A stretch of DNA of 64,000 nt, from assembly GCA_000320545.1 (NCBI GenBank), contig ADNK01000503.1:1-64000 (forward strand), in the 5' to 3' direction. Source of the DNA: Bigelowiella natans CCMP2755 (lineage: Eukaryota; Protista; Cercozoa). Below, in pieces: positions 1 through 64,000 of this stretch; the stretch's first letter is position 1, and every line of letters begins with the position of its first letter. The notes beneath the pieces were generated by a model. The model did not search any database and was not told the DNA's origin. It was given only the letters and a program-made list of their open reading frames with translations. The position numbers were made by a program, and so were the translations under genes.

Positions 1-129
1 ACGTGGAGAAGTAATCCACAGACAACGGAGGTAGGTCCTTGATGATGCAAGCCACGCGCCGTACATCTACTCACGCATATAAACAACGCAAAATGATGTT
101 TCACACCAATATACTCATGAGAAGGACGT

Positions 130-169
<40 letters not shown>

Positions 170-599
170 AACAACTCTCAAAAACACACTCACATACATC
201 AATGACCGACCACACATATTCTACAAAATATCTTGGAAAATAATTAATTATGTTTCCAATTGAATTGATTGGTGTACGAAGGCGGGGAACAGTATTGGCG
301 AATGTACAAGAATAAAACAGGGGGGGGGTCAATGGGAGCTGCACACGTGTCTTCGGACTCAGGAAATGGGTAGCAGCATTGCAATTACACACCTCATGAT
401 GCTGCCTCATGGTATATGTCCTTCCTATATTACCATCTTCGCTTTGTTCTTCTGCTCGATCTCTTTTTACCCCGTCGGTCTAACTTCGATTCCTTGAGTC
501 CGTGCACACATTTTCTCCCAACTGATGACGTACGTGCCAGCTATGTAGGAGCTGATGTGATGAAGAATCGAAAGTTGGTTTGGGGAGAGGTACAGCAGA

Positions 600-630
<31 letters not shown>

Positions 631-732
631 GTTTGTTACAAAAAAGATCCGCCTGTGATATACATCATATACCCATTATTTTTGTGCTTATTTCTAGATT
701 ATCATCATCATCATCATGATACTCTATACCAC

Positions 733-815
<83 letters not shown>

Positions 816-1591
816 ATATGTACATATAACAACTTACATTAACAAACTCGCTCGTAGAATGATAACGGATTAATGAGGAATGTCTTCGGACGTGCCACAA
901 TGCAAGGTTCTTTTACTATCAGAATATTGTATTTGATGATGATTTCGATGATTCCTTTGTCATCAATTGTTACCTCGTCATTCAAGCACCGCAAATAGTA
1001 TTATATCTGGTTCGTGCATACTTAAAAAAGCATTTGTTCTCCCTTCGCTTCAGTCAACCATGTGCAACATCATTCGTAATGGCCGCACTATCGTTTATCA
1101 TCGTTGTTTCTCTCTCCCCGCCTCTTTGGTACTTAGGAGGGAATTATGGAGACGAGATCTTAAATCCAGATCTGATGGTGCGCGAGTGGGAACCTACCAA
1201 CCCATCCGAACGTAATATGATATGGTGATGATGATGATGATGATGATCATGATGATGACGATGATGACGACGAAGACGACGAATCTACGTGGAAAAGCAT
1301 CATGATCATGATCATCATCATTTGTGAATAGGGAGGATGCGATGGATTGACAAATTCCTGGCTCGGAAGGAGAATAAAATATCCGAACAGGACGAGTAAG
1401 ATTAGGAGGGGGAGGGGGGGCAGCCTAAACCTGTCAAATTACATTATACGTCTTGGAGCTCAAGCACATTTTCCCTCCTCTATCTTCTATTCTGTCCGCA
1501 GTTGTATGAGCAGTTTGTGTAGTGTCAAGAATAGTTCTTAGAGGCACCATAGTAAGATTAAGGATGATACTTCCTGCATTGTGTTAGCTGC

Positions 1592-1626
<35 letters not shown>

Positions 1627-3918
1627 TCTCTCATATCCTTTCGATGCCGATGCATGTGTGTGCTTGGTGTGGGTAACAAACAACAGCCTTTTCCGTCGTT
1701 ACGAGGACAATGTTGGGCAGGTAGATGTTGTGATGTGAAATCATCGATCTTGATTTTCAAAGCCTGGATTTCTTCCGTACTCATTCATTTTTCATTTCAT
1801 ATTCCTCCTCCTCCTCCTCCTCCTCCTCCTCACCCTCCTCTTCCACGATATATGCTTTGTTGGGGTTATTACTGATTACTTGTTTGCTCTCCCAAAAACC
1901 ATTGAAAGTATCGAGCAGACGCATCTCACAGGTATGTAGGTAGGTAGGTAGGTAGGTAGGTAGTTTTAGTACAATGAGAACGAGCACGATGGTGACACAT
2001 GATGATCAACGGTACTGCCAAGAACATTCGCCGTTCCGCGTCTTTCTTGCTACTGAACATTGTCAGTGGCTCACGCGGGATTGCATGTGGTTGGTCATAT
2101 GTTGGTATCTATCCTCTCGGTGTAGCACCAACTATTCGTGGTTCTTAACCCAACCACAAATTGCTTGTTGCGAATGGTCAATCATATATCTGCATAGAAG
2201 CTGCTTTTCCTGAACGTAGTATTTGAATTGATCAGGGCACCTGTTCTCTCCCCGGCCTTGGTGAGGAAGATGGAGCGTGTGCGGCGAGAGCGCCGCGAGA
2301 AAGCAGAGGCAGAGAACCGCGTGGTAGTGCACCGTTTTCTGTAATTTCGAAATATTGCAAAACGCCAATGATAAAAAGCAATCAATGAAACGATGCGTTC
2401 TACTGATGCCGCTGCTGCTGGGGAACCGGCTATTTATTCGGCAGTTCTCGTCTCATCGTCTTCTTCTTCTTCTTCTTCTTCTTCTTCTTCTTCTTCTTCC
2501 ATATAATGTGGTCAGGACGAGGAGGACATCGCAGAGATTATGAAACCTGGAGCTGGGGCTGTGACGAGCGACATCCGACAGCGTCAAGGTGGTAGTGTAC
2601 TACTACTACTACTACTTTTACTATAACGTCTACTACTATAGTTGTTGTAGCAGTTGTTGTAATAGTAGTAATTTTGGCAGTTATAGTATATTTGGTCGAT
2701 ATATCAATGACCAGAGGGATATAGAAGCAAACACGTATGATTCTTGCTGCGAGTGTATATGCTAACACATCGAAAATGTACTACTGCATTCGCTCTCCTC
2801 AGTATCCTCTTCCCCCCCTGCGCCCTCTCTCCGTGCCTCTGCGCGCGCGCATGTATGCGATGAATCTTATTATCTCACTCTCCACAGATGGAGCAGCTAT
2901 GGGACAGGACGCGGAAGTACGTACATGATTGGCGGATGATATAACATGATTGATGACCTATGATGGGCGGCACTGCGTTTATGTTGTGTTTGATGTATGT
3001 CGTGTGAATAAGCGGTAGCTACGATTCGGAGTGACCGCGGCACACAAAGTCTCTAATGTTGTGGAAGTATCAGCCTTCTTGGTGATGTGGTGTGCAGGTT
3101 GCAGATGAAGAGGACGAATTGGAGAATGAAGCACAACGAGAAATGCGAGAATTTGAGGCAATAATCTCTCACCTTTGCTTTTCCTTCGACTCTATTCTTT
3201 ATTTTCTTGTGATGTACTTACATCATTACTCGATGATGGCAGGAAACGGTTCCTGCGAGTGTACGAAGAGCCGTCGAGAAGGTCAATAGTTGGAAGGAAT
3301 ACACCATTGTTTTACGAGTTAACATACGTTTGGTTCCATCATAATACGGCTATCAGGACTTTGGAAAAGATCCGATGCATTTCAAGCGGGGGATGTCGCA
3401 GATTGAAAGGGTTCTCAATATCTAGAGAGCGAGATTACTCATGGATGTATAAGCGTGTATAATCGCGCTTGTTTAATAAACGTGTCATCACACACAATAT
3501 AGACCAAGTTCAATCTGGAAAATGATCCGGATAGAGAGATTCCATACGATCTTGACCAGTATAGAGCACGGCTAAAACAGGTCGGTCATCGCCTAAATGC
3601 TCTTAACTGCTATTACTTCTCGTTAATATATGTGATGCATTAGTGACAATGCCTCCCCCACCCCCCTCTCTCTTTTTTTGTCTCTCATTTTGCCATGTTC
3701 TCGTCCGGTTTCTTGCAGGAACGAATTCAAAAGGAAGTGATGATGGATGATGATGACTTCAGTGTTCCGAAAAGTCCAGCTGGTGCGTGTTTTTATCGCA
3801 ATCTCTCTCTATCCCTCTCTCTGTCTGTGTACCAGTACTGTTTTGGTTGATCAATTCCAGTCTCCATTCTCGAAATAGTATTTCTACAAGACAGGTGTTG
3901 TAAATTGATATTACTACA

Positions 3919-3953
<35 letters not shown>

Positions 3954-4012
3954 ATACAGATGACCCTATAGAATTCGCACGGCAAAGGAGAAAGAGGTTA
4001 CGAGGAGACTGA
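1..4012 (+). CDS. Multi-exon hypothetical protein, 5' end outside the window
   Basis: About 20 short AG/GT-bounded exons between microsatellite introns, e.g. GADVMKNRKLVWGE, GGNYGDEILNPDLMVREWEPTNPSE, GTAKNIRRSASFLLLNI, VADEEDELENEAQREMREFE. The last exon DPIEFARQRRKRLRGD* ends at 4012. No family recognised. Confidence 0.6.
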
Positions 4013-4369
4013 AATGTTCAGGACGACGTTTATGCTGTCCAATAGTTGAGGCACATGTGCGACCAACATTATGTTTTGGACAATATTCAATCAATCAATT
4101 TTGTGCTCGCAATATACTTCCTTCACGTACTGTAAACGAGACATCCAACTGCTGCAGATAGATGTGTGCCAACACAAGTGTACATACTGCAATACGTGCG
4201 AGCTATCGCTACTAGCTTGTTAGGGAGAGATATGACAATCTAGCAATACCTAGCCATATAGCCAGGGCGTGCATGCTAACATGAGCTGTTGTCTATACGC
4301 TGATCGCGCACCGCCACATGCCATGCCGAAGTAAAATAATTGTTGTTAGCATGCTAGCATGTACAGTAC

Positions 4370-4443
4370 GAGACGGATGTTCTGAAACTAATTAAAACTT
4401 TTCAATGCATGTACAGTATGTATGTATATTAGCAATGGTCTCC
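4370..4443 (-). repeat. Degenerate, interrupted copy of the spacer repeat
   Basis: GAGACGGATGTTCTGAAACTAATTAAAACTTTTCAATG ...insertion... CAATGGTCTCC. Confidence 0.6.
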
Positions 4444-4590
4444 GCAAGAATTACGGTGTCTATCATTAATTTACCAAAATAGTGCGAACGTGTAACTGCG
4501 CACACGCATGCAGTCAAGATCAATCTATAATAATTCAAAACAAATTGAATTATTTGAATCGTAACTTCGTCTCCGGCTTTGGATGAGTCA

Positions 4591-5948
4591 TTACTTCTTG
4601 AGGAAGTCTATCGCTCTAGCTAAATATTTATCGTATTCAGTAGCTTCGTCTCTGATCCTGTGGAAAATTTTTTCCATCAGTTGACAGCGATGTTGCAATT
4701 TTTTGTTAAAAAATATTACCTGTAATCTATGATGTGATGAATTAAATCCTGATCAAGTCCCCGATCAACAAGGAAATCCACAATGTTATCCATAGTCTCC
4801 TGGAATTGTGTCAGTGAAGATGTAGATTTTCATCCAAGAATATGTTTCACACCTCATTAAGCAATGATCGAGGAATCTCAACGTATCTATCTTCTTCCTC
4901 CTTTGCCGTTCCTTCGTTCGCGGGCGTAACAGCGATGCCAAATACATCAACATCTTGTTTCACTCCAAGACAATTGAACATCAAAGTCCTATACGGAACA
5001 AAATTAATGAAAAAGTGGACATATGAACTGTTACGTATTCACTCTTGTTTCCATGCGCAGAATGTGAAGACTCTAGTCTTTTATATCATAAGAAGATATA
5101 TTATTGCATTTTTGCTTATACATGTGAACACTACGTTGGATAATAGATGGTAAATGTAGCCATAAATGTGTTTCAATTCTAACTTTGGATGCCCTTCTTT
5201 TGTGATGGTAATGTCGAACTGAAACTCCTGATCTTCAATCATGCTGACATCCATATCTTCATCATCCTCTTCTACTTGTTCCACCTCTTGGCTGTATTTC
5301 AATTTTAGTTAAGATATGCAAGCAAATAGGCAGAAAATATAATTGTACTCCTGCTTCTGAGATTTCTCGAGCTCGTCTGGAGGTATCAAGCTATCCTAGA
5401 AGGAATTCAAACCAATATCACCAAAGATGGATGAAATGTAAATTATATGGCCCACTACCCATGGGCTGAAGTTTGTTCGAATAGTAACTATTTCTTTGTC
5501 AATTTGATCAACACGCCGAAGTATCAACTCATTGGTGCCATCAACCCGTGCTGCAAAACCACACGTGATTCAAATTTTACAGACACCACAGGCACAAGAA
5601 TTCCTGGACGAATCCACGGGTATTATTACATGTGAGAAAATCATTGCAGTAAGATGGAAGGTCAATGGGCGGAATTCGTTCTTTTTCCATGCTCCGTAGT
5701 TCTTCAAATTGGAACACCAGACGATCGACGCAACCCCCCTGATTGGATCATTTATCCGAAGACATTGATTGATGCCAAGTAATGGGTTGTTTCAACTGAG
5801 TGCTTACTTTTCTCTCTCCACCTCTGCTTTTTGATGTGAAAAACCGCAACACATTCAGATCTGAGAAACGAGGCATCGGCGCTGGCGCGCAAAGCCGCGT
5901 GGTCGCTCGCAGCAGTGGGCTTGGCCCACGCAGGGTGGTGGGTAACAT
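4591..5948 (-). CDS. Mitochondrial acidic glycoprotein, MAM33/p32 (C1QBP)-like
   Basis: Arg-rich, acid-poor presequence MLPTTLRGPSPLLRATTRLCAP. Acidic exons follow: EEDDEDMDVSMIEDQEFQFDITITKEG, TLMFNCLG, ETMDNIVDFLVDRGLDQDLIHHIIDY, EATEYDKYLARAIDFLKK*. This matches the MAM33 C-terminal pattern (FLxxRGID...E..EY..L..FL). Confidence 0.7.
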
Positions 5949-6657
5949 GTGCCACTCTATTTCTGGCGATTATTCACCGGATAGAAACCTAAAAAGTACT
6001 TAGCTCAATGTTCTCTATTTCAGGCAAATGTTCACCCTACAGAAACCTAATAAATGTTGGTCTGTTACTATTGTGATGTGTTATGTTGTAGGAGTGTTGG
6101 GCCACTATTCTTATTTCGGTCTATTTTATATTGATATAATATGCTGTGATATCTTGCTGTTTTCCGGTTTCGAATAAGCACATAATTCGGGTGAAAACAT
6201 TGTCGCATCTTTGTAAGGCATTCTACTTAATCTCTTTTTTGCTGTTTTTGTTTACGCTACGGAGTTATTTCGTTATTATTTCATTCCGGGCTTTATCATT
6301 ACCCGGGCTTAATTTTTACCCGAACAATATTCAGGTAAAAATTTTACCCCAAACTCAATCACAAGCCATTTTGGGTCATCTTCAAAAATTATGAACAAAT
6401 TTTTGTCAAAATGCCCTCCACGTTCTTCTCGACACACTCGGCCGGGCATAATTTAACCAGTGGAGACTATTAAGATCCGCTCATTGCGTATTTAGGCATT
6501 TTTAACCAGATGGAGGCAGGCTTCGGATTTGAGACATCGAGGATTCATTGTCGCTGCAGATAATTTCAATTGGCATCTCCACTGATAATTTTTGTTGCTC
6601 AGTTTATGAATTCGCATCGTGTTCACATTTCACGTCGAGTTCACGTTGGGCACAAGG

Positions 6658-7554
6658 ATGTATGCTGCGATCATGCTGCAATGCAATCTCAACCCTCCAC
6701 AATTGCTACTCTCAGAAGCTACAACTCACGGTCGTCTGGGGTCTCAGTTGCCTGCATTGGGCAGCAACCACCTGTATAGTTTTAGTGAAGGTGCTGGCTT
6801 AGCAGCGACCTGTTCGGGGGATTTTGGTTCTGTTGGAAGCAATTTTGATTCTCCTCGACAACATGCCACAGTCCCCCCGACAATTTTAGCTTGGAGTAGG
6901 TCTGGGAACACCATGGGCCGTTTGACTGACGTGCTGAACGACCCAGATTTCCGATTTTGCAGTCCAAATTTCCCACCGTCCTCCCTGAAAGTGGAAAAGA
7001 ATCAAAAGAAGCCTAGCCCATACAAGAATGGCGAAAATCATCGCAAGCATTACATGCTCTCTTCTGAATATCCCAAAAATTTGGCACAACCAGAACAGCG
7101 GGCGTCTCGTTCTTCATCGTCTACAGCGAATCAGGAGCAGGAATCAGGCGGCGTCAACCTCCCTGCAGCAGATGGCCAAGATACAGGAAAAAAGGAGTCA
7201 AAAGGGCTACAATCAGTCGTTCAAAATAATCATTCTACTCGAAATACTGTTATTCGTGGTGTGGAAAAAGATGAGAAAGATGATGCGATGGGAATGGATA
7301 ACAGAACATTGCCCGTTTTGGAGAGAAAAGTGAAGAGGAGAAAGAGGGCACGTGAGTCGTGTGGTCACTGTGTCCTGAAAAAAAGGAAATGTGAGGGTGG
7401 GTTTCCTTGCAAAAGGTGCAAAAAATACAATATTCCCCACCTTTGCAACAAGAAAGTCTTCGTCCCTCCATCGCACTGCACGTTGACACCAGGATGTACC
7501 AGAACAGATGGCTTTTCTCATGGAGGCCAGTGCAAGAGACAAAGAAGGCAATGA
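6658..7554 (+). CDS. Zn(II)2Cys6 (GAL4-type) binuclear-cluster transcription factor
   Basis: ORF 6619-7554, first ATG at 6658. Contains KRRKRARES-CGHCVLKKRKCEGGFPCKRCKKYNIPHLC (C-x2-C-x6-C-x5-C-x2-C-x8-C). Start codon uncertain. Confidence 0.8.
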   Translation: MYAAIMLQCNLNPPQLLLSEATTHGRLGSQLPALGSNHLYSFSEGAGLAATCSGDFGSVGSNFDSPRQHATVPPTILAWSRSGNTMGRLTDVLNDPDFRFCSPNFPPSSLKVEKNQKKPSPYKNGENHRKHYMLSSEYPKNLAQPEQRASRSSSSTANQEQESGGVNLPAADGQDTGKKESKGLQSVVQNNHSTRNTVIRGVEKDEKDDAMGMDNRTLPVLERKVKRRKRARESCGHCVLKKRKCEGGFPCKRCKKYNIPHLCNKKVFVPPSHCTLTPGCTRTDGFSHGGQCKRQRRQ

Positions 7555-8173
7555 GCTAATGATTGAATCAATGGACCCTGCACCATGCAAAACATGCACT
7601 ACACTATTGGTTGTCAAATGTTGACATCACCTAAACAAGGGTGGATATATTGAACTGAAACCAGTCGAAGATTTCTCATTGGGACAGTGACAAAAGCTGA
7701 ACATGATGCAGAACGTTCAGTGTGGCCGGAGCCGATGCACAGAAACTGTGCCTATAGGGCGTGTAAACGAATGTTGACGCCACATGGCATGCACTGGCAT
7801 ATGAATCTGTGGATCAAAAAAGAGAAATGGTAGAAAATGTGAAAAATGTGGATTGATTGAAAAGAGTAAATTAGAAGAGATGATATTTAAATTTTGTTAA
7901 GAAAGAGTCTACAACAGCTATTACTTGATTGTGATGGATGAGTTTGGCGCACCTGAAGCGCAATCACAACCGTAATGCATGGATCACTAGGTTACTCCTT
8001 GAGAGTCGACTCCTCCTTGCATGACAGCAATGCATGTGTCTGTCTGCGACATTCTGCGACATTGTGTTGTGTCGCTCTGTCTTTGCAGCTCGATTCGCAG
8101 CTATGCACAAGCTTTTTGGTTAGTCCATGCGTCTTTGATGTGCATGTTAGAGACACGTATACACTTTATGTAC

Positions 8174-8230
8174 ATGAGACGGATGTAATGAAATGTTTAA
8201 ATTTTTTCAATGGTCATCCTAATTTATGTA
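8174..8230 (-). repeat. Dispersed ~55-100 bp spacer repeat (GGATG...CATCCGTCTCA family)
   Basis: Reverse complement TACATAAATTAGGATGACCATTGAAAAAATTTAAACATTTCATTACATCCGTCTCAT is closely similar to 43513-43567. Confidence 0.8.
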
Positions 8231-8664
8231 TATACTTTGTCTCTTACGCACAGATTGTTGCACATGTGTGTCAGCACCCTTTGTGTATTACAACGGTTCA
8301 GTGACTGGCTGAAGCTGTATTGCGATCGGCACAGATTTGTTAGCATGCTAGCATGTGTGCATGCGAATTCACATCACATGATGAGACCATCATTCAATAT
8401 TGGTTTCATCCATTATTGCATGCATCGATCGGTGCGCACTACGATGCAGCCATTATCTTTTCGCCGCTTGTGCGAGTGGCACGTTGCTACAAACACAGGG
8501 CAACAACATTCACTCATGAGCATTCAATTGCGTGCGTGCAAGTATGGCTATTCTAATACCAGACTATATGCTAGACACTACACACAAGTACTTGTATGTG
8601 TGCTGCGTGCACATGCACATGCTGTGAAAAGTTATCTACCAGAGCAAAGTATATTGGCTATGTG

Positions 8665-10988
8665 TTACGACAAGGGCGTGGTGCATTGCAGTATTGTACC
8701 CTGCGGAATTCTGTTTCCATTCAAGAATATCTTTGCTTCCATTGGTTTCTTCCCCTGTTTCTGAACAATCAAAGGACGTAGGCAGTTTCCATCTCCACAC
8801 ACTATCGTTAGCTTGTCGTCGACCACTGTCCCAATCTCTACATCCTTAGCTGGGTCCCCAGCAACAACTTCCGCTCTTAACACCTAGAAGCGCCATTTCT
8901 TAGGAATACTGGAGATTCTCTTGATGAAGTAATTACGAATGAAATTTGAGGGAGTTACGAGAGAAATAACCTTAAACAATTCCCCATTTAGCTCAAAAAA
9001 GGCACAAGGCACCGGCGAAAGTCCGTGAACGAGATTGCGCAGCTCCTTAGCGCCCTTCCTGCTCGTATGAGAATGGAATTAAAATTTATAGAACCGGCCC
9101 TTTGACGACACAGGACTCTTGGACGAAAATCAAGGAAACGCGGGCTATGACATAAAATAACTATAGAACTTATCAGGATTGGCATACGCGAAGTCAAGCT
9201 TTCCATCTTGTTTATTGATCTTCGCCGCATGTGTTGCAGCGCTCTCAGGACTCTGAATCTCAGGAACCACGCTTTCGATACTGAGGGAAGTAATTTACTT
9301 TCTTAGATTGTGAAATTATATCCATAGCACGAGGGAATTTGAAAACAAAGTCAGAATTGCAACACAGAAGAGTTATAAAGTCAAAAATGAACTTAATACT
9401 TGTCGATGACTTCAAGGAGCATATCCGCTCTGTAAATTAAAGCTATTATCAGTCAATATATTTACACATGTGCATATTTTATGTAGAATATGCAAGATTG
9501 ATTGAGAGCTGTATCTTACCCAATTTCCTTCATGGTATCATGAAGTTCACCGCACGTGATGGTAGAATTTAGAGGGTAGACCTGTTGTTCAATTATTGCT
9601 TAAGTGCGAATAGCACAAATATTGTGGCACGTTCTTCACACAATCAATATCAGTAGCTAGCACAAACCTGCTTTTTCAATATAGGCCCAGTGTCCATACC
9701 CTCATCCAGTTGCATAATGCAAACACCTGCCCAAGCATGATAGCGATGGAGGAGTGAGGAATAAGTGAAACTTTGCCCGTTGGCTTATCACCAAAAGGGG
9801 TGACGGTAGACAAGGAAATTGTATTCAGGCACGAACCCGTTTCCTTATCACCGGCCATAATAGCGTGTGGGAGTGGTGCGGCGCCTCTCCAACGAGGTAG
9901 GAGAGAGGGATGAATGTTGAGGCACCCTAAGGAAGGGTTGATGCAAACATAATTATCACAAACGCTCATATAATATTAGAAGTACAAGTTTCAGATTATC
10001 CGTACCGTATTTAGTTGCTTCTAGAATTGGTTTCGGTAGAAGAAGACCATAGGCTGTGACCTGGTATGATGGTAGCATAATTCTTTCAAAATGGCTACGA
10101 CCTTACTTGCAGCGGGTGTAGATTCATATTCCTAGACCCAATGTCATAGATTTGTTCCTACCACAGCAAGATCCGCTGGGATTTCCTTAAATTCCTCCTG
10201 GTTTGCAGCCTTTCGGAGCGATTTCGGGGTGTATACTGGGATATCATGCTCCAAAGCAGTTCTGCCAAAAGAGATAATCTCACTTTTTGTTAAGCTGTGA
10301 TGACGGTAGTCCCTATGACTGTGTCTGTAACTTACTCGTGCACAGGAGATTTGCGAAGCTTACGCCCTCGTCCTGCCGGTCTTGGTGGCTGTGTGTACAC
10401 AGCTACTACCTATATATTTTAGATTAGAATGTTGAAAATTAGATTACATACAGCTACTATATATGTACAATGTTGTATTGTGCGACATGAATCTAACTAC
10501 TCGTAGATGGCACCACGTATTCTCATGATGTCAGTTACTCACTTCATGATTGGAATCAATTAGACGCTTGAGTGCAGGAACTGCGAACTCTGGAGTACCC
10601 ATGAAGATGACTTTGCGAGAAGGCGCGTTGGCGTTTTCGCTGTGCACGAAAGTAAACGCTCTAGAAAGTGAATTTCGCGAAGGGACGGCTGCGAGCTTCG
10701 TCAAGAAACGTGGTACCGAGCGAAGGCCCTAAAATTTCAGCGTTATCTCTGCATTAATCAACGGATTAACTGGGTAGTTGCTACCGTAAATGCTCGGAGA
10801 CTAGGAAAGCCTGTGGACAGTCGCATAGTTGCTGGGTTGGATTGAGGAGTGCTGAGTAGACTCCTTCCAAGCGTCAGGGTTCCAAGCAGAAGTGTTGCCA
10901 GTATTGCAGCTGCGTTCAATCTCACACGGTCCAGGCGGGGTCGTCGACGTTGAGGATGGGCCAATATTGGACCTGGGCAGGACGCCAT
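8665..10988 (-). CDS. fmt: Methionyl-tRNA formyltransferase, organelle-targeted
   Basis: Exons [88 protein letters not shown], and C-terminal [17 protein letters not shown]. Long N-terminal targeting extension. Confidence 0.93.
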
Positions 10989-11740
10989 AAGGGTGGGGTA
11001 CTGCTTGACCTGACGACGTGTGGCTGTCTGGCTGTGGTTTTCATTGAGAGTAGTTTTCAGCACCAGACTCTTTTCGTACGATGTTTCAGGGTAAGCAGGT
11101 ATTTTCCAGGATTTCACCCTGGTTTTCGTCTAACGACATGTCTGATGATGAGAATCATGGTCATATTCTGAGAAGGTGGGTACGTCCATGCTCTAAACAC
11201 TTGTTCTTTCCGTGAGTCACATTATTTTTGGGTGAAACTACCTAAGATATAGAGTGGAGGGTACTTGCGACATCGATGCTCTCTGACTGCGAAGAAGAGC
11301 ATCGGTGGGAAACACGTGTCATTTTTATTATATCTACAGTACAAAAGACCAATTTGAGAGAAATTCGCGCAATGGTTCGGAACAGAAGAAGGAGATGGAA
11401 GAAAGTCTGCTCTCCTCGCACCTCCCTCCCGTTCAAAACTGAACAATCTAATGAGCCTTGGCCTCACCAACCATAAAAGAAAAATCATGAAAGGAAACAA
11501 AGACAACGAGACGAAACCGAAGGTGCCATGTTGTATTGAAACGAGTAGAAACCACGAAACTACAAAACTACAATACAAAACTACAAAACCACAAAACCAC
11601 GTCGTGTACGGCAGACTTTACCCTTGTTCCTCACAAAGAGAGCTTGTGAGAGGCGGTGAGGTAGATTCACGCTGGGATATTTGATAGCTAGTATTAGGTC
11701 GGGAAAATGCCATTCTTTTCACACATGCTAACCCATACAG

Positions 11741-13120
11741 AAGGCAAAGACCGGGAAGTTCGGCAAGTTTCTTGCTGCGAACACTGTGCTGGACCTCCTC
11801 AAGGAACGAAAGGAAACGAAGGAGATTATCACACTCCAGCATAATGTTACTGTGGAACGAGCTCTCAAGACCCTGAACCAAAACAAGATTACCAGCGCCC
11901 CAGTGGTCCTTGCCGCCTCTGTTCTTGACAACGACGCAAACGATTTCATGGGTATTATTGATGCTGGAGAAATATTGAGAAAGCTTTGTCGGGGTAATTC
12001 ATCTAAACAAGCTGAAATTTACAAAACAAAAGATTTAAGTTGTATTGGTTCATAGAAACTAGACTCTTGGAGGAGATTCAAAAGATTCAAGAACAAAAAC
12101 TCAATGTCGATGAAAAGATCGAGGACTGCGAAAGGGCATTTGAGACTTCTTGCAGGGAGTTTTGGCAACGGAAGCTTATCCAAGTGTGTGGACAGGATGT
12201 GACCTTACTTCCTACTGTTTTCGCGGACACAGACCTAAAAGTAGAGATTATAACCGTTTCTTAATGTGAAGTTGCTCATAGGATTTTACCTTTCTTTCAG
12301 ACTCTAATTTCACAAATGCTATTCGACAAATCTGGAAACCCCATCCATCGTGTAGCTCTTCTTAACCAAGCCGAAGTACAAGCGCTTGTCACTCAATCTG
12401 ATGTGCTAAAGTTCCTTCATCAACACAAAAGCGAAATAGGAGGAATCCTGAAGGAGAAAATCGAAGATCTAGGTATTTGTACTCCTCCCAAGGATAAGCG
12501 CACATAGTTGAGACATATAATTTACTTAAGGACTATACAATCCGAAGAAAGGAGTAGTAACAGTAACGAGTGATACCATCGCTATGGAGGCATTCCATGA
12601 AATGTTTCAGAAGAATCTCAGCTGCCTAGGTATTATCTTGTTGCTTTGCGATTGATATACGTAACCAACATCATAAATGTGATTTAAGGAATTGTAGACG
12701 AAAATGGTACCATGCTCGGCAATCTCAGTGTCTCAGATTTGAGGGTAGATTCCACGTTTTTTAATAAAATATACACTACGAAAGAAATCAAAAAACATAT
12801 TTTTCTAGCTGTAGATTTTTCATTACTTTTTTATGAAATCCTTGTAGGGACTTACTGTGGATAGATTTTCCTCTTTATCACATTGCGTGACCGAGTTTCT
12901 GAAGATTTCCAAAGCACTCTCGCGATCGTTCGCAACCGTTCTCAATGCACAGCTCAACGATCTTCGAACACTCGCTGTGAATCCAGGATCCACGTTTGAG
13001 GAACTTCTTGACCTCATAACCAAAAATCGAGTGCATCGAGCGTATGTTGTGGACGAAAATTGTAAGCCCCTCGGGGTGATTACTTTGTCAGATGTTTTAT
13101 TAATGCTGTTAAAAGCTTAG
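11741..13120 (+). CDS. Four-CBS-domain protein (AMPK-gamma/SNF4/SDS23-like); first exon not located
   Basis: Exons TVERALKTLNQNKITSAPVV...FMGIIDAGEIL, IHRVALLNQ...LVTQSDVLKFL, IVDENGTMLGNLSVSDLR, RVHRAYVVDENCKPLGVITLSDVL. All are typical CBS repeats. Confidence 0.85.
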
Positions 13121-14176
13121 ATCACATTCTTCATATTGCTAGTCAACACTGAAAATACCATCCGAAGATCCCATCTTGACATTGATCGACATGTGTTGAA
13201 GTTGTGCATGTATCTCTTTTTAGACCTTGCAGATGTGCACGTATTATGCTTAGAATGTCCAGTTAATCAAAGAAGACGATGCCGTGGACCATTTCGACGG
13301 CATTGACGAACATGCGCTGCGTCCATATTCACAATTTAGCAATGCGGCATTTATGTTATCGTAATGCTAATTTTTATTGAGTTGTGCACTGTTGTGGCAT
13401 CTATGTATGTTGTGGCTCGGCGTGAAGCCTAAAGACGACACATTGGGCCCATCTAGCCATGCATGGCTGGCTAGCTAGATGGCAGCGCACGCGCTACAGA
13501 CGAACATCTGTGTCTCTAGGCCTAGCTAGCTAGCAGAGCTGTGCACGTGCGTGCGTTTTGCGTGTACCAAAACTAGAATTACCTCCGGGACATCATGTTT
13601 CACGTCGTAGGCTCCAAGACGAGTTGGTGTTCTCTTTTGGAAAGTAAGCTAAAGAGTCTAGAGAGTACTGCTAGACTGCCCCATATAACGAGTCTGTCGT
13701 CGCTTTACTCAATCTAGCAATGTGCATTTTCATACTATTCGCCGCTATTTATTGAGATCATTACCATTCACCTTCTCCCAAATTTATTAAGTTATCAATC
13801 ATACGCGCTGTAGATTCCTCCCTGAAGAATTAACAAATTACTCTAGCATGAGACCCGTCATAAATTCAGAGTGCGATCTTAACGTCTAACCTCATCTCGT
13901 CTTCACTACGCTCAGAGCGGCGTCTGGTTGCCAACTTAAAGAACCTAGTAGGTTTAGCAGTAAGTTTAGCTCGCTCTCAATTATAAATCGAATAAGATTA
14001 ACTTCAAATATCATCTCTTCAGTTTTGCCCTACTCACCTTGTATATTGCTTTGTCAGGATACACAACAATTGCTCCTGTCATACAAAGTAAATAAATAAA
14101 TAAATATATATATATATATGGTAAAGTTTTTTTATCTCATTAGAATTTTCTGGTTAAAGGTGACGACGACTAAATT

Positions 14177-17100
14177 TTAAGGCAGCCCTCCCCTCCCCCC
14201 CGGAGATGATTGTGGTGTCACAAAGACTGGTGTTCTTTCACTAGTTGTCATCTCAAAGGTGTGCAGGCGATGGAGCTTACCTGAGGCCTCCGCAACAAGG
14301 TGTGAGACATCGGAACAACCTGCAATAAGGTTTAGAATCGTTCACCGTACTTTAGAAGGAAACATTCCTGATATTTCATGCAATGTGCTGATATACTACT
14401 ACTACTACTACTTCTACTACTACTACTACTGCCACATCAAATATCCCTACCTTTACTCCTAAGATATCAGCAGCTCGTAAAGAATAACGATGGTCACTTC
14501 TACTGCTGCTGTTGTTCTTGTTGCTGCTGTTGTTATTCTGGTCGGAGTTACTCCCATCACCATTTGCAGGCTTCTCTTTCACCTCCTCCGCTTCATATAC
14601 GGCCAGGTACTCGAGCCCACTGGTAACGCTTTCGAACGGGTTTTGGTATAGTTTGACTGAAGGAGAGACGACAACAACTATGAGAGGATCACGTACTACT
14701 ACTCGCCCATGTAATAATGTCAATAATCGTATGCAGCACCATCACCAGCAATTACCTTTGCCACTTCCACCGCCACCACAATCAGTACTACTACTGCTAC
14801 TATTGCCACTACGTCAGATAATAATATACTATCAATCAACACCAATTTCTGAGAATCCAGCCAAGCATACGTGGCCCGTATCTGCGGACACCATAAATGC
14901 CTGAAGAATAGGAACCCATGCACAAAGATGATGGTGAGGAGCTCAAGAAGCAAACACGACTATACGCGATGAAGAAGCTGATGAAAACAAAAGGCTCAAG
15001 TGCCACCATCACTATCATCATCATCATCATTTTACCTTACAGTCATTCGTATCCGCTATAACCGCCATTCCTCCATAAGTAGCAACGTGCTTCAGAGCTA
15101 CACCCTATTCCACGACAACTATTAGATTTTTCTGCCAAGTAAAACGAAGCATCGAAATGCATGGGAATACTGCGAGTAAAGTATCACCTTGGATGTGACT
15201 GAGATTTGGTACATATTGATAGAATTGTCCCACTCCATACCGAGTACGCCGCTGTTTGTGTATGTTTGTGTATGTTTGTGTCTGTGTGTGTGTGCGTGCT
15301 CGCGCCCATTCGATATGTAATACAAACAGGAAAAGGATGGTCGTTATAACCAAGCTATTACACCCTGACACAAAACATGAAATTGAGGATGGATACTAAC
15401 AAAATGACGACGACGACGACGATGATGATGCTGGCAAAGTAATAGCTAGATGTAATGCACGTACAATCCTGCTAATAAGGTTAAGTCCGGATCCATTGTC
15501 CCCACGCATCGTCCTTTCCAAATTTTGAAACGAATATTAAGTATCTACCATTCGAGGTGAGGTTTCATAATAAAAGCATGAAGTTCAACTGCATGCACCC
15601 GCTAATATAAAAAAACAACAGCAGAAGGAAAGCTATAATAGTTTTTGGATTTACTCGTGAGTGACCTGTCATTGCAAACTCATACTGGTAGGTCGTCCTT
15701 CCATCCACATTGAACAGCTGAAAAATAGAGATTTACAGGAGGAAGAAGAACTGGAACAACTACTAGGCTATTTCCCGTATAATTCGTCAAAAGATGGCAT
15801 CGTCGCTGCTCAGCAGCGCAACTCTGTGTGTGTGCGTGTTTGCTATGTGGTTGTTATTACACTGAGAAAAGTTTCCTTCTCCTGCTCGTTGCTATGAGGA
15901 TATCGGAAGGCCTGTTGTTAGGAGGGTAAATAGAAACACATGCCACTGCTTAATGAGGAGAGCGGGACAACGAATGTAAAACCGTGCTTCACAAACAAAA
16001 CAATGGTCACTAGGTACATGTTCCATATGAGGGCTCTCCAAGCGATCTGAGTCAGACGAGTAGGGAAAGTTGGCGACTATAATAAGCTGCAGCATGCTGG
16101 ATGGCGCGATAGGAACCCCATCCACGGCGAGAAAGGCTATGTGCTATTCGTAGTTTTGATGAAGAAGAAAACAACAGTCTTAAGTTAAAGGGTTTTTTAG
16201 AAGGCATCATATGAATGAAAACTGGATGAGAATGTGAAGGGAAGGAACTCATATAATCGACGGTCTTGGCTTAGATTGGAACTTCATTTGAAAATTACAT
16301 ACTACACATACCGCTATAGTACCCGTTCTATGCAATGTAAAAGAAGAGAGAGGTGGATGTATTTTGGATATAACGATAAATCGGATAGTCACAACACAAC
16401 GGCTGTGTTGTGGTTGTCGTTGTTGTTGTTGACCTGCGGCCCTGGAGTAGCCTCCGAGTCAAAATGGCTCGAGAACAATCTTTCAACGTTTTCGATTTCA
16501 TATGATATCCTCGTCTCATGGTTACTTTCCTTCTCTTCTTCATCGTCCTCGCCCCCCCCCGCTACTGTTTCGCTATGATGGTCGTCATCGCTGGGGCGGG
16601 TGAGAGTAACTAAAGTAATAACAGATTTGCGGAGGCATTTCGGCCGTTTGGTATACAGAGGAGACCCGACTGACATATGAAGTATCAATGTGAGGGGAAG
16701 GAGAGAGAAACCACTTCGATCAGATATATCAATTCATGCTTGGTAATATGTGATGATACTGCAATTTGAGACATATCAACACCACACAGGGATAGCTTGT
16801 TGCGAGCCAAGCACTCCATTATGGCAGCAGTAGTAGTACCTTGGTTGACCTGTGTGGTGTATGGGAGCTGTGCAGTCGCTGCTGCTGCTGCTGCTGCTGC
16901 ACCTTGTTCTTTTTCTAGGTGGAGATGATCATCGGCTGAGTGGTTACTAGATACTTGATTTCGTTCATGCACTTTTTGTCCGTCATACTCTACTTCATCC
17001 AAGTCATCACCGCCTACGTGTACATTGCTATCTTCTACAGGAGGATCGATGTCGGACGAGCAACGCTGCTGTGTCTTAGCTCGTTTATCATAGTTGGAAG

Positions 17101-19237
17101 AGGAGGAGGAGGAGGAGGAGGAGGAGGAGGAGGAGGAAGAACTATTTTGGTGGTTAGAGGAAGCATTGCTGCTTCGTATGATGCTGCTGTCAATCATCGC
17201 CGCAAGAGAAGTGTTATGGTCAGCATTGTATTTTTCCAAGTCTTTCTGCATTTCCATGGCTGCCTTTCTCTCCTCCTCCTCCATCTCCAGCGTCTCGTGG
17301 TAAAGGTGAGCCTGAGTGTGATACGTCAGGAGAACTCGTATCATAGCAATTGGAAGAAATCCACAGCACAAGACTTTTTTATCATCATCATAGATATTAT
17401 CTAAATGTCGTCGTCGTCGTCATCATCATCATCATCTTCACGGAGGATGTATCAGCAGCAAAGCGCAATTTAAACCAGCATCCACGGAAATAATTAATGC
17501 ATTTGTCATAATATTATCCTCCTCCTCCTCCTCCTCCTCCTCATTTATCACACGTAGATACCTGCCTCGGGTTCAAATAGGAGTTTAACGTTACGATCTT
17601 CGTGTCGACCTGAGTTGTTGTTACATTCACAAAACATCATACTTTGCTGGGCCGATGTCCTGCAGCTGCTCAAACAGCCCCCCCCCCCCCACCCCCCCCC
17701 CTTTTCCGGCCCCCTTTTGGTTCCTCAGTCCAAGTTTCCGTCCCTGACTGGAAGGGGAATTGGACATTTCCCTTTTCCCAAAGGCCCTCACAACTAACCC
17801 AGGGGAAACCCTCTGACTCCGAATTTAAAATTGGTTGGAACCGGAAAAGGGGAAAAAAAAAAATAGAAAAGAAATCCCTGGAAATTTGGAAAATGAACAT
17901 TAAATTCCCTTTAAAAACCGGGGGAAGTTGTCGTCAAAAAACAGCTTTCTTTCGAATGGATCCAAGACCTTTCAGATGAGCATAATAGCATTTTATTGTA
18001 GTACAAAGAATCAACCCAAGGAGTGTGAGTGCCTTTCTCCACGATCGATTTCTTCTTCTCCCCCCCCTCCACCTCTTTTATTTCTGTGTTTTTCCATGAT
18101 CATCAGCCTTATCTTGTTTTCTCTCTCTTCTTCATCTTGCTACCTATCCTCAATATGTCTACTACCTGTAGCCTTCCCTCCCCCCTTGAGACGACCAAAT
18201 ACTTGCCTTGGTGACATAAGCATATCAAATACAGTATGACCATCTCGCTAAATTACGACGTTTATTTTACCCTTTGCACGCAGGTATTGTTGTTGTTGTT
18301 ATTGTTGTTGTCGTTGTTGTTGTTGTTGTGTTGTTCTTTTCCGCCGATGATCAGACAATAGAGCATACGTAGTGTTTGGCGGTTCATCCTACCTGCGCTT
18401 GTCATACCCAAAGCTTCACCGTGCTCCAGATTCTTCGTCGATTGCAGCAGCAGCAATATTAAACAAGAAGCAAGAAACAAAAACATGTCAAAGACAGCAC
18501 TGATAGTGGCAGTACTCGATACGTCATATATCGTAGACAAAACCTCTCCTTCCTCTCCTCCATGCATTGGAACGTCATCATCCGGTGCTTGATGATCGCG
18601 CCCTGCTGCTGTGTTTTCTCTTTCTTCTTCCCCTTCTTGTGGGGTGAAGAAATCGTCCGAAAACCTGAACATTATCCTCTTCTCCCCTAGTCTGAGGACC
18701 AGAGCGACGAGGAGGACAAAGAAAATGAAGAAGATAATGACGACGTTGCCAATAATGAAGAGTGAAAAGAGAATAACTTAAAATTAGAAGGACCAGAGTC
18801 ACACATCGCAGTCATTACATCGAATTTTTCGTCGTCATTATATGCATACATATGTATAGTAATGTTAAAATGAAAGTAGAATGATGTTGGTTAATGTCTT
18901 GAAGTCCTGCTGCATCATCAGCACAATCAGGATGAGGACTCAACCTGTACACGCCGCGACGATCGACGTAGTAGAAGCTACGGTAGTCAACTAAGGTGAT
19001 GATATTTATTTATATGTTTATTTATTTATCGATTGTACATTGAAGCAACATCATTCATTTGCCATGATCGTAACTAGCAGTCGCTCGCCCCCAACTCCCC
19101 TTTATTTTCCTCCTCCTCTTCTCCTCGTTGCGACATAAGAAGGTAGCAGTGGCAAAGGTAGTGGGTAGACCCTCGGTCATGTCGAGTTGGTAAGGGACGA
19201 ATGTCATATGGTTTAGCATAGCCTATATAGGTGATGG

Positions 19238-19268
<31 letters not shown>

Positions 19269-20509
19269 TACAGTGAGGATGATAAAGATGATGATGATCA
19301 TGAAGATGATGATAACAAAAGATTGTGAAGTTGCATTTTGGGCTACCCTTCGGAACATAGAGTGATAGGCGGTGCTCTTTGCCGGTGTACTGTCGGCTGC
19401 TAAAACTTTGTGCGGCAGATTTATGTCCCTAACCAAGGAATGATACGACGACAAGTATGATGACATTGCTGCAAGATGTATATTATATGTGCATTATGAG
19501 TGAGATTGATATTGTGTGTAAAGGCACTAGGGAATGAGAAATGATAATATTTATGTGTATAAAGGCATGAGCTTTCCCTTTATCTTTTGAGAGTAAAACC
19601 GCCCCTCCTTCTACAAGATATAGTGAGATCTTTCTTCTGCCTTACCCCAATATTTCTGCAAAGGAGGCATTATCCTCGCACCGCTGGTAACTGTGTTATT
19701 GAAGTGTTGTGAAACAAAGGCTGTATACTTTTGCACAATACTGTATTGTCCTCCAAGAACAATGGTAATAATAAGAATTCATACCATCGGAAATCGAAAT
19801 GCCCTAGGTCTGGGCTCCTAGGAGGACTCCACACACCGTACTTTTCCGACTTTACTGATCTCCTGGTGTTGTTGTTGTTTGTGGTCAGCTTCTTCTTAAA
19901 ACATGAAAAGCTAATTCTCGCAGATTATTCTGTCAAAAAATGAACACCCAGAGGAGGAGGAGGAGGAGGAGGAGGGATTGGTTGTTATCCATTGTTCTTC
20001 TCACCCTTTACGTATTAGGCGTAGCTTATCTATGAGGGATCCAGGTGTTGGCGGAGGAGTGCTAGTATGTTCAAGCGATGGTGATGAAGGGGCAGCAGCA
20101 GCACCTAGTGTGAAGATAATGTTCATGATAATGCCGATGGTAGCAGACCAGTAAATTGAAACCAAAATTAGCACAAGATTGCATGAAAATGAACACAGAT
20201 GATGTTGGAATACGCACCGCCGCGGAAAAACTTAATCCGGTCGAATGCCGACACTGAGCTTGATAATGAACTTCTGATCGGTTTCGCTCTGTGCCTCTTC
20301 CACCACCGTTCGGATTGTGTAGTCTGGTCCACGCCCCGAAGAATGAAGAGGTGCAACAAGCTTACTGCCACGAGCAGCTTGAGCGCTACGTGGAGCTTCA
20401 GACGTCGACGCCATCTATCATGATGCTCATGTCGGAACTCATGTTGAGATCGATGAGTCAAGTGTTCGTTTAGGATGCTGCCTTCCCCATCATCAGCATA
20501 AATCTCCAT
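14177..20509 (-). CDS. Large multi-exon hypothetical protein with N-terminal hydrophobic segment (may be more than one gene)
   Basis: Starts MEIYADD, then hydrophobic KLHVALKLLVAVSLLHLFIL. Many splice-bounded exons with Ser/Asn/Glu low-complexity runs (ORFs 16685-17371, 16389-16688, 18262-18672, 14376-14723). No family recognised. Confidence 0.5.
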
Positions 20510-20899
20510 CGTCGACGCTGAGAGGGGGCGGCAGCCTGGGCCGACGACGGCTCTACTCGTATCTTCCGAGGGAAAAATGTGGAAAGCACCATGAATTTTT
20601 CTTCTGCGACATGAAACATAGGTGATAAGTGCGTGTCGCACCATATGAAAACGGTTGTCTTTCTATGTCGCAACTTGTCAACGGCCTTTTCAATGTTCTT
20701 TCACATTCCTGACCGCTGCCTCCTAAGAGAGGAGGACTGACAACATACGTATCAAAGCGCCCCATGAAACGATAGTAGTGACACAATGTCACAGGCACAA
20801 CGCGTAAACGGTGAAGATCGTCCTAAAAAGCTCCCCGCCGATAGAAAAAGCGGCGGAATTCCGGATGAGTTCTGGCTGGTGGTGGACAGGTCACCACAT

Positions 20900-22012
20900 A
20901 TGCTATCCGAAATGAATAATGATGATAGCTGTATTATCACGTAACAGTCGCTGTAACACTTCCCGTTTCCAGGGGGAAAACTACATTCACAAAATCAAGC
21001 TATTCAATTTCGAATGAGTTTGTAGAATTGATCGTTGTTGGCTATTTGTCTGCAGAACCTCTTGTCTGCCTCTCTTCGTGCCTTGGTCACGACGCTACAG
21101 CAAACTCTAGCATTACTTCGCCTTCTTGGAGGCGCGGAGAGAGTGGGAATAATGATGTTCGCTGACTATGGCAAGACCCTTAAAATAGGCCATATTGCAC
21201 ATGCAGATGAAGGCGGCGTAGTGTACTGCGAGCCTTCTGATTCATACACGCAAAAGGTTCAATTCATTCAAGATTATGCCTTTCCCACGGGTTCTCAATC
21301 AATTCAAGAAGCGCATTTAACAGCCTTCAACATTTTCCACGACCGCCTTCAGTCGAGGAATAGGTAAGCTCTTTTCCAAGTATATTCAAGTTGCAGAATC
21401 GTAATATCTGCTATATTGTTGGGAATCAGAGCCTTCGCCGTCCTTCTATGCATACCTTCCTTTTTTTCTCATTCAAAAAAAGAATCCTGAGAGAAGAGGC
21501 GTTCTGTCCGTCATGCAAGCTGTCGAACTCGTTATGATGATCGAGTTTATGCTTGTGATGTTTTTGAATGTGTGGGACTATGTAACAGCCGCGCGATCAT
21601 CCTGCACTACACCCGATGCGCCACCGCATTTGAGGATGATTTTCAAGAATGGCAAGCGTAACTTGGACGGATTCGCAGAGAAAGAATTCCTTGAGAAAAA
21701 GGGCTATGAGACAGATTGGCAGCAACTTTGTAGCAAATTCCATGCTGTCGGTCATCGAGTAGTTACGATCATGATGAACATGAAGAAAGACTTTAAGCCT
21801 ATCTTCGGTAGGTCGCTATTATAATTATTATTATTATCTTCGATACTACTGTTGATGATTTCTCTTGCGCGGTTGGTAGTAGACAAATGAGGAATATGCA
21901 TTCCATATCTCAAAACATAGCATTAAACCTGACACGTACTGTATTTTGTGTAGTACAGTAAATATACATACCGAGCGCACCAACACGCACAAACACATAA
22001 CTATGCACTTAT

Positions 22013-22044
<32 letters not shown>

Positions 22045-23252
22045 ACACACCCCATATATTCATATGCCTTTTGCCGCGCACAACGCTGGTTTATAGCGCA
22101 AACATCTTTCTCCTCCTCATCATCATGATTGTTAGGATTCATGGGAGAGGTGCTCGATCTAGGGACCACACAGAACTCTCGATTTGTTACGGAGAATTCC
22201 ATGGCTCTTCTGTTACGCCTCATCGGCGCGAAGACTGCCATCAAGCAGATGTTCTGGTCCTTACAACAGGCCGAGAACAACGGTGACGATGGCATCGAAG
22301 AGGAAGAGGAAGAGGAAGAGGATAAAACTAAGAACACTTCCATGAGCATGGACCAGATGTTAGAGCTTACTATGGCAAGATCGGACACAATAACACCGTA
22401 TTGTGTGTTGAATATGAGAACGATTCTCAAATCCACCTCCCCTGAGATTGTACTAGAGGTTTTCGCCTCGTTACTCACGCCTGAAAACGTCATGTCCCTC
22501 ACAACCAACGAGATATTTGGCAAGTTTTGGCGGCGCATTAATGGTCAGATCAAAGCAATCAAGAAAGATGACTCGGCAGCAAATGGGTGCGTAAGGTGGA
22601 GGAGGAGGAATGTGAGCATAGCACGTGCTGAACTGATATGATAAAAATGAAGATGATGCTGAATCTGCTGATCACGCTTAAAATCTTGAAGAATTTCATC
22701 ACTATCATCATCATCACCACCATCATCATCATCGCCATCACCATCATGGTGGTACTAATCCTTGTCTATAACCCATCGTATCATCAGGGAAGGCAAGTAT
22801 GATAAACAAGTACAGCAGCTTTGCGACTGCATGTCGCGACTGATTCGTATACTACCAAAGGCAGATTCTGATTGCCTCCGGGTTTGGATAGAGAATTCAT
22901 ACAACGAGATATCACGCATTCGTGAGTTACAGGAGGCGAATTGGAAGAATGTAAATCACTGAAAGCTAATCCCCTCCACCAACATGCCATTGTATCGATG
23001 CACTACCATAACATGATGAAGATCATGAGCATGCTCCAACAGTGCTCTTGCTGATACATCGGTCTCCTTTTATGTTCTTCATCTGTAAAAGGCGAAATCG
23101 TTTCTGTTTTTGCCGATTGCGCCTGGATTAGACTATAAGGAAGTCCTGGAAGTGACACGAGGGGCAACAAACTTCAAGCAAATTAATCGATTTATCTCCA
23201 TGATCGACTTAGAGACTGCCGAGAAAACCGATCCCTTCCCGGTTGGTTTCTG

Positions 23253-23313
<61 letters not shown>

Positions 23314-26179
23314 TGCGCGCGCGCGCGCGTGTGTGTTTATAATCGCCGTCAGCATTATCATCATCATCATATCGTCACCACTATCACCACATAATTATCC
23401 TTAATTTATATCATTAAATTCATCAGCACGATGATGATGAAGAGGCAGCAGATTGCATTCCACTTTCGCTCTCAAGCCATTCTGCTCTGTTCGGAATGAT
23501 GGCACATCTGATATCCCCTGGTGTCTTTTTTAGCAAGCGCGGCGCGCTCATCTTGGCAGCATTCGCTCTCAGGTACACACACACAACACACGCGAGGAAT
23601 ATGCTAAGAATATGCTTGTTTTCCATCACAAAATACTCCTCTTCTTGCCCTCCTACTACTGCTATTCCACAACAGAAATAAGCTTCTCGCCTCTCGTGCC
23701 GACATGTTCTTGACCGAGAACAAGGGCAAATGGATTAACTGGGAGACAAAGAAGGACAACTCACCCGTCGCACCACTGAATTGGTAGAATTAGTAGTTGA
23801 AGTGTTATCAATTTTGGTCTGTACATATGCGCGCTCCTGCTGATGTTTGGCATGGAGGACGTACACACTTTGTGCGCTTGCCGCCTTCTTCTATTACCAT
23901 TATTGAAGACCACGGTGCTGCTAATACGTCAGGTCTCCGGGTTTCATTCGCGTGCTACATCTTCTCGATTCAAAGAAGCATCTCACCACAAAAGAAATTG
24001 CATTCCGTGACAAGTTTTCTCAGATCTGTTCTCTTCGTTCGAATGCACGTGCAACTGTCACATTGAATACAGGCAATGTGAAGCCAGGTAATCTTATGAA
24101 GGGGGGGGCTGACTATCGACTTATGTGCGAGCAGTGCAATCTTCCGAGAAGTTTTACCGTCATGGCAGCAGCAGCACAAGGTACCAAGAGTACAGAGGCA
24201 ACAACGACTCCAAAGACGACGAGGAAGTTCGGCATTTGTATCTCCTATCACGCTGATGATGATCCGAAAACAGTCACCGGCAGGTAGCGTCTTTCATAAA
24301 CTAAAACAGCAGTAGCAGCAGCAGCTTTCAAGCATTAATTTCAACACATTTGCCGCCTTTCTGACAACAACAACTAACCACGACCCCGGAGAAATCGTTG
24401 TTTCGCTTGCATAATGAAACGACAACATACTTGGTATCGATACGACGTTTGACTCCGCACTTCTTATTGTCATCATCATTTTTCAGAAAAGATGGCAAGG
24501 CGGATTGGGCTAGCTGTACCCGGTGTAAATCTTGCTACATGGTGACGAATACCAAGGCCCTCAATGTACGCACCAAGTGTCACTTTTGCCGTCTGGGCAT
24601 GACTGGGAGAGGACAGAAAAAATATCCCCCTCATGTGCAGTGCTCGCGTTGTAAACTAAGATTTACGAGCGAAAGCCGCGAGCTTGCACTAGAGGCAATG
24701 AGGGACTTTTTCGAGGATAATAAATTTGTAGCTGTTGGTGCTACTGCTCCTACTGCTTCATCTACTGGTGGTGGTAGAGGAGGAGGAGGGGAAGATAGTG
24801 GAAAGGATGTGAAGCAGCTAGCATCAGTGACGGCAACCAGGAAGACAATAGCGAAGAAGGTGTTAGAGCGGCTGGAGGGGGCAGTGTCAAAATCCGAATT
24901 CCTCTGTCCACATTGTGCGACAGCGCCAACGAACGCTATTGCCGAGAAGGAGATCGAAATCAGAGAGATATTAGAGGAGAATCCATCCCTGAAGTGCATG
25001 TTGCCAGTGGGGCCTTATGACAATATCGTAGCCAACCAGAAGCTCATTCGAATCATCACGACGGTGAGAACCGTCTCGCCAGGCAATGCCTTTACTATCA
25101 TCATAGCATTATGTGGCGTTGAGCGGTACCGACACTGTTAAAGGTCTATATGTTTCACACTTCTGCTTTTATCTGTTTGTTTTTCTCGTGTATTTCGCTC
25201 ATCATTGCAGAAGAACAAAAGAAGGGAAGAGAAGCAGCCAGGACGGCAGAGATTACTGTTGGAGGCGTCACAGTGCTCCAACCAGAGAAGTTACGCGATA
25301 GTGTGCTCAAGCAACTTATTCACGGTAAGTTTGCTCTGGCCTTACAGTCGTAGATTCTATATTATTTTGCAATATAAGCGCGTGCGCACTCACAATTGCA
25401 TAAGTGTTTATAAGACGGCAACGCCGATGATGGTTTTTAACGTCTGAGGTGTGTATGATGACGATTTTGATTTTAGGATCTGGCAGGGCGGAGTGTGGTA
25501 TGTGCTTTGAGGAGGTTCCAGTCTCTATGATAGGGCCTATGTGTGGCCATTGCCCTAATCGATTCTGCCAGAACTGCGCAGAGGCCTGGTAAAAAAGAAA
25601 ATCAGCAGAAAAGAATTCTCCTTGAGTTACATCCATCAACTCATGTCCCTTCTTTTTCGTTCCGTCCTCTCTTATCTCTCCTATGTTAGGTATGGCAACG
25701 TGAAGATTGGTCACATCGTGGCCAGAGCCCATGCCGTGTGCCCGTGCTGTAAGGCGACACCAAAGTATAGAGTGATGCGGCGCGCGAGTAAGGTGCTCAT
25801 CTCGATACGTAATCGGGCGAAGTACGACTGGGACGCCAAATACCACCATGCCCTTTGCTCGAAGTGCTTGCGTTTATCCAAGGTCGTTGCCCGTGAGTGC
25901 GCGCGCGCGCCTCCCACACTGGATGCATTTGTGTGTTTGAGCTGCAAGGAAGAAGCTGAAGAGAAAAGAGACAAAGATTTTATGGCTAAATTGAAGGCAA
26001 TGAAGACGTGTCCGGCATGTAAAACCCGCACAGAGAAGATCGACGGTTGCAACCATATCAGCTGTCCCTGCAGCGAGCACTGGTGCTATGCTTGTGGGGA
26101 AGGCTTTGGTAGTGACGTCGAATCAGTTTATGAACACATGGATATCGAGCACGGAGGTATATATTATAATAATGACTGA
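20900..26179 (+). CDS. vWA-like N-terminus, Cys-rich middle and C-terminal RBR/Ariadne-type RING E3 ligase
   Basis: N-terminal VGIMMFADY...DAPPH...ETDW. Central CTRCKSCYMV..LNVRTKCHFCR. RING1 CGMCFEE..CGHC..FCQNC...CPCCK. Rcat/RING2 CPACKTRTEKIDGCNHISCPCSEHWCYAC with catalytic GCNH. Start approximate. Confidence 0.8.
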
Positions 26180-26433
26180 TAATCATAATGTACACATTAT
26201 GCGTACAGTGGTGAATACTACTGGGATGTATGCTTCAATAACAGTGCATGATCACTAGATCATACGATGGATGCGACGATGATTATTTTATGCTGTAGAA
26301 CATTCTGATTCGATCTAGCGATGTCCAGTCATCTACACGTTTCGATTGTTGGATTGGGCGCATAATACTAGCCATACATTTGATTGCATGAAACACATCA
26401 TAACGGAGACCAACAGATCTAGAGATTTATATT

Positions 26434-26681
26434 AGCGCTGTAGCCGTATAGCCGCTGCATTGCACAGCTACATGAGGATGACCATTTAACAAATGTAATT
26501 GATCAATTACATCCGTCTTACATGTGCATCACAACAGAAACGAATGTGCACAATTTGAGCCCTGCTAGCCTGCTAGCCTGTGCATGCTAGCATGGCCACT
26601 GCATAAATGGCATTGCTAGCTACATCAGGATGACTATCTAGCTATTGATCAAATTTTAATTAACCATTTCATCCGACTCAT
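26434..26681 (+). repeat. Two copies of the spacer repeat (cores 26467-26523 and 26619-26681)
   Basis: GCTACATGAGGATGACCATT...TTACATCCGTCTTACAT and GCTACATCAGGATGACTAT[CTAGCTAT]TGA...CATCCGACTCAT. Confidence 0.8.
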
Positions 26682-27305
26682 TTCAAATGTAGATGTATCT
26701 AATTCATCCAAATGCATGAAAGCTGTGCTGTGATGCGCATTCTAGCTGCAGCTAGAACGTGTGCATGACGCATGCTAGCATGCATGATGAGATCGTGCAC
26801 ATCTAGACGTGCTAGCATGTACGTGGGAGACATGCATGCCAGTGTGGCTCAGATGTTGTGCTGGCATGCACTGTGACCATCTAGCTATATGTGCATTGAC
26901 CAGAGCAAAAGGGGCCAATTATCATCGTTGAGACTAGCAAATAGCGCCATCATTTTGCAGTAGTAGTGGTGACATAATGCATCTCGTCATCTTCAATAAC
27001 AATCAAATTTTTCAAGAATGGTCGCACAAGAGCATTGTCTCGGCGCTCGTCCATGTATCTTGCAGCATTGAATAACCCTCTCAAGCATGTCACTCACATT
27101 GGGAACATGGTATTTATGAATTCTGTGCTCAGAAGTAGACCATCCTGCGTGCTTCTCCTCATGAAGACGAAACGCTGTTGTAGTCAGCGCGACCATGGAT
27201 TGATCAAAGATGAGTGATTACGAGTACTACTTTCGTGTATTATCGAGACTGGAATCCAATTTAGAACCAAAGGGCACTTATTCCTTAAGCGGCACTTGCT
27301 GCTGT

Positions 27306-29418
27306 TCATTGTGCATAGCAGCTTCCAGGTTCCTGAGGCCCCTCTCTAGCAACATCGTTTGTGACAGGTGCTGCTGGAATTCCACGAGCGTTGAGGAGGC
27401 AGCGGAATGCTGTGATTCTTGGCTGCGCTGCATCGGTGTTGTTCACAGTGCGGGGGCTCCAAAGTCGCTCAGAGATCGCTGCGAGGCGAGGCCAGATTGT
27501 TTGAAGGACATCAGATGCGTCCGCAGTCTCCCCCCACATCTCGCCGCCACCGCCGATGACATACTTGGCTGAAAATATGAAAAATAATTGCATTACTTTG
27601 CTGACGGCAACGACGATGATGATAAGCACCCTGGCGGTGATCATGGGGAGAGCCATAAGAGCATCATCAGCGACAAATGAAGGCAGGAACAAAACACAGG
27701 AGAGAGACAGATAGAGATCAATTTGCTTTTCTACTACTGCGACCAAATTTTGTACACAAATACTACTGCTACTGCTAATAGTACCGCATTTGTCTGCGTC
27801 GATCCCATCGCAAGGTTCCTGCTGATACATGGTTTCCCATGTGACTTTGAGGCCATCCAGGTACCACACCCCATCTGTGCTCCAGATAACCCGGTATCCC
27901 TGCTCCACTGCTTCTTTTGCGGCCTTGGAGCCGGGTAGCCATTGCTGGATGATGGTCGATTTACCAAGCTTCGTACCGAAATGATTCCAAATCTCCTCCC
28001 ACCCAATCACGTCACGGCCTTGAGAATGTGCGATCTCTTGGGCCTGCGCCACGAGGTACAAGTATGCATCATCCGTGGTCATGTTCTTTGCCTTGAGCCA
28101 GTTCGCAACCGATGGTGTCTTAGTCCAGCAGTCGGTGTTAACCTCGTCGCCTCCCAAGTGCATCATGTTGTCAAAGAAGAGCCCCTTTCCACGCACTCCT
28201 CCGGTTAGATCGTTAAACAGTCCAGAGAGAACAGCAAGGGTCTCATTGCTGGCAGGGTTCAACGGCTGGATAGACAATTTTACATATGTAACGTTAAATA
28301 TGGCAGCCTTTGAATTGCGGAACAATCTAAGATAATTTCAGTGTTTTTATGATTCTCCTTTTTAAGTACTACTAATCCTTCTCTCGTCCTCTTCTGCTTA
28401 TGACCTGGAGGCACGTCGCACTTGGGCAGATTTCAGGGTGCCCAGCACACATCGCTGCTGCGTGACCTGGAGTGTCGATCTCCACCACCGCTCTAATACC
28501 ACGGGCGCGGGCATATTCAATAACATCCTCTACGTCTTCGATAGAGTATCTCTCGCGGGAGGAATAAGCACCCATCTCGCTCAGACGTGGGTAGCTTGGG
28601 GAGTCGAAGGGAAAAGATTGGGAATCTGTGAGGTGCCAGTGCATCACATTGATCTTCGCATACGTCATTGAGTCGAGGATGCGGTATAGCTGGCTGACCG
28701 GCTCAAAATGACGCGCGGTGTCAATGAGGACTTCCCTGAGGGATGATATCAAAACGAATCAATGCTTACTGTGGGAAAAAATTGTACTGCTCTGGTTGCC
28801 TGTGCTGATAGAATTCATAAATTAAATTACATACCGATGCTTGAAACGGGGCTTGTCCACGATTTCCCAGGGAGCCCCTTGGACTTTGTAGTCTTTAGCG
28901 GAGTAGTCGAAGATAATAAGTTGTGACAGGGTCTGAAGAGCGTGCATCACACCCACCTGAGTCGCTGCAGTGATGTTAATTGCTTGATTTGGATCAGAAG
29001 GGACTGAGAGGGAGTAGCTCTCATCTGTCTCCAATTGAATCGGGGCGTTCGCATCTTTCGCTGTGATGACTACCTTGGCTGTTTCAATTAACATAAAAAT
29101 TATTAACAAATCGAACGAGGCATCAATATTTTGGTTTATACATTTTACATCTCAAAAAATACCAATTTTTTGGCCAACTAGGTTTGTTTTGGGGACTCGA
29201 TGCTGGAAGGTGATTTTCTTGAAGCGATCGAACGCTGCGGTAATGTCATTCGTCTCGAGGTCGAGGCCAATGCTGAGAAACGGTGAAACAGAAACAACCT
29301 CGCTACCATTTTGGTAGGAGAATGGGTGAGGCCACATTGGTGGCCCCTTCGTGGCTTCTTGGTGGATGGCATGGCTCGAGAGTGCTAGCAGCCCGACGGA
29401 AATGAGCAGGGGTCCCAT
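27306..29418 (-). CDS. Beta-N-acetylhexosaminidase (GH20), secreted/lysosomal
   Basis: Signal peptide MGPLLISVGLLALSSHA. Motifs MWPHP, TDESYSL, DKPRFKHR, LIDTARHF, NVMHWHLTDSQSFP, EIDTPGH, HLGGDEV (catalytic DE), GGGEMWGE, IWPRLAAISERLWS. Confidence 0.96.
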
Positions 29419-30642
29419 GATTCGCAGCGTGCCCAAGATCTAAATGGTTTTGGGTTATGGGTACACATGTTTCCGACTGTCTTTCCGAGCATTTGTGCAT
29501 ATTCCATGTCTTAAGATATATTTGGCATGTATTTTAACTCGCTTTTACGTTCGGAGCGTTATTAAACCGTCCATAAAATGTCGAATGCTTTGGGTTTGCT
29601 ATTTTCCATTGTCAGTGTCCAACTAAATCAGTCGTTTTACAATTATTACCTTCATTTAACTTTAAATAGATTATTTTTACTTTCTTCAAAAATAACATTA
29701 AAGACCTTGGTTCCACTACATTTTTGGTACACATGGGTCGCATCTTGAAAAGGGCGCAGCCCTTTCTCGGCTCGTAATCATCAAAAATTGGCGGGGAATT
29801 GCTGTTCTTGTTGGGCATTTTCAGCGGCAAAACCAGTCACAAGAACTATTCGCATTAAATCTCCTGAGTATCAACCATTGACGATTTACTTCCGGGGACT
29901 CTTCACGCAACCTGTGATTCTAACTTTTATTAGGTAATATCACCTTGTTCTATTCTGTTCACGAAGCTGCACACTATTTGTTGCGTGTTGTTGGCGCCAA
30001 CCATCATCCTCATCAATCATCAAATCGCACTGGAAATCGGGACAAATAATTGAATATATGCAAATACAACGACGTCCAGATGTGTCGTCGTCGGTCTGTC
30101 TGTCTGTCTGTCAATCGTTCGTCGCATGGTAATAATAAATAATAAGAAGCAATTACAAAGGAGAAGCGGGCAGCGCCGCTATTAGGCCGTCTGTCTGCTG
30201 TCTCACATCAATTCGTGATACAGCCTCTCCGCTACTTCTCAACAACTCACCGCACTGGACCTTGCCCTCCCGCCTTCCTTTGCAGAGATCAACCCATCGA
30301 AGCAGACCAACCCCGTGTGGACAGGGCACAACCTCGGCCCGCCCCATATTGTTCCCGCCCTCTGGCCTCCAGCTGCGGGTATTGGCCAGCGTAGACTTCA
30401 TTCCATCCCTTAGACAAGGTGGGGAGAACATGCGCAGTTAGTCTTCAGAGAGTTCTGATATTGACGAAGCGATATAGCTTCCCGCGATCTTATCTACTCT
30501 TAACTAGAGCGTTGCAAATGCTTAACCTTGGACGAAGTAGAATCTATGGCGGGAAGAAACAGGGAGGGGGGCCGGGAAGATTATTCTTCCTTCTTTGAAA
30601 AACAGGAAATAAAACTTACAGGTTCTAATAACGGTTGCTGAT

Positions 30643-33600
30643 ATGAACACCCACGACGGCGAAGACGTAGATGCGGAGGACTTTCAAAAGGAGGCACCCA
30701 AAAGTAGCCCTGTTTCTGCTGCAGAAATGGAAGTAGAGGGTACTTTACATTCTTAAACCTTGTTTCTTGGTCTATCCATCTAACGATAGAACCAGCCAAG
30801 CGTGTCCAAAGCAGCATATTTTCATTTTCAACGTGTTCCTACATTTTTCAGCGGAGAATCGTCCAGTAGAAATGAGCAACAGTGACACCGAGTCGGATCA
30901 ACAAGAGGAGGATACCAATCTTCCACCTCGAGGCAGATTTCCAAAGCTATCCTTTCAGGACCTTGAGATCCATTTCAAGAAGAGCAGATCAAAAAGACGG
31001 CACAAAGGGTAACGCTCACTTCTTTCCCCAGTTTTTGTGTGTTCTCCCTCCCTTCATAGCCGGTTCTCACTTGCGCACAACTACGAATAGGGTTGCTACC
31101 CACACAAAGGAGCTTAGAAGGACGCGGAAGTCTAATAAGCGATTCAGAGAGCTGCCAGAGAGAAGTTATCCAAAGGTTGTCCTTGATGGTTTGCACGTCG
31201 TTGGCATATCACACATACGAAATAACGAGATACAGTCTATTGTTGACGTCGGACTTCCTATAATCAATTCTTCCTATGAAAAGGCTCCATTAAAGCTTTC
31301 GAAAGTTTCCACCGGAGAGGCTTTTTCTGAGTGGATCTCCTGGGCGAAGAAAGTAGTTCTTTTTTTTTCTTTGCATGAGGGAAGAGAATGAACGATCAAT
31401 ATGTGACGAAATCAAGAACACCTTCAACAGAATAAGCCATTGTACAAACCTATCCTGTTTCCAATTGTTTCCAATTGGTAATCAAGTGCGAAAAATCAAT
31501 TAAAAGCTGGTCAATTTGCACTTGTTCCACCTCTCCTTCCAGGTGTTTAAGCGGCAAAAATTGGAAAGGACTAAGCGGTTGGGCCCTCGAGACCTTGGCT
31601 ACCATGATGTAAGTTTTTTGATGCGGTTGTTATTGTAGTCCATGTCTATTACTCATGCGGCAAAATTTCATATTGGAAAAACAATAGTGTTTGTGAGCAT
31701 TTACTTCGATTAATCTTGGAAAGAACTACACACCATCTATCATCCATGGCCAGAATGTTCCTTTTCATAACCTTCTTTTCTCTTTATGCTTGTATTCTCT
31801 TGCGTTTATCTTTGCTTTCCAAAATGTGTTTAAACAACCGAACAGAATATGTCAGAGAAGCCATCCACACCGCCGGTTTGTCCATTTTCGCACTATTTAT
31901 CTAGGATTCTTCTATGACAGCCTCCCTCATCACTTCGTCTCTTTTTCTCTTATGCTGTTTTTAAGTGTGAGTGCATCTGTTTTGCCCATTACTACTCTTG
32001 TTCGTTTAATAGCCCTATATGCATGTCGTCATTAATTAATGATTTTCATGGTAAGGGCGGTAAGAAGATGAACAGGCCAAAGTCAGAGCTTGATTTCACC
32101 CCGGTAGTAGTACCTTGAGATGCGAATCTATTTCTGTGTGTGAGCGATTTGAATAAGTCTTACATTCTTTCATTACCCTACTGCTCTCATGCAGAAGCTA
32201 CCAGATCCTATAGATGACCGTAAATTGCCAGATTGGGAAAAAGCAAAACCGCCAAAGCTCAATCGTGGGGTGCGATGATAATGAAAATGATGATTATGAT
32301 GATAGTTTTGGTAACAAGACGCCTAATATAAAGCCTGCTGTCACCTCTCCTCCAGAGCTAGCTAATGTTGCTCTTTCCTCTTTAACTACTTGTCTTTTCT
32401 TCCTTTCTCTTGCTGCTGTTGTACTCAACGGAATATGAATAACGTCGTGATCATCAGGTTCTCGATTTACCCCAAGACTCAATCTATGCCGTGCTTAATA
32501 CATGGGGTTTCATCAGAGCGTTCCGTTATCCGCTGGTATGTAACTGCGATATAGTTTTCCTCCCTTATATATCGAGAGAAGTTGTCTAAAAGCATTGCTG
32601 ATTGGTTTTGAAATTGCTGGATCAAATATTCTCTTATTGACTGACACTGGTGCGTCCACAATCAATAAGGGCATCAACGAGGTCATTGGCGAAGGAGTTG
32701 ACATGAAACTTGAGGATTTCGTCCGGTGCTTTTCCAACACTGAGGATGATTTGTCCCTTGTTGGTACTATCTTCTCATCGATCGCGGTAGGTCTATGTGC
32801 TATTTTTGGTGAGGCAGCGCAGTGTGTTGATACGTTTTTGTGTTTATTTGCTTGTGTTTGTGTGTGTGTGTGTCTGTGTGTGTTTATGTAGGCTCTCTCC
32901 TTGGACGCAGGAACGTTGGACCCCAAGAAAGGCATCCATCCATCCATCTATCCATCCATCCAATATTCTGTTTTCTTTCTCCTGTTCGCTTAGTTTTTGA
33001 TTCTTTCTTCATGTCTCATTGTCGGTTGATCGTTAGACCAAGAGACCCTCACCATCCTACTCCCCCTCCCCCTCCTGCTTCTGCTCCTCCTCCTCCTCCT
33101 CCCCTTTCCTACCTCTCTTTCCACAATAACATCTTCAATTGCTACCTCGCAGATGTGCTGCTGGATGACGGTAAACGTTCGTGGATGGCAGTAAATATGC
33201 TCACCTGGCAATGGCACGTCAGCAACTATCTCGAGGTGTCACTAGCAATCGCCTATATATCTCCTCACATTCTTCTATATAACATGCTGAGATATTTATG
33301 TGACTTAAGAATCTGGAGGAAAAACGTATCACTGCGATGGCTGGCGACGAAGGTCACTACTCGTTAATTATGACGCATCGTTTGTTCAAAATGCGTGTGA
33401 GTAGTACGGTCGTTTACTCGTAGTACCAATTTTCGCAGAAGACGATGGCGGCAAAGATGATTTGAAAAATGGAATCATGTCAAATTCAACGCCCAGGGAG
33501 CTCCAATACTACTCAAAGGAAAGGGTGAGTTGGCTCGTTCCTCCTCCTCCTCCTTACCGCTTGCTTGTTGTCTCTTCTTCTTCTTCTACGTTGACAACAA

Positions 33601-35871
33601 CAATCTTACTCATCATCGTCACCTTAGGATGCTCTAAGCAACGACATGGCATATACGCTACCGTTTCAGTCCAAAATCCGGCTGCTCGCTCTACTCATCG
33701 ACAAGGTGAAAAGATGAGGAGTATGCACATTTTAGTGGCAGCAGCAGCAGTAGTAGTAGCAGTAGTAGAAGAAGTAGTAGTAGCAGTAATAGTAGAAGAA
33801 GTAGTAGCAGTAAGTAGGTATGTAAACTTGATGATCGTTTGATGAATTTCATCGTCTATTACGAGGAATCAATAATAAATGAGGACAACGACTTCTAACC
33901 ATTAACATGCACTACTACCATTTCCCCCATTCATTTATTCATTTATGCACCCACCCGCAAAAGGCTAGCTGCTCGTGCTCATCCATCATTATCATCATCT
34001 TTGTAGGCCCTCTGTAGCAGCAAGACTCTCCACAAACACTTAGACGAAGGTAACGTTGTTGTTGTTGTTGTTGTTGCGTGCAGTGATGCGAGAGAGACAG
34101 AGAAAAAGAAGAATACGCATTATCGTCTCGAGAGAGCAGAGAAGGAGGCCCGAGGAAGAAAGCCTAAGAAAGGAGAGAATAATGATGCAGAAATCTCTCC
34201 TTACAGTCTAAAGTGCTTAATTTTGCTCTCTCTCCCTCTCTCTCCCTCTCTCTCCCCCCCTCTCTCTATCCCCTCCCCACCCCCCTCTCTCTTTCTTTCT
34301 CTGTTTGTGGGTGGTGTGTGTGGTTAATCAGGAATTTCGCTGATGAGAGAATGCAGTATACGACACAGGAAGCAAAAAGTATGATATTAATACTAACATC
34401 AACATGTATGCTTGTGACAAAATCAAGATTTACATTACATGAATAAAAATACGAAGCAACGATGTACGATCCCAGCACTCTAAACACCATCCATAATCAT
34501 TGACATCATCATCATCATCATCATCATCATCGTCGTCGTCGTCGTCAACACCGACCCTAACTACTACTACTACCTACTACTACTATTCCCACGCAGACAT
34601 TGAAGAAGCAGAAGAACCAGAAGTCGGTCAGTGCTGAGTGTGCAAGCGTGTACGCTGACATCGTCGCGCAAGTAGTACGGAGCCAGGCCTCCTCCTCAAA
34701 GAAGAAGAAGGAAACCAAGGAGCAGCTTGCAACCGCTAAGGCCGAACTCGTAAGGAAGGCAGAGAAGTACATTGACGACCTTGAGATGTAAGTATTGTGT
34801 TAGTGTCTGTGGTTCTGTGGTAGGGAGAAGACGAACATGGCGATGATGATGAGGAGGAGGAAGAGGAAGGGGAGGAGAATGATGTGTATAATAGCGAGCT
34901 AAACCCATGAGGGAGAGACATCAGAGATGACAACAAAGTACTTAGATTTATACTCGTAGGGAGAAAGAAGGCAAGCGGCAGAAGGAAGTAGCAGCATTGA
35001 TGGCCAAGTACCCACTGCGTGCAACGACATTGATGGGAAAAGACCGTTGGTTGAGGAGGTATTACGTGTTTGGAAATCATGCTTCTAAGGAGGCCAGTGC
35101 GATCTACGTATTTGATCCAGCAGCTGAAACAACCACAACTACAACGACGACGACGACGAACCAGTGCTGGGGTGCTTACGAAACCAAGGAACAATTTGAC
35201 CGACTCCTCAAGTACTCTGCTGATAATGATGATGATGATGATGATGATGATGATCGATTTGAGGAGCAAGAACTATATTATTACCAAAGATAGATAGATA
35301 GTAGTGCTAGAATATATCTTTAGAAGAGAAGGAGAATGACGACAAGAACGAATATCAAACGCCTTCTTCCCATATGATGTTCTTCGTACGCACGCGCGAC
35401 GGTTCTTTGTCGTTAAGATGAATGATAATGATGTTATTATTGCAGATTTTTATCGCCATGTGGAATGCGCGAATCTCACTTACTTAAGGGTCTTAAGGAG
35501 CACAACTGGAAATGGCCGCCAAAAGCACAGAAGAAGGCCAAAAGCCAGTTGGATTCAAAGAGCAAGGTTCGGCAATCGATAAGGAGACTATGTTTAGAAG
35601 AACAATAGAGGCAGGAGGAGGAGGAAGAGGGGTTGGAGGTAGGGTGAGGAGGTAGGGGGAGGAGAGATTCACCTACAGTGATCTAATTCGCAGCAGGAGA
35701 GAAAGTCGCTCTTTAGATATCCTTAATCAAATTTCCATCCTGAAATCCCCCCCCCCCTATGTAGAGTTCTCCAGTAACACCTGCTCGCCAGAAGGCTCGA
35801 AAGAGGACGGGTACTAGTAGCTACTAGCACTAACAGACGCATTTAACAAGATTTCTCTACACTAATGTGAT

Positions 35872-35910
<39 letters not shown>

Positions 35911-36578
35911 AGAAATCACACTGCCCTTCCTTGGTTTCCTGCCTGTGGATCATTTCTGATCCATCTTTTCTTCGTTCTTCCGTCCCCTCCCCCTCCTTAG
36001 GTAAGACTCCAGGACGATATAAGGTCGCAGGGGATGTCGAGGAATCGACCACAACCACCACTACCAACAGCAACAACCCAGGGAAGATCAAGAGCCCTGC
36101 TACTACTGCAAAGAAAGAAGAAGAAGAAGATACGGATACGGCAACAACGACAACAGCAAAGCCTGCAGTCGATGGGAAATCAGCCTTTTCTTCACCATCT
36201 TCATTAGCCAAGATCAACTCCCCTCCTATTACTTCAATGCGGGCAGCAGCCGCTGCCGCAACCGCTAAATTACAAAATGGAACAAAGGTAATTTATACAT
36301 GTATGTAGAGGGAGACGATGTTTATAAAACCACCACCACCACCACCTCTGGAAACCACCTGGTTGGATGTTAATCTATGAAACACTGGGCAAATACCAGA
36401 GGGAGATTCGTTTCAGAGTTAGAGAGAGAGAGTTTGGGGGAAGAAAGAAGGACAGAAAATGAGGGAGCACTGAGGTGTACGTATCGCATTATCACATGCT
36501 ACCGCTGGAAACCACCTGGTTGGATTTTGTTGATGAAACATCGGGCAAATACCAGCGGGAGATTCTTCCTATCATTTC

Positions 36579-36621
<43 letters not shown>

Positions 36622-37803
36622 GATTGAGAACGAGAGAGGAGAGAAAGAGAGAGGGGGGGGGGGTAGCCGTGGGGCGAAGAATAGTTTGGGAGATTGAACC
36701 GTTGTATTCATTCATTCATTCATTCACCGCTGGAAACCACCTGGTTGGACGAAATCGTTTTTACGTGAAATATCGGGCAAATACCAGCGGGAGATTTTAT
36801 CCATCAGCGCTCTTGATTGCCTGCCTGCCAACCTGCCGAACAAAAGAAGATATCATTATCATCATCATTATCATCATCCCACCAGCAAGATCATCGTTAT
36901 GACGTAGATGTGCATGTATATGATGCCTTCAGGCGATGGAAGACGACTACGACGATTCGGAAGTAAGTAGGGATGATGGCGAAGATGATGTTGATGTGTG
37001 ACAAGAAGTAGAGGCCGTATATACCATCCATCATCAGAAAGCTATATCACATATCATAATCATGCTGATACGTCCTTTCTACAATCTACCACCGTCAGGA
37101 TGAGATTGATAGCCCATACATAACGAAGAAACTAACACGAAATATGGTAATAATAACTAACTGCGTACGTACACAACAATGACATCCTGCTGCTGCTGCT
37201 GCTGCTGCAGCAATGGTCCGAGATCACTCTCTTGTGCATCTTACTAGTGTTAGTGTATTGTATAGCCGCTTTGTTCTTCCTGTCATCGTTGTGTTGATAG
37301 CCTTGCAAATCTAATTGTTGTTGTTGTTGCTGTTCTAAAAATAATGTTTAGAAACGTGAGGAGTTATCGTCGAACTTCAAGCCTCCTGACATCAATGCAC
37401 CGCTACAATCCGACCCTAAGTCAGTCATTCTCATAAAACAAACCTTCTACTTCTTAATTATTTAATATGAGCATCACGACTGAGCACTACTATCACTAAT
37501 GATTGCTGTTATCATCATCATCATCATCGTTATGGCTATCTATACTATCAGGGAGAAGGAGTACTTTGCAAAGATGATCCAAGCCAAAAAAGGACTCATC
37601 GCATCGCAACTGTTGTTCAGGTAACAATGAAGGAATGGTTGTAATAATCAAGGAATGTATTGTACTGTAGATCCACACTACTGCTGCTATGCTATTATTA
37701 AGATGATTGACTGTGCTATCCACTCACCACCTATCTTTTTCCTCACTGTACTGAATCATCATCCTCATCGTCATCCTCATCGTCACCACCACCAGTATCA
37801 TCG

Positions 37804-37837
<34 letters not shown>

Positions 37838-38752
37838 CTTCCTCCTCCTCGCCCTTACTATGATGGTTATCTTTCTCATCGTAGGCTTGATGGATGTTAT
37901 CTCCCTGTTTGCTATGTTTGCCAAGAGGTAGTAGTAGCAGCAGCAGCAGCAGCAGTAGTAGTAGGAGTAGTAGTAATACCGTTATTGATTATGATGGGGG
38001 TGATTCTTACTTAATATCTTTTATAATACACCCCCAGTAGTCATGTCGTGAATGGTTTTGGTAGTGTAATCAGACGAAGTATTGTTTGTGAACATAATAT
38101 GCCAATCACCGCACCATCCTCTCCCTCCTCCCCATCATCATCATTATCTGATTTATCATCCGTTTAATTGTTCACTCTTCGTTGCAGACATTGGGAGAAG
38201 ACGAATGGCATTGCCCCTACTCGCACAGGACTTTCAAGAAGTCCGAGGTAATAATAATGATATAACAAAATAAATAATAATAATATTATAATAATGATAA
38301 CGAATAACAACTAATAATGATCGGTCTGGTAGTAGCTAGTAGCAGCTAGCTTCAGGTCATCACCCTTTCACTTTGCTGCGAGACGATGAGCAACAACCTC
38401 CTCATATAACTGATACGCCATCATCATATAGCTGCTTGTCACGATGATGATGATGATGATGGTAGTGGTGATGATCCTCCTCCTCCTACTCCTACTACTC
38501 CCAATACTACAGTACACGAAGGAAGAATTTGCTGTCCTACTGGATGAAGGCAAACGTGAATTTGAGAGTGGAGACATTATCGATTATAACAAGTAAGTAC
38601 GTTTGATGTTGTAATAACAATGTAGTAGTAGTAGTGGTAGTAGTAGGAGCAGCAGCAGAGGCAGTTGAGTTGGTCCTCCTGTAAGGAAATCTTCGAGGAT
38701 GCAACTGGTTCTATCGGTAGCAAAGAAGCAAAGGAGAAACGTCATCATCGTT

Positions 38753-38784
<32 letters not shown>

Positions 38785-38890
38785 TTATCATCATTGTTTA
38801 TGATCTTGTATTTCTCTCTCTCATCATAATTCAGGGTAAGTCATCCACTGAAGATCCTTAAAGCGCTACTGATGGATGTGGAGGTAGTAA

Positions 38891-38921
<31 letters not shown>

Positions 38922-39230
38922 CGTATATATTGTGAATGATGATGATGATGATGTTTTTTGGAGATATGATGGTGCTGCTGCTTTAGAATTTGGCAGTAGC
39001 AGCAACTTCAGTAGTAGCAGTAGTAGTAGCAGTAGTAGTAGTATCACTCTTACAGCAATCCCTTCTTAATGCCGTTCTTGATTGTTTGCTCTATCTTCTC
39101 TCCCATCCATCAGGCGACGATTCCTGAGGAGTCGACAAGGGAGGCCAGCAAGCGGGACATTAACAAGAAGAGGGAGAAATGGATCGACCGCGTAATAACA
39201 ACTCTTACTAAATGCTGCCCTGCTCCTGCT

Positions 39231-39272
<42 letters not shown>

Positions 39273-39312
39273 GGAGTATATGTTGAATATTCTGCTCAGT
39301 TTTTCAGCACTA

Positions 39313-39346
<34 letters not shown>

Positions 39347-39619
39347 GATGCCTCTCCTCCTTTTCCTCTCCCGCCTCCTCCTCGTCGTGTTCTTCGTTCT
39401 TATCCTCCTCCTCCTCCCCCCCCTCCCTCCCTCCCCAGGTAAAATACGCGTTAGACTTCACGGATCTAGCAACTGGTGGGTCGGTCCTTTGGCCATTAAT
39501 AATAATCATAACATCAATTAAATAACGAGCTTGGTTGATGCCTGTGTTTCCTGATGACATGGAGGAGGAGGAGGAGGAGGAGGAGTGTCTAATGAATTAA
39601 TAATGATGTGGTCATGCTT

Positions 39620-39651
<32 letters not shown>

Positions 39652-40385
39652 TCCTCGATGTTTGTTCTTCGTGTTCTTAGCTCTGATGCAGCTGCAAGGC
39701 AGCCTCAGGGATCGATGGCTACGTCCTTGGTTTAAGAGCGCTGAATGGAGGGTATTATCACGATTGATGATTGATGATACACAAAGAAGAACAATATGTT
39801 GATGCCGTAGTACCATCCCTGCCATTTCAAGGAGGATATGAGCATGATCGATCACTCAATCCTCATTAGCATGATCACCAATCATCATCGAAATCACCTT
39901 TGTTACTTAATGATGACGACGCACACAGGAAGCTGTGAAGAAGGTGTCAACAGAATCTGAACTCGCAGCTCTGCTCTACGCGTTCGATAGGTTAGAATAG
40001 TTGTAGTAATAATAATAATAATAATAAATAACAATAATGATATTGCAACCTGCTGCTAAATAATGACTTAACCAAAGCATACCCTGGTCTTCTCACTAAC
40101 TGACTTACTACTGACATTCATTCACCCATTCATTCTTGTTGTTTGTTGTTGTTGTTGCTGCTGCTGCTGCTGCTATGAAGGGCTATATTGTACACTCCCA
40201 AATTCAAAGATGTGTGTGAAGCTGAAAAAGATAAGGTGATGCTGCTGCTGCTGCTGCTGCTGCTGGTGGTGGTGGTGGTGATAATGTTGAACATCATCGA
40301 CTGACGTATGGTTGAGAACCAACATCAAAAGAGAGACATGTCATCCATGCAGCGTCTTATCACCGAATACGCGCTATCATCATCG

Positions 40386-40419
<34 letters not shown>

Positions 40420-40636
40420 TGTCATCAACACCACCAACAGCGACAACAACAACCATTACGATTCACTGATATGATAGGATGGCAAAGTGAAGACTTCGTG
40501 CGAGGAGTTCCCCACCCCCAACACATTCCCAAAGCATCAGATCGAGTTCAATATTAGCGCAGGATCAGATCATGGTGATAATACTACGATAATAGTGTGT
40601 TCTCATACATACATCATACACACTGATCATCGTATA

Positions 40637-40671
<35 letters not shown>

Positions 40672-41425
40672 CGACTCCTCGTTGTTACTCTTCTTCTTCT
40701 TCCTCCTCCTCCTCATTCTCCTCCTTTGCAAAGGTCCTGATTTCCGTGAGCTCTACGGCGACCCAAGGACCCGCATAAACCATATTCACTCCAAAGCAAC
40801 GGTAATAGTAACTAAGTAAGTAAGTAAGTTAGTAAGTAGTAACAAAAATGAAGAAGAAGAAGAAGAAGAAGAAGATGATGATGATGATGGGATGGGGCGC
40901 CAGCGGAATGATGCTACTAACAGCACTCTGCAGTCAATCCAATGTCAAACATCATATCCCAACTGATCGAGTGGGTGATTGAGGAGTGAAATAACGCTGT
41001 CTGGTGTTTCCTTCTTTAGATTATCTTCCGCAAGAACAAGCACGTTGTCATACTCGGAGGACGTGAGGCATCCCAAGACGATGAGGACGACGAACCAGCA
41101 GCATCAGCACCACCAGCCACCGACAGCGCCACTACTGGAGATAACAAGATGGATATAGATGAAAAGAAGGTATATTGTAAATGATATATAATAAGACAGT
41201 AGATTCATTATGACAACGACGAGTAATGTATGCGCATTTAGCACTCGTGTTACTTATATCATGCCATGAGTGATGGAATCATTATATGTTGCTATTATCC
41301 CCTTTCTTCCAGGCAAAAGTGGTAACTGCTGCCATGAGCGTCAAGACGCGCGACTTACTAAAACACTTCTTGGTACTACGAATACTACTACTGTTACGAT
41401 TGACGTATATCATCCACAAACACTC

Positions 41426-41470
<45 letters not shown>

Positions 41471-42699
41471 AGAGAGAGAGAGAGCGAGAGCGAGAGAGGC
41501 ATTGTTGGGAACAACATCAATTTCCCGCACACAGAGGAAATGTTGATTAACGTGCAAATGCATAAAATCAACATTTACTACTACGAGCACTGTCTTTTAT
41601 CACATCATCATCCACCATCATCATTCATCATCATCGTCTTGCGTTGCATTTAAAATCCAAGGAACTAAAGCGAAAACGACTTGAGAAAGAAGAGAAGAAA
41701 GAGAGACGCGCCCCAGGACGTAGCAGGTAATCTTTCTCCCCCCCTCCTCCTACTCATTATCACCTTCATCATTATCATTGTAATTCACCATCATCATCAC
41801 ATCGTCGTAGGTATGGAGTTGCAAATCCGATCGTTCGGTATCACGGCCCTTGTCCACCGACGTACCAACCTGAAGATATGGTACTACTACTAGTACTAGC
41901 AGTAGAAATAGTACTTGTGGCTTTCTAATCGTGCTTCAATAAGAAGAAGGGGATGAGGAGGAGGAGGAGGAGGAGGAGGAGAGGGGACAACGAGGACAAT
42001 ATGAAGGGGAAACATGTAGACGGGGAGGAGGTAGCAGGAGTGTTTCTCGGAGAGGAATCCCCTCCTCCTCCTCCTTAGTTAATGAACAATCATATGTACC
42101 TCCATCACCATCAGCCAGTTCTGTTGTTTTACCTCTACTATCGATAATACGGATTATCATCATCATCATCATCATCATTGTGCTCTTTATCATCTCATAT
42201 AATCATAACATCAGGAGGACCCTGATCCAGCTGATGAGACGGACGAAGACGACGACGAGGATGATGATGACGATGGTGCTGCTGACGACGATGATGACGA
42301 ACAGCATGACAATCACGAAGGTAGTAGTAGTACTTGTGGTAGCACCAGCAGCAGCAGCAGTAGCAGCAGCAGCAGCAGTAGCAGTAGAGCAACAGTGGAT
42401 CTTGTTCGCTCCTGCGTCGTCCTAGTATGTATCTCTTTATGTGTGTGTGTGTGTGTGTGTGTGCAAGCGCGCGCGCTTGCACACCGTCTATGCTGTTCGC
42501 GAGTTGGAATTGAGTAATGACTTGCAACAGTAGAGGTAGATCACAAAAGAGGTGTTTAATATTGTATGCTGCATCACACGACTCAGAGAACGCTCCGGAA
42601 AATCCCGATAAGGACGCGAAAAGTACTGAGAACGCTGATAACGGTATGGAAGTTGAGGAAGATGGCGATGGAAAAGGTGGCAACGCCAATGGGAAATAA
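30643..42699 (+). CDS. DDT/WHIM-domain chromatin protein (BAZ/ACF1/RLT-like ISWI partner)
   Basis: WHIM1-like AYTLPFQSKIRLLALLID. WHIM2/3 (WSD)-like PLRATTLMGKDRWLRRYYVF...WGAYETKEQFDRLL...LSPCGMRESHL. Later LKALLMDVEATIP, WLRPW, LAALLYAFDRAI. Last exon ends NANGK* at 42699. The true start may lie further upstream (in-frame VLITVAD precedes the ATG). Confidence 0.72.
36344..36409 (+). ncRNA. Putative intronic single-hairpin H/ACA-like (AGA-box) RNA, copy 1
   Basis: Lower stem CCTCTGG/CCAGAGG, pocket AAACCA/CAAATA, upper stem CCTGGT/ACTGGG. AGA lies 14 nt after the pocket top. Inside intron 36288-36932, sense strand. Confidence 0.6.
36501..36565 (+). ncRNA. Putative intronic single-hairpin H/ACA-like (AGA-box) RNA, copy 2
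   Basis: CCGCTGG/CCAGCGG (compensatory change versus copy 1), identical pocket, CCTGGT/ATCGGG, then G-AGA-TTC. Confidence 0.6.
36726..36797 (+). ncRNA. Putative intronic single-hairpin H/ACA-like (AGA-box) RNA, copy 3
   Basis: Same stems and pocket as copy 2. Longer apical loop closed by ACG/CGT, then G-AGA-TTT. Confidence 0.6.
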
Positions 42700-43427
42700 T
42701 AATAATAACAACAGAAATAATAATGACTAAGCTAGCTGCTTTAGAATTATCAGCATTATATCAGCAACAGAGCAACCAATGTTGGACACTGAAAGTACAA
42801 AGAACAACATTCGCAGCCTAACATCAATGTGGGCGTGATACTGCACTCTATTTTTCATCAAACAAAGTAATCAATATTTTTGTGATCGGTGCTTTGGTAC
42901 AAATTGTATGCATTCGCCGCTTGCTAGCTTGGCAGTGTGTGGCTGCAATGCATTCATATGTAAGCTAAGATAATAGAGAAGTTATAAGTGTTCTAAACTG
43001 GGCAGCGATATGACTATGTGTAGGTGTTTGCTCGTCGTCAGAAAAGTGCAAAGCACAAAATGAACGCATGCATGCATATACGACCACATGGCCTTGATAT
43101 ATTTTACCCGTCTAGATGTGGCTGATCGAATTCGGAATGCGCAACGCAGCTTACAACTAGCTCACTAGCTCATTGCAAATCGATCGAACAACGTGCCGGC
43201 TTGCGAGGCTACATCGCCTAGATCTAGAGCTACACATCTCTATAACTAGATGCAACGCGTGAGAAAAACTACGGCAAAGTGCAAGTGACGTACACTTGCA
43301 TTTGTGAGGAGTGAGTACGTAGAGCCAACGTCAGGCATTTGAAGTTACTGTCAGGGCTGTGTTACTGCACCAATGAAACAAATCTAGAACACCCACAAGC
43401 ACATCTAGACATATGTACAAAAAAAAA

Positions 43428-43612
43428 ACATCCGTCTCACATCTAGACATACATCTAGAAACAACAGAAACAAACAGATACAACATGAGCGGTGTAGCCG
43501 CTGCTTTGCATAGCTACATTAGGATGACTATTGAAAAATTTTAATCGTTTCATTACATCCGTCTCATGCATCTAGAATGACTAACTCATTCATTCTCTTA
43601 TATCCGTCTCAA
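43428..43612 (+). repeat. Spacer repeat (core 43513-43567) plus partial ATCCGTCTCA copies near 43428 and 43602
   Basis: GTAGCCGCTGCTTTGCATAGCTACATTAGGATGACTATTGAAAAATTTTAATCGTTTCATTACATCCGTCTCAT. Confidence 0.8.
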
Positions 43613-43690
43613 CAATAGTTCCACACATCTACATTCATGTGCATATATCACATGTAATCTATCGTCGAATAGGGTGCCATCCGGTTGTTT

Positions 43691-44460
43691 TCTAATTTTT
43701 GACATTTTTGTACAGCTGGAAGTAAAGTTCATCCATCGAGATTTATTATTGTTTTACCACAGTATTTGCGGATTAAGCTCGGAGGCCACATCTTCTAAAA
43801 CACGTGTTTTTTCGTATGGGGGCCTGATTTTTATGAAAAGATTCATTATCTCTAGATACTTGGAGGTATATATTAATTACAGAGAAATATTTATAATTTT
43901 CCTCCTCACTATACCTGCCTCTTCTCCTTTTCTGCCACATTATAACTTCTTGCGTCACGAGTGATTTCCGCTCAATTTCGACCTATGCCGACGTAGAAAG
44001 ACACAGAGCCCCAACAAATCCATGATTCAGCACAACACGAAGATGAAACCATCTTGATCATATGCTCAATTTCACTAATTTTACGTAATTGTATGACGAC
44101 CTCTATATCCTTGTCGGGTTTGTAATGCCGACTCTGATAACAAAGGGAAATAAGTACAGATGTGTACACAGAAAGAGAGAGGGAGGGGGGAGGGGGGAGG
44201 GGGGAGGGGAGGGAGAGGGAGAGGGAGACGGAGACGGAGACGTATACATAATATATCAAACTATGGTGTGCAGTCAATCATTACGACATAATTGGAAAGT
44301 GGATTTCTTGGAACAACCTCTTCACCAGACTCAGAGTTTACTTCATCAGCCTTAAGTGATTGATAAATCATGAGAGAGGAAGAGAGAGAGGGGGGGAGGG
44401 GGGGGAGAAGGTTCGACGTGTAGGTTACGCTACAGGTGGTTATCTGATATACACATATTA

Positions 44461-44501
<41 letters not shown>

Positions 44502-44991
44502 GGTAATAAGATTCATTTACTATCTACCCCCTCCACTCTATCCGAGTCGTGGCCTTGATCTTGCTCTTGCTCTTGGTCAGAACTATTATTAATTGTGAGG
44601 CAAATAAAAGTATTTTCGCTTTAGATACTCATTCCCCCCCCCCCCGCTAACTCTATCAACCCCTTAAACCACCACCATCACCACCACCATCAGTAGCAGC
44701 AGCACACATTCTCTACTCTTAATAGATTATTACGTTATCTCGGGTGGCAAGATGGGCTCAGGTATTTTCCCCGCATTCAAACAGCTTGAGTTCTGTAAAT
44801 ATGAATGACGACATGGAATGTGAATCAAGAATCGATCTCATAGAATGCAGGGAGAGGAAGCACATGATGATGCAGCACACCTTGCCAAAGTGCCGGTAGT
44901 AGTGCATTTTGAGAACGAAGGTCCGGTTACACTGCAGCAATGGAAAAGCAAATCTCATTATCATCATCCTCCCACATAATCATTCCTCAAG

Positions 44992-45029
<38 letters not shown>

Positions 45030-45404
45030 GTGTGTGTGTGTGTGTGTAAATCTTGCATGTCACATGTATCGTCTTCACTCTTCTTCTTCTTCTTCTTCTT
45101 CTTCTTCCTCCTCCTTCTCTGGCACTTATTATGTTGTTGTTGTCGTTGTTCGGTTGTTGTTCTTAATGCTTACAGCAGGGCAGAAGAAGGGGTCGCTTTT
45201 GTTCAAGTGCCTCCGCATATGGTTTTGAAGGTGGTGAAGCTGAAAAGACATTAACAAAATCAGTACAGTGATGATGAGAAGAAGGAGGAGGAGGAGGTGT
45301 TGTGGGTGAACCAATTATGGGGATAAGGGAATAAATGAAAAATTAAAATCAATATTGCTCTTTCTTTTCTATCCTCTCGTAACACGTCTTCTTCCGCTAT
45401 TTCT

Positions 45405-45446
<42 letters not shown>

Positions 45447-46107
45447 CCATAGAGTAGTTTCGGTTGCAGATACTACAGGCGTACACTCCTCGCCTCCTAC
45501 CAAGCATATGTGACGACGGTTATGATAGAGAGATAGTCGGTGATTGACGGAAAAGGAGATAAGAAGATAATAATATCATTAAAGACGTCTGATCTAGTCT
45601 CTAATGAATAGAGCAGCACGTTACTTTCACTACCACTACTGCTTCTTACTACTGCTACTCCTACAACTAGGTCTTCTCTAGTTGATTCGATTATATTAGT
45701 GGTGTGTTTCGGTGGTGGTTTTGTAACTTTTTCTCAAAGATATTGAGATGACGACTGAGGTGATGCCGACGGGCGAATTTGACTCCGCATTTGTCACATT
45801 TGTAGACCTGGAAGAAGAAGAAGAAGAAGAAGAAGAGGAAGAGGAAGAAGAAGGGGGAGGGGGGAGAAACATGCAATCTTATGAACAGCACACCGCTCAG
45901 CACCATCTTTTATAAATATGAATTGTTCATGGTGGGATGAGTTAAAATAGCACTGAGCGTACAAGAAGCTCAAAATCTAGACACGCATGAAGGTAGATAT
46001 ACGCACACTAGTAGAATGTGTGCCGAGGTGCTTTTCTAGCTGTGTTGCCTGTCCGAAAAACTGATAATAATACACACAAGTTGAACGGAGAATCAGACGG
46101 GCATTTC

Positions 46108-46165
<58 letters not shown>

Positions 46166-46750
46166 GCGTCTAAAAGAAAAATTGAAAAGAAGAAGAGAAG
46201 TGAAGGAAAGAAGAGAGAGAAGAACGGGGTAGTAAGCTAAAGTAGTAACACTAAGATCGATCATCACCGAGATTAAACACGTGTAATAATACCACCTTAT
46301 TGCACTTCGGGCATGGAAAGATTCGTAGCTGATAATGCCGCACTCGCAGGTGCGTTTGCATGTTGGACTTCTGAAAGCATAACAACACGAAGAAGAACAC
46401 GCTTAGAGACGTTTTAAATCCCATCGTCTTCGTCCTCATCATGAGCAATATTGGGTATGGTGTGCTTCTAATATGCGGTGGATTGTAAGATAGATATCGA
46501 TCTCGCACTCGTTACCAGCCAAAAGGCAAACAGCAAAAAGCAGACCGCATGGAAACACCAGTATGCTTTATCATGATACTAACACGATATATTATCATCC
46601 TCCTCCTCCTCATCATCAATGTACCAAACCTGGAAGAAAGTTTTTCCACAGAGAGTACAATTGTATGGTGGGAGGCCTTTGTGCTTGTGGACATGAGCGA
46701 CCATGGAAACCTTCAGTTGTGGATCATGAGCGCCAATATACCATATATAC

Positions 46751-46782
<32 letters not shown>

Positions 46783-47411
46783 CTAATATATATATTACGA
46801 CATATATTATTAACACTCGCCGATAGAAGGGATAGGCATCGAAAGATCATCATCAGCATCATTAACCTCATAAAAATTACTACGGACTGCTAGCACATCA
46901 TCTTCATCATCATCATCTACACATCGAAGACAATAACCTTGTGGTGAAAGCTGAGGCCACATATATGGCACTGAAATGGCTTGTATCTAATTGATTCACG
47001 GGCAGAATATCGATCAGAGAACACAACTGACGAGTCGCAATAAAGCAGGTGTATGGTGCTTGGAGGGGGGACGGGTGAAAGTCAGTGAACCAAAAATTGA
47101 GAGCAAAAAAACAAGAACAATCGCCTTTCGATAGGAGACATGTGCGAAGTTTTATTTCCGGTTCCACCTCTCATCCAATGTAGACTCAAATATATAAAAA
47201 TCATGTTTTGATTCAATATCTTGCAGTAGTCACATGTCTAACATTGGTCAACTACCCGTCATGCCGCCGTTTGTGTGTACGCAAATGCCCATTTTGGGTG
47301 AAATTGCGATTGCACACCTTGCATCTGGAAGAGGAGGTGGAGAAGGAGGAGGAAAATCAAAAGTCAATCGAATGCATCACAATGGTGTGTGTTTAATATC
47401 TACATTAAATT

Positions 47412-47458
<47 letters not shown>

Positions 47459-48780
47459 TTCTTCCCCTCACTCTGTTGTTTCACAGACAGACCTACCTGA
47501 AAGGTTTTATGCCCTGGTGAATTCGCATGTGGGCATTCTGACATACAGTCAATATCCATCCATGAATACATCATCACTTTCATACTTCACTCAAAGCAAA
47601 TTTGAGGAAACTGAGTGAAACGGTTGTCAATAGCACAGGGTACTACATTAGATATTTACCAAGTTGTCTATCTGATGAAACGACTTGTTGCAGAGTCGGC
47701 ACACATGTGGCCTATCAGCTGCATGAGTTCGGATGTGTCTGAAGTATAATTGTTTTCAATGCGGTCAATGGAAGACAACAGCAGAAGTTAATACAAGGAG
47801 TGAAGGTTTCAGTTATTCTTGTTAATTATTATCGAAACATCTACTGCAATGTCTTCTTCTGGGCTGTCGCAGATGTTTATGCGAAGGTACCTCCACATTC
47901 CTAAAATAGCGAACTTGGGATCGAAACTCTGGCAGTGCGAAAAATAACAAAACACTTAGGTTAGAGATGATATCCTCGCATCACGTATCTGGATCGTGCA
48001 TGCCACCGCTTCACCCTATCAACGCTCACTAAGTCTTTTTGTATCTCTTATCTGACCCTGTTGCAAATTGTGCACGTGTTATTCCTATCAAGAGAAAGGC
48101 TGTAGATCTCCCTCAAGTGCTGCTCCAAGTTTTGACTGGTATATGCTATGCGCCTTCCAGTTTGATTGTTGCTGCTTTGGCCATCTTCATTGCCCTCAGA
48201 ATCTACCAGCTGCCGTTGCAGAGGGGACATCGAAGTCATCTTAGCAGAGATTTCTATCTGACCACGTGAGACGGATGGAGGCTGGCGGTTAGCCTTCCCC
48301 AAGGCGATCTTGCGGCCGTTACGTGCACTTCTCAACCAAGGAGTAGTCGTCATCATATCGTAACCAGTACTGCGTGTGATCAAAAGTAACAGGATGCTGC
48401 TGGCAACAACTACCCGTCGCAGCCATCTTGTCTGCTATAAAGGAAGTGGGCATTATGTCTAGGATAAGCATGTTGTTATTTCATAAAGATAATGTTGGAA
48501 TCCATGACAATAATATCGAATGCTTGCTACTACCTCTGCTGGTCGTTGGCGATTATCTTCTTCGCGCTGATCCTGGTAGTTGGATCCCATCAATGTATAC
48601 TTTCAAATATAACCAAAGCCTCGAGTCCAATGGATCCCATAGTTATTTGCATCTCTGACTGCAAATTATCTCGTTGTCTCACTCACCTGTTTGAAACACG
48701 AATGGATTGAGACGTAGATATACGACCTTCTCCACAGGGGCGTCGCTTGAGACATGGTTGTCACCCATGGACAAACACAT
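43691..48780 (-). CDS. Multi-finger C2H2 zinc-finger protein
   Basis: Spliced fingers: RCKVCNRNFTQNGHLRTHKRRH, YKPFQCHICGLSFHHK/VSMVAHVHKH, PYNCTLCGKTFFQ/KSNMQTHLRVRH, FPCPKCNK/FFGQATQLEKHLGTH, YKCDKCGVKFARRH, LQNHMRRH..FFCP/CNRTFVLKMHYYRH. Termini approximate. Confidence 0.82.
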
Positions 48781-49207
48781 AAGCCAAATCGAAATACCGT
48801 TCGAGTTTGCGATCAATATTCGCACTATTCCGATCATATAGGAAATCTAAGTGTGGATACAAAAGAAAGTGCACCTGCCACATGTCAGCGCGTGGACCGC
48901 CATTCCGGCGAGAGCCGTTGTCGTCGTTCTGGGTTTCAGTTCTCGCGTTTAGCCTTGTCGCAGATACTGAATTTGAATGCCTTTACGAAAAACGGCAAAC
49001 GAACAACAATTGGTTGTCGTATTAACCCAAATGGACGTTATTTCCTTAAGATTATACCCCCAAAAAAGTACATAATGGCAGATTTGCTTCAAAACCCGAT
49101 GACGACGATGATGATGATGATGATGAGGATGGCGAGGACGGAACCTTAGACGAAGTAAGGAGAGAAGTATTTAGAACGATTTTAAACTTTGGAACGCAGC
49201 TCTACAG

Positions 49208-50981
49208 ATGAGGGAAGTTGTTACTATTTGTATTGGCCAAGCTGGCGGACAGGTTCGTGTGACTGCGTGTGTGGTAAACAGCTTTCAATGGCACATCCCC
49301 ACTTACTACTACTCTTTGTAGGTAGGGAAATCTTTCTGGGAGCTAGCTTGTCTCGAACATGGTGTTCAAAATGATGGAACACTGTTGGACGAAAAGTGTG
49401 CGGGTAGTATCGGGACATTGTATTCTGAGAGCAAGGAGGAGACTTGGGAGCCCCGGACCCTGTTTGTTGACCTTGACCCTGAGCCAATCGAAGCACTTCA
49501 AAAGTCAGCAGCCTCAATTCTAAATCCAGCCTCTCTCATCTCTGGGAAGAAGAGTGCAGGACACATTTTCTCAAGAGGCAGGTCTGAGAGTGTAAGGAAG
49601 GAGGTTCTCAACGTTGCACTTGACAGGATCAGGGCTCTGGTTGACCAATGCGAATGCCTGCAGGTTACCTAAGAGATAGCATGTTGTAAGTAATGATAAG
49701 TAATGAATGACAGAAATACTTCCAACCTTCTTTGTACGATCCATTGATGAAATCATTTGCACAGTCTTTCATAATTCTCAATTCGCTGGGAGGCGGGACA
49801 GGATCAGGTTTCGGATCCTTGTTGCTAGAAAGTCTGTCCAAAAATTATCGTAAACCAAAGACCGGGTTTCATATCTTTCCATCATGTGCTGAAAGCAGCA
49901 GCAACTTCTGCTCATCATCTCCCGAATTCTCCTCCTCCACTCTGGAATCGTACAACGCAATGTTGCACGCACATACCCTAACGGATCACACAGACACGTC
50001 AGTAGTCCTGGGCAATACTGCAATCTATGATATTTGTCGCAGTTCACTTGGTGTTACCCGGCCCGGTTATGGCAACTTTAATGAAATTATCGGCCAATTA
50101 ATTTCTGCCAGCACCCTTGGATCACGTTTCGATTCAGCCCTCTCTGTACAATCCTCCTATTTCCTCACTGCAGATGTGAGTCAGTAACGAACGATTATTG
50201 GTGGTTAGGTGGATATATCCGAGACCCAAACTGGCTTAGTACCCTATCCACGACTACACTTCTATCTTACTTCCTTTGCTCCAATCACCACAGATGTTGC
50301 ACTGCCTAAAGCAAAATTAAATGCTAAGGTTCTTAAATAAACCGTCAAAACAAAACCCTGAAATAATTTTGGTCAATCATTTCCATTCATCATGAAATTT
50401 AGGTCGGCGAATCAATATGTGATATTCCAACAAGAGTTTGCCAACTCGTCTCCGATTACGCTTTATATGAGGAGCCATCTGTACTCGATATTACAAAGGC
50501 AGCTTTTGAGGCAGGAGCGTCGCTGGTTAAATGTGATCCCAAGAATGGAATGTACATGTCGTGCTTCCTCATGTATCGTGGGGAAGTATCATCGAAAGAC
50601 GTAAATGAAGCTATCAAGCTGCAAAAAGTACGGGATGACATAAAGTTTGTTGACTGGTGCCCAACTGGCATGAAATGCGGGATAGCAGGCACACCAATGG
50701 TCGTAACATCTGATGGTACCATGGTGAAGACAAAGAAATCCGTCATGTCGTTAGTGAGTAGCACCGCTGTAAGGCACGTCTTTAGACGTCTTGCAGAGAT
50801 GTTCGATGTGATATTTAAGAAAAAGGCTTTCCTTCATTCATATTTGGCTGGCGATATTATGGAGGAAAATGAATTTATCGAGGCTCGAGAAAATATCGAA
50901 GATTTGATCCGCGATTACGAGGATTGCGAGCTAGATGATGATGCAGATGAAGATGAGGGAGGATTCTCTGATGATGGGTGA
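49208..50981 (+). CDS. Divergent alpha-tubulin paralogue
   Basis: [86 protein letters not shown], acidic tail. At least four introns. Confidence 0.92.
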
Positions 50982-52129
50982 CATCGCAATTTGATGTCTA
51001 CTTTAGGAGTGTCAATTATAAAAATTTCCCAGGCTACGCTGCATAGATCATCAAATCAACAAAAGTGTATTACCTGCAAAATTCTTGAAGGTTGTTTTCA
51101 TAGAATTAGGTTGCCTCATAGCATACCACTGGAAATGAGTGCAGAATGATTACTAATAACATATGCACACGTACATGCTGTCACGCGATACATAGCCGTA
51201 CGATACGTGCACATATGCATTTGTGCTAGCTAGCTAGTACAGACAGAGCAGTCACGACATCACTACGCACACACACATGCAAAGTATGAAGTCACAGCTC
51301 ACTGCGCATGTCTCTATATGATGTAGCTATCTAGCTATATAGCTACGCGTGTCGACGACTTCGTCTATACGTCGCGCATGATCTGGCATGTGATGATGTA
51401 TCGTATTCTATATCATAGCTACTACATCGTAGTATCGTACGCACACCGCGCTAGCGCGGCGACCGTCTGCACATCTAGACATGCGACATAGCACAGCTGA
51501 ACAGGACTATGCGCAACGTAACAGCCACATTCAATATGTATATCATTACACAGCTAGAGAGCTAGACAGTCTAGCAGTGACGCTCTCGTTAGCTCGCTTG
51601 CGTCAATATCTCTAGATCTAGCTATTACGCATGCTAGAACATATAACATTAGCTTTTATATATAGTTCAGACGATGCATGTCTACAAAGTCTACGTGATA
51701 AAGCGATCTCTGCGCATCGCATGCGGCGCGCGCGTCTCTAGGTCTGCTAGTCTAACCAGCAGGTTTGACACGTTAGCAATGTGTCAATGCTAGAATGGGT
51801 CAATTCGAGAATTGTAGCTATATATTATCCCCTATACATGACTTTTATAGCTAGCATGCACATATATGGGTTGGAGCGCACACACACAGTCATATGGCTG
51901 CCAGGTATTATATCAGCCAAACTTGTCTGGTGAGATCAGAAAATGCATGCTAGAGGATTTATTAATAGGATCTCCTCAAGCCTAGCTGTCTGTCTGAGAA
52001 TAACGTCCTTCCTATCTCTAGTTTTACAGCATACTTTACGCCTTGGTACTCGAATCAAGAGTAAGCGATAAACTCTATGACGACGATAATACATTGATTA
52101 TTCATGATGACGCCTGCAATTCGACCCCT

Positions 52130-53799
52130 TTAGTCCATAATCTTCTGTTGGATATATACTGTGGCTTGTCCCCTGACAAATATAGCAATATGAACTACCG
52201 AACTTAGAGTGGTAACCTATTAACAGTACTAACCAGCTCATATTGTGCCTTTCGCTCTCTAAGACCTTCCAAGCTGTGGAGGGGAGTTCTTTTGTAAATG
52301 TGATGAAGAATGAGCCTTTCTTCATTTTTTGAGCAGCCTGTGCTAACTGTATGGAATAACGAACACATAGAAATCATCAACATATAAAAATTGATTGCGT
52401 TACATTAAGTACCTGTTGCATCAATTTAGAATCAAAACATGTAGAGTTTGCAAAGCAGAGGTCTGCGTCTGAAAAATCGTAGGCAATTGCGTCTCCGCAG
52501 ATAAACTTAATATCTGTTTTCTGCTTTGCTTCAGATAGTTGAGGGCGAATGGCCTGAAAATCAACAGTCATGCAGATATCACTACCTACACACTACCAGG
52601 AATCAAGAAAAGATAAGCACAGTTGTGAGTGTCTTTCTCGTCCTACCTTGTTCCATCTCTCCAATAAAGAGACAGAGATTTTGTGGAGACCTTAGAGGTG
52701 ACGAGGGAAGATTTCAATTTTGATGCTGCTGATGCTTCTCAAAATAAACCATCCAGAATATTTAAATTTATTCATGCTGACAATACTCCTAATGCTCTCA
52801 TTTACCCTCGAGAATCTCGACTCCGTAAGCTTTGTCGAAATCATGGAGGAGCGCAGCTGCAAAAGTAGGTTTTCCAGTTCCTTCATGAAAAAAAGGGGAG
52901 ATTAATAAATTGCGGGAAATTCCGGGTAATGAAGTGGACTGGGTTATGTTCAGACCTGATCCAATGTCATAGTAGATTCCACCAGGTTGTTGAAGTCCTC
53001 CGTACCACTTCTTTATCTTCTCTATGGTCACTGCATAGGGGTCGAATCGTATTTCCCCATATACTAACGTTGATGCACTCATTTCCTTTTCGTCACGTTC
53101 CTTCGAAGAAGCCTTTTTACCCATAGACACTGTGATACAATGCACACAAATATGACAAAAGAGTCTTATTATGCGACAGTTCGCTGCATTTTTACTGTAA
53201 TGCAGCCTTGTGAGAAATAGCTCTTTCGAAGTTTAGTTACATTTATGGAATACCTGGAGTCTCCAACACAAGCTCATCCCAAATCTTCATCTGTGTCGCA
53301 ACTGTTACATCATTTGTCTCACAAAAGAGTATTCATTTCGTGCAGGGGAAAAAGAGTTCTTACTGTATTTTTGGTCTAAAGGCTTGCGACCCTCCAGTTT
53401 TACATTCATCATCTTTACTTCTAGGTCCTTCACAACACTGCGAAATATCCCATTTTTTATCACAAGATCAAAAACAACTTTGAAAGCACAAGAAACCTCA
53501 TGGTTTTGTAGCAGATGAGCCTCTTGAAGGATTTCTGATATGTAGACCGTGACTAGGTATTTACAATTTTAAATAGGAACCAGACTCCGACCGCACAGTC
53601 TTCTATGTGTAGATAGGGGTCGCTGGATGGGGAGAGCGGTGCCGCGATGTTTCCTTCCCTGAGGGCTGTTGTCTCCTTTTGCTTTGCTTGTTTTATGGTG
53701 TGAGAGGATTACTTTTTTGGAAAGTTTTACAAAGTAGTCCTTTGTTTGCGATCTACGACAATGGATCTTTGAAGTCGTATCATCTTGAATAGCCGCCAT
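52130..53799 (-). CDS. DOT1-like class I SAM methyltransferase
   Basis: STLVYGEI, YYDIGSG/TGKPTFAAALL..AYGVEILE, FICGD...LCFANSTCFD, MKKGSFFITFTK, MSW/GQATVYIQQK*. Confidence 0.8.
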
Positions 53800-54117
53800 G
53801 TTCCGTATGAGTGGATTCGTGACTTGAAAGCTTGCAGTCCAATATTCGTCTCCTCGAAAGTGTTTGCATGTGAGAATTAAAGAAGTAATTCAATGTACGA
53901 CAAAGAATTCTTCCCATAATGTGACATAATCGTGCTGGCTGCATCAACTGAACACACCGAGAAACCTCGTGGAGATCAGACAGCCATTCCAATTTCTATC
54001 TACGACACGATATTGCAGCAAGTATTGTGATCAAATGGCTTCTATATTTGTTCGGATATCGAGCCAATTTGGTCGTCGGCTCGGTCGGTTAGAGATGGGT
54101 GCTGGCTCCGCCTGATT

Positions 54118-54300
54118 GTGCTGGATCGAGACCCTCCTCACGGAGTTTGTGCGTGGCCGATAGAAGATAGGCTCGACATGTTCGAAGCGCAGATTACCGG
54201 ACCACAAGATAGCCCCTATGCAAAAGGAACGTTCAAGCTGAGACTTGAGGTTCCAGATCGATATCCATTCGAGCGGCCAAAGCTAAAATCCGTCACTCCA
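54118..54300 (+). pseudogene. Truncated E2 ubiquitin-conjugating enzyme fragment (UBE2T-like), continuing as an unrelated ORF to 54813
   Basis: DPPHGVCAWP...FEAQITGPQDSPYAKGTFKLRLEVPDRYPFERPKLKSVTP, then homology is lost exactly before the HPN motif and catalytic Cys. No in-frame ATG between the stop at 54028 and the fragment. Confidence 0.7.
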
Positions 54301-57147
54301 GCTGAACGGCAGGTGAGAGGGGCACCAACGTTCCTTACAGCTTCCTTTCTCCTCTTCTTCACCAGAATTTGGGAGAATACTTCTACTGGTCGGTATGTAC
54401 CAGCAAAACTCCCACGTTTCGAGTTCGGTAAAAGCTACCTTGGTTTCCAGAAGTGGACGACAACTTGCAGCAATCGAGAGACCCTGACAAACTCACGAAG
54501 ATCCATGCGAAATCCCATTCTGGAAACCCATTCTCTGGACAGAAAATTAGATAGGAATTACTATAGGTTGGGAAAGTATCGAAAGGCCAGTGAGGGAATG
54601 CAAGGTGGGGGTGAGACGCCTCATCTTCCTTTTGACGGCAACAGTGGTCCTAACGGAACTATCTCCGGCGGAAATAGTGAGGTTAACGGTGGAAATGAAG
54701 AAGTAAATGATATGGAAGCGCAATCCGAAAAACGTTTTGAAGAAATGAAGGAGCTCCTGGGTGCGAGGTTCGTCGAATACTTCGAAAAGGTTAAACTTTT
54801 TGCAAACGTTTAATAAAATGCCGGCTGAGTTGTACCACGTACTTAGGAGTACGGAAAGCATAGAACAGTCTCAATACTGGACGCAATGTCCAAGGTATCA
54901 CATTTTTGACAGTACGAAGTATCACAGCTAATCCTCAATGTTTGCAGAATGTACAACACGTCGCTTTGATTAATACTTTTCATTCTGAAAGTGCTCCAAA
55001 TATCCCGTCCTACAAGTAAGACTTATTAGCGCTAATGAAAGGGAAAGGGAGAAAGGGGAGAGTAAGGAATGAGGAAGTGAGACTGAGATCACGAGGGGAA
55101 TCATGAAGGCTAAAACGGCACATTTATGAATGATCCTTTGTATTCACAGTGTCACAGTCAATCTCTGCCAAAGTTCGCCAATTACTGTATACTCGCGCAA
55201 TACTACAAAATATGGTGGTGCTATTTATTGTGATATTGTGATATGAAAGTTGGGTGGTTGATAGATTATATTACAGAAAGCGAGTCGAGGTATCATGCTC
55301 CACCAGAAGAGGATCTTGATACGGGATTGCTCCCGTAAGCTCATTATTACGACAATTTCCCCACACCGACCGATACTGTATGGGTAGGTACTACTGGCTC
55401 GATAAAGCATCGTTGATGCCACCACTTACGCTCGCACCACAAAATGGTACATCGAGAAAATGAAACTTGTGGATGATAATAATCATAATACTGATTCCGT
55501 AACCACTACATGTAGCACATCGAGTGCTGGACATGTGTTCTGCACCTGGAGGTAAAACAGTAAATGCGCCTGCTGTGTTGTGTTGCATTAAGATTGGTGC
55601 CGCAGGTAAATCTCTAGTCTTATCGCTGCTTCTCTTTAACTCTACTGACGACGCTAAGGATTCAAACGCCATTCAACTTGTAGGAACATATCATGGTGTA
55701 TAGCTCATTTCTGACGCAAAGAACTTTTGATAGATATGCAATGAGAAATCGCAGCCCCGCCAAGCACGGTTGAACAGGGTCCTTTGGAAATATCTGCCAG
55801 AGCACATCATCACTCGCGTGCGTGTAACTGGCAGGGATGCAACGCGCTGGTCTGAACTTTCTACTAGTGTACCAAGTTCATGCAATGGATAAGATGAATT
55901 AATGTGTTTTGAAGGCACGAGACCAGTGTCTACGACCGTATCCTAGTGGATGTACCGTGTTCATCCGAAAGGTAAGAGTCCTTTTCATCCAGCACCATAC
56001 AATTTCGCATTGTTTCAAACGTAATGTGATACAATAAAGGCATCTTGTACATGAAGCTCTTAAGAGCAACTCAAACATCGATCCCAAGCAATGGTCTCCG
56101 TCGAGGTTATACTCTATCTTTACAGGGAATATTCAATTCGCTCTTAAGTTCAAGTGTAATGTTTAAAAGGTGCAAGAGGTATGCATCAATTCAAGTAGCT
56201 TTACTTCGCTCAGCTATAATGGCAGCGAAGACTGGGGCCCTGATTGTCTACAGGTAGCTTCTATCATTGCAATGATAGGGCTATCTCAGATGACCTTGCT
56301 TTGAATATGTTGCAGCACCTGCAGTATAGCTTCTGTGGAAAACGAAAAAGTATCTTATCATTTTACAATCGCTTAAGATCGAACCTAAAGGACTTGATGC
56401 AGGTGATTCGCCGAGTACTGAAGAAGGTCGGGTCACAAATTAAGGTAAAACAAAATCAGGCTTTAATGATTTCTAGCAGGTTTGATGATTTCTCATAGAG
56501 CAGCGTAACGTTTTTAATTCAAAGGTCGAAAAGGTGAGCGGATTTGTGAGTGAAGAACAGCTTAAAACTATGAAAGCGGAATATAGAGATCCAGGGTTGA
56601 AACCTTACTATTGCAACAATTACTCATTCAGCAAAATAAGGAAAGAAACGAAGTGCAATTTAAAAGGAATAGCATATAAAAGTGAAGCAATTATGAAAAA
56701 GCAGAAATAAAAAATTATGAAAATAATGATTTTTGGCACATCTACAATTAAAAGGTGGATTTTATTGCCTGACCGGGCTAAATGTGGACCTATTTACTGG
56801 GTAAAGGATTCATGACGACAAATTCGTCAATATCTACGACTTAACTACTACGTTGTGTGTGTTATTCTTAGCTTTTTCTAAGAATGTATGGTTACAAATA
56901 ATTAATTCATATTATCAGGTGGCCCTGCGAAAATGTTGATTGCTTGCAGTAGTACACATAAGTTTAACTAATCCTGAGGGAAATCACAGTAGAAATGGCT
57001 TATCTCAATGCCTTCGACAGCGAAGCGATATGTGTGAGTGTAATCTAGATATGCGTGACTGGGGTGGACGATGGGATATAAAGTCATGACAATTTTTTTA
57101 AGAAGGGATAAAATACCTGATACAAATCTAGCATGTACATCTTTCAC

Positions 57148-57199
57148 TACCATTCTAGCATTGAACAAATTTAATTTAATTCATACATCCGTCTTACAT
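57148..57199 (+). repeat. Partial spacer repeat
   Basis: CATT[CTAGCATT]GAACAAATTTAATTTAATTCATACATCCGTCTTACAT. Confidence 0.65.
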
Positions 57200-57653
57200 T
57201 TTTCACTACACATCTATACATGTGCAGCACGCACCGACATATAGCGAAAACCGCTAGACCGACCGCGTAGCAAGTAGCGCCACCGTATTATTATATAGTT
57301 ATCGTCGTGGGCGTGCAGACACATGCATGTACGCATCGCGAGCTTCACGCACACATTTATTACGCCTATGTACACCTATGCAAGCCTACAAGGAAATGTA
57401 TGGGTCCTTAATAGCTACATGCTAGCATGCTAATGAGTTAGGTGTCGCCCGCGTGCCGAAATGCATCAACCCAGCGTTGTGGTCACTGTTTTTGCGCTCA
57501 AAATGGTTACGAAACATGAACAAGCTAGTTCTGTAGGCAAATGTTTTTTAACCAAGTGAATGTCGTAAACTAGTAAAGTCAGTATAAATCACACTGAATT
57601 CGGGCAATTAAACATATTCAACGTATTGTTAAAGGAATATGTATTGAATCTCC

Positions 57654-59363
57654 CTACTCATCATCATCATCTTCCTCAGCTTCTTGCAGCCAGGTTACAA
57701 ATGGCTTCGCCGCCTTACGAACCTACCACATGAACAATATCAGAATATTATAATTTCTCGCATTAGTCTCCAGGAGAACCTCAATTGCTGTGTCGCGGGC
57801 TATAAGACTGGTTTCTAAAGGGGATTCAGCCCATTTCTGAGGAGTTGTAAAGATGTGTTACAAGTTGTTCTTTCAGCTTAATGATTGCTAAACTTACAAT
57901 GATATGTTCCTCCTCCAGGACATCTTCGTCGTATAATTTTTGCAGAATGATAGGAGTGCGAGGTAAAAGTTTCTTCTCGACAACTCCAACGAGCTCTTCG
58001 ATGCACAACAACATCAAATTTCCGGATTGCTCATTCGTTACAACCTGTTGAGGCGAATCGAATATCAGTACCATGAGGCAATATTCTAAATTCAAAGTAC
58101 CTGGCTATACATCTTCGCGTTCTTGACAAATTGATCAGGGACAGATTTTGGATCTGTCACCTCAATGGTAGACTCCAACAAGACCTTAAACTTCTCAGTT
58201 TCACTGAATCTAATTTTTCGAAGGGAAGCCGATTACAAAAATTGACATGGGTAGCATGGATAAATAAATCAATACCCTCGTGCGACTTGCAATCGTTTGA
58301 GCTCAGCTAGAATCCCACTAATGGTAGGTTCCTTTCTCTTCACATAATCACGAAGCACCAATACGGGAGAATCCTTCGATGATACTTTGCTCACGCTCTC
58401 TCTTCCTGCCATCATCTGAGAAAAGCATGTAAAAGCTGTGGATCAGTTGCGAATTCCATTATCGTTGAATCATAAATTGTTGAAATTTTCCACCGATGAT
58501 GTTTGATTTTAGATTTTGACCACAAGCAATATTAGATTTTTTGTCTAAGCTGCTAAACAGTATATATTACTACGCACTACTTTCTTAAACTCAGCCTTTT
58601 TCCGCTCCTCTACTGCCGCTTGAGAAGTATCAGTGAACCACTCAACGCTTTCCTCTTCCTGATTACTAGCTTTATTTGATTCTCTTTTGTTGGCGGTAGA
58701 CTTTTGGTTCCTTCTCAGCTGGCGGTCTTTCTTCGAACCTTTTCCCTTCTTTCCCTTCTGGGCCGCTCGCTGTTTGAGGATGTAGGTAAGCAGTTTGTGG
58801 CTTGTGTTTATAGTTCCATTGTGTCCACACGCAGCACAATCTATTTTGATTCCATCTCTTTTTATGTTCCACTTTATCTCCGGGAGTCTACATACGTGTT
58901 GTAGTGAGTTTGACACGCATTATCACCAATAAATTATATTCTGAAGGTCAAGAAGAGCTAAATTATCATGTACTAAGCATCAAAACAAATATCAAATACC
59001 CGCATCGAGGACACAATATGAAAAGCTGGATATATTTTGTGAGTATTTTCTGCAAATCCGGAGCGTTGTGGGCGCCGTTGACGCTAGCACGCTCTGTCTT
59101 GGAGTCATACTTGGACTGAGCACCAAGTTCAATTCCGAAGAATTTCGTTGTATCTGACAATATAACCACATGTTCATCCCAGGGAACAATCGATTTATTC
59201 TTAGTGTCGTACATGCTGGAGGACAGTTGAGGGCCTTGGCCACATCTGACATGTTAGTCACAATCGTTCGAATCCCGTTTCCACGGCCCTCGATCTTGGC
59301 ATGCAGTTTGGGCATTTTATAACGGTACGAAACATCCGATTCGTCTCCACCAATGTTTAACAT
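57654..59363 (-). CDS. eIF5: Eukaryotic translation initiation factor 5
   Basis: MLNIGGDESDVSYRYKMPKLHAKIEGRGNGIRT, KFFGIELGAQ, CPRCG/LPE..DCAACG zinc ribbon, W2 domain LYDEDVLEEEHI, AKPFVTWLQEAEEDDDDE*. Confidence 0.96.
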
Positions 59364-59694
59364 GATGACTCGTGCTTCTTTCTGTGCTTTGTTTCAAGGG
59401 GGTGAGAAGTAATTGCGGGAGAAAGGAACCTTAAGCTTAAATTGTTCTATTGCGACATCATATGATAATAGTCGCATATATAAAATATCATGGTATGCTG
59501 TAATAAGAGCCGGAATATGCGGGTTACGGCGAAAAGCAAATTTCAGTCCAAAAGATATGTCAATGTGATATTTGAAGAATGCTTGTACGACTAGTTTCCG
59601 TATTTTTGGCATATATGAGTAGTCGTATAAAAAATTAATATTTCTTCTCAGTATCTGCGCTACATCCTTGTATGAAAGATTTTGCTTGTTTTCT

Positions 59695-59907
59695 TCAGTC
59701 CCGGTAGTAATGCGATTTGATTGGGATGCATGGGAACTCGCCGCATGAACAGCCGACGGGAGCAATTTTCGAAATACTCTGATACCCAGGGAATTTCTTC
59801 CTGACGACAACAATGTAATAGCGTGGATTGTGAACCAAACGCAGCTGATCGTGATTACAACGCCGAGCGAACACAGATCCTTCCCCCCCTTGTCCTTCGA
59901 AAGACAC
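59695..59907 (-). promoter_or_regulatory. Putative conserved-peptide uORF in the eIF5 5' leader, GUG-initiated
   Basis: 70 codons: (M)SFEGQGGEGSVF...APVGCSCGEFPCIP...*. It resembles eIF5 uORF peptides as I recall them (MS[I/F]E start; PVG..CG.PC[L/I]P near the end). Confidence 0.6.
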
Positions 59908-61199
59908 AGGTGAATCAATGGTGAACTTGTAGATGTGAATGTGATTCCATTGAGGATGATTAGCAGGGGGATGTGGGGAGGGGTTAGGAGTAGAGCAGAT
60001 AGCCTAGACCCAGGGTTCCGAACAGTGCACGCGTTTTAAACGAATTGCGAAACAAAGTCGAATTGATGGAAGATAATATTCTTGAATGAACTTATCTAAT
60101 TCCCGACTTAATTCCCACCACAAATGGGGATGAGGTGTCGTCTATACAGCCTACTACGACTAATACTACTCTACTACATGTAACACACATTGTTTGCTGC
60201 CATGTCGTTAGTATGTGCCACTTTAAAACGATTCGAACTACCCTATTTACGAGAGACGAATAGCAAAAGATTTTCAGGATTTGAAGATTTAAACCCACCA
60301 CCATTGAAATTGCTACAATCCGATTAGGACCCTCACTCCCGCGGGAATAGAACCAGGAATGCCTACCCACAGGGATACAGACTATGTATCATTTCGCGTT
60401 GATCGAGCCAAATTTGAAGTTTTCACGCTCCCCACAGAAGCTGCAAAATATAAGTTAAAAAAGGTAATTGATTAAGTGTGCATGAGAACGAAAGTTTTCA
60501 TCAGAGTGCTATCGATTATATGTGCATTAATTCATCTGCTCATGGAACACTTACCCAATATAGGGGAAAGATGTAAAAGCGCTATCGATTCTAGCAGATA
60601 ACACGATCTACAGTAACATTAAATCAAAGCGGCAGGCCAAAAGCGAGGATCTAGAGAAATATTTTGGTAATTGTAAAATGAACTGTGAAATCTCTGGAAT
60701 ATGACGAACGTCCCATTTTCAATTTTGAACGTGTGACAGGTACAACGGATAGGGAAGTCATTGTCAATAAAATTCTGCTCAATGGCAAATTGAAGGTTAG
60801 AGGGAAAAATAACCCCGATATGAAATGGAAGAGGAAGTTAGACAACGCAAATCGAAACCGAATTTGTGGGTGTGAAAGAGTTCTTTCTTACTGATCGTTT
60901 ACCTTGCAACTCCTGTAGTGTGTCCGACCTCTCTTAACCCTGTCAAATCTTGTGAATAGGTGAAGGTTTACGTCGCACAACCGATAACGGAAATACTCCT
61001 AGATCTTGTCTTTGGTACTTGATGCAACATAATCGCGATGATAAATCACAAACGACATGATAGTGGTCATTTTATATGTACCAAAATCATGCCCATATTA
61101 CAATGCAATTCGATTAATTTTTTTTATGAATATTATTATTTTCATACCTTTGGGCCACCGGACCCTCAGCACTAATTCACAGTAGATGCAATAACACTA

Positions 61200-62832
61200 A
61201 GTTTGATGTTGTGTCAGTTTGTGAAATTGTCGGGGCTTTCTATGTGCTTCTGAGATCGGGCACACTGCGTCATTTTCTTGTCCTCGTAAGAAGCTTTTCG
61301 ATTCCTTTCTCGCGTAAGTTTTCTTTTATTTCGTATTTTCATTTATTTGTTTTGTTGCAGTGCTTTATCGTAGCGGCATTGGTCATGATTTGCATGAATC
61401 TTTCCCGGACAGTCGGAAGGTAATTAGTATCAATTTTCTTCACACCAGTTGATAACAACAAAGTCTTCCAGTAACGTAATATGGAGGATAGAGGTGTGTT
61501 TGTCCGTAAAGATAAAGGATATCAAAGGCTACCCCCTCGTCTTTAATGTTTTATGTAATTTTCTTGTAGAAGTAACTCACTGAAATTTCATTTAGTGGGT
61601 AGAATCAAAGATCTAAGTATTAATTTTGATATATCTAAATGCATATTTTTTTTCAGATTTTTGAGCACCCGTTTATTAGCAGGGAAACCTTTCAATGACC
61701 CTCTGCAATCGTAATTCCCTCTACTCACCATGCTATTTATTAGAAAGCATATGGGATGATGCCTCTCTGCGCTACGCAACAAACAACATTAGTATTCAGA
61801 AATTTGCAGAATTGTACATTCAGCACGGGCACTTGCTTTAGTTGTCACATGGTGGGCGGGTGTACATCGTGGCAATATACAATTCTTTGCTGTCTTCCCT
61901 TGCCTTTTTAAGTGCTGAGTGATGTTGTGACTCTTGCTTCATCCAAAAGACTGATGATCTTCTTTGCGCCCAACCTTCCTATTCACCACACGGCAGAGAC
62001 ACGAACTTGCGGCAATTCGAGTCACAGGTACTGCTAATACTAATTGTTGTTCAGTGTGAGCAAAAAGTGAGTCCTATGGGGAACACTATGACAAGAATTT
62101 TAGTCAACCACACTGGCAGCAGTTGGCTGGAAATATCAATTCAAGCTCCCCCCCTCCGCAACGCTCTGTCTCTCATTCTTCTTCTCAATGTTCTCTCTTC
62201 TCGCGTAGATTTGGCAGCTCGTGATACACAGCTCAATGTCAGCCATAGGGATGTGGGCGTACAGTGTACGTATTAATGACTGTGAGTGTTAATATGTACA
62301 TGAAAGAAGTAGTATTTATCTTTTCTCGGTAACGTGATCAACTTCTTGGTTTTCTTTGTTGTGATTGTTCTTTGCAATTTTGGGAATGGTTCATTGACGT
62401 CAAATATATCATCATCACTATCAGCCAACGTTGTAGTTATCACCAACAACCTGCTGCTTCTTGTCACTTACAGAAAGGGCCGGATTTCATGAATTACCCT
62501 TCCTTGTACGTGAATGCGGAGCAATTAGAAGGAAAACCTATATCGGTGAGTGGGGGGGGGGATAAGTTAGTATTAGTCGGTAGCAGTAACAACATCATTC
62601 TCTTCATACAGCTTTTCACAAAAACTAATTGCAGGCTGCCGTGGAGTGGCTTTATGTGATACAGCTGGCTGTATGGTTTGTCACGCTCATATCCTTAAGA
62701 TTCTTCGAAGTAATAATGATCTAGATTAACAATAGAGTGAAAGAAAAAGTCGAATGATTTCATATAACGATCTCATCGTGTGTTGCATGGAATATAAAGA
62801 TTTCCTGTACTCAATGGCAATAACCTTCCGAA

Positions 62833-62880
<48 letters not shown>

Positions 62881-64000
62881 TAACAGGTTCGGGCGGCCGA
62901 TCATCACGTGATGTATTCACATCATGTCACGACAATTGCTGTCGTTCTTGTCAGCTATGGTATTTTTATATTGTAAAATGAATATAGCAACAAAGTGAGA
63001 TAGAGGATGGTGATGATGTTGGTGTGCGGATCAGGATTTGGACGCTATGGGAACTTTGGTTTGGTCGTATTTTTGCTCCATGACATCTCCGATGTTCCCC
63101 TGGTGAGAGAAAAAATAGAAGAGAAGAAGAAAGAGAGAGGGAGAAAGAGTCGCTAGTAATTTTGGAGAAGGGAGAAGGATGATTCAAATTGATTGTCAGG
63201 GCTAGTATGCATGGTAGAATTATATGCATAAGTGATAGCGAAAATCGGCACTGTTGCAGCTAATTAAATATGCTCATCTTCATCTCCATATTTCTCATCT
63301 AAACTGTAAAATTGTACCATAATCAACACACAGGACGTAATGAAGTTGGTCAATCTTCTTCACCTCCAAGGCCCACCGACCTATCTTGCTGAGGCATCAT
63401 ACGTGGCAAATATGTTTATCTGGTGATAACTACATGCATCGAAAAATTGAAGGAAAATAATGAAATAATTAAGGTTGCAAGCTGCTTCCTCTTTTCTTTC
63501 TCTTTTCAAGCTTTTGGTTTATCGCAGTATCAGAGTAATCTCAGTGATGGCTTTTCTTCTGATTCTAAGATAATTGAGATCCATCAAAGCTGAATTTACT
63601 TTCGTGTTTGTGTTTATCAGGCTTTTTAGTCGTGTGTACCTATTCCCGGTATACGTGATCTATTATGGAGTGTGGGGTGCTATGTACTTAGAAAAGTCGC
63701 CGAGGGGGAACCCATACTGGTTTGTACATTTATGTGCTGCTGCTGCTGCTGCTGCTGCTGTTGTTGTGCCTTTGTCGAATGAAGTAAATAAGAGACATCT
63801 GGGTCCGATTTGATGTAGCGATATGTACTCCCATATAGCATTTAGGGATGATTGTTCAAAGGAAAGTAGGCATTATTGAGGGAGGGGAGGATGCAGGGTG
63901 TGCCAGCGATGATGTTCGCGATCATCGCACTGGTTTATTCCCAAAATAGCAGTAGGGCCTTATTACATCCATCATTATTAAGGTGCGAGAAAATGAAGCC
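61200..64000 (-). other. Possible 3' part of a multi-exon hypothetical gene
   Basis: Exon-like pieces ADSDDDIFDVNEPFPKLQRTITTKKTKKL and MKQESQHHSALKKAREDSKELYIA lie between microsatellite-bearing intron-like sequence. No coherent gene model was built. Confidence 0.3.

Follow-up and report, generated by a model that had tools for sequence, protein, structure and literature searches.

The window analysed here, a 64-kb stretch of the genome of Bigelowiella natans CCMP2755 (contig ADNK01000503.1), contains seven islands, 7,052 bp in total, that hold all 31 of its exact N4-CTAG-N4 sites, hereafter called scars, in which one 4-mer stands on both sides of CTAG. Island A (4150-4700) has scars at 4236 (CAAT) and 4350 (CATG). 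Island B (7950-8900), with one scar at 8344 (CATG), lies between a plus-strand gene (Zn_clus ORF, 6619-7554) and a minus-strand gene (Formyl_trans_N, 9679-9975), and includes a minus-strand copy of the 3' tail of a LINE (8162-8231). Island C (12450-14260), to the right of a plus-strand gene with a CBS domain (11732-12052), has scars at 13449 (CCAT), 13522 (CTAG, producing a triple CTAG), 13667 (ACTG) and 13710 (CAAT). Island D (26200-26950) separates a plus-strand exon chain (21498-26154) from a minus-strand GH20 gene (27306-28325) and contains scars at 26251 (ATCA), 26311 (CGAT), 26415 (AGAT), 26561 and 26569 (CCTG, in tandem), 26583 (CATG), 26634 (CTAT, within a LINE tail) and 26771 (CATG). 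Island E (42400-43870), where plus-strand ORFs on the left and mostly minus-strand ORFs on the right give a weak indication of orientation, has scars at 42920 (CTTG), 43161 (CTCA), 43401 and 43439 (both ACAT), and an unscarred LINE tail (43500-43580). Island F (50990-51935) has scars at 51226 (CTAG), 51327 (CTAT), 51447 (CGCG), 51471 (ACAT), 51567 (CAGT), 51608 (ATCT), 51734 (GTCT) and 51786 (AATG), and island G (57030-57600), to the left of a minus-strand gene with an eIF5 W2 domain (57829-58104), has scars at 57151 (CATT, within a LINE tail), 57250 (ACCG), 57418 (CATG) and 57566 (TAAA). Scans of the window for tRNA genes and Rfam families returned nothing.

Gene orientations were taken from domain searches of ORFs, performed piecewise with exons unjoined. 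A home-made exon-chain gene finder missed too much when introns were penalised heavily and, with a low penalty, ran chains over 21 kb; it was relied on solely for the strong plus-strand chain to the left of island D. Codon scoring of single ORFs was too noisy. At island F, RNA contigs of the left gene stop near 51004 and those of the right gene begin at 51930-51971, with none between the two; the right gene is assigned to the minus strand because its introns read CT..AC. All eight gene flanks that could be oriented have their 3' ends facing an island. The earlier note's placement of every scar between convergent genes thus holds on both sides of islands B, D and F, to the left of C and to the right of G, but islands A and E and the other flanks of C and G have no clear orientation. 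Its observation that promoters, exons and introns are free of scars stands, with none of the 31 outside the islands and an unequal density between compartments: the remaining 56,948 bp contain no scar despite 781 CWWG sites and 78 CTAGs. Scarring took place solely in untranscribed islands behind gene 3' ends, and strong regional targeting is required to leave 57 kb of exons, introns and other intergenic DNA unscarred when so many CWWG sites lie there. Scar sequence sums to just 248 bp in some 7 kb of island DNA, and the islands are therefore not built from scars. No depletion of TpA was seen in the islands of the window (rho 0.95 inside versus 0.77 outside).

The scar unit is an insertion of eight letters, CTAG plus a copy of the adjoining four. 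All 27 positions previously listed are exact, including the double CCTG at 26561/26569, and three sites are additional to them (13522 and 51226, at both of which CTAG also serves as the repeated 4-mer, and 57566, with TAAA). The 31 scars, among 159 CTAGs in the window, compare with an expectation of 0.1 to 1.4 across nulls: dinucleotide-preserving shuffles of the islands averaged 0.11 sites and never exceeded 1, and permutation of the right flanks among CTAG sites averaged 1.36 and reached at most 7 in 2000 rounds, so that the excess over a composition-matched null on which the earlier reading depends is evident. When all 256 possible cores were compared, CTAG was the only one in excess, dinucleotide microsatellites aside. 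Flanks of four nucleotides yield 31 sites, those of three or five only two each; the duplication is fixed at 4 bp and the length of the insert never varies. No minor footprint variants were seen in the core comparison, which is unusual for end-joining repair. Since the scars of island F are reproduced in a short-read DNA run of 2025, which matches the island apart from a single SNP at 51376, they are not an assembly artefact.

Genome-wide, there are 3,828 CATG-flanked CTAG scars (7 for the control) and 1,733 flanked by ACAT/ATGT (10 for the control). CTAG accounts for 78% of all ACAT-CNNG-ACAT occurrences (1,733/2,226), the other 15 cores together being near the control level, and genome-wide counts indicate that the outer C and G of the core are also specific. 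By rough extrapolation, the B. natans genome contains approximately 30,000-50,000 scars. Scar formation occurred tens of thousands of times, recently enough for most scars to have stayed intact.

The target consensus derived from 115 events is palindromic, S|CWWG|S, with the two-fold symmetry proposed earlier as the mark of a dimeric transposase or integrase. The proposed (A/C)NN(G/T) rule is obeyed by 27 of the 31 duplicated 4-mers in the window and by 87 of the 116 found in a total of 185 kb, where 23% is the background. DNA was repeatedly opened with a 4-nt stagger at this palindrome, and the four target bases were duplicated with exactly CTAG between the copies. Plain 4-bp duplications at non-CWWG targets were not found, and the event therefore always entails CTAG. 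When TTAA is taken as the core instead, duplicated flanks are no commoner than background (3/620).

Copies of the LINE tail provide empty sites for comparison. At least 1125 candidate matches to the family occur in the genome, and an unscarred plus-strand copy at 26454-26518 supplies the empty site with which the scarred copies at 26610-26681 and 57120-57200 are compared. Two insertions noticed earlier relative to homologous repeats (26632 versus 43525, and 57151 versus 8174) are borne out and could be extended genome-wide: tail copies without the 8 bp are far commoner than scarred ones, 102 enlarged copies include eight exact scars at differing positions, and in one copy (L024) a CATG was converted to a double scar. 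An ancestral CTAG, which would have weighed against the earlier reading, does not fit the occurrence of the tail both with the 8 bp and, far more often, lacking them; these comparisons show that the 8 bp are a derived insertion. Nested (CTAG)3 and tandem scars indicate recurrent events at the same spots, and iterative removal of scars revealed almost no hidden deeper nesting.

The earlier note attributed the scars to excision of a cut-and-paste element with a 4-bp target-site duplication, and this interpretation, with the element itself not found, is the best fit and has in our judgement an even chance of being correct. It agrees with the derived state of the 8 bp, the fixed 4-bp stagger, the symmetric target and the recurrence, but no element was found between duplicated 4-mers in 185 kb, and none of the transposase frames could be connected with the scars. 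The lack of minor footprint variants and the strong regional targeting that is required also count against it. An element with ends CT(A)...(T)AG would have inserted in the islands and later left. The flanks may have been rejoined through TA pairing of short element-derived overhangs, as in Tc1/mariner elements and as the earlier note reasonably supposed for CTA overhangs. Alternatively, cuts within palindromic CTAG termini may have produced cohesive ends that were then ligated, a geometry like that of piggyBac; this route would better explain the uniformity of the scars. Each scar would create new good targets, namely the copied 4-mer and CTAG itself, so that scarred islands would attract further events. 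Many scars without visible copies would be accounted for if the element is low in copy number, hops often or is not resident. If the scars are footprints, they record some 30,000-50,000 cycles of insertion and excision by an element that leaves almost no copies, a transposon lifestyle rarely visible in genomes, with very strict targeting to gaps between converging genes.

Known systems resemble the scars in part. Sleeping Beauty and other Tc1/mariner elements leave excision footprints in which a target duplication flanks a few element-derived bases, with one dominant form that arises from short 3' overhangs. The B. natans scars likewise keep the duplication on both sides of a short remnant and have one dominant form, but duplicate 4 bp of variable sequence instead of TA, and Tc1/mariner footprints show variants and accompany many resident copies. 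The piggyBac elements target TTAA and excise without a scar, and the ciliate PiggyMac excises IESs, in Paramecium at tens of thousands of sites; the 4-nt stagger, the TA-centred palindromic tetranucleotide, the uniform junctions made by cohesive ends and, in Paramecium, the number of sites are all similar, whereas B. natans has a CWWG-like target and a CTAG remnant. PIF/Harbinger elements differ in duplicating 3 bp (TWA), a register with only two sites in the window, although Harbinger-type frames are present in the genome. The superfamilies Sola, Ginger, Chapaev and Kolobok (Repbase classification) share the 4-bp duplication; we know of no footprint class or CT...AG termini for any of them. 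As in excision footprints generally, a duplication of fixed length surrounds a constant remnant, and derived sites can be set beside empty ones; filled sites with matching termini were absent from the 185 kb. No publication describing CTAG scars was found; the earlier note had not recognised them as a described footprint class.

Neither a filled site, with an element between the duplicated 4-mers, nor the intact elements with matching inverted-repeat termini and 4-bp duplications that the earlier note had proposed to look for occur in the 185 kb, which holds 116 scars. Inverted-repeat scans for CT or CTAG ends with 4-bp duplications gave low-complexity matches only, and among 8-12-mers adjoining CTAG in the 185 kb only the internal CTAG of the LINE recurs. 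Non-scar CTAGs that can be paired by identical outer 4-mers slightly outnumber off-register controls, an excess explained by biased flanks; the pairs have no sequence in common. The genome encodes transposase-type frames of Harbinger type (15), pogo type (DDE_1, 2) and rve type (38, including stand-alone integrase frames of ~373 aa), none of which could be linked to scars. The DDE_1 frames lie at C2661:202080-202535 and C2845:6046-6501, and a DDE_Tnp_4 frame at C777:78413-78880. The Tc1-type DDE_3 domain was not detected; searches for mariner Transposase_1 and piggyBac PF13843 gave no match, and neither did their controls. Sola, Kolobok and several other superfamilies have no Pfam model (PMC5751038).

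The same lack of an element in 185 kb with 116 scars, together with the extreme uniformity of the scars and the strict confinement of events to islands, may point instead to a host-encoded enzyme, such as a transposase or integrase that has been domesticated and acts on a particular chromatin state, that writes CTAG into staggered breaks with no element ever present. To our knowledge, no enzyme appends the same four nucleotides to ends that have been filled in; the analysis yielded no candidate gene, and insertion followed by excision predicts all features equally well; we consider such an enzyme distinctly less probable than excision, at little more than one chance in five. The target zone could be defined by heterochromatin: transposable elements of B. 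natans carry an H3K9me3/H3K27me3 state (10.1101/2025.03.17.643675). About one chance in five is given to the reading that a host enzyme, and not a parasite, places a fixed palindrome (a stop codon on both strands) together with four duplicated bases in the silent DNA that follows genes; such a process, which would mark the genome or disable elements and reinforce itself, would be of an undescribed kind. If no element exists, the scars represent a new sequence-writing DNA transaction. Scars without copies would also be explained by hit-and-run integration with a 4-bp stagger, and subsequent excision, of an episome or virus-like element absent from the sequenced culture. Giant-virus and virophage DNA is integrated in the genome (10.64898/2026.01.13.699255), which also has the stand-alone ~373-aa integrase frames. 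These integrases have no link to CTAG ends, and this origin seems improbable. Nor do we know of integrated virophages that excise.

Two further explanations are given very little credence, and equally little. Trapped Top2 causes 2-4-bp duplications in yeast, and staggered breaks of topoisomerase II type, concentrated between convergent genes, filled in and rejoined, would share with the scars the 4-nt stagger, the symmetric preference and the link to convergent transcription. Top2-dependent duplications contain no inserted tetranucleotide, however, and the model offers no source for CTAG; it is also close to refuted by the frequency of plain N4N4 duplications, which are not enriched for MNNK 4-mers (0.81% versus 0.87% for others). 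The other supposes very short target-primed reverse transcription by the resident LINE, or slippage with selection of a palindromic motif. An APE-type LINE does occupy the same islands, and 8-bp slippage could have extended some of the arrays, for instance the CCTG tandem at 26561, in a few cases, but the LINE makes duplications of ~11 bp and its tail does not end in CTAG, the insert length is invariant, 84 of the 116 duplicated 4-mers in the 185 kb are non-palindromic, most scars comprise 1.5 units and are not arrays, and the peeling of scars exposed almost no deeper layer.

Whether left by an excised element or written by an enzyme, the scar is a ready marker with which to date events, find the enzyme and delimit a chromatin compartment in a eukaryotic supergroup that has received little study. 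In a mutation-accumulation study, none of 21 indels contains CTAG, with fewer than one event expected; a process still active today would be predicted to add about one scar per genome in 10^4 generations. No scar polymorphism was seen at island F in the one DNA run, and environmental RNA contigs stop short of this island. Among environmental contigs that share the B. natans LINE tail, two of three carry scars.

Sites at which one 4-mer stands on both sides of CTAG (scars) constitute a real, genome-wide class in Bigelowiella natans, for which full-text literature searches found no description in this genus or elsewhere, in line with the earlier note's failure to recognise a known class of footprint. 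In the window (G000:C3234:1-64000, part of a 91.4-Mb assembly), a regular-expression count identified duplicated flanks at 31 of 159 CTAGs, including every position that the earlier note had listed. When every 4-mer was tried as the core, only CTAG and dinucleotide microsatellites were in excess among the 256 possibilities (duplicated-flank rate 19.5% for CTAG versus approximately 1% for ordinary cores), and the CTAG excess was repeated in genome samples of 99.5 kb and 185 kb. Flank length is sharply defined: 4 nt gives 31 sites, whereas 3 nt and 5 nt give two each. The excess over composition-matched expectation is upheld: dinucleotide shuffles of islands A-G, the seven scar-bearing spacers (7,052 bp together), yielded a mean of 0.11 sites, and permutation of flanks among CTAG sites yielded a mean of 1.36 (maximum 7 in 2000 permutations).

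The genome-wide counts that the earlier note proposed bear out this abundance: the CATG-flanked 12-mer occurs 3,828 times (reversed control, 7) and the ACAT-flanked scar 868+865 times (control, 8+2). Loosening the ACAT-flanked core to CNNG gives 2,226 matches genome-wide, 78% of them CTAG, with the remaining 15 cores combined near the control level; loosening the outer bases instead (NTAN) adds mostly microsatellite-like strings. Extrapolation from the sampled density and the sampled share of CATG- and ACAT-type 4-mers gives about 30,000-50,000 exact scars in the genome. In the first 100 CNNG matches listed, CTGG and CCAG account for 12 (approximately 2 expected), consistent with scar decay via transitions at the central TpA; several-fold commoner than the other non-CTAG cores of this genome-wide list, such ACAT-flanked sites are probably scars with a mutated TpA.

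Polarity was established from a repeat within the islands that is the terminal 3' portion of an APE-type LINE. Its copies, seen also at loci L006-L034, share a constant tail able to form a hairpin and are truncated to various extents at the 5' end; target duplications measure approximately 11 bp (loci L017 and L025). The highly conserved 3' tail has at least 1125 candidate matches in the genome. On an environmental contig (L035:190-5112), endonuclease and reverse-transcriptase domains share one uninterrupted frame of 1158 aa, with a 483-aa frame upstream. Two of the five tail copies in the window (8162-8231 on the minus strand, 26454-26518, 26610-26681, 43500-43580 and 57120-57200) carry an 8-bp insert and three do not. 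A gapped pattern search recovered 102 enlarged copies, of which eight contain an exact scar; its position varies, and one of the eight has a triple CTAG. At locus L024, the family-consensus CATG has become a double scar. Thus, the 8 bp are derived insertions, as had been claimed from homologous copies, and the same targets were hit repeatedly. Enlarged tails carry further small insertions as well, such as tandem duplications of the final 10-11 bases and TA-rich inserts, so the CTAG scar is one of several kinds of indel there.

The 115 sampled events confirm a two-fold symmetric target of the (A/C)NN(G/T) type: position 1 is C (0.58) or A (0.27), position 4 is G (0.58) or T (0.27), the middle positions are approximately 70% A/T, and G/C is favoured immediately outside. 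CTAG itself matches this consensus, which accounts for (CTAG)3 runs and means that every scar supplies fresh targets. Target density alone does not explain location, since the 57 kb of the window outside the islands contain 781 CWWG sites and no scar. The islands exceed the rest of the window 2- to 20-fold in density of GCATGC, GCTAGC, CATG and TGCA, a surplus far exceeding the contribution of the scars themselves.

Confinement to tail-to-tail spacers, also claimed earlier, holds as far as flanking genes could be oriented: 3' ends point at the island in all eight orientable flanks, on both sides of islands B, D and F and on one side of C and G. Orientation comes from Pfam domains at B (Zn_clus, plus strand, left; Formyl_trans_N, minus strand, right), C (CBS, plus, left), D (GH20, minus, right) and G (eIF5 W2, minus, right), and from an exon chain on the left side of D. 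At island F, the last RNA contig of the left gene (plus strand) ends near 51004, the first contig of the right gene (minus strand, eight introns reading CT..AC on the plus strand) starts at 51930-51971, and the island itself has no RNA contig. Its sequence was reproduced, one SNP apart, by an independent DNA run.

The best reading, to which we give an even chance, is that scars are excision footprints of a putative cut-and-paste element. The derived 8-bp insert, fixed 4-nt register and symmetric target favour it; against it, 185 kb of sampled genome yielded no filled site, no recurrent sequence adjoining CTAG and none of the predicted elements with inverted-repeat ends and 4-bp duplications. 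A host-encoded process that writes CTAG scars is a serious rival. Top2-type fill-in is opposed by MNNK 4-mers without enrichment of plain 4-bp duplications, ultra-short LINE retro-insertion by the approximately 11-bp duplications and different tail of the LINE, and hairpin or quasi-palindrome models by the non-palindromic majority of duplicated 4-mers. The published TpA mutator of B. natans is a separate process; TpA depletion is absent from the window islands.

For a cut-and-paste agent, a Pfam screen of the genome found no match to DDE_3; Transposase_1 and piggyBac also matched nothing, but neither did their controls. Two DDE_1 (pogo-type) domains (C2661:202080-202535 and C2845:6046-6501), in frames that stay open for 600 and 543 aa, and, among fifteen Harbinger-type frames, one domain (C777:78413-78880) in an open 527-aa frame are possibly intact or domesticated transposases. 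The 38 rve frames include at least 15 places (e.g., C3730:48434-48721 and C2162:32936-33223) where the domain, with identical scores, sits in an open 1489-aa frame, apparently a young retroelement family, and stand-alone frames of 373-379 aa in eight further places. No Pfam model exists for Sola, Kolobok, Academ and some other families (PMC5751038).

The ratio of 115 exact scars to approximately 30 surplus 3-of-4 flank matches implies a mean scar age of the order of 3% divergence, resembling that of the young LINE copies that trap scars; the process is recent, or ongoing at a low rate. No CTAG-type event is among the 21 indels of a mutation-accumulation study, which has no power against such a process. 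Scars, some nested, occur in two of three metagenome contigs with the LINE tail, and are therefore not peculiar to the assembly of the cultured strain. Both genes flanking island F (50401-51004 and 51930-53706) have matches of 90-99% identity among marine metatranscriptome contigs, which have SNPs in common and lack the same eight short introns, indicating that a close relative is expressed in the sea.

Follow-up and report, generated by a model that had tools for sequence, protein, structure and literature searches.

Three intronic hairpins of Bigelowiella natans as candidate single-hairpin H/ACA guide RNAs

The host intron and the layout of the hairpins

The window, i.e. the whole stretch of 64,000 nucleotides that was analysed, belongs to the 91 Mb genome of Bigelowiella natans, which has a GC content of about 43% and is dense in short introns. 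The locus of interest lies within a multi-exon gene of the + strand that is composed of many small exons. Spliced transcript contigs of ~3.5-4 kb from three separate studies skipped 645 nt with GT..AG ends at this place, which shows that the intron is real. It carries three related hairpins of 65-72 nt in the sense orientation of the host gene, surrounded by unrelated flanks, in agreement with the initial annotation of this DNA. The coordinates of all features are collected in Table 1.

Table 1. Features of the hairpin locus (positions in the window) and the two-hairpin snoRNA family found elsewhere in the genome.
Feature	Position	Strand	Details
Host intron	36288-36932	+	645 nt, GT..AG; joint 36285->36931 (cut +2) in spliced contigs of three studies
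Copy 1	36344-36409	+	66 nt; A-1 36344; stem I 36345-36351 with 36396-36402
Copy 1, pocket and stem II		+	pocket 36352-36357 and 36390-36395; stem II 36358-36363 with 36384-36389
Copy 1, tail		+	G 36403; AGA 36404-36406; UUC 36407-36409
Spacer 1	36410-36500	+	91 nt, GA-rich; unconserved; without second hairpin
Copy 2	36501-36565	+	65 nt; stem I 36502-36508 with 36552-36558
Copy 2, pocket, stem II and box		+	pocket 36509-36514 and 36546-36551; stem II 36515-36520 with 36540-36545; AGA 36560-36562
Spacer 2	36566-36725	+	160 nt; (TA)n microsatellite, G run, (ATTC)n run
Copy 3	36726-36797	+	72 nt; stem I 36727-36733 with 36784-36790
Copy 3, pocket, stem II and box		+	pocket 36734-36739 and 36778-36783; stem II 36740-36745 with 36772-36777; AGA 36792-36794
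U1184 snoRNA paralogue	G000:C1395, about 60570-60720 (L020:917-1067)	-	
U1184 snoRNA paralogue	G000:C3055 (L021:1324-1477)	-	
U1184 snoRNA paralogue	G000:C2459, about 8723-8873 (L022:1490-1640)	+	

The host protein was examined through single exons and ORFs. A WSD/DDT-type motif was recorded upstream of the intron, as a WSD Pfam match in the ORF 34997-35293, which lies partly within the exon 34960-35211. Several exons of the host gene were very small: 36933-36962 (~30 nt), about 35765-35810 (~46 nt) and a 40-nt block inside 37622-38185, the last of which appeared in the read table as letters between a TA..GC joint. Elsewhere in the window, the fungal-type Zn(2)-Cys(6) DNA-binding domain was matched marginally, at E 4.7e-5, by an ORF at 6619-7554 (+), the genome being non-fungal.

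The RNA data at the locus consisted mainly of spliced-mRNA-type contigs, low-depth retained-intron contigs and 11 raw RNA-seq reads, and no small RNA was seen among them. The low-depth contigs (238-263 nt) spanned 36734-36950 and so reached from copy 3 through the remaining intron into the following exon; they look like unspliced precursor and are uninformative on a small RNA. Between copies 2 and 3, the (TA)n microsatellite (36583-36625) and the G run (36656-36668) break the RNA-seq contigs, and therefore the zero depth at these two places was regarded as technical.

The order of elements was the same in each copy: an A, a 7-bp lower stem (stem I), a 6+6 internal loop, a 6-bp upper stem (stem II), an apex and the tail G-AGA-UUY. 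Stem I (CCKCUGG/CCAGMGG) was perfect in 3/3 copies and preceded by the A in 3/3, with one compensatory pair, which is U-A in copy 1 and G-C in both other copies. The internal loop AAACCA/CAAAUA was invariant, as had been noted earlier. In stem II, CCUGGU faced either ACUGGG or AUCGGG, and both changes stayed paired by G-U wobble, so the previously reported preservation of pairing was confirmed for this stem. The apex was variable (19-26 nt). From the top of the pocket to the start of the AGA the distance was 14 nt (6+7+1), exactly as first described, and the upstream pocket side had 6 nt.

Copy 1 folded with an MFE of -20.7 kcal/mol (z -2.6), the expected fold making up 72% of the ensemble. 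Copy 3 also adopted the expected fold (MFE -22.4 kcal/mol, z -2.6), and its hairpin was kept in a 221-nt context. Copy 2 alone kept the lower stem, while the MFE favoured an alternative upper part. Folding of the reverse strand was poorer (z -1.4 to -1.6), since each copy contains three G-U pairs in the upper stem, which are valid on the + strand only. The better fold and the G-U pairs are thus found on the sense strand of the host.

Conservation and copy number

The similarity of the three copies was limited to the stretch from the A immediately before stem I (A-1) to the third nucleotide after the AGA. Within these limits, the core had 5/46 variable columns, when the apex had 14/26 and the flanks (20 columns on each side) 38/40; the core differed from the apex (Fisher test, 1.6e-4) and from the flanks (3e-16). 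The pocket contained no variable column (0/12), stem I contained 2/14, corresponding to one U-A to G-C double change, stem II 2/12, both wobble-paired, and the tail 1/7. All four stem substitutions preserved pairing. As the unconstrained parts were saturated with changes while the stems, the loop and the tail were held, the comparison of the copies points clearly to selection on the RNA hairpin structure.

The lower stem had initially been described as covarying. One true compensatory pair (U-A versus G-C) was found, and it was the only independent compensatory event; however, the covariation was not significant with three paralogous sequences, the observed level being reached by 149 of 500 shuffles.

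Exactly three copies were present in the whole 91 Mb genome when it was searched by a 20-mer with <=3 mismatches, by a covariance model (R1) built from the copies and by the upper-stem pattern. The covariance model returned only the three hairpins, with scores of 93.9, 92.5 and 87.9 bits for copies 1, 2 and 3, respectively, and with the filters off it detected no relic copies in the window. A stretch at 36672-36697, which the model does not pick up, resembles the 3' half of the hairpin with its tail (GGGC...GGGAGAUUG). The resemblance was not significant; the stretch may be a decayed fourth copy or a relic of the hairpin 3' half. Homologues were not found in two metagenome-contig pattern scans, and the exact-product look-ups of the ORFs over the locus gave nothing on record. 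In Rfam, no match was obtained at the gathering score, and the matches at the E-value level fell only on the TA repeat, far below the cut-off.

A hairpin-shaped repeat in three intronic copies could also be expected of a MITE-like small mobile element or of a cluster of microRNA-like precursors. Such an origin is highly improbable. The copies are confined to one locus and one strand, they have neither target-site duplications in the flanks nor terminal inverted repeats beyond the stem, and a dispersed mobile element is excluded since there are only three copies in the genome. Further, a 7-bp and a 6-bp stem enclosing an open 6x6 internal loop do not make a Dicer-type duplex, and the microRNA families of Rfam matched nothing but the TA repeat mentioned above.

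Comparison with single- and two-hairpin H/ACA RNAs

The trypanosomatid H/ACA-like consensus applied in Psiscan describes a single hairpin of 57-91 nt with a perfect stem I of 5-8 bp, which in most RNAs is preceded by an A at 1 nt and is followed by 1-3 free nt, AGA and 3 nt to the end (PMC2613932). According to the same consensus, the upstream pocket side is 5-11 nt long, the target position lies 13-16 nt from the box, a perfect stem II adjoins the pocket, and the target duplex has 3-9 bp per side (PMC2613932). Those published features of the trypanosomatid and Euglena single-hairpin AGA-box RNAs that can be read from the sequence were all present in the B. natans hairpins. The unit lengths of 66, 65 and 72 nt were delimited by conservation, and copy 2 had the competing upper fold; the perfect 7-bp stem I, the A upstream in 3/3 copies, the pocket side of 6 nt and the distance of 14 nt all agreed with the consensus, and so did the bipartite 5+5 duplex flanking an unpaired U-C at U1297 of the SSU rRNA. 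The tail G-AGA-UUY was invariant, and the similarity ended at AGA+3, where the 3' end of a putative RNA would lie. In contrast to the described RNAs, the host is a rhizarian alga and not a euglenozoan. Moreover, trypanosomes have only single hairpins, whereas B. natans also has canonical two-hairpin H/ACA snoRNAs, as described below.

A crude Psiscan-like scan of both strands of the window returned about 14 unrelated loci that fitted the model with a 10-bp target. Therefore, the consensus fit alone proves little, and what carries the case is the pattern of conservation. The best of the background loci (9572-9643) was rejected, as it does not fold as a guide.

In archaeal guides, the upper stem holds the K-turn or K-loop to which L7Ae binds, and the box is ACA. 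No fit to a K-turn was seen in the conserved UGG/GAAAY upper region of the B. natans hairpins when this was inspected by eye only. The archaeal H/ACA sRNAs (one to three hairpins) resemble the cluster in having an own ANA box for each hairpin, and their single- and three-hairpin forms are functional; the linkers in B. natans are, however, far longer. Lone guide-like hairpins beside canonical snoRNAs are also represented by the single-hairpin structures with an H box in Pezizomycotina (Gao, Jones and Rivas 2021, PMC8216456), but those candidates are intergenic and putative, and the lineage is different. Both single- and double-hairpin forms have been reported in Entamoeba, as is proposed here for B. 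natans; however, the single-hairpin RNAs of Entamoeba have ACA as their box and are considered to derive from double-hairpin precursors by cleavage (PMC3542256).

To see how general the single-hairpin form is, pockets able to pair with universal pseudouridine sites were searched for throughout the genome. The pattern for the h31 site, U1184, gave three mutually related loci (Table 1), which constitute a standard two-hairpin snoRNA family of ~140 nt. The lower stem of hairpin 1 comprises 6 bp, two of which are compensatory, and the pocket of this hairpin pairs 6+6 with U1184 of 18S rRNA. This position is m1acp3-pseudouridine in yeast and human and corresponds to U1192 of Arabidopsis. The hinge starts with AGAUGA, AGAUUA or AGAAUU. 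Hairpin 2 is conserved, with a pocket pairing 4+7 with U1207, and the 3' box (ACA, ACA or AUA) lies 14 nt from this pocket. A conserved GUCCRCAGG was observed downstream of the family and may be a shared 3' splice site. No description of the U1184/U1207 family was found in the literature searched, and the genome pattern search for guides of four helix-69 sites yielded none that was convincing. The Cbf5 DKCLD domain is encoded in the genome.

This family shows that B. natans has canonical two-hairpin H/ACA snoRNAs, that their pockets obey the 14-nt rule and that AGA, the normal start of the H box, is a box on the Cbf5 side in this genome. Two points followed from it. The single hairpins are not the general rule of this genome, since a canonical family is present; and the AGA of the hairpin cluster may be a truncated H box rather than an AGA box of the Euglenozoa type, since the H box of the canonical family begins with the same letters.

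The pocket geometry, the 14-nt rule and the lower stem followed by an ANA-type box are common to the lone units and the canonical H/ACA RNAs, and the intronic location is probably shared too. Additionally, the 5' hairpin of the canonical family ends in AGA like the lone units. In contrast, the boxes of the lone units (AGAUUC, AGAUUC and AGAUUU) do not have A as the sixth base and thus differ from ANANNA, and ACA is missing. In place of a short hinge, unconserved low-complexity stretches of 91 and 160 nt lie between the units. Folding revealed no second hairpin beside copy 1 together with spacer 1, or beside copy 3 together with the rest of the intron, and no ACA was in place; the flanks between the copies were at random identity and without a stable fold. 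A conserved second hairpin with an H box, by which the initial annotation would have turned the copies into standard two-hairpin RNAs, was therefore absent. Having no partner hairpin and a box that is neither ANANNA nor ACA, the copies were classified as lone units of the 5'-hairpin type. It is known that the 5' hairpin of yeast alone binds its protein set with low nanomolar affinity in vitro (PMC5778458), that a eukaryotic H/ACA snoRNA cut to one hairpin has lower activity (PMC12745780), and that a lone hairpin is less active in yeast and animals (PMC12745780, PMC5778458).

The same features allow another reading, namely that the hairpins are leftovers of a tandemly duplicated two-hairpin H/ACA snoRNA, whose 3' hairpins decayed and whose 5' hairpins are nonfunctional or fading. 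The AGAUUY tail indeed resembles the start of the canonical H box, the spacers are long enough for a former second hairpin, and the weak tail-like stretch at about 36672-36697 would fit as well. Decaying 5' hairpins should, however, diverge like the spacers and the apex, when in fact 41/46 core columns were invariant and all stem changes remained paired. Besides, no parent snoRNA with this pocket was found elsewhere in the genome, and we consider the descent from fading remnants to be quite unlikely.

The predicted rRNA target and the proposed function

The target was searched for among the SSU, LSU and ITS/5.8S rRNA of the genome itself together with U2, U5 and U6. The invariant pocket pairs 5+5 by Watson-Crick pairs (10 bp) around U1297 of 18S rRNA, in the context AUUUG-UC-UGGUU, and this was the only match of >=7 bp in the whole set. 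The SSU segment named by the initial annotation was thus located in the 18S rRNA of B. natans. Its alternative, the V4 segment UUUG-UU-GGUUUC, was rejected, as no such pairing exists in this 18S rRNA. Of the pockets shuffled from the same 12 letters, 0.9% reached 10 bp and 7% reached 9 bp. A search for a canonical guide of U1297 by a 6+6 pattern gave 0/33 matches with a stem adjoining the pocket, as judged by eye.

By our own count, U1297 presumably equals U1305 of yeast and U1362 of human, neither of which is known to be a pseudouridine. Counted from the m1acp3-pseudouridine position (U1184 here and U1192 in Arabidopsis), it corresponds to U1306 of Arabidopsis. The pseudouridines reported for the Arabidopsis SSU rRNA include U1302 and U1311 (equal to human U1367), but not U1306 (PMC8351944). 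Hence, the predicted pseudouridine at U1297 would be a new site, with a neighbour on either side that is modified in other eukaryotes.

It was proposed that the three hairpins are solo H/ACA-type guide hairpins for U1297 of 18S rRNA, released separately or as one three-hairpin RNA; on the sequence evidence we hold the chances of this to be about even. Once the intron had been spliced out and debranched, one Cbf5-Nop10-Gar1-Nhp2 set would assemble on each hairpin by way of the lower stem and the AGA box, and exonucleolytic trimming would leave ~1 nt upstream of the stem and 3 nt downstream of the AGA. The products would be either three separate RNAs of 65-72 nt or one longer RNA with all three hairpins. 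The invariant pocket would then pair with 18S rRNA between helices 35 and 37, holding U1297 at 14 nt from the box for isomerisation, and the copies would be isoforms for one site, since the pocket is the same in all three. The cluster likely arose by tandem duplication of a 5'-hairpin-type unit, a suggestion based on the canonical snoRNAs of the genome, which start their H box with AGA. The assignment as pseudouridylation guides made by the initial annotation is accordingly favoured by the architecture, the geometry and the rRNA complementarity, and is weakened by U1297 not being among the pseudouridines listed for Arabidopsis and by the two-hairpin form of the canonical RNAs.

Both of these points speak for a different explanation, in which the hairpins form a selected structured element of the intron or pre-mRNA with a role other than that of a Cbf5 guide. 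They could be a triplicated site for an RNA-binding protein, which would recognize the invariant loop and affect splicing or expression of the host, or they could represent a Cbf5-independent AGA-like RNA. Selection on the stems and the loop is explained equally well by a protein-binding hairpin, a pseudouridine is not known at U1297 (PMC8351944), two hairpins are the standard for H/ACA RNAs of the genome, and trypanosomes do have AGA-like RNAs that share the shape of guides and are Cbf5-independent (PMC2613932). Such an element, however, leaves unexplained the sharp ends of conservation, one nucleotide upstream of the stem and three downstream of the AGA, the invariant AGA at 14 nt and the split 5+5 match around a U in the conserved rRNA core, which shuffling reproduced so rarely. 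We therefore regard it as rather unlikely. If the hairpins are not Cbf5 guides, they would still be a clearly selected intronic RNA structure.

Returning to the guide interpretation, its broader form states that B. natans makes stand-alone single-hairpin, AGA-ended H/ACA guide RNPs beside the two-hairpin ones, and that these install a lineage-specific pseudouridine at U1297 of 18S rRNA. This is put forward tentatively, with slightly less than even confidence. No paper on nuclear H/ACA RNAs of chlorarachniophytes was found, one small-RNA study covering the nucleomorph only, and in this respect the earlier remark that the architecture is unreported in this kind of organism was upheld. As far as the literature was searched, the hairpins would for the first time extend the single-hairpin guides beyond Euglenozoa, Entamoeba and archaea, and would be the first of them to be intron-encoded. 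They would also be the first entry in the undescribed nuclear snoRNA set of chlorarachniophytes, one that predicts a new rRNA modification site.

Mechanistically, it is still an open question why nearly all eukaryotic H/ACA guides consist of two hairpins, and the rule has been explained structurally by cross-talk between two protein sets (PMC12745780). If the proposal is true, B. natans would provide a natural case of the eukaryotic Cbf5 complex acting on a lone hairpin in the presence of two-hairpin RNAs, in which it could be seen whether one protomer suffices in vivo. It would also follow that single hairpins can evolve repeatedly, in B. natans probably out of a 5' hairpin and the start of its H box, and are not a peculiarity of Euglenozoa.

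Some minor observations were made on the rRNA genes themselves. At 18S positions 1140-1165 (L011), B. natans reads GGACACCACCAGAAGUGGAAC, a lineage signature, where most eukaryotes presumably have GGGCACCACCAGGAGUGGAGC. The rDNA units were distributed over >=6 contigs (C1238, C1247, C508, C1914, C1917 and C1918). Contig C1238 carries SSU at 9457-11253 (+), LSU at 11934-15263 (+), LSU at 46969-50295 (-) and SSU at 50991-51679 (-), so that its units form an inverted pair ~32 kb apart and not a plain head-to-tail array.
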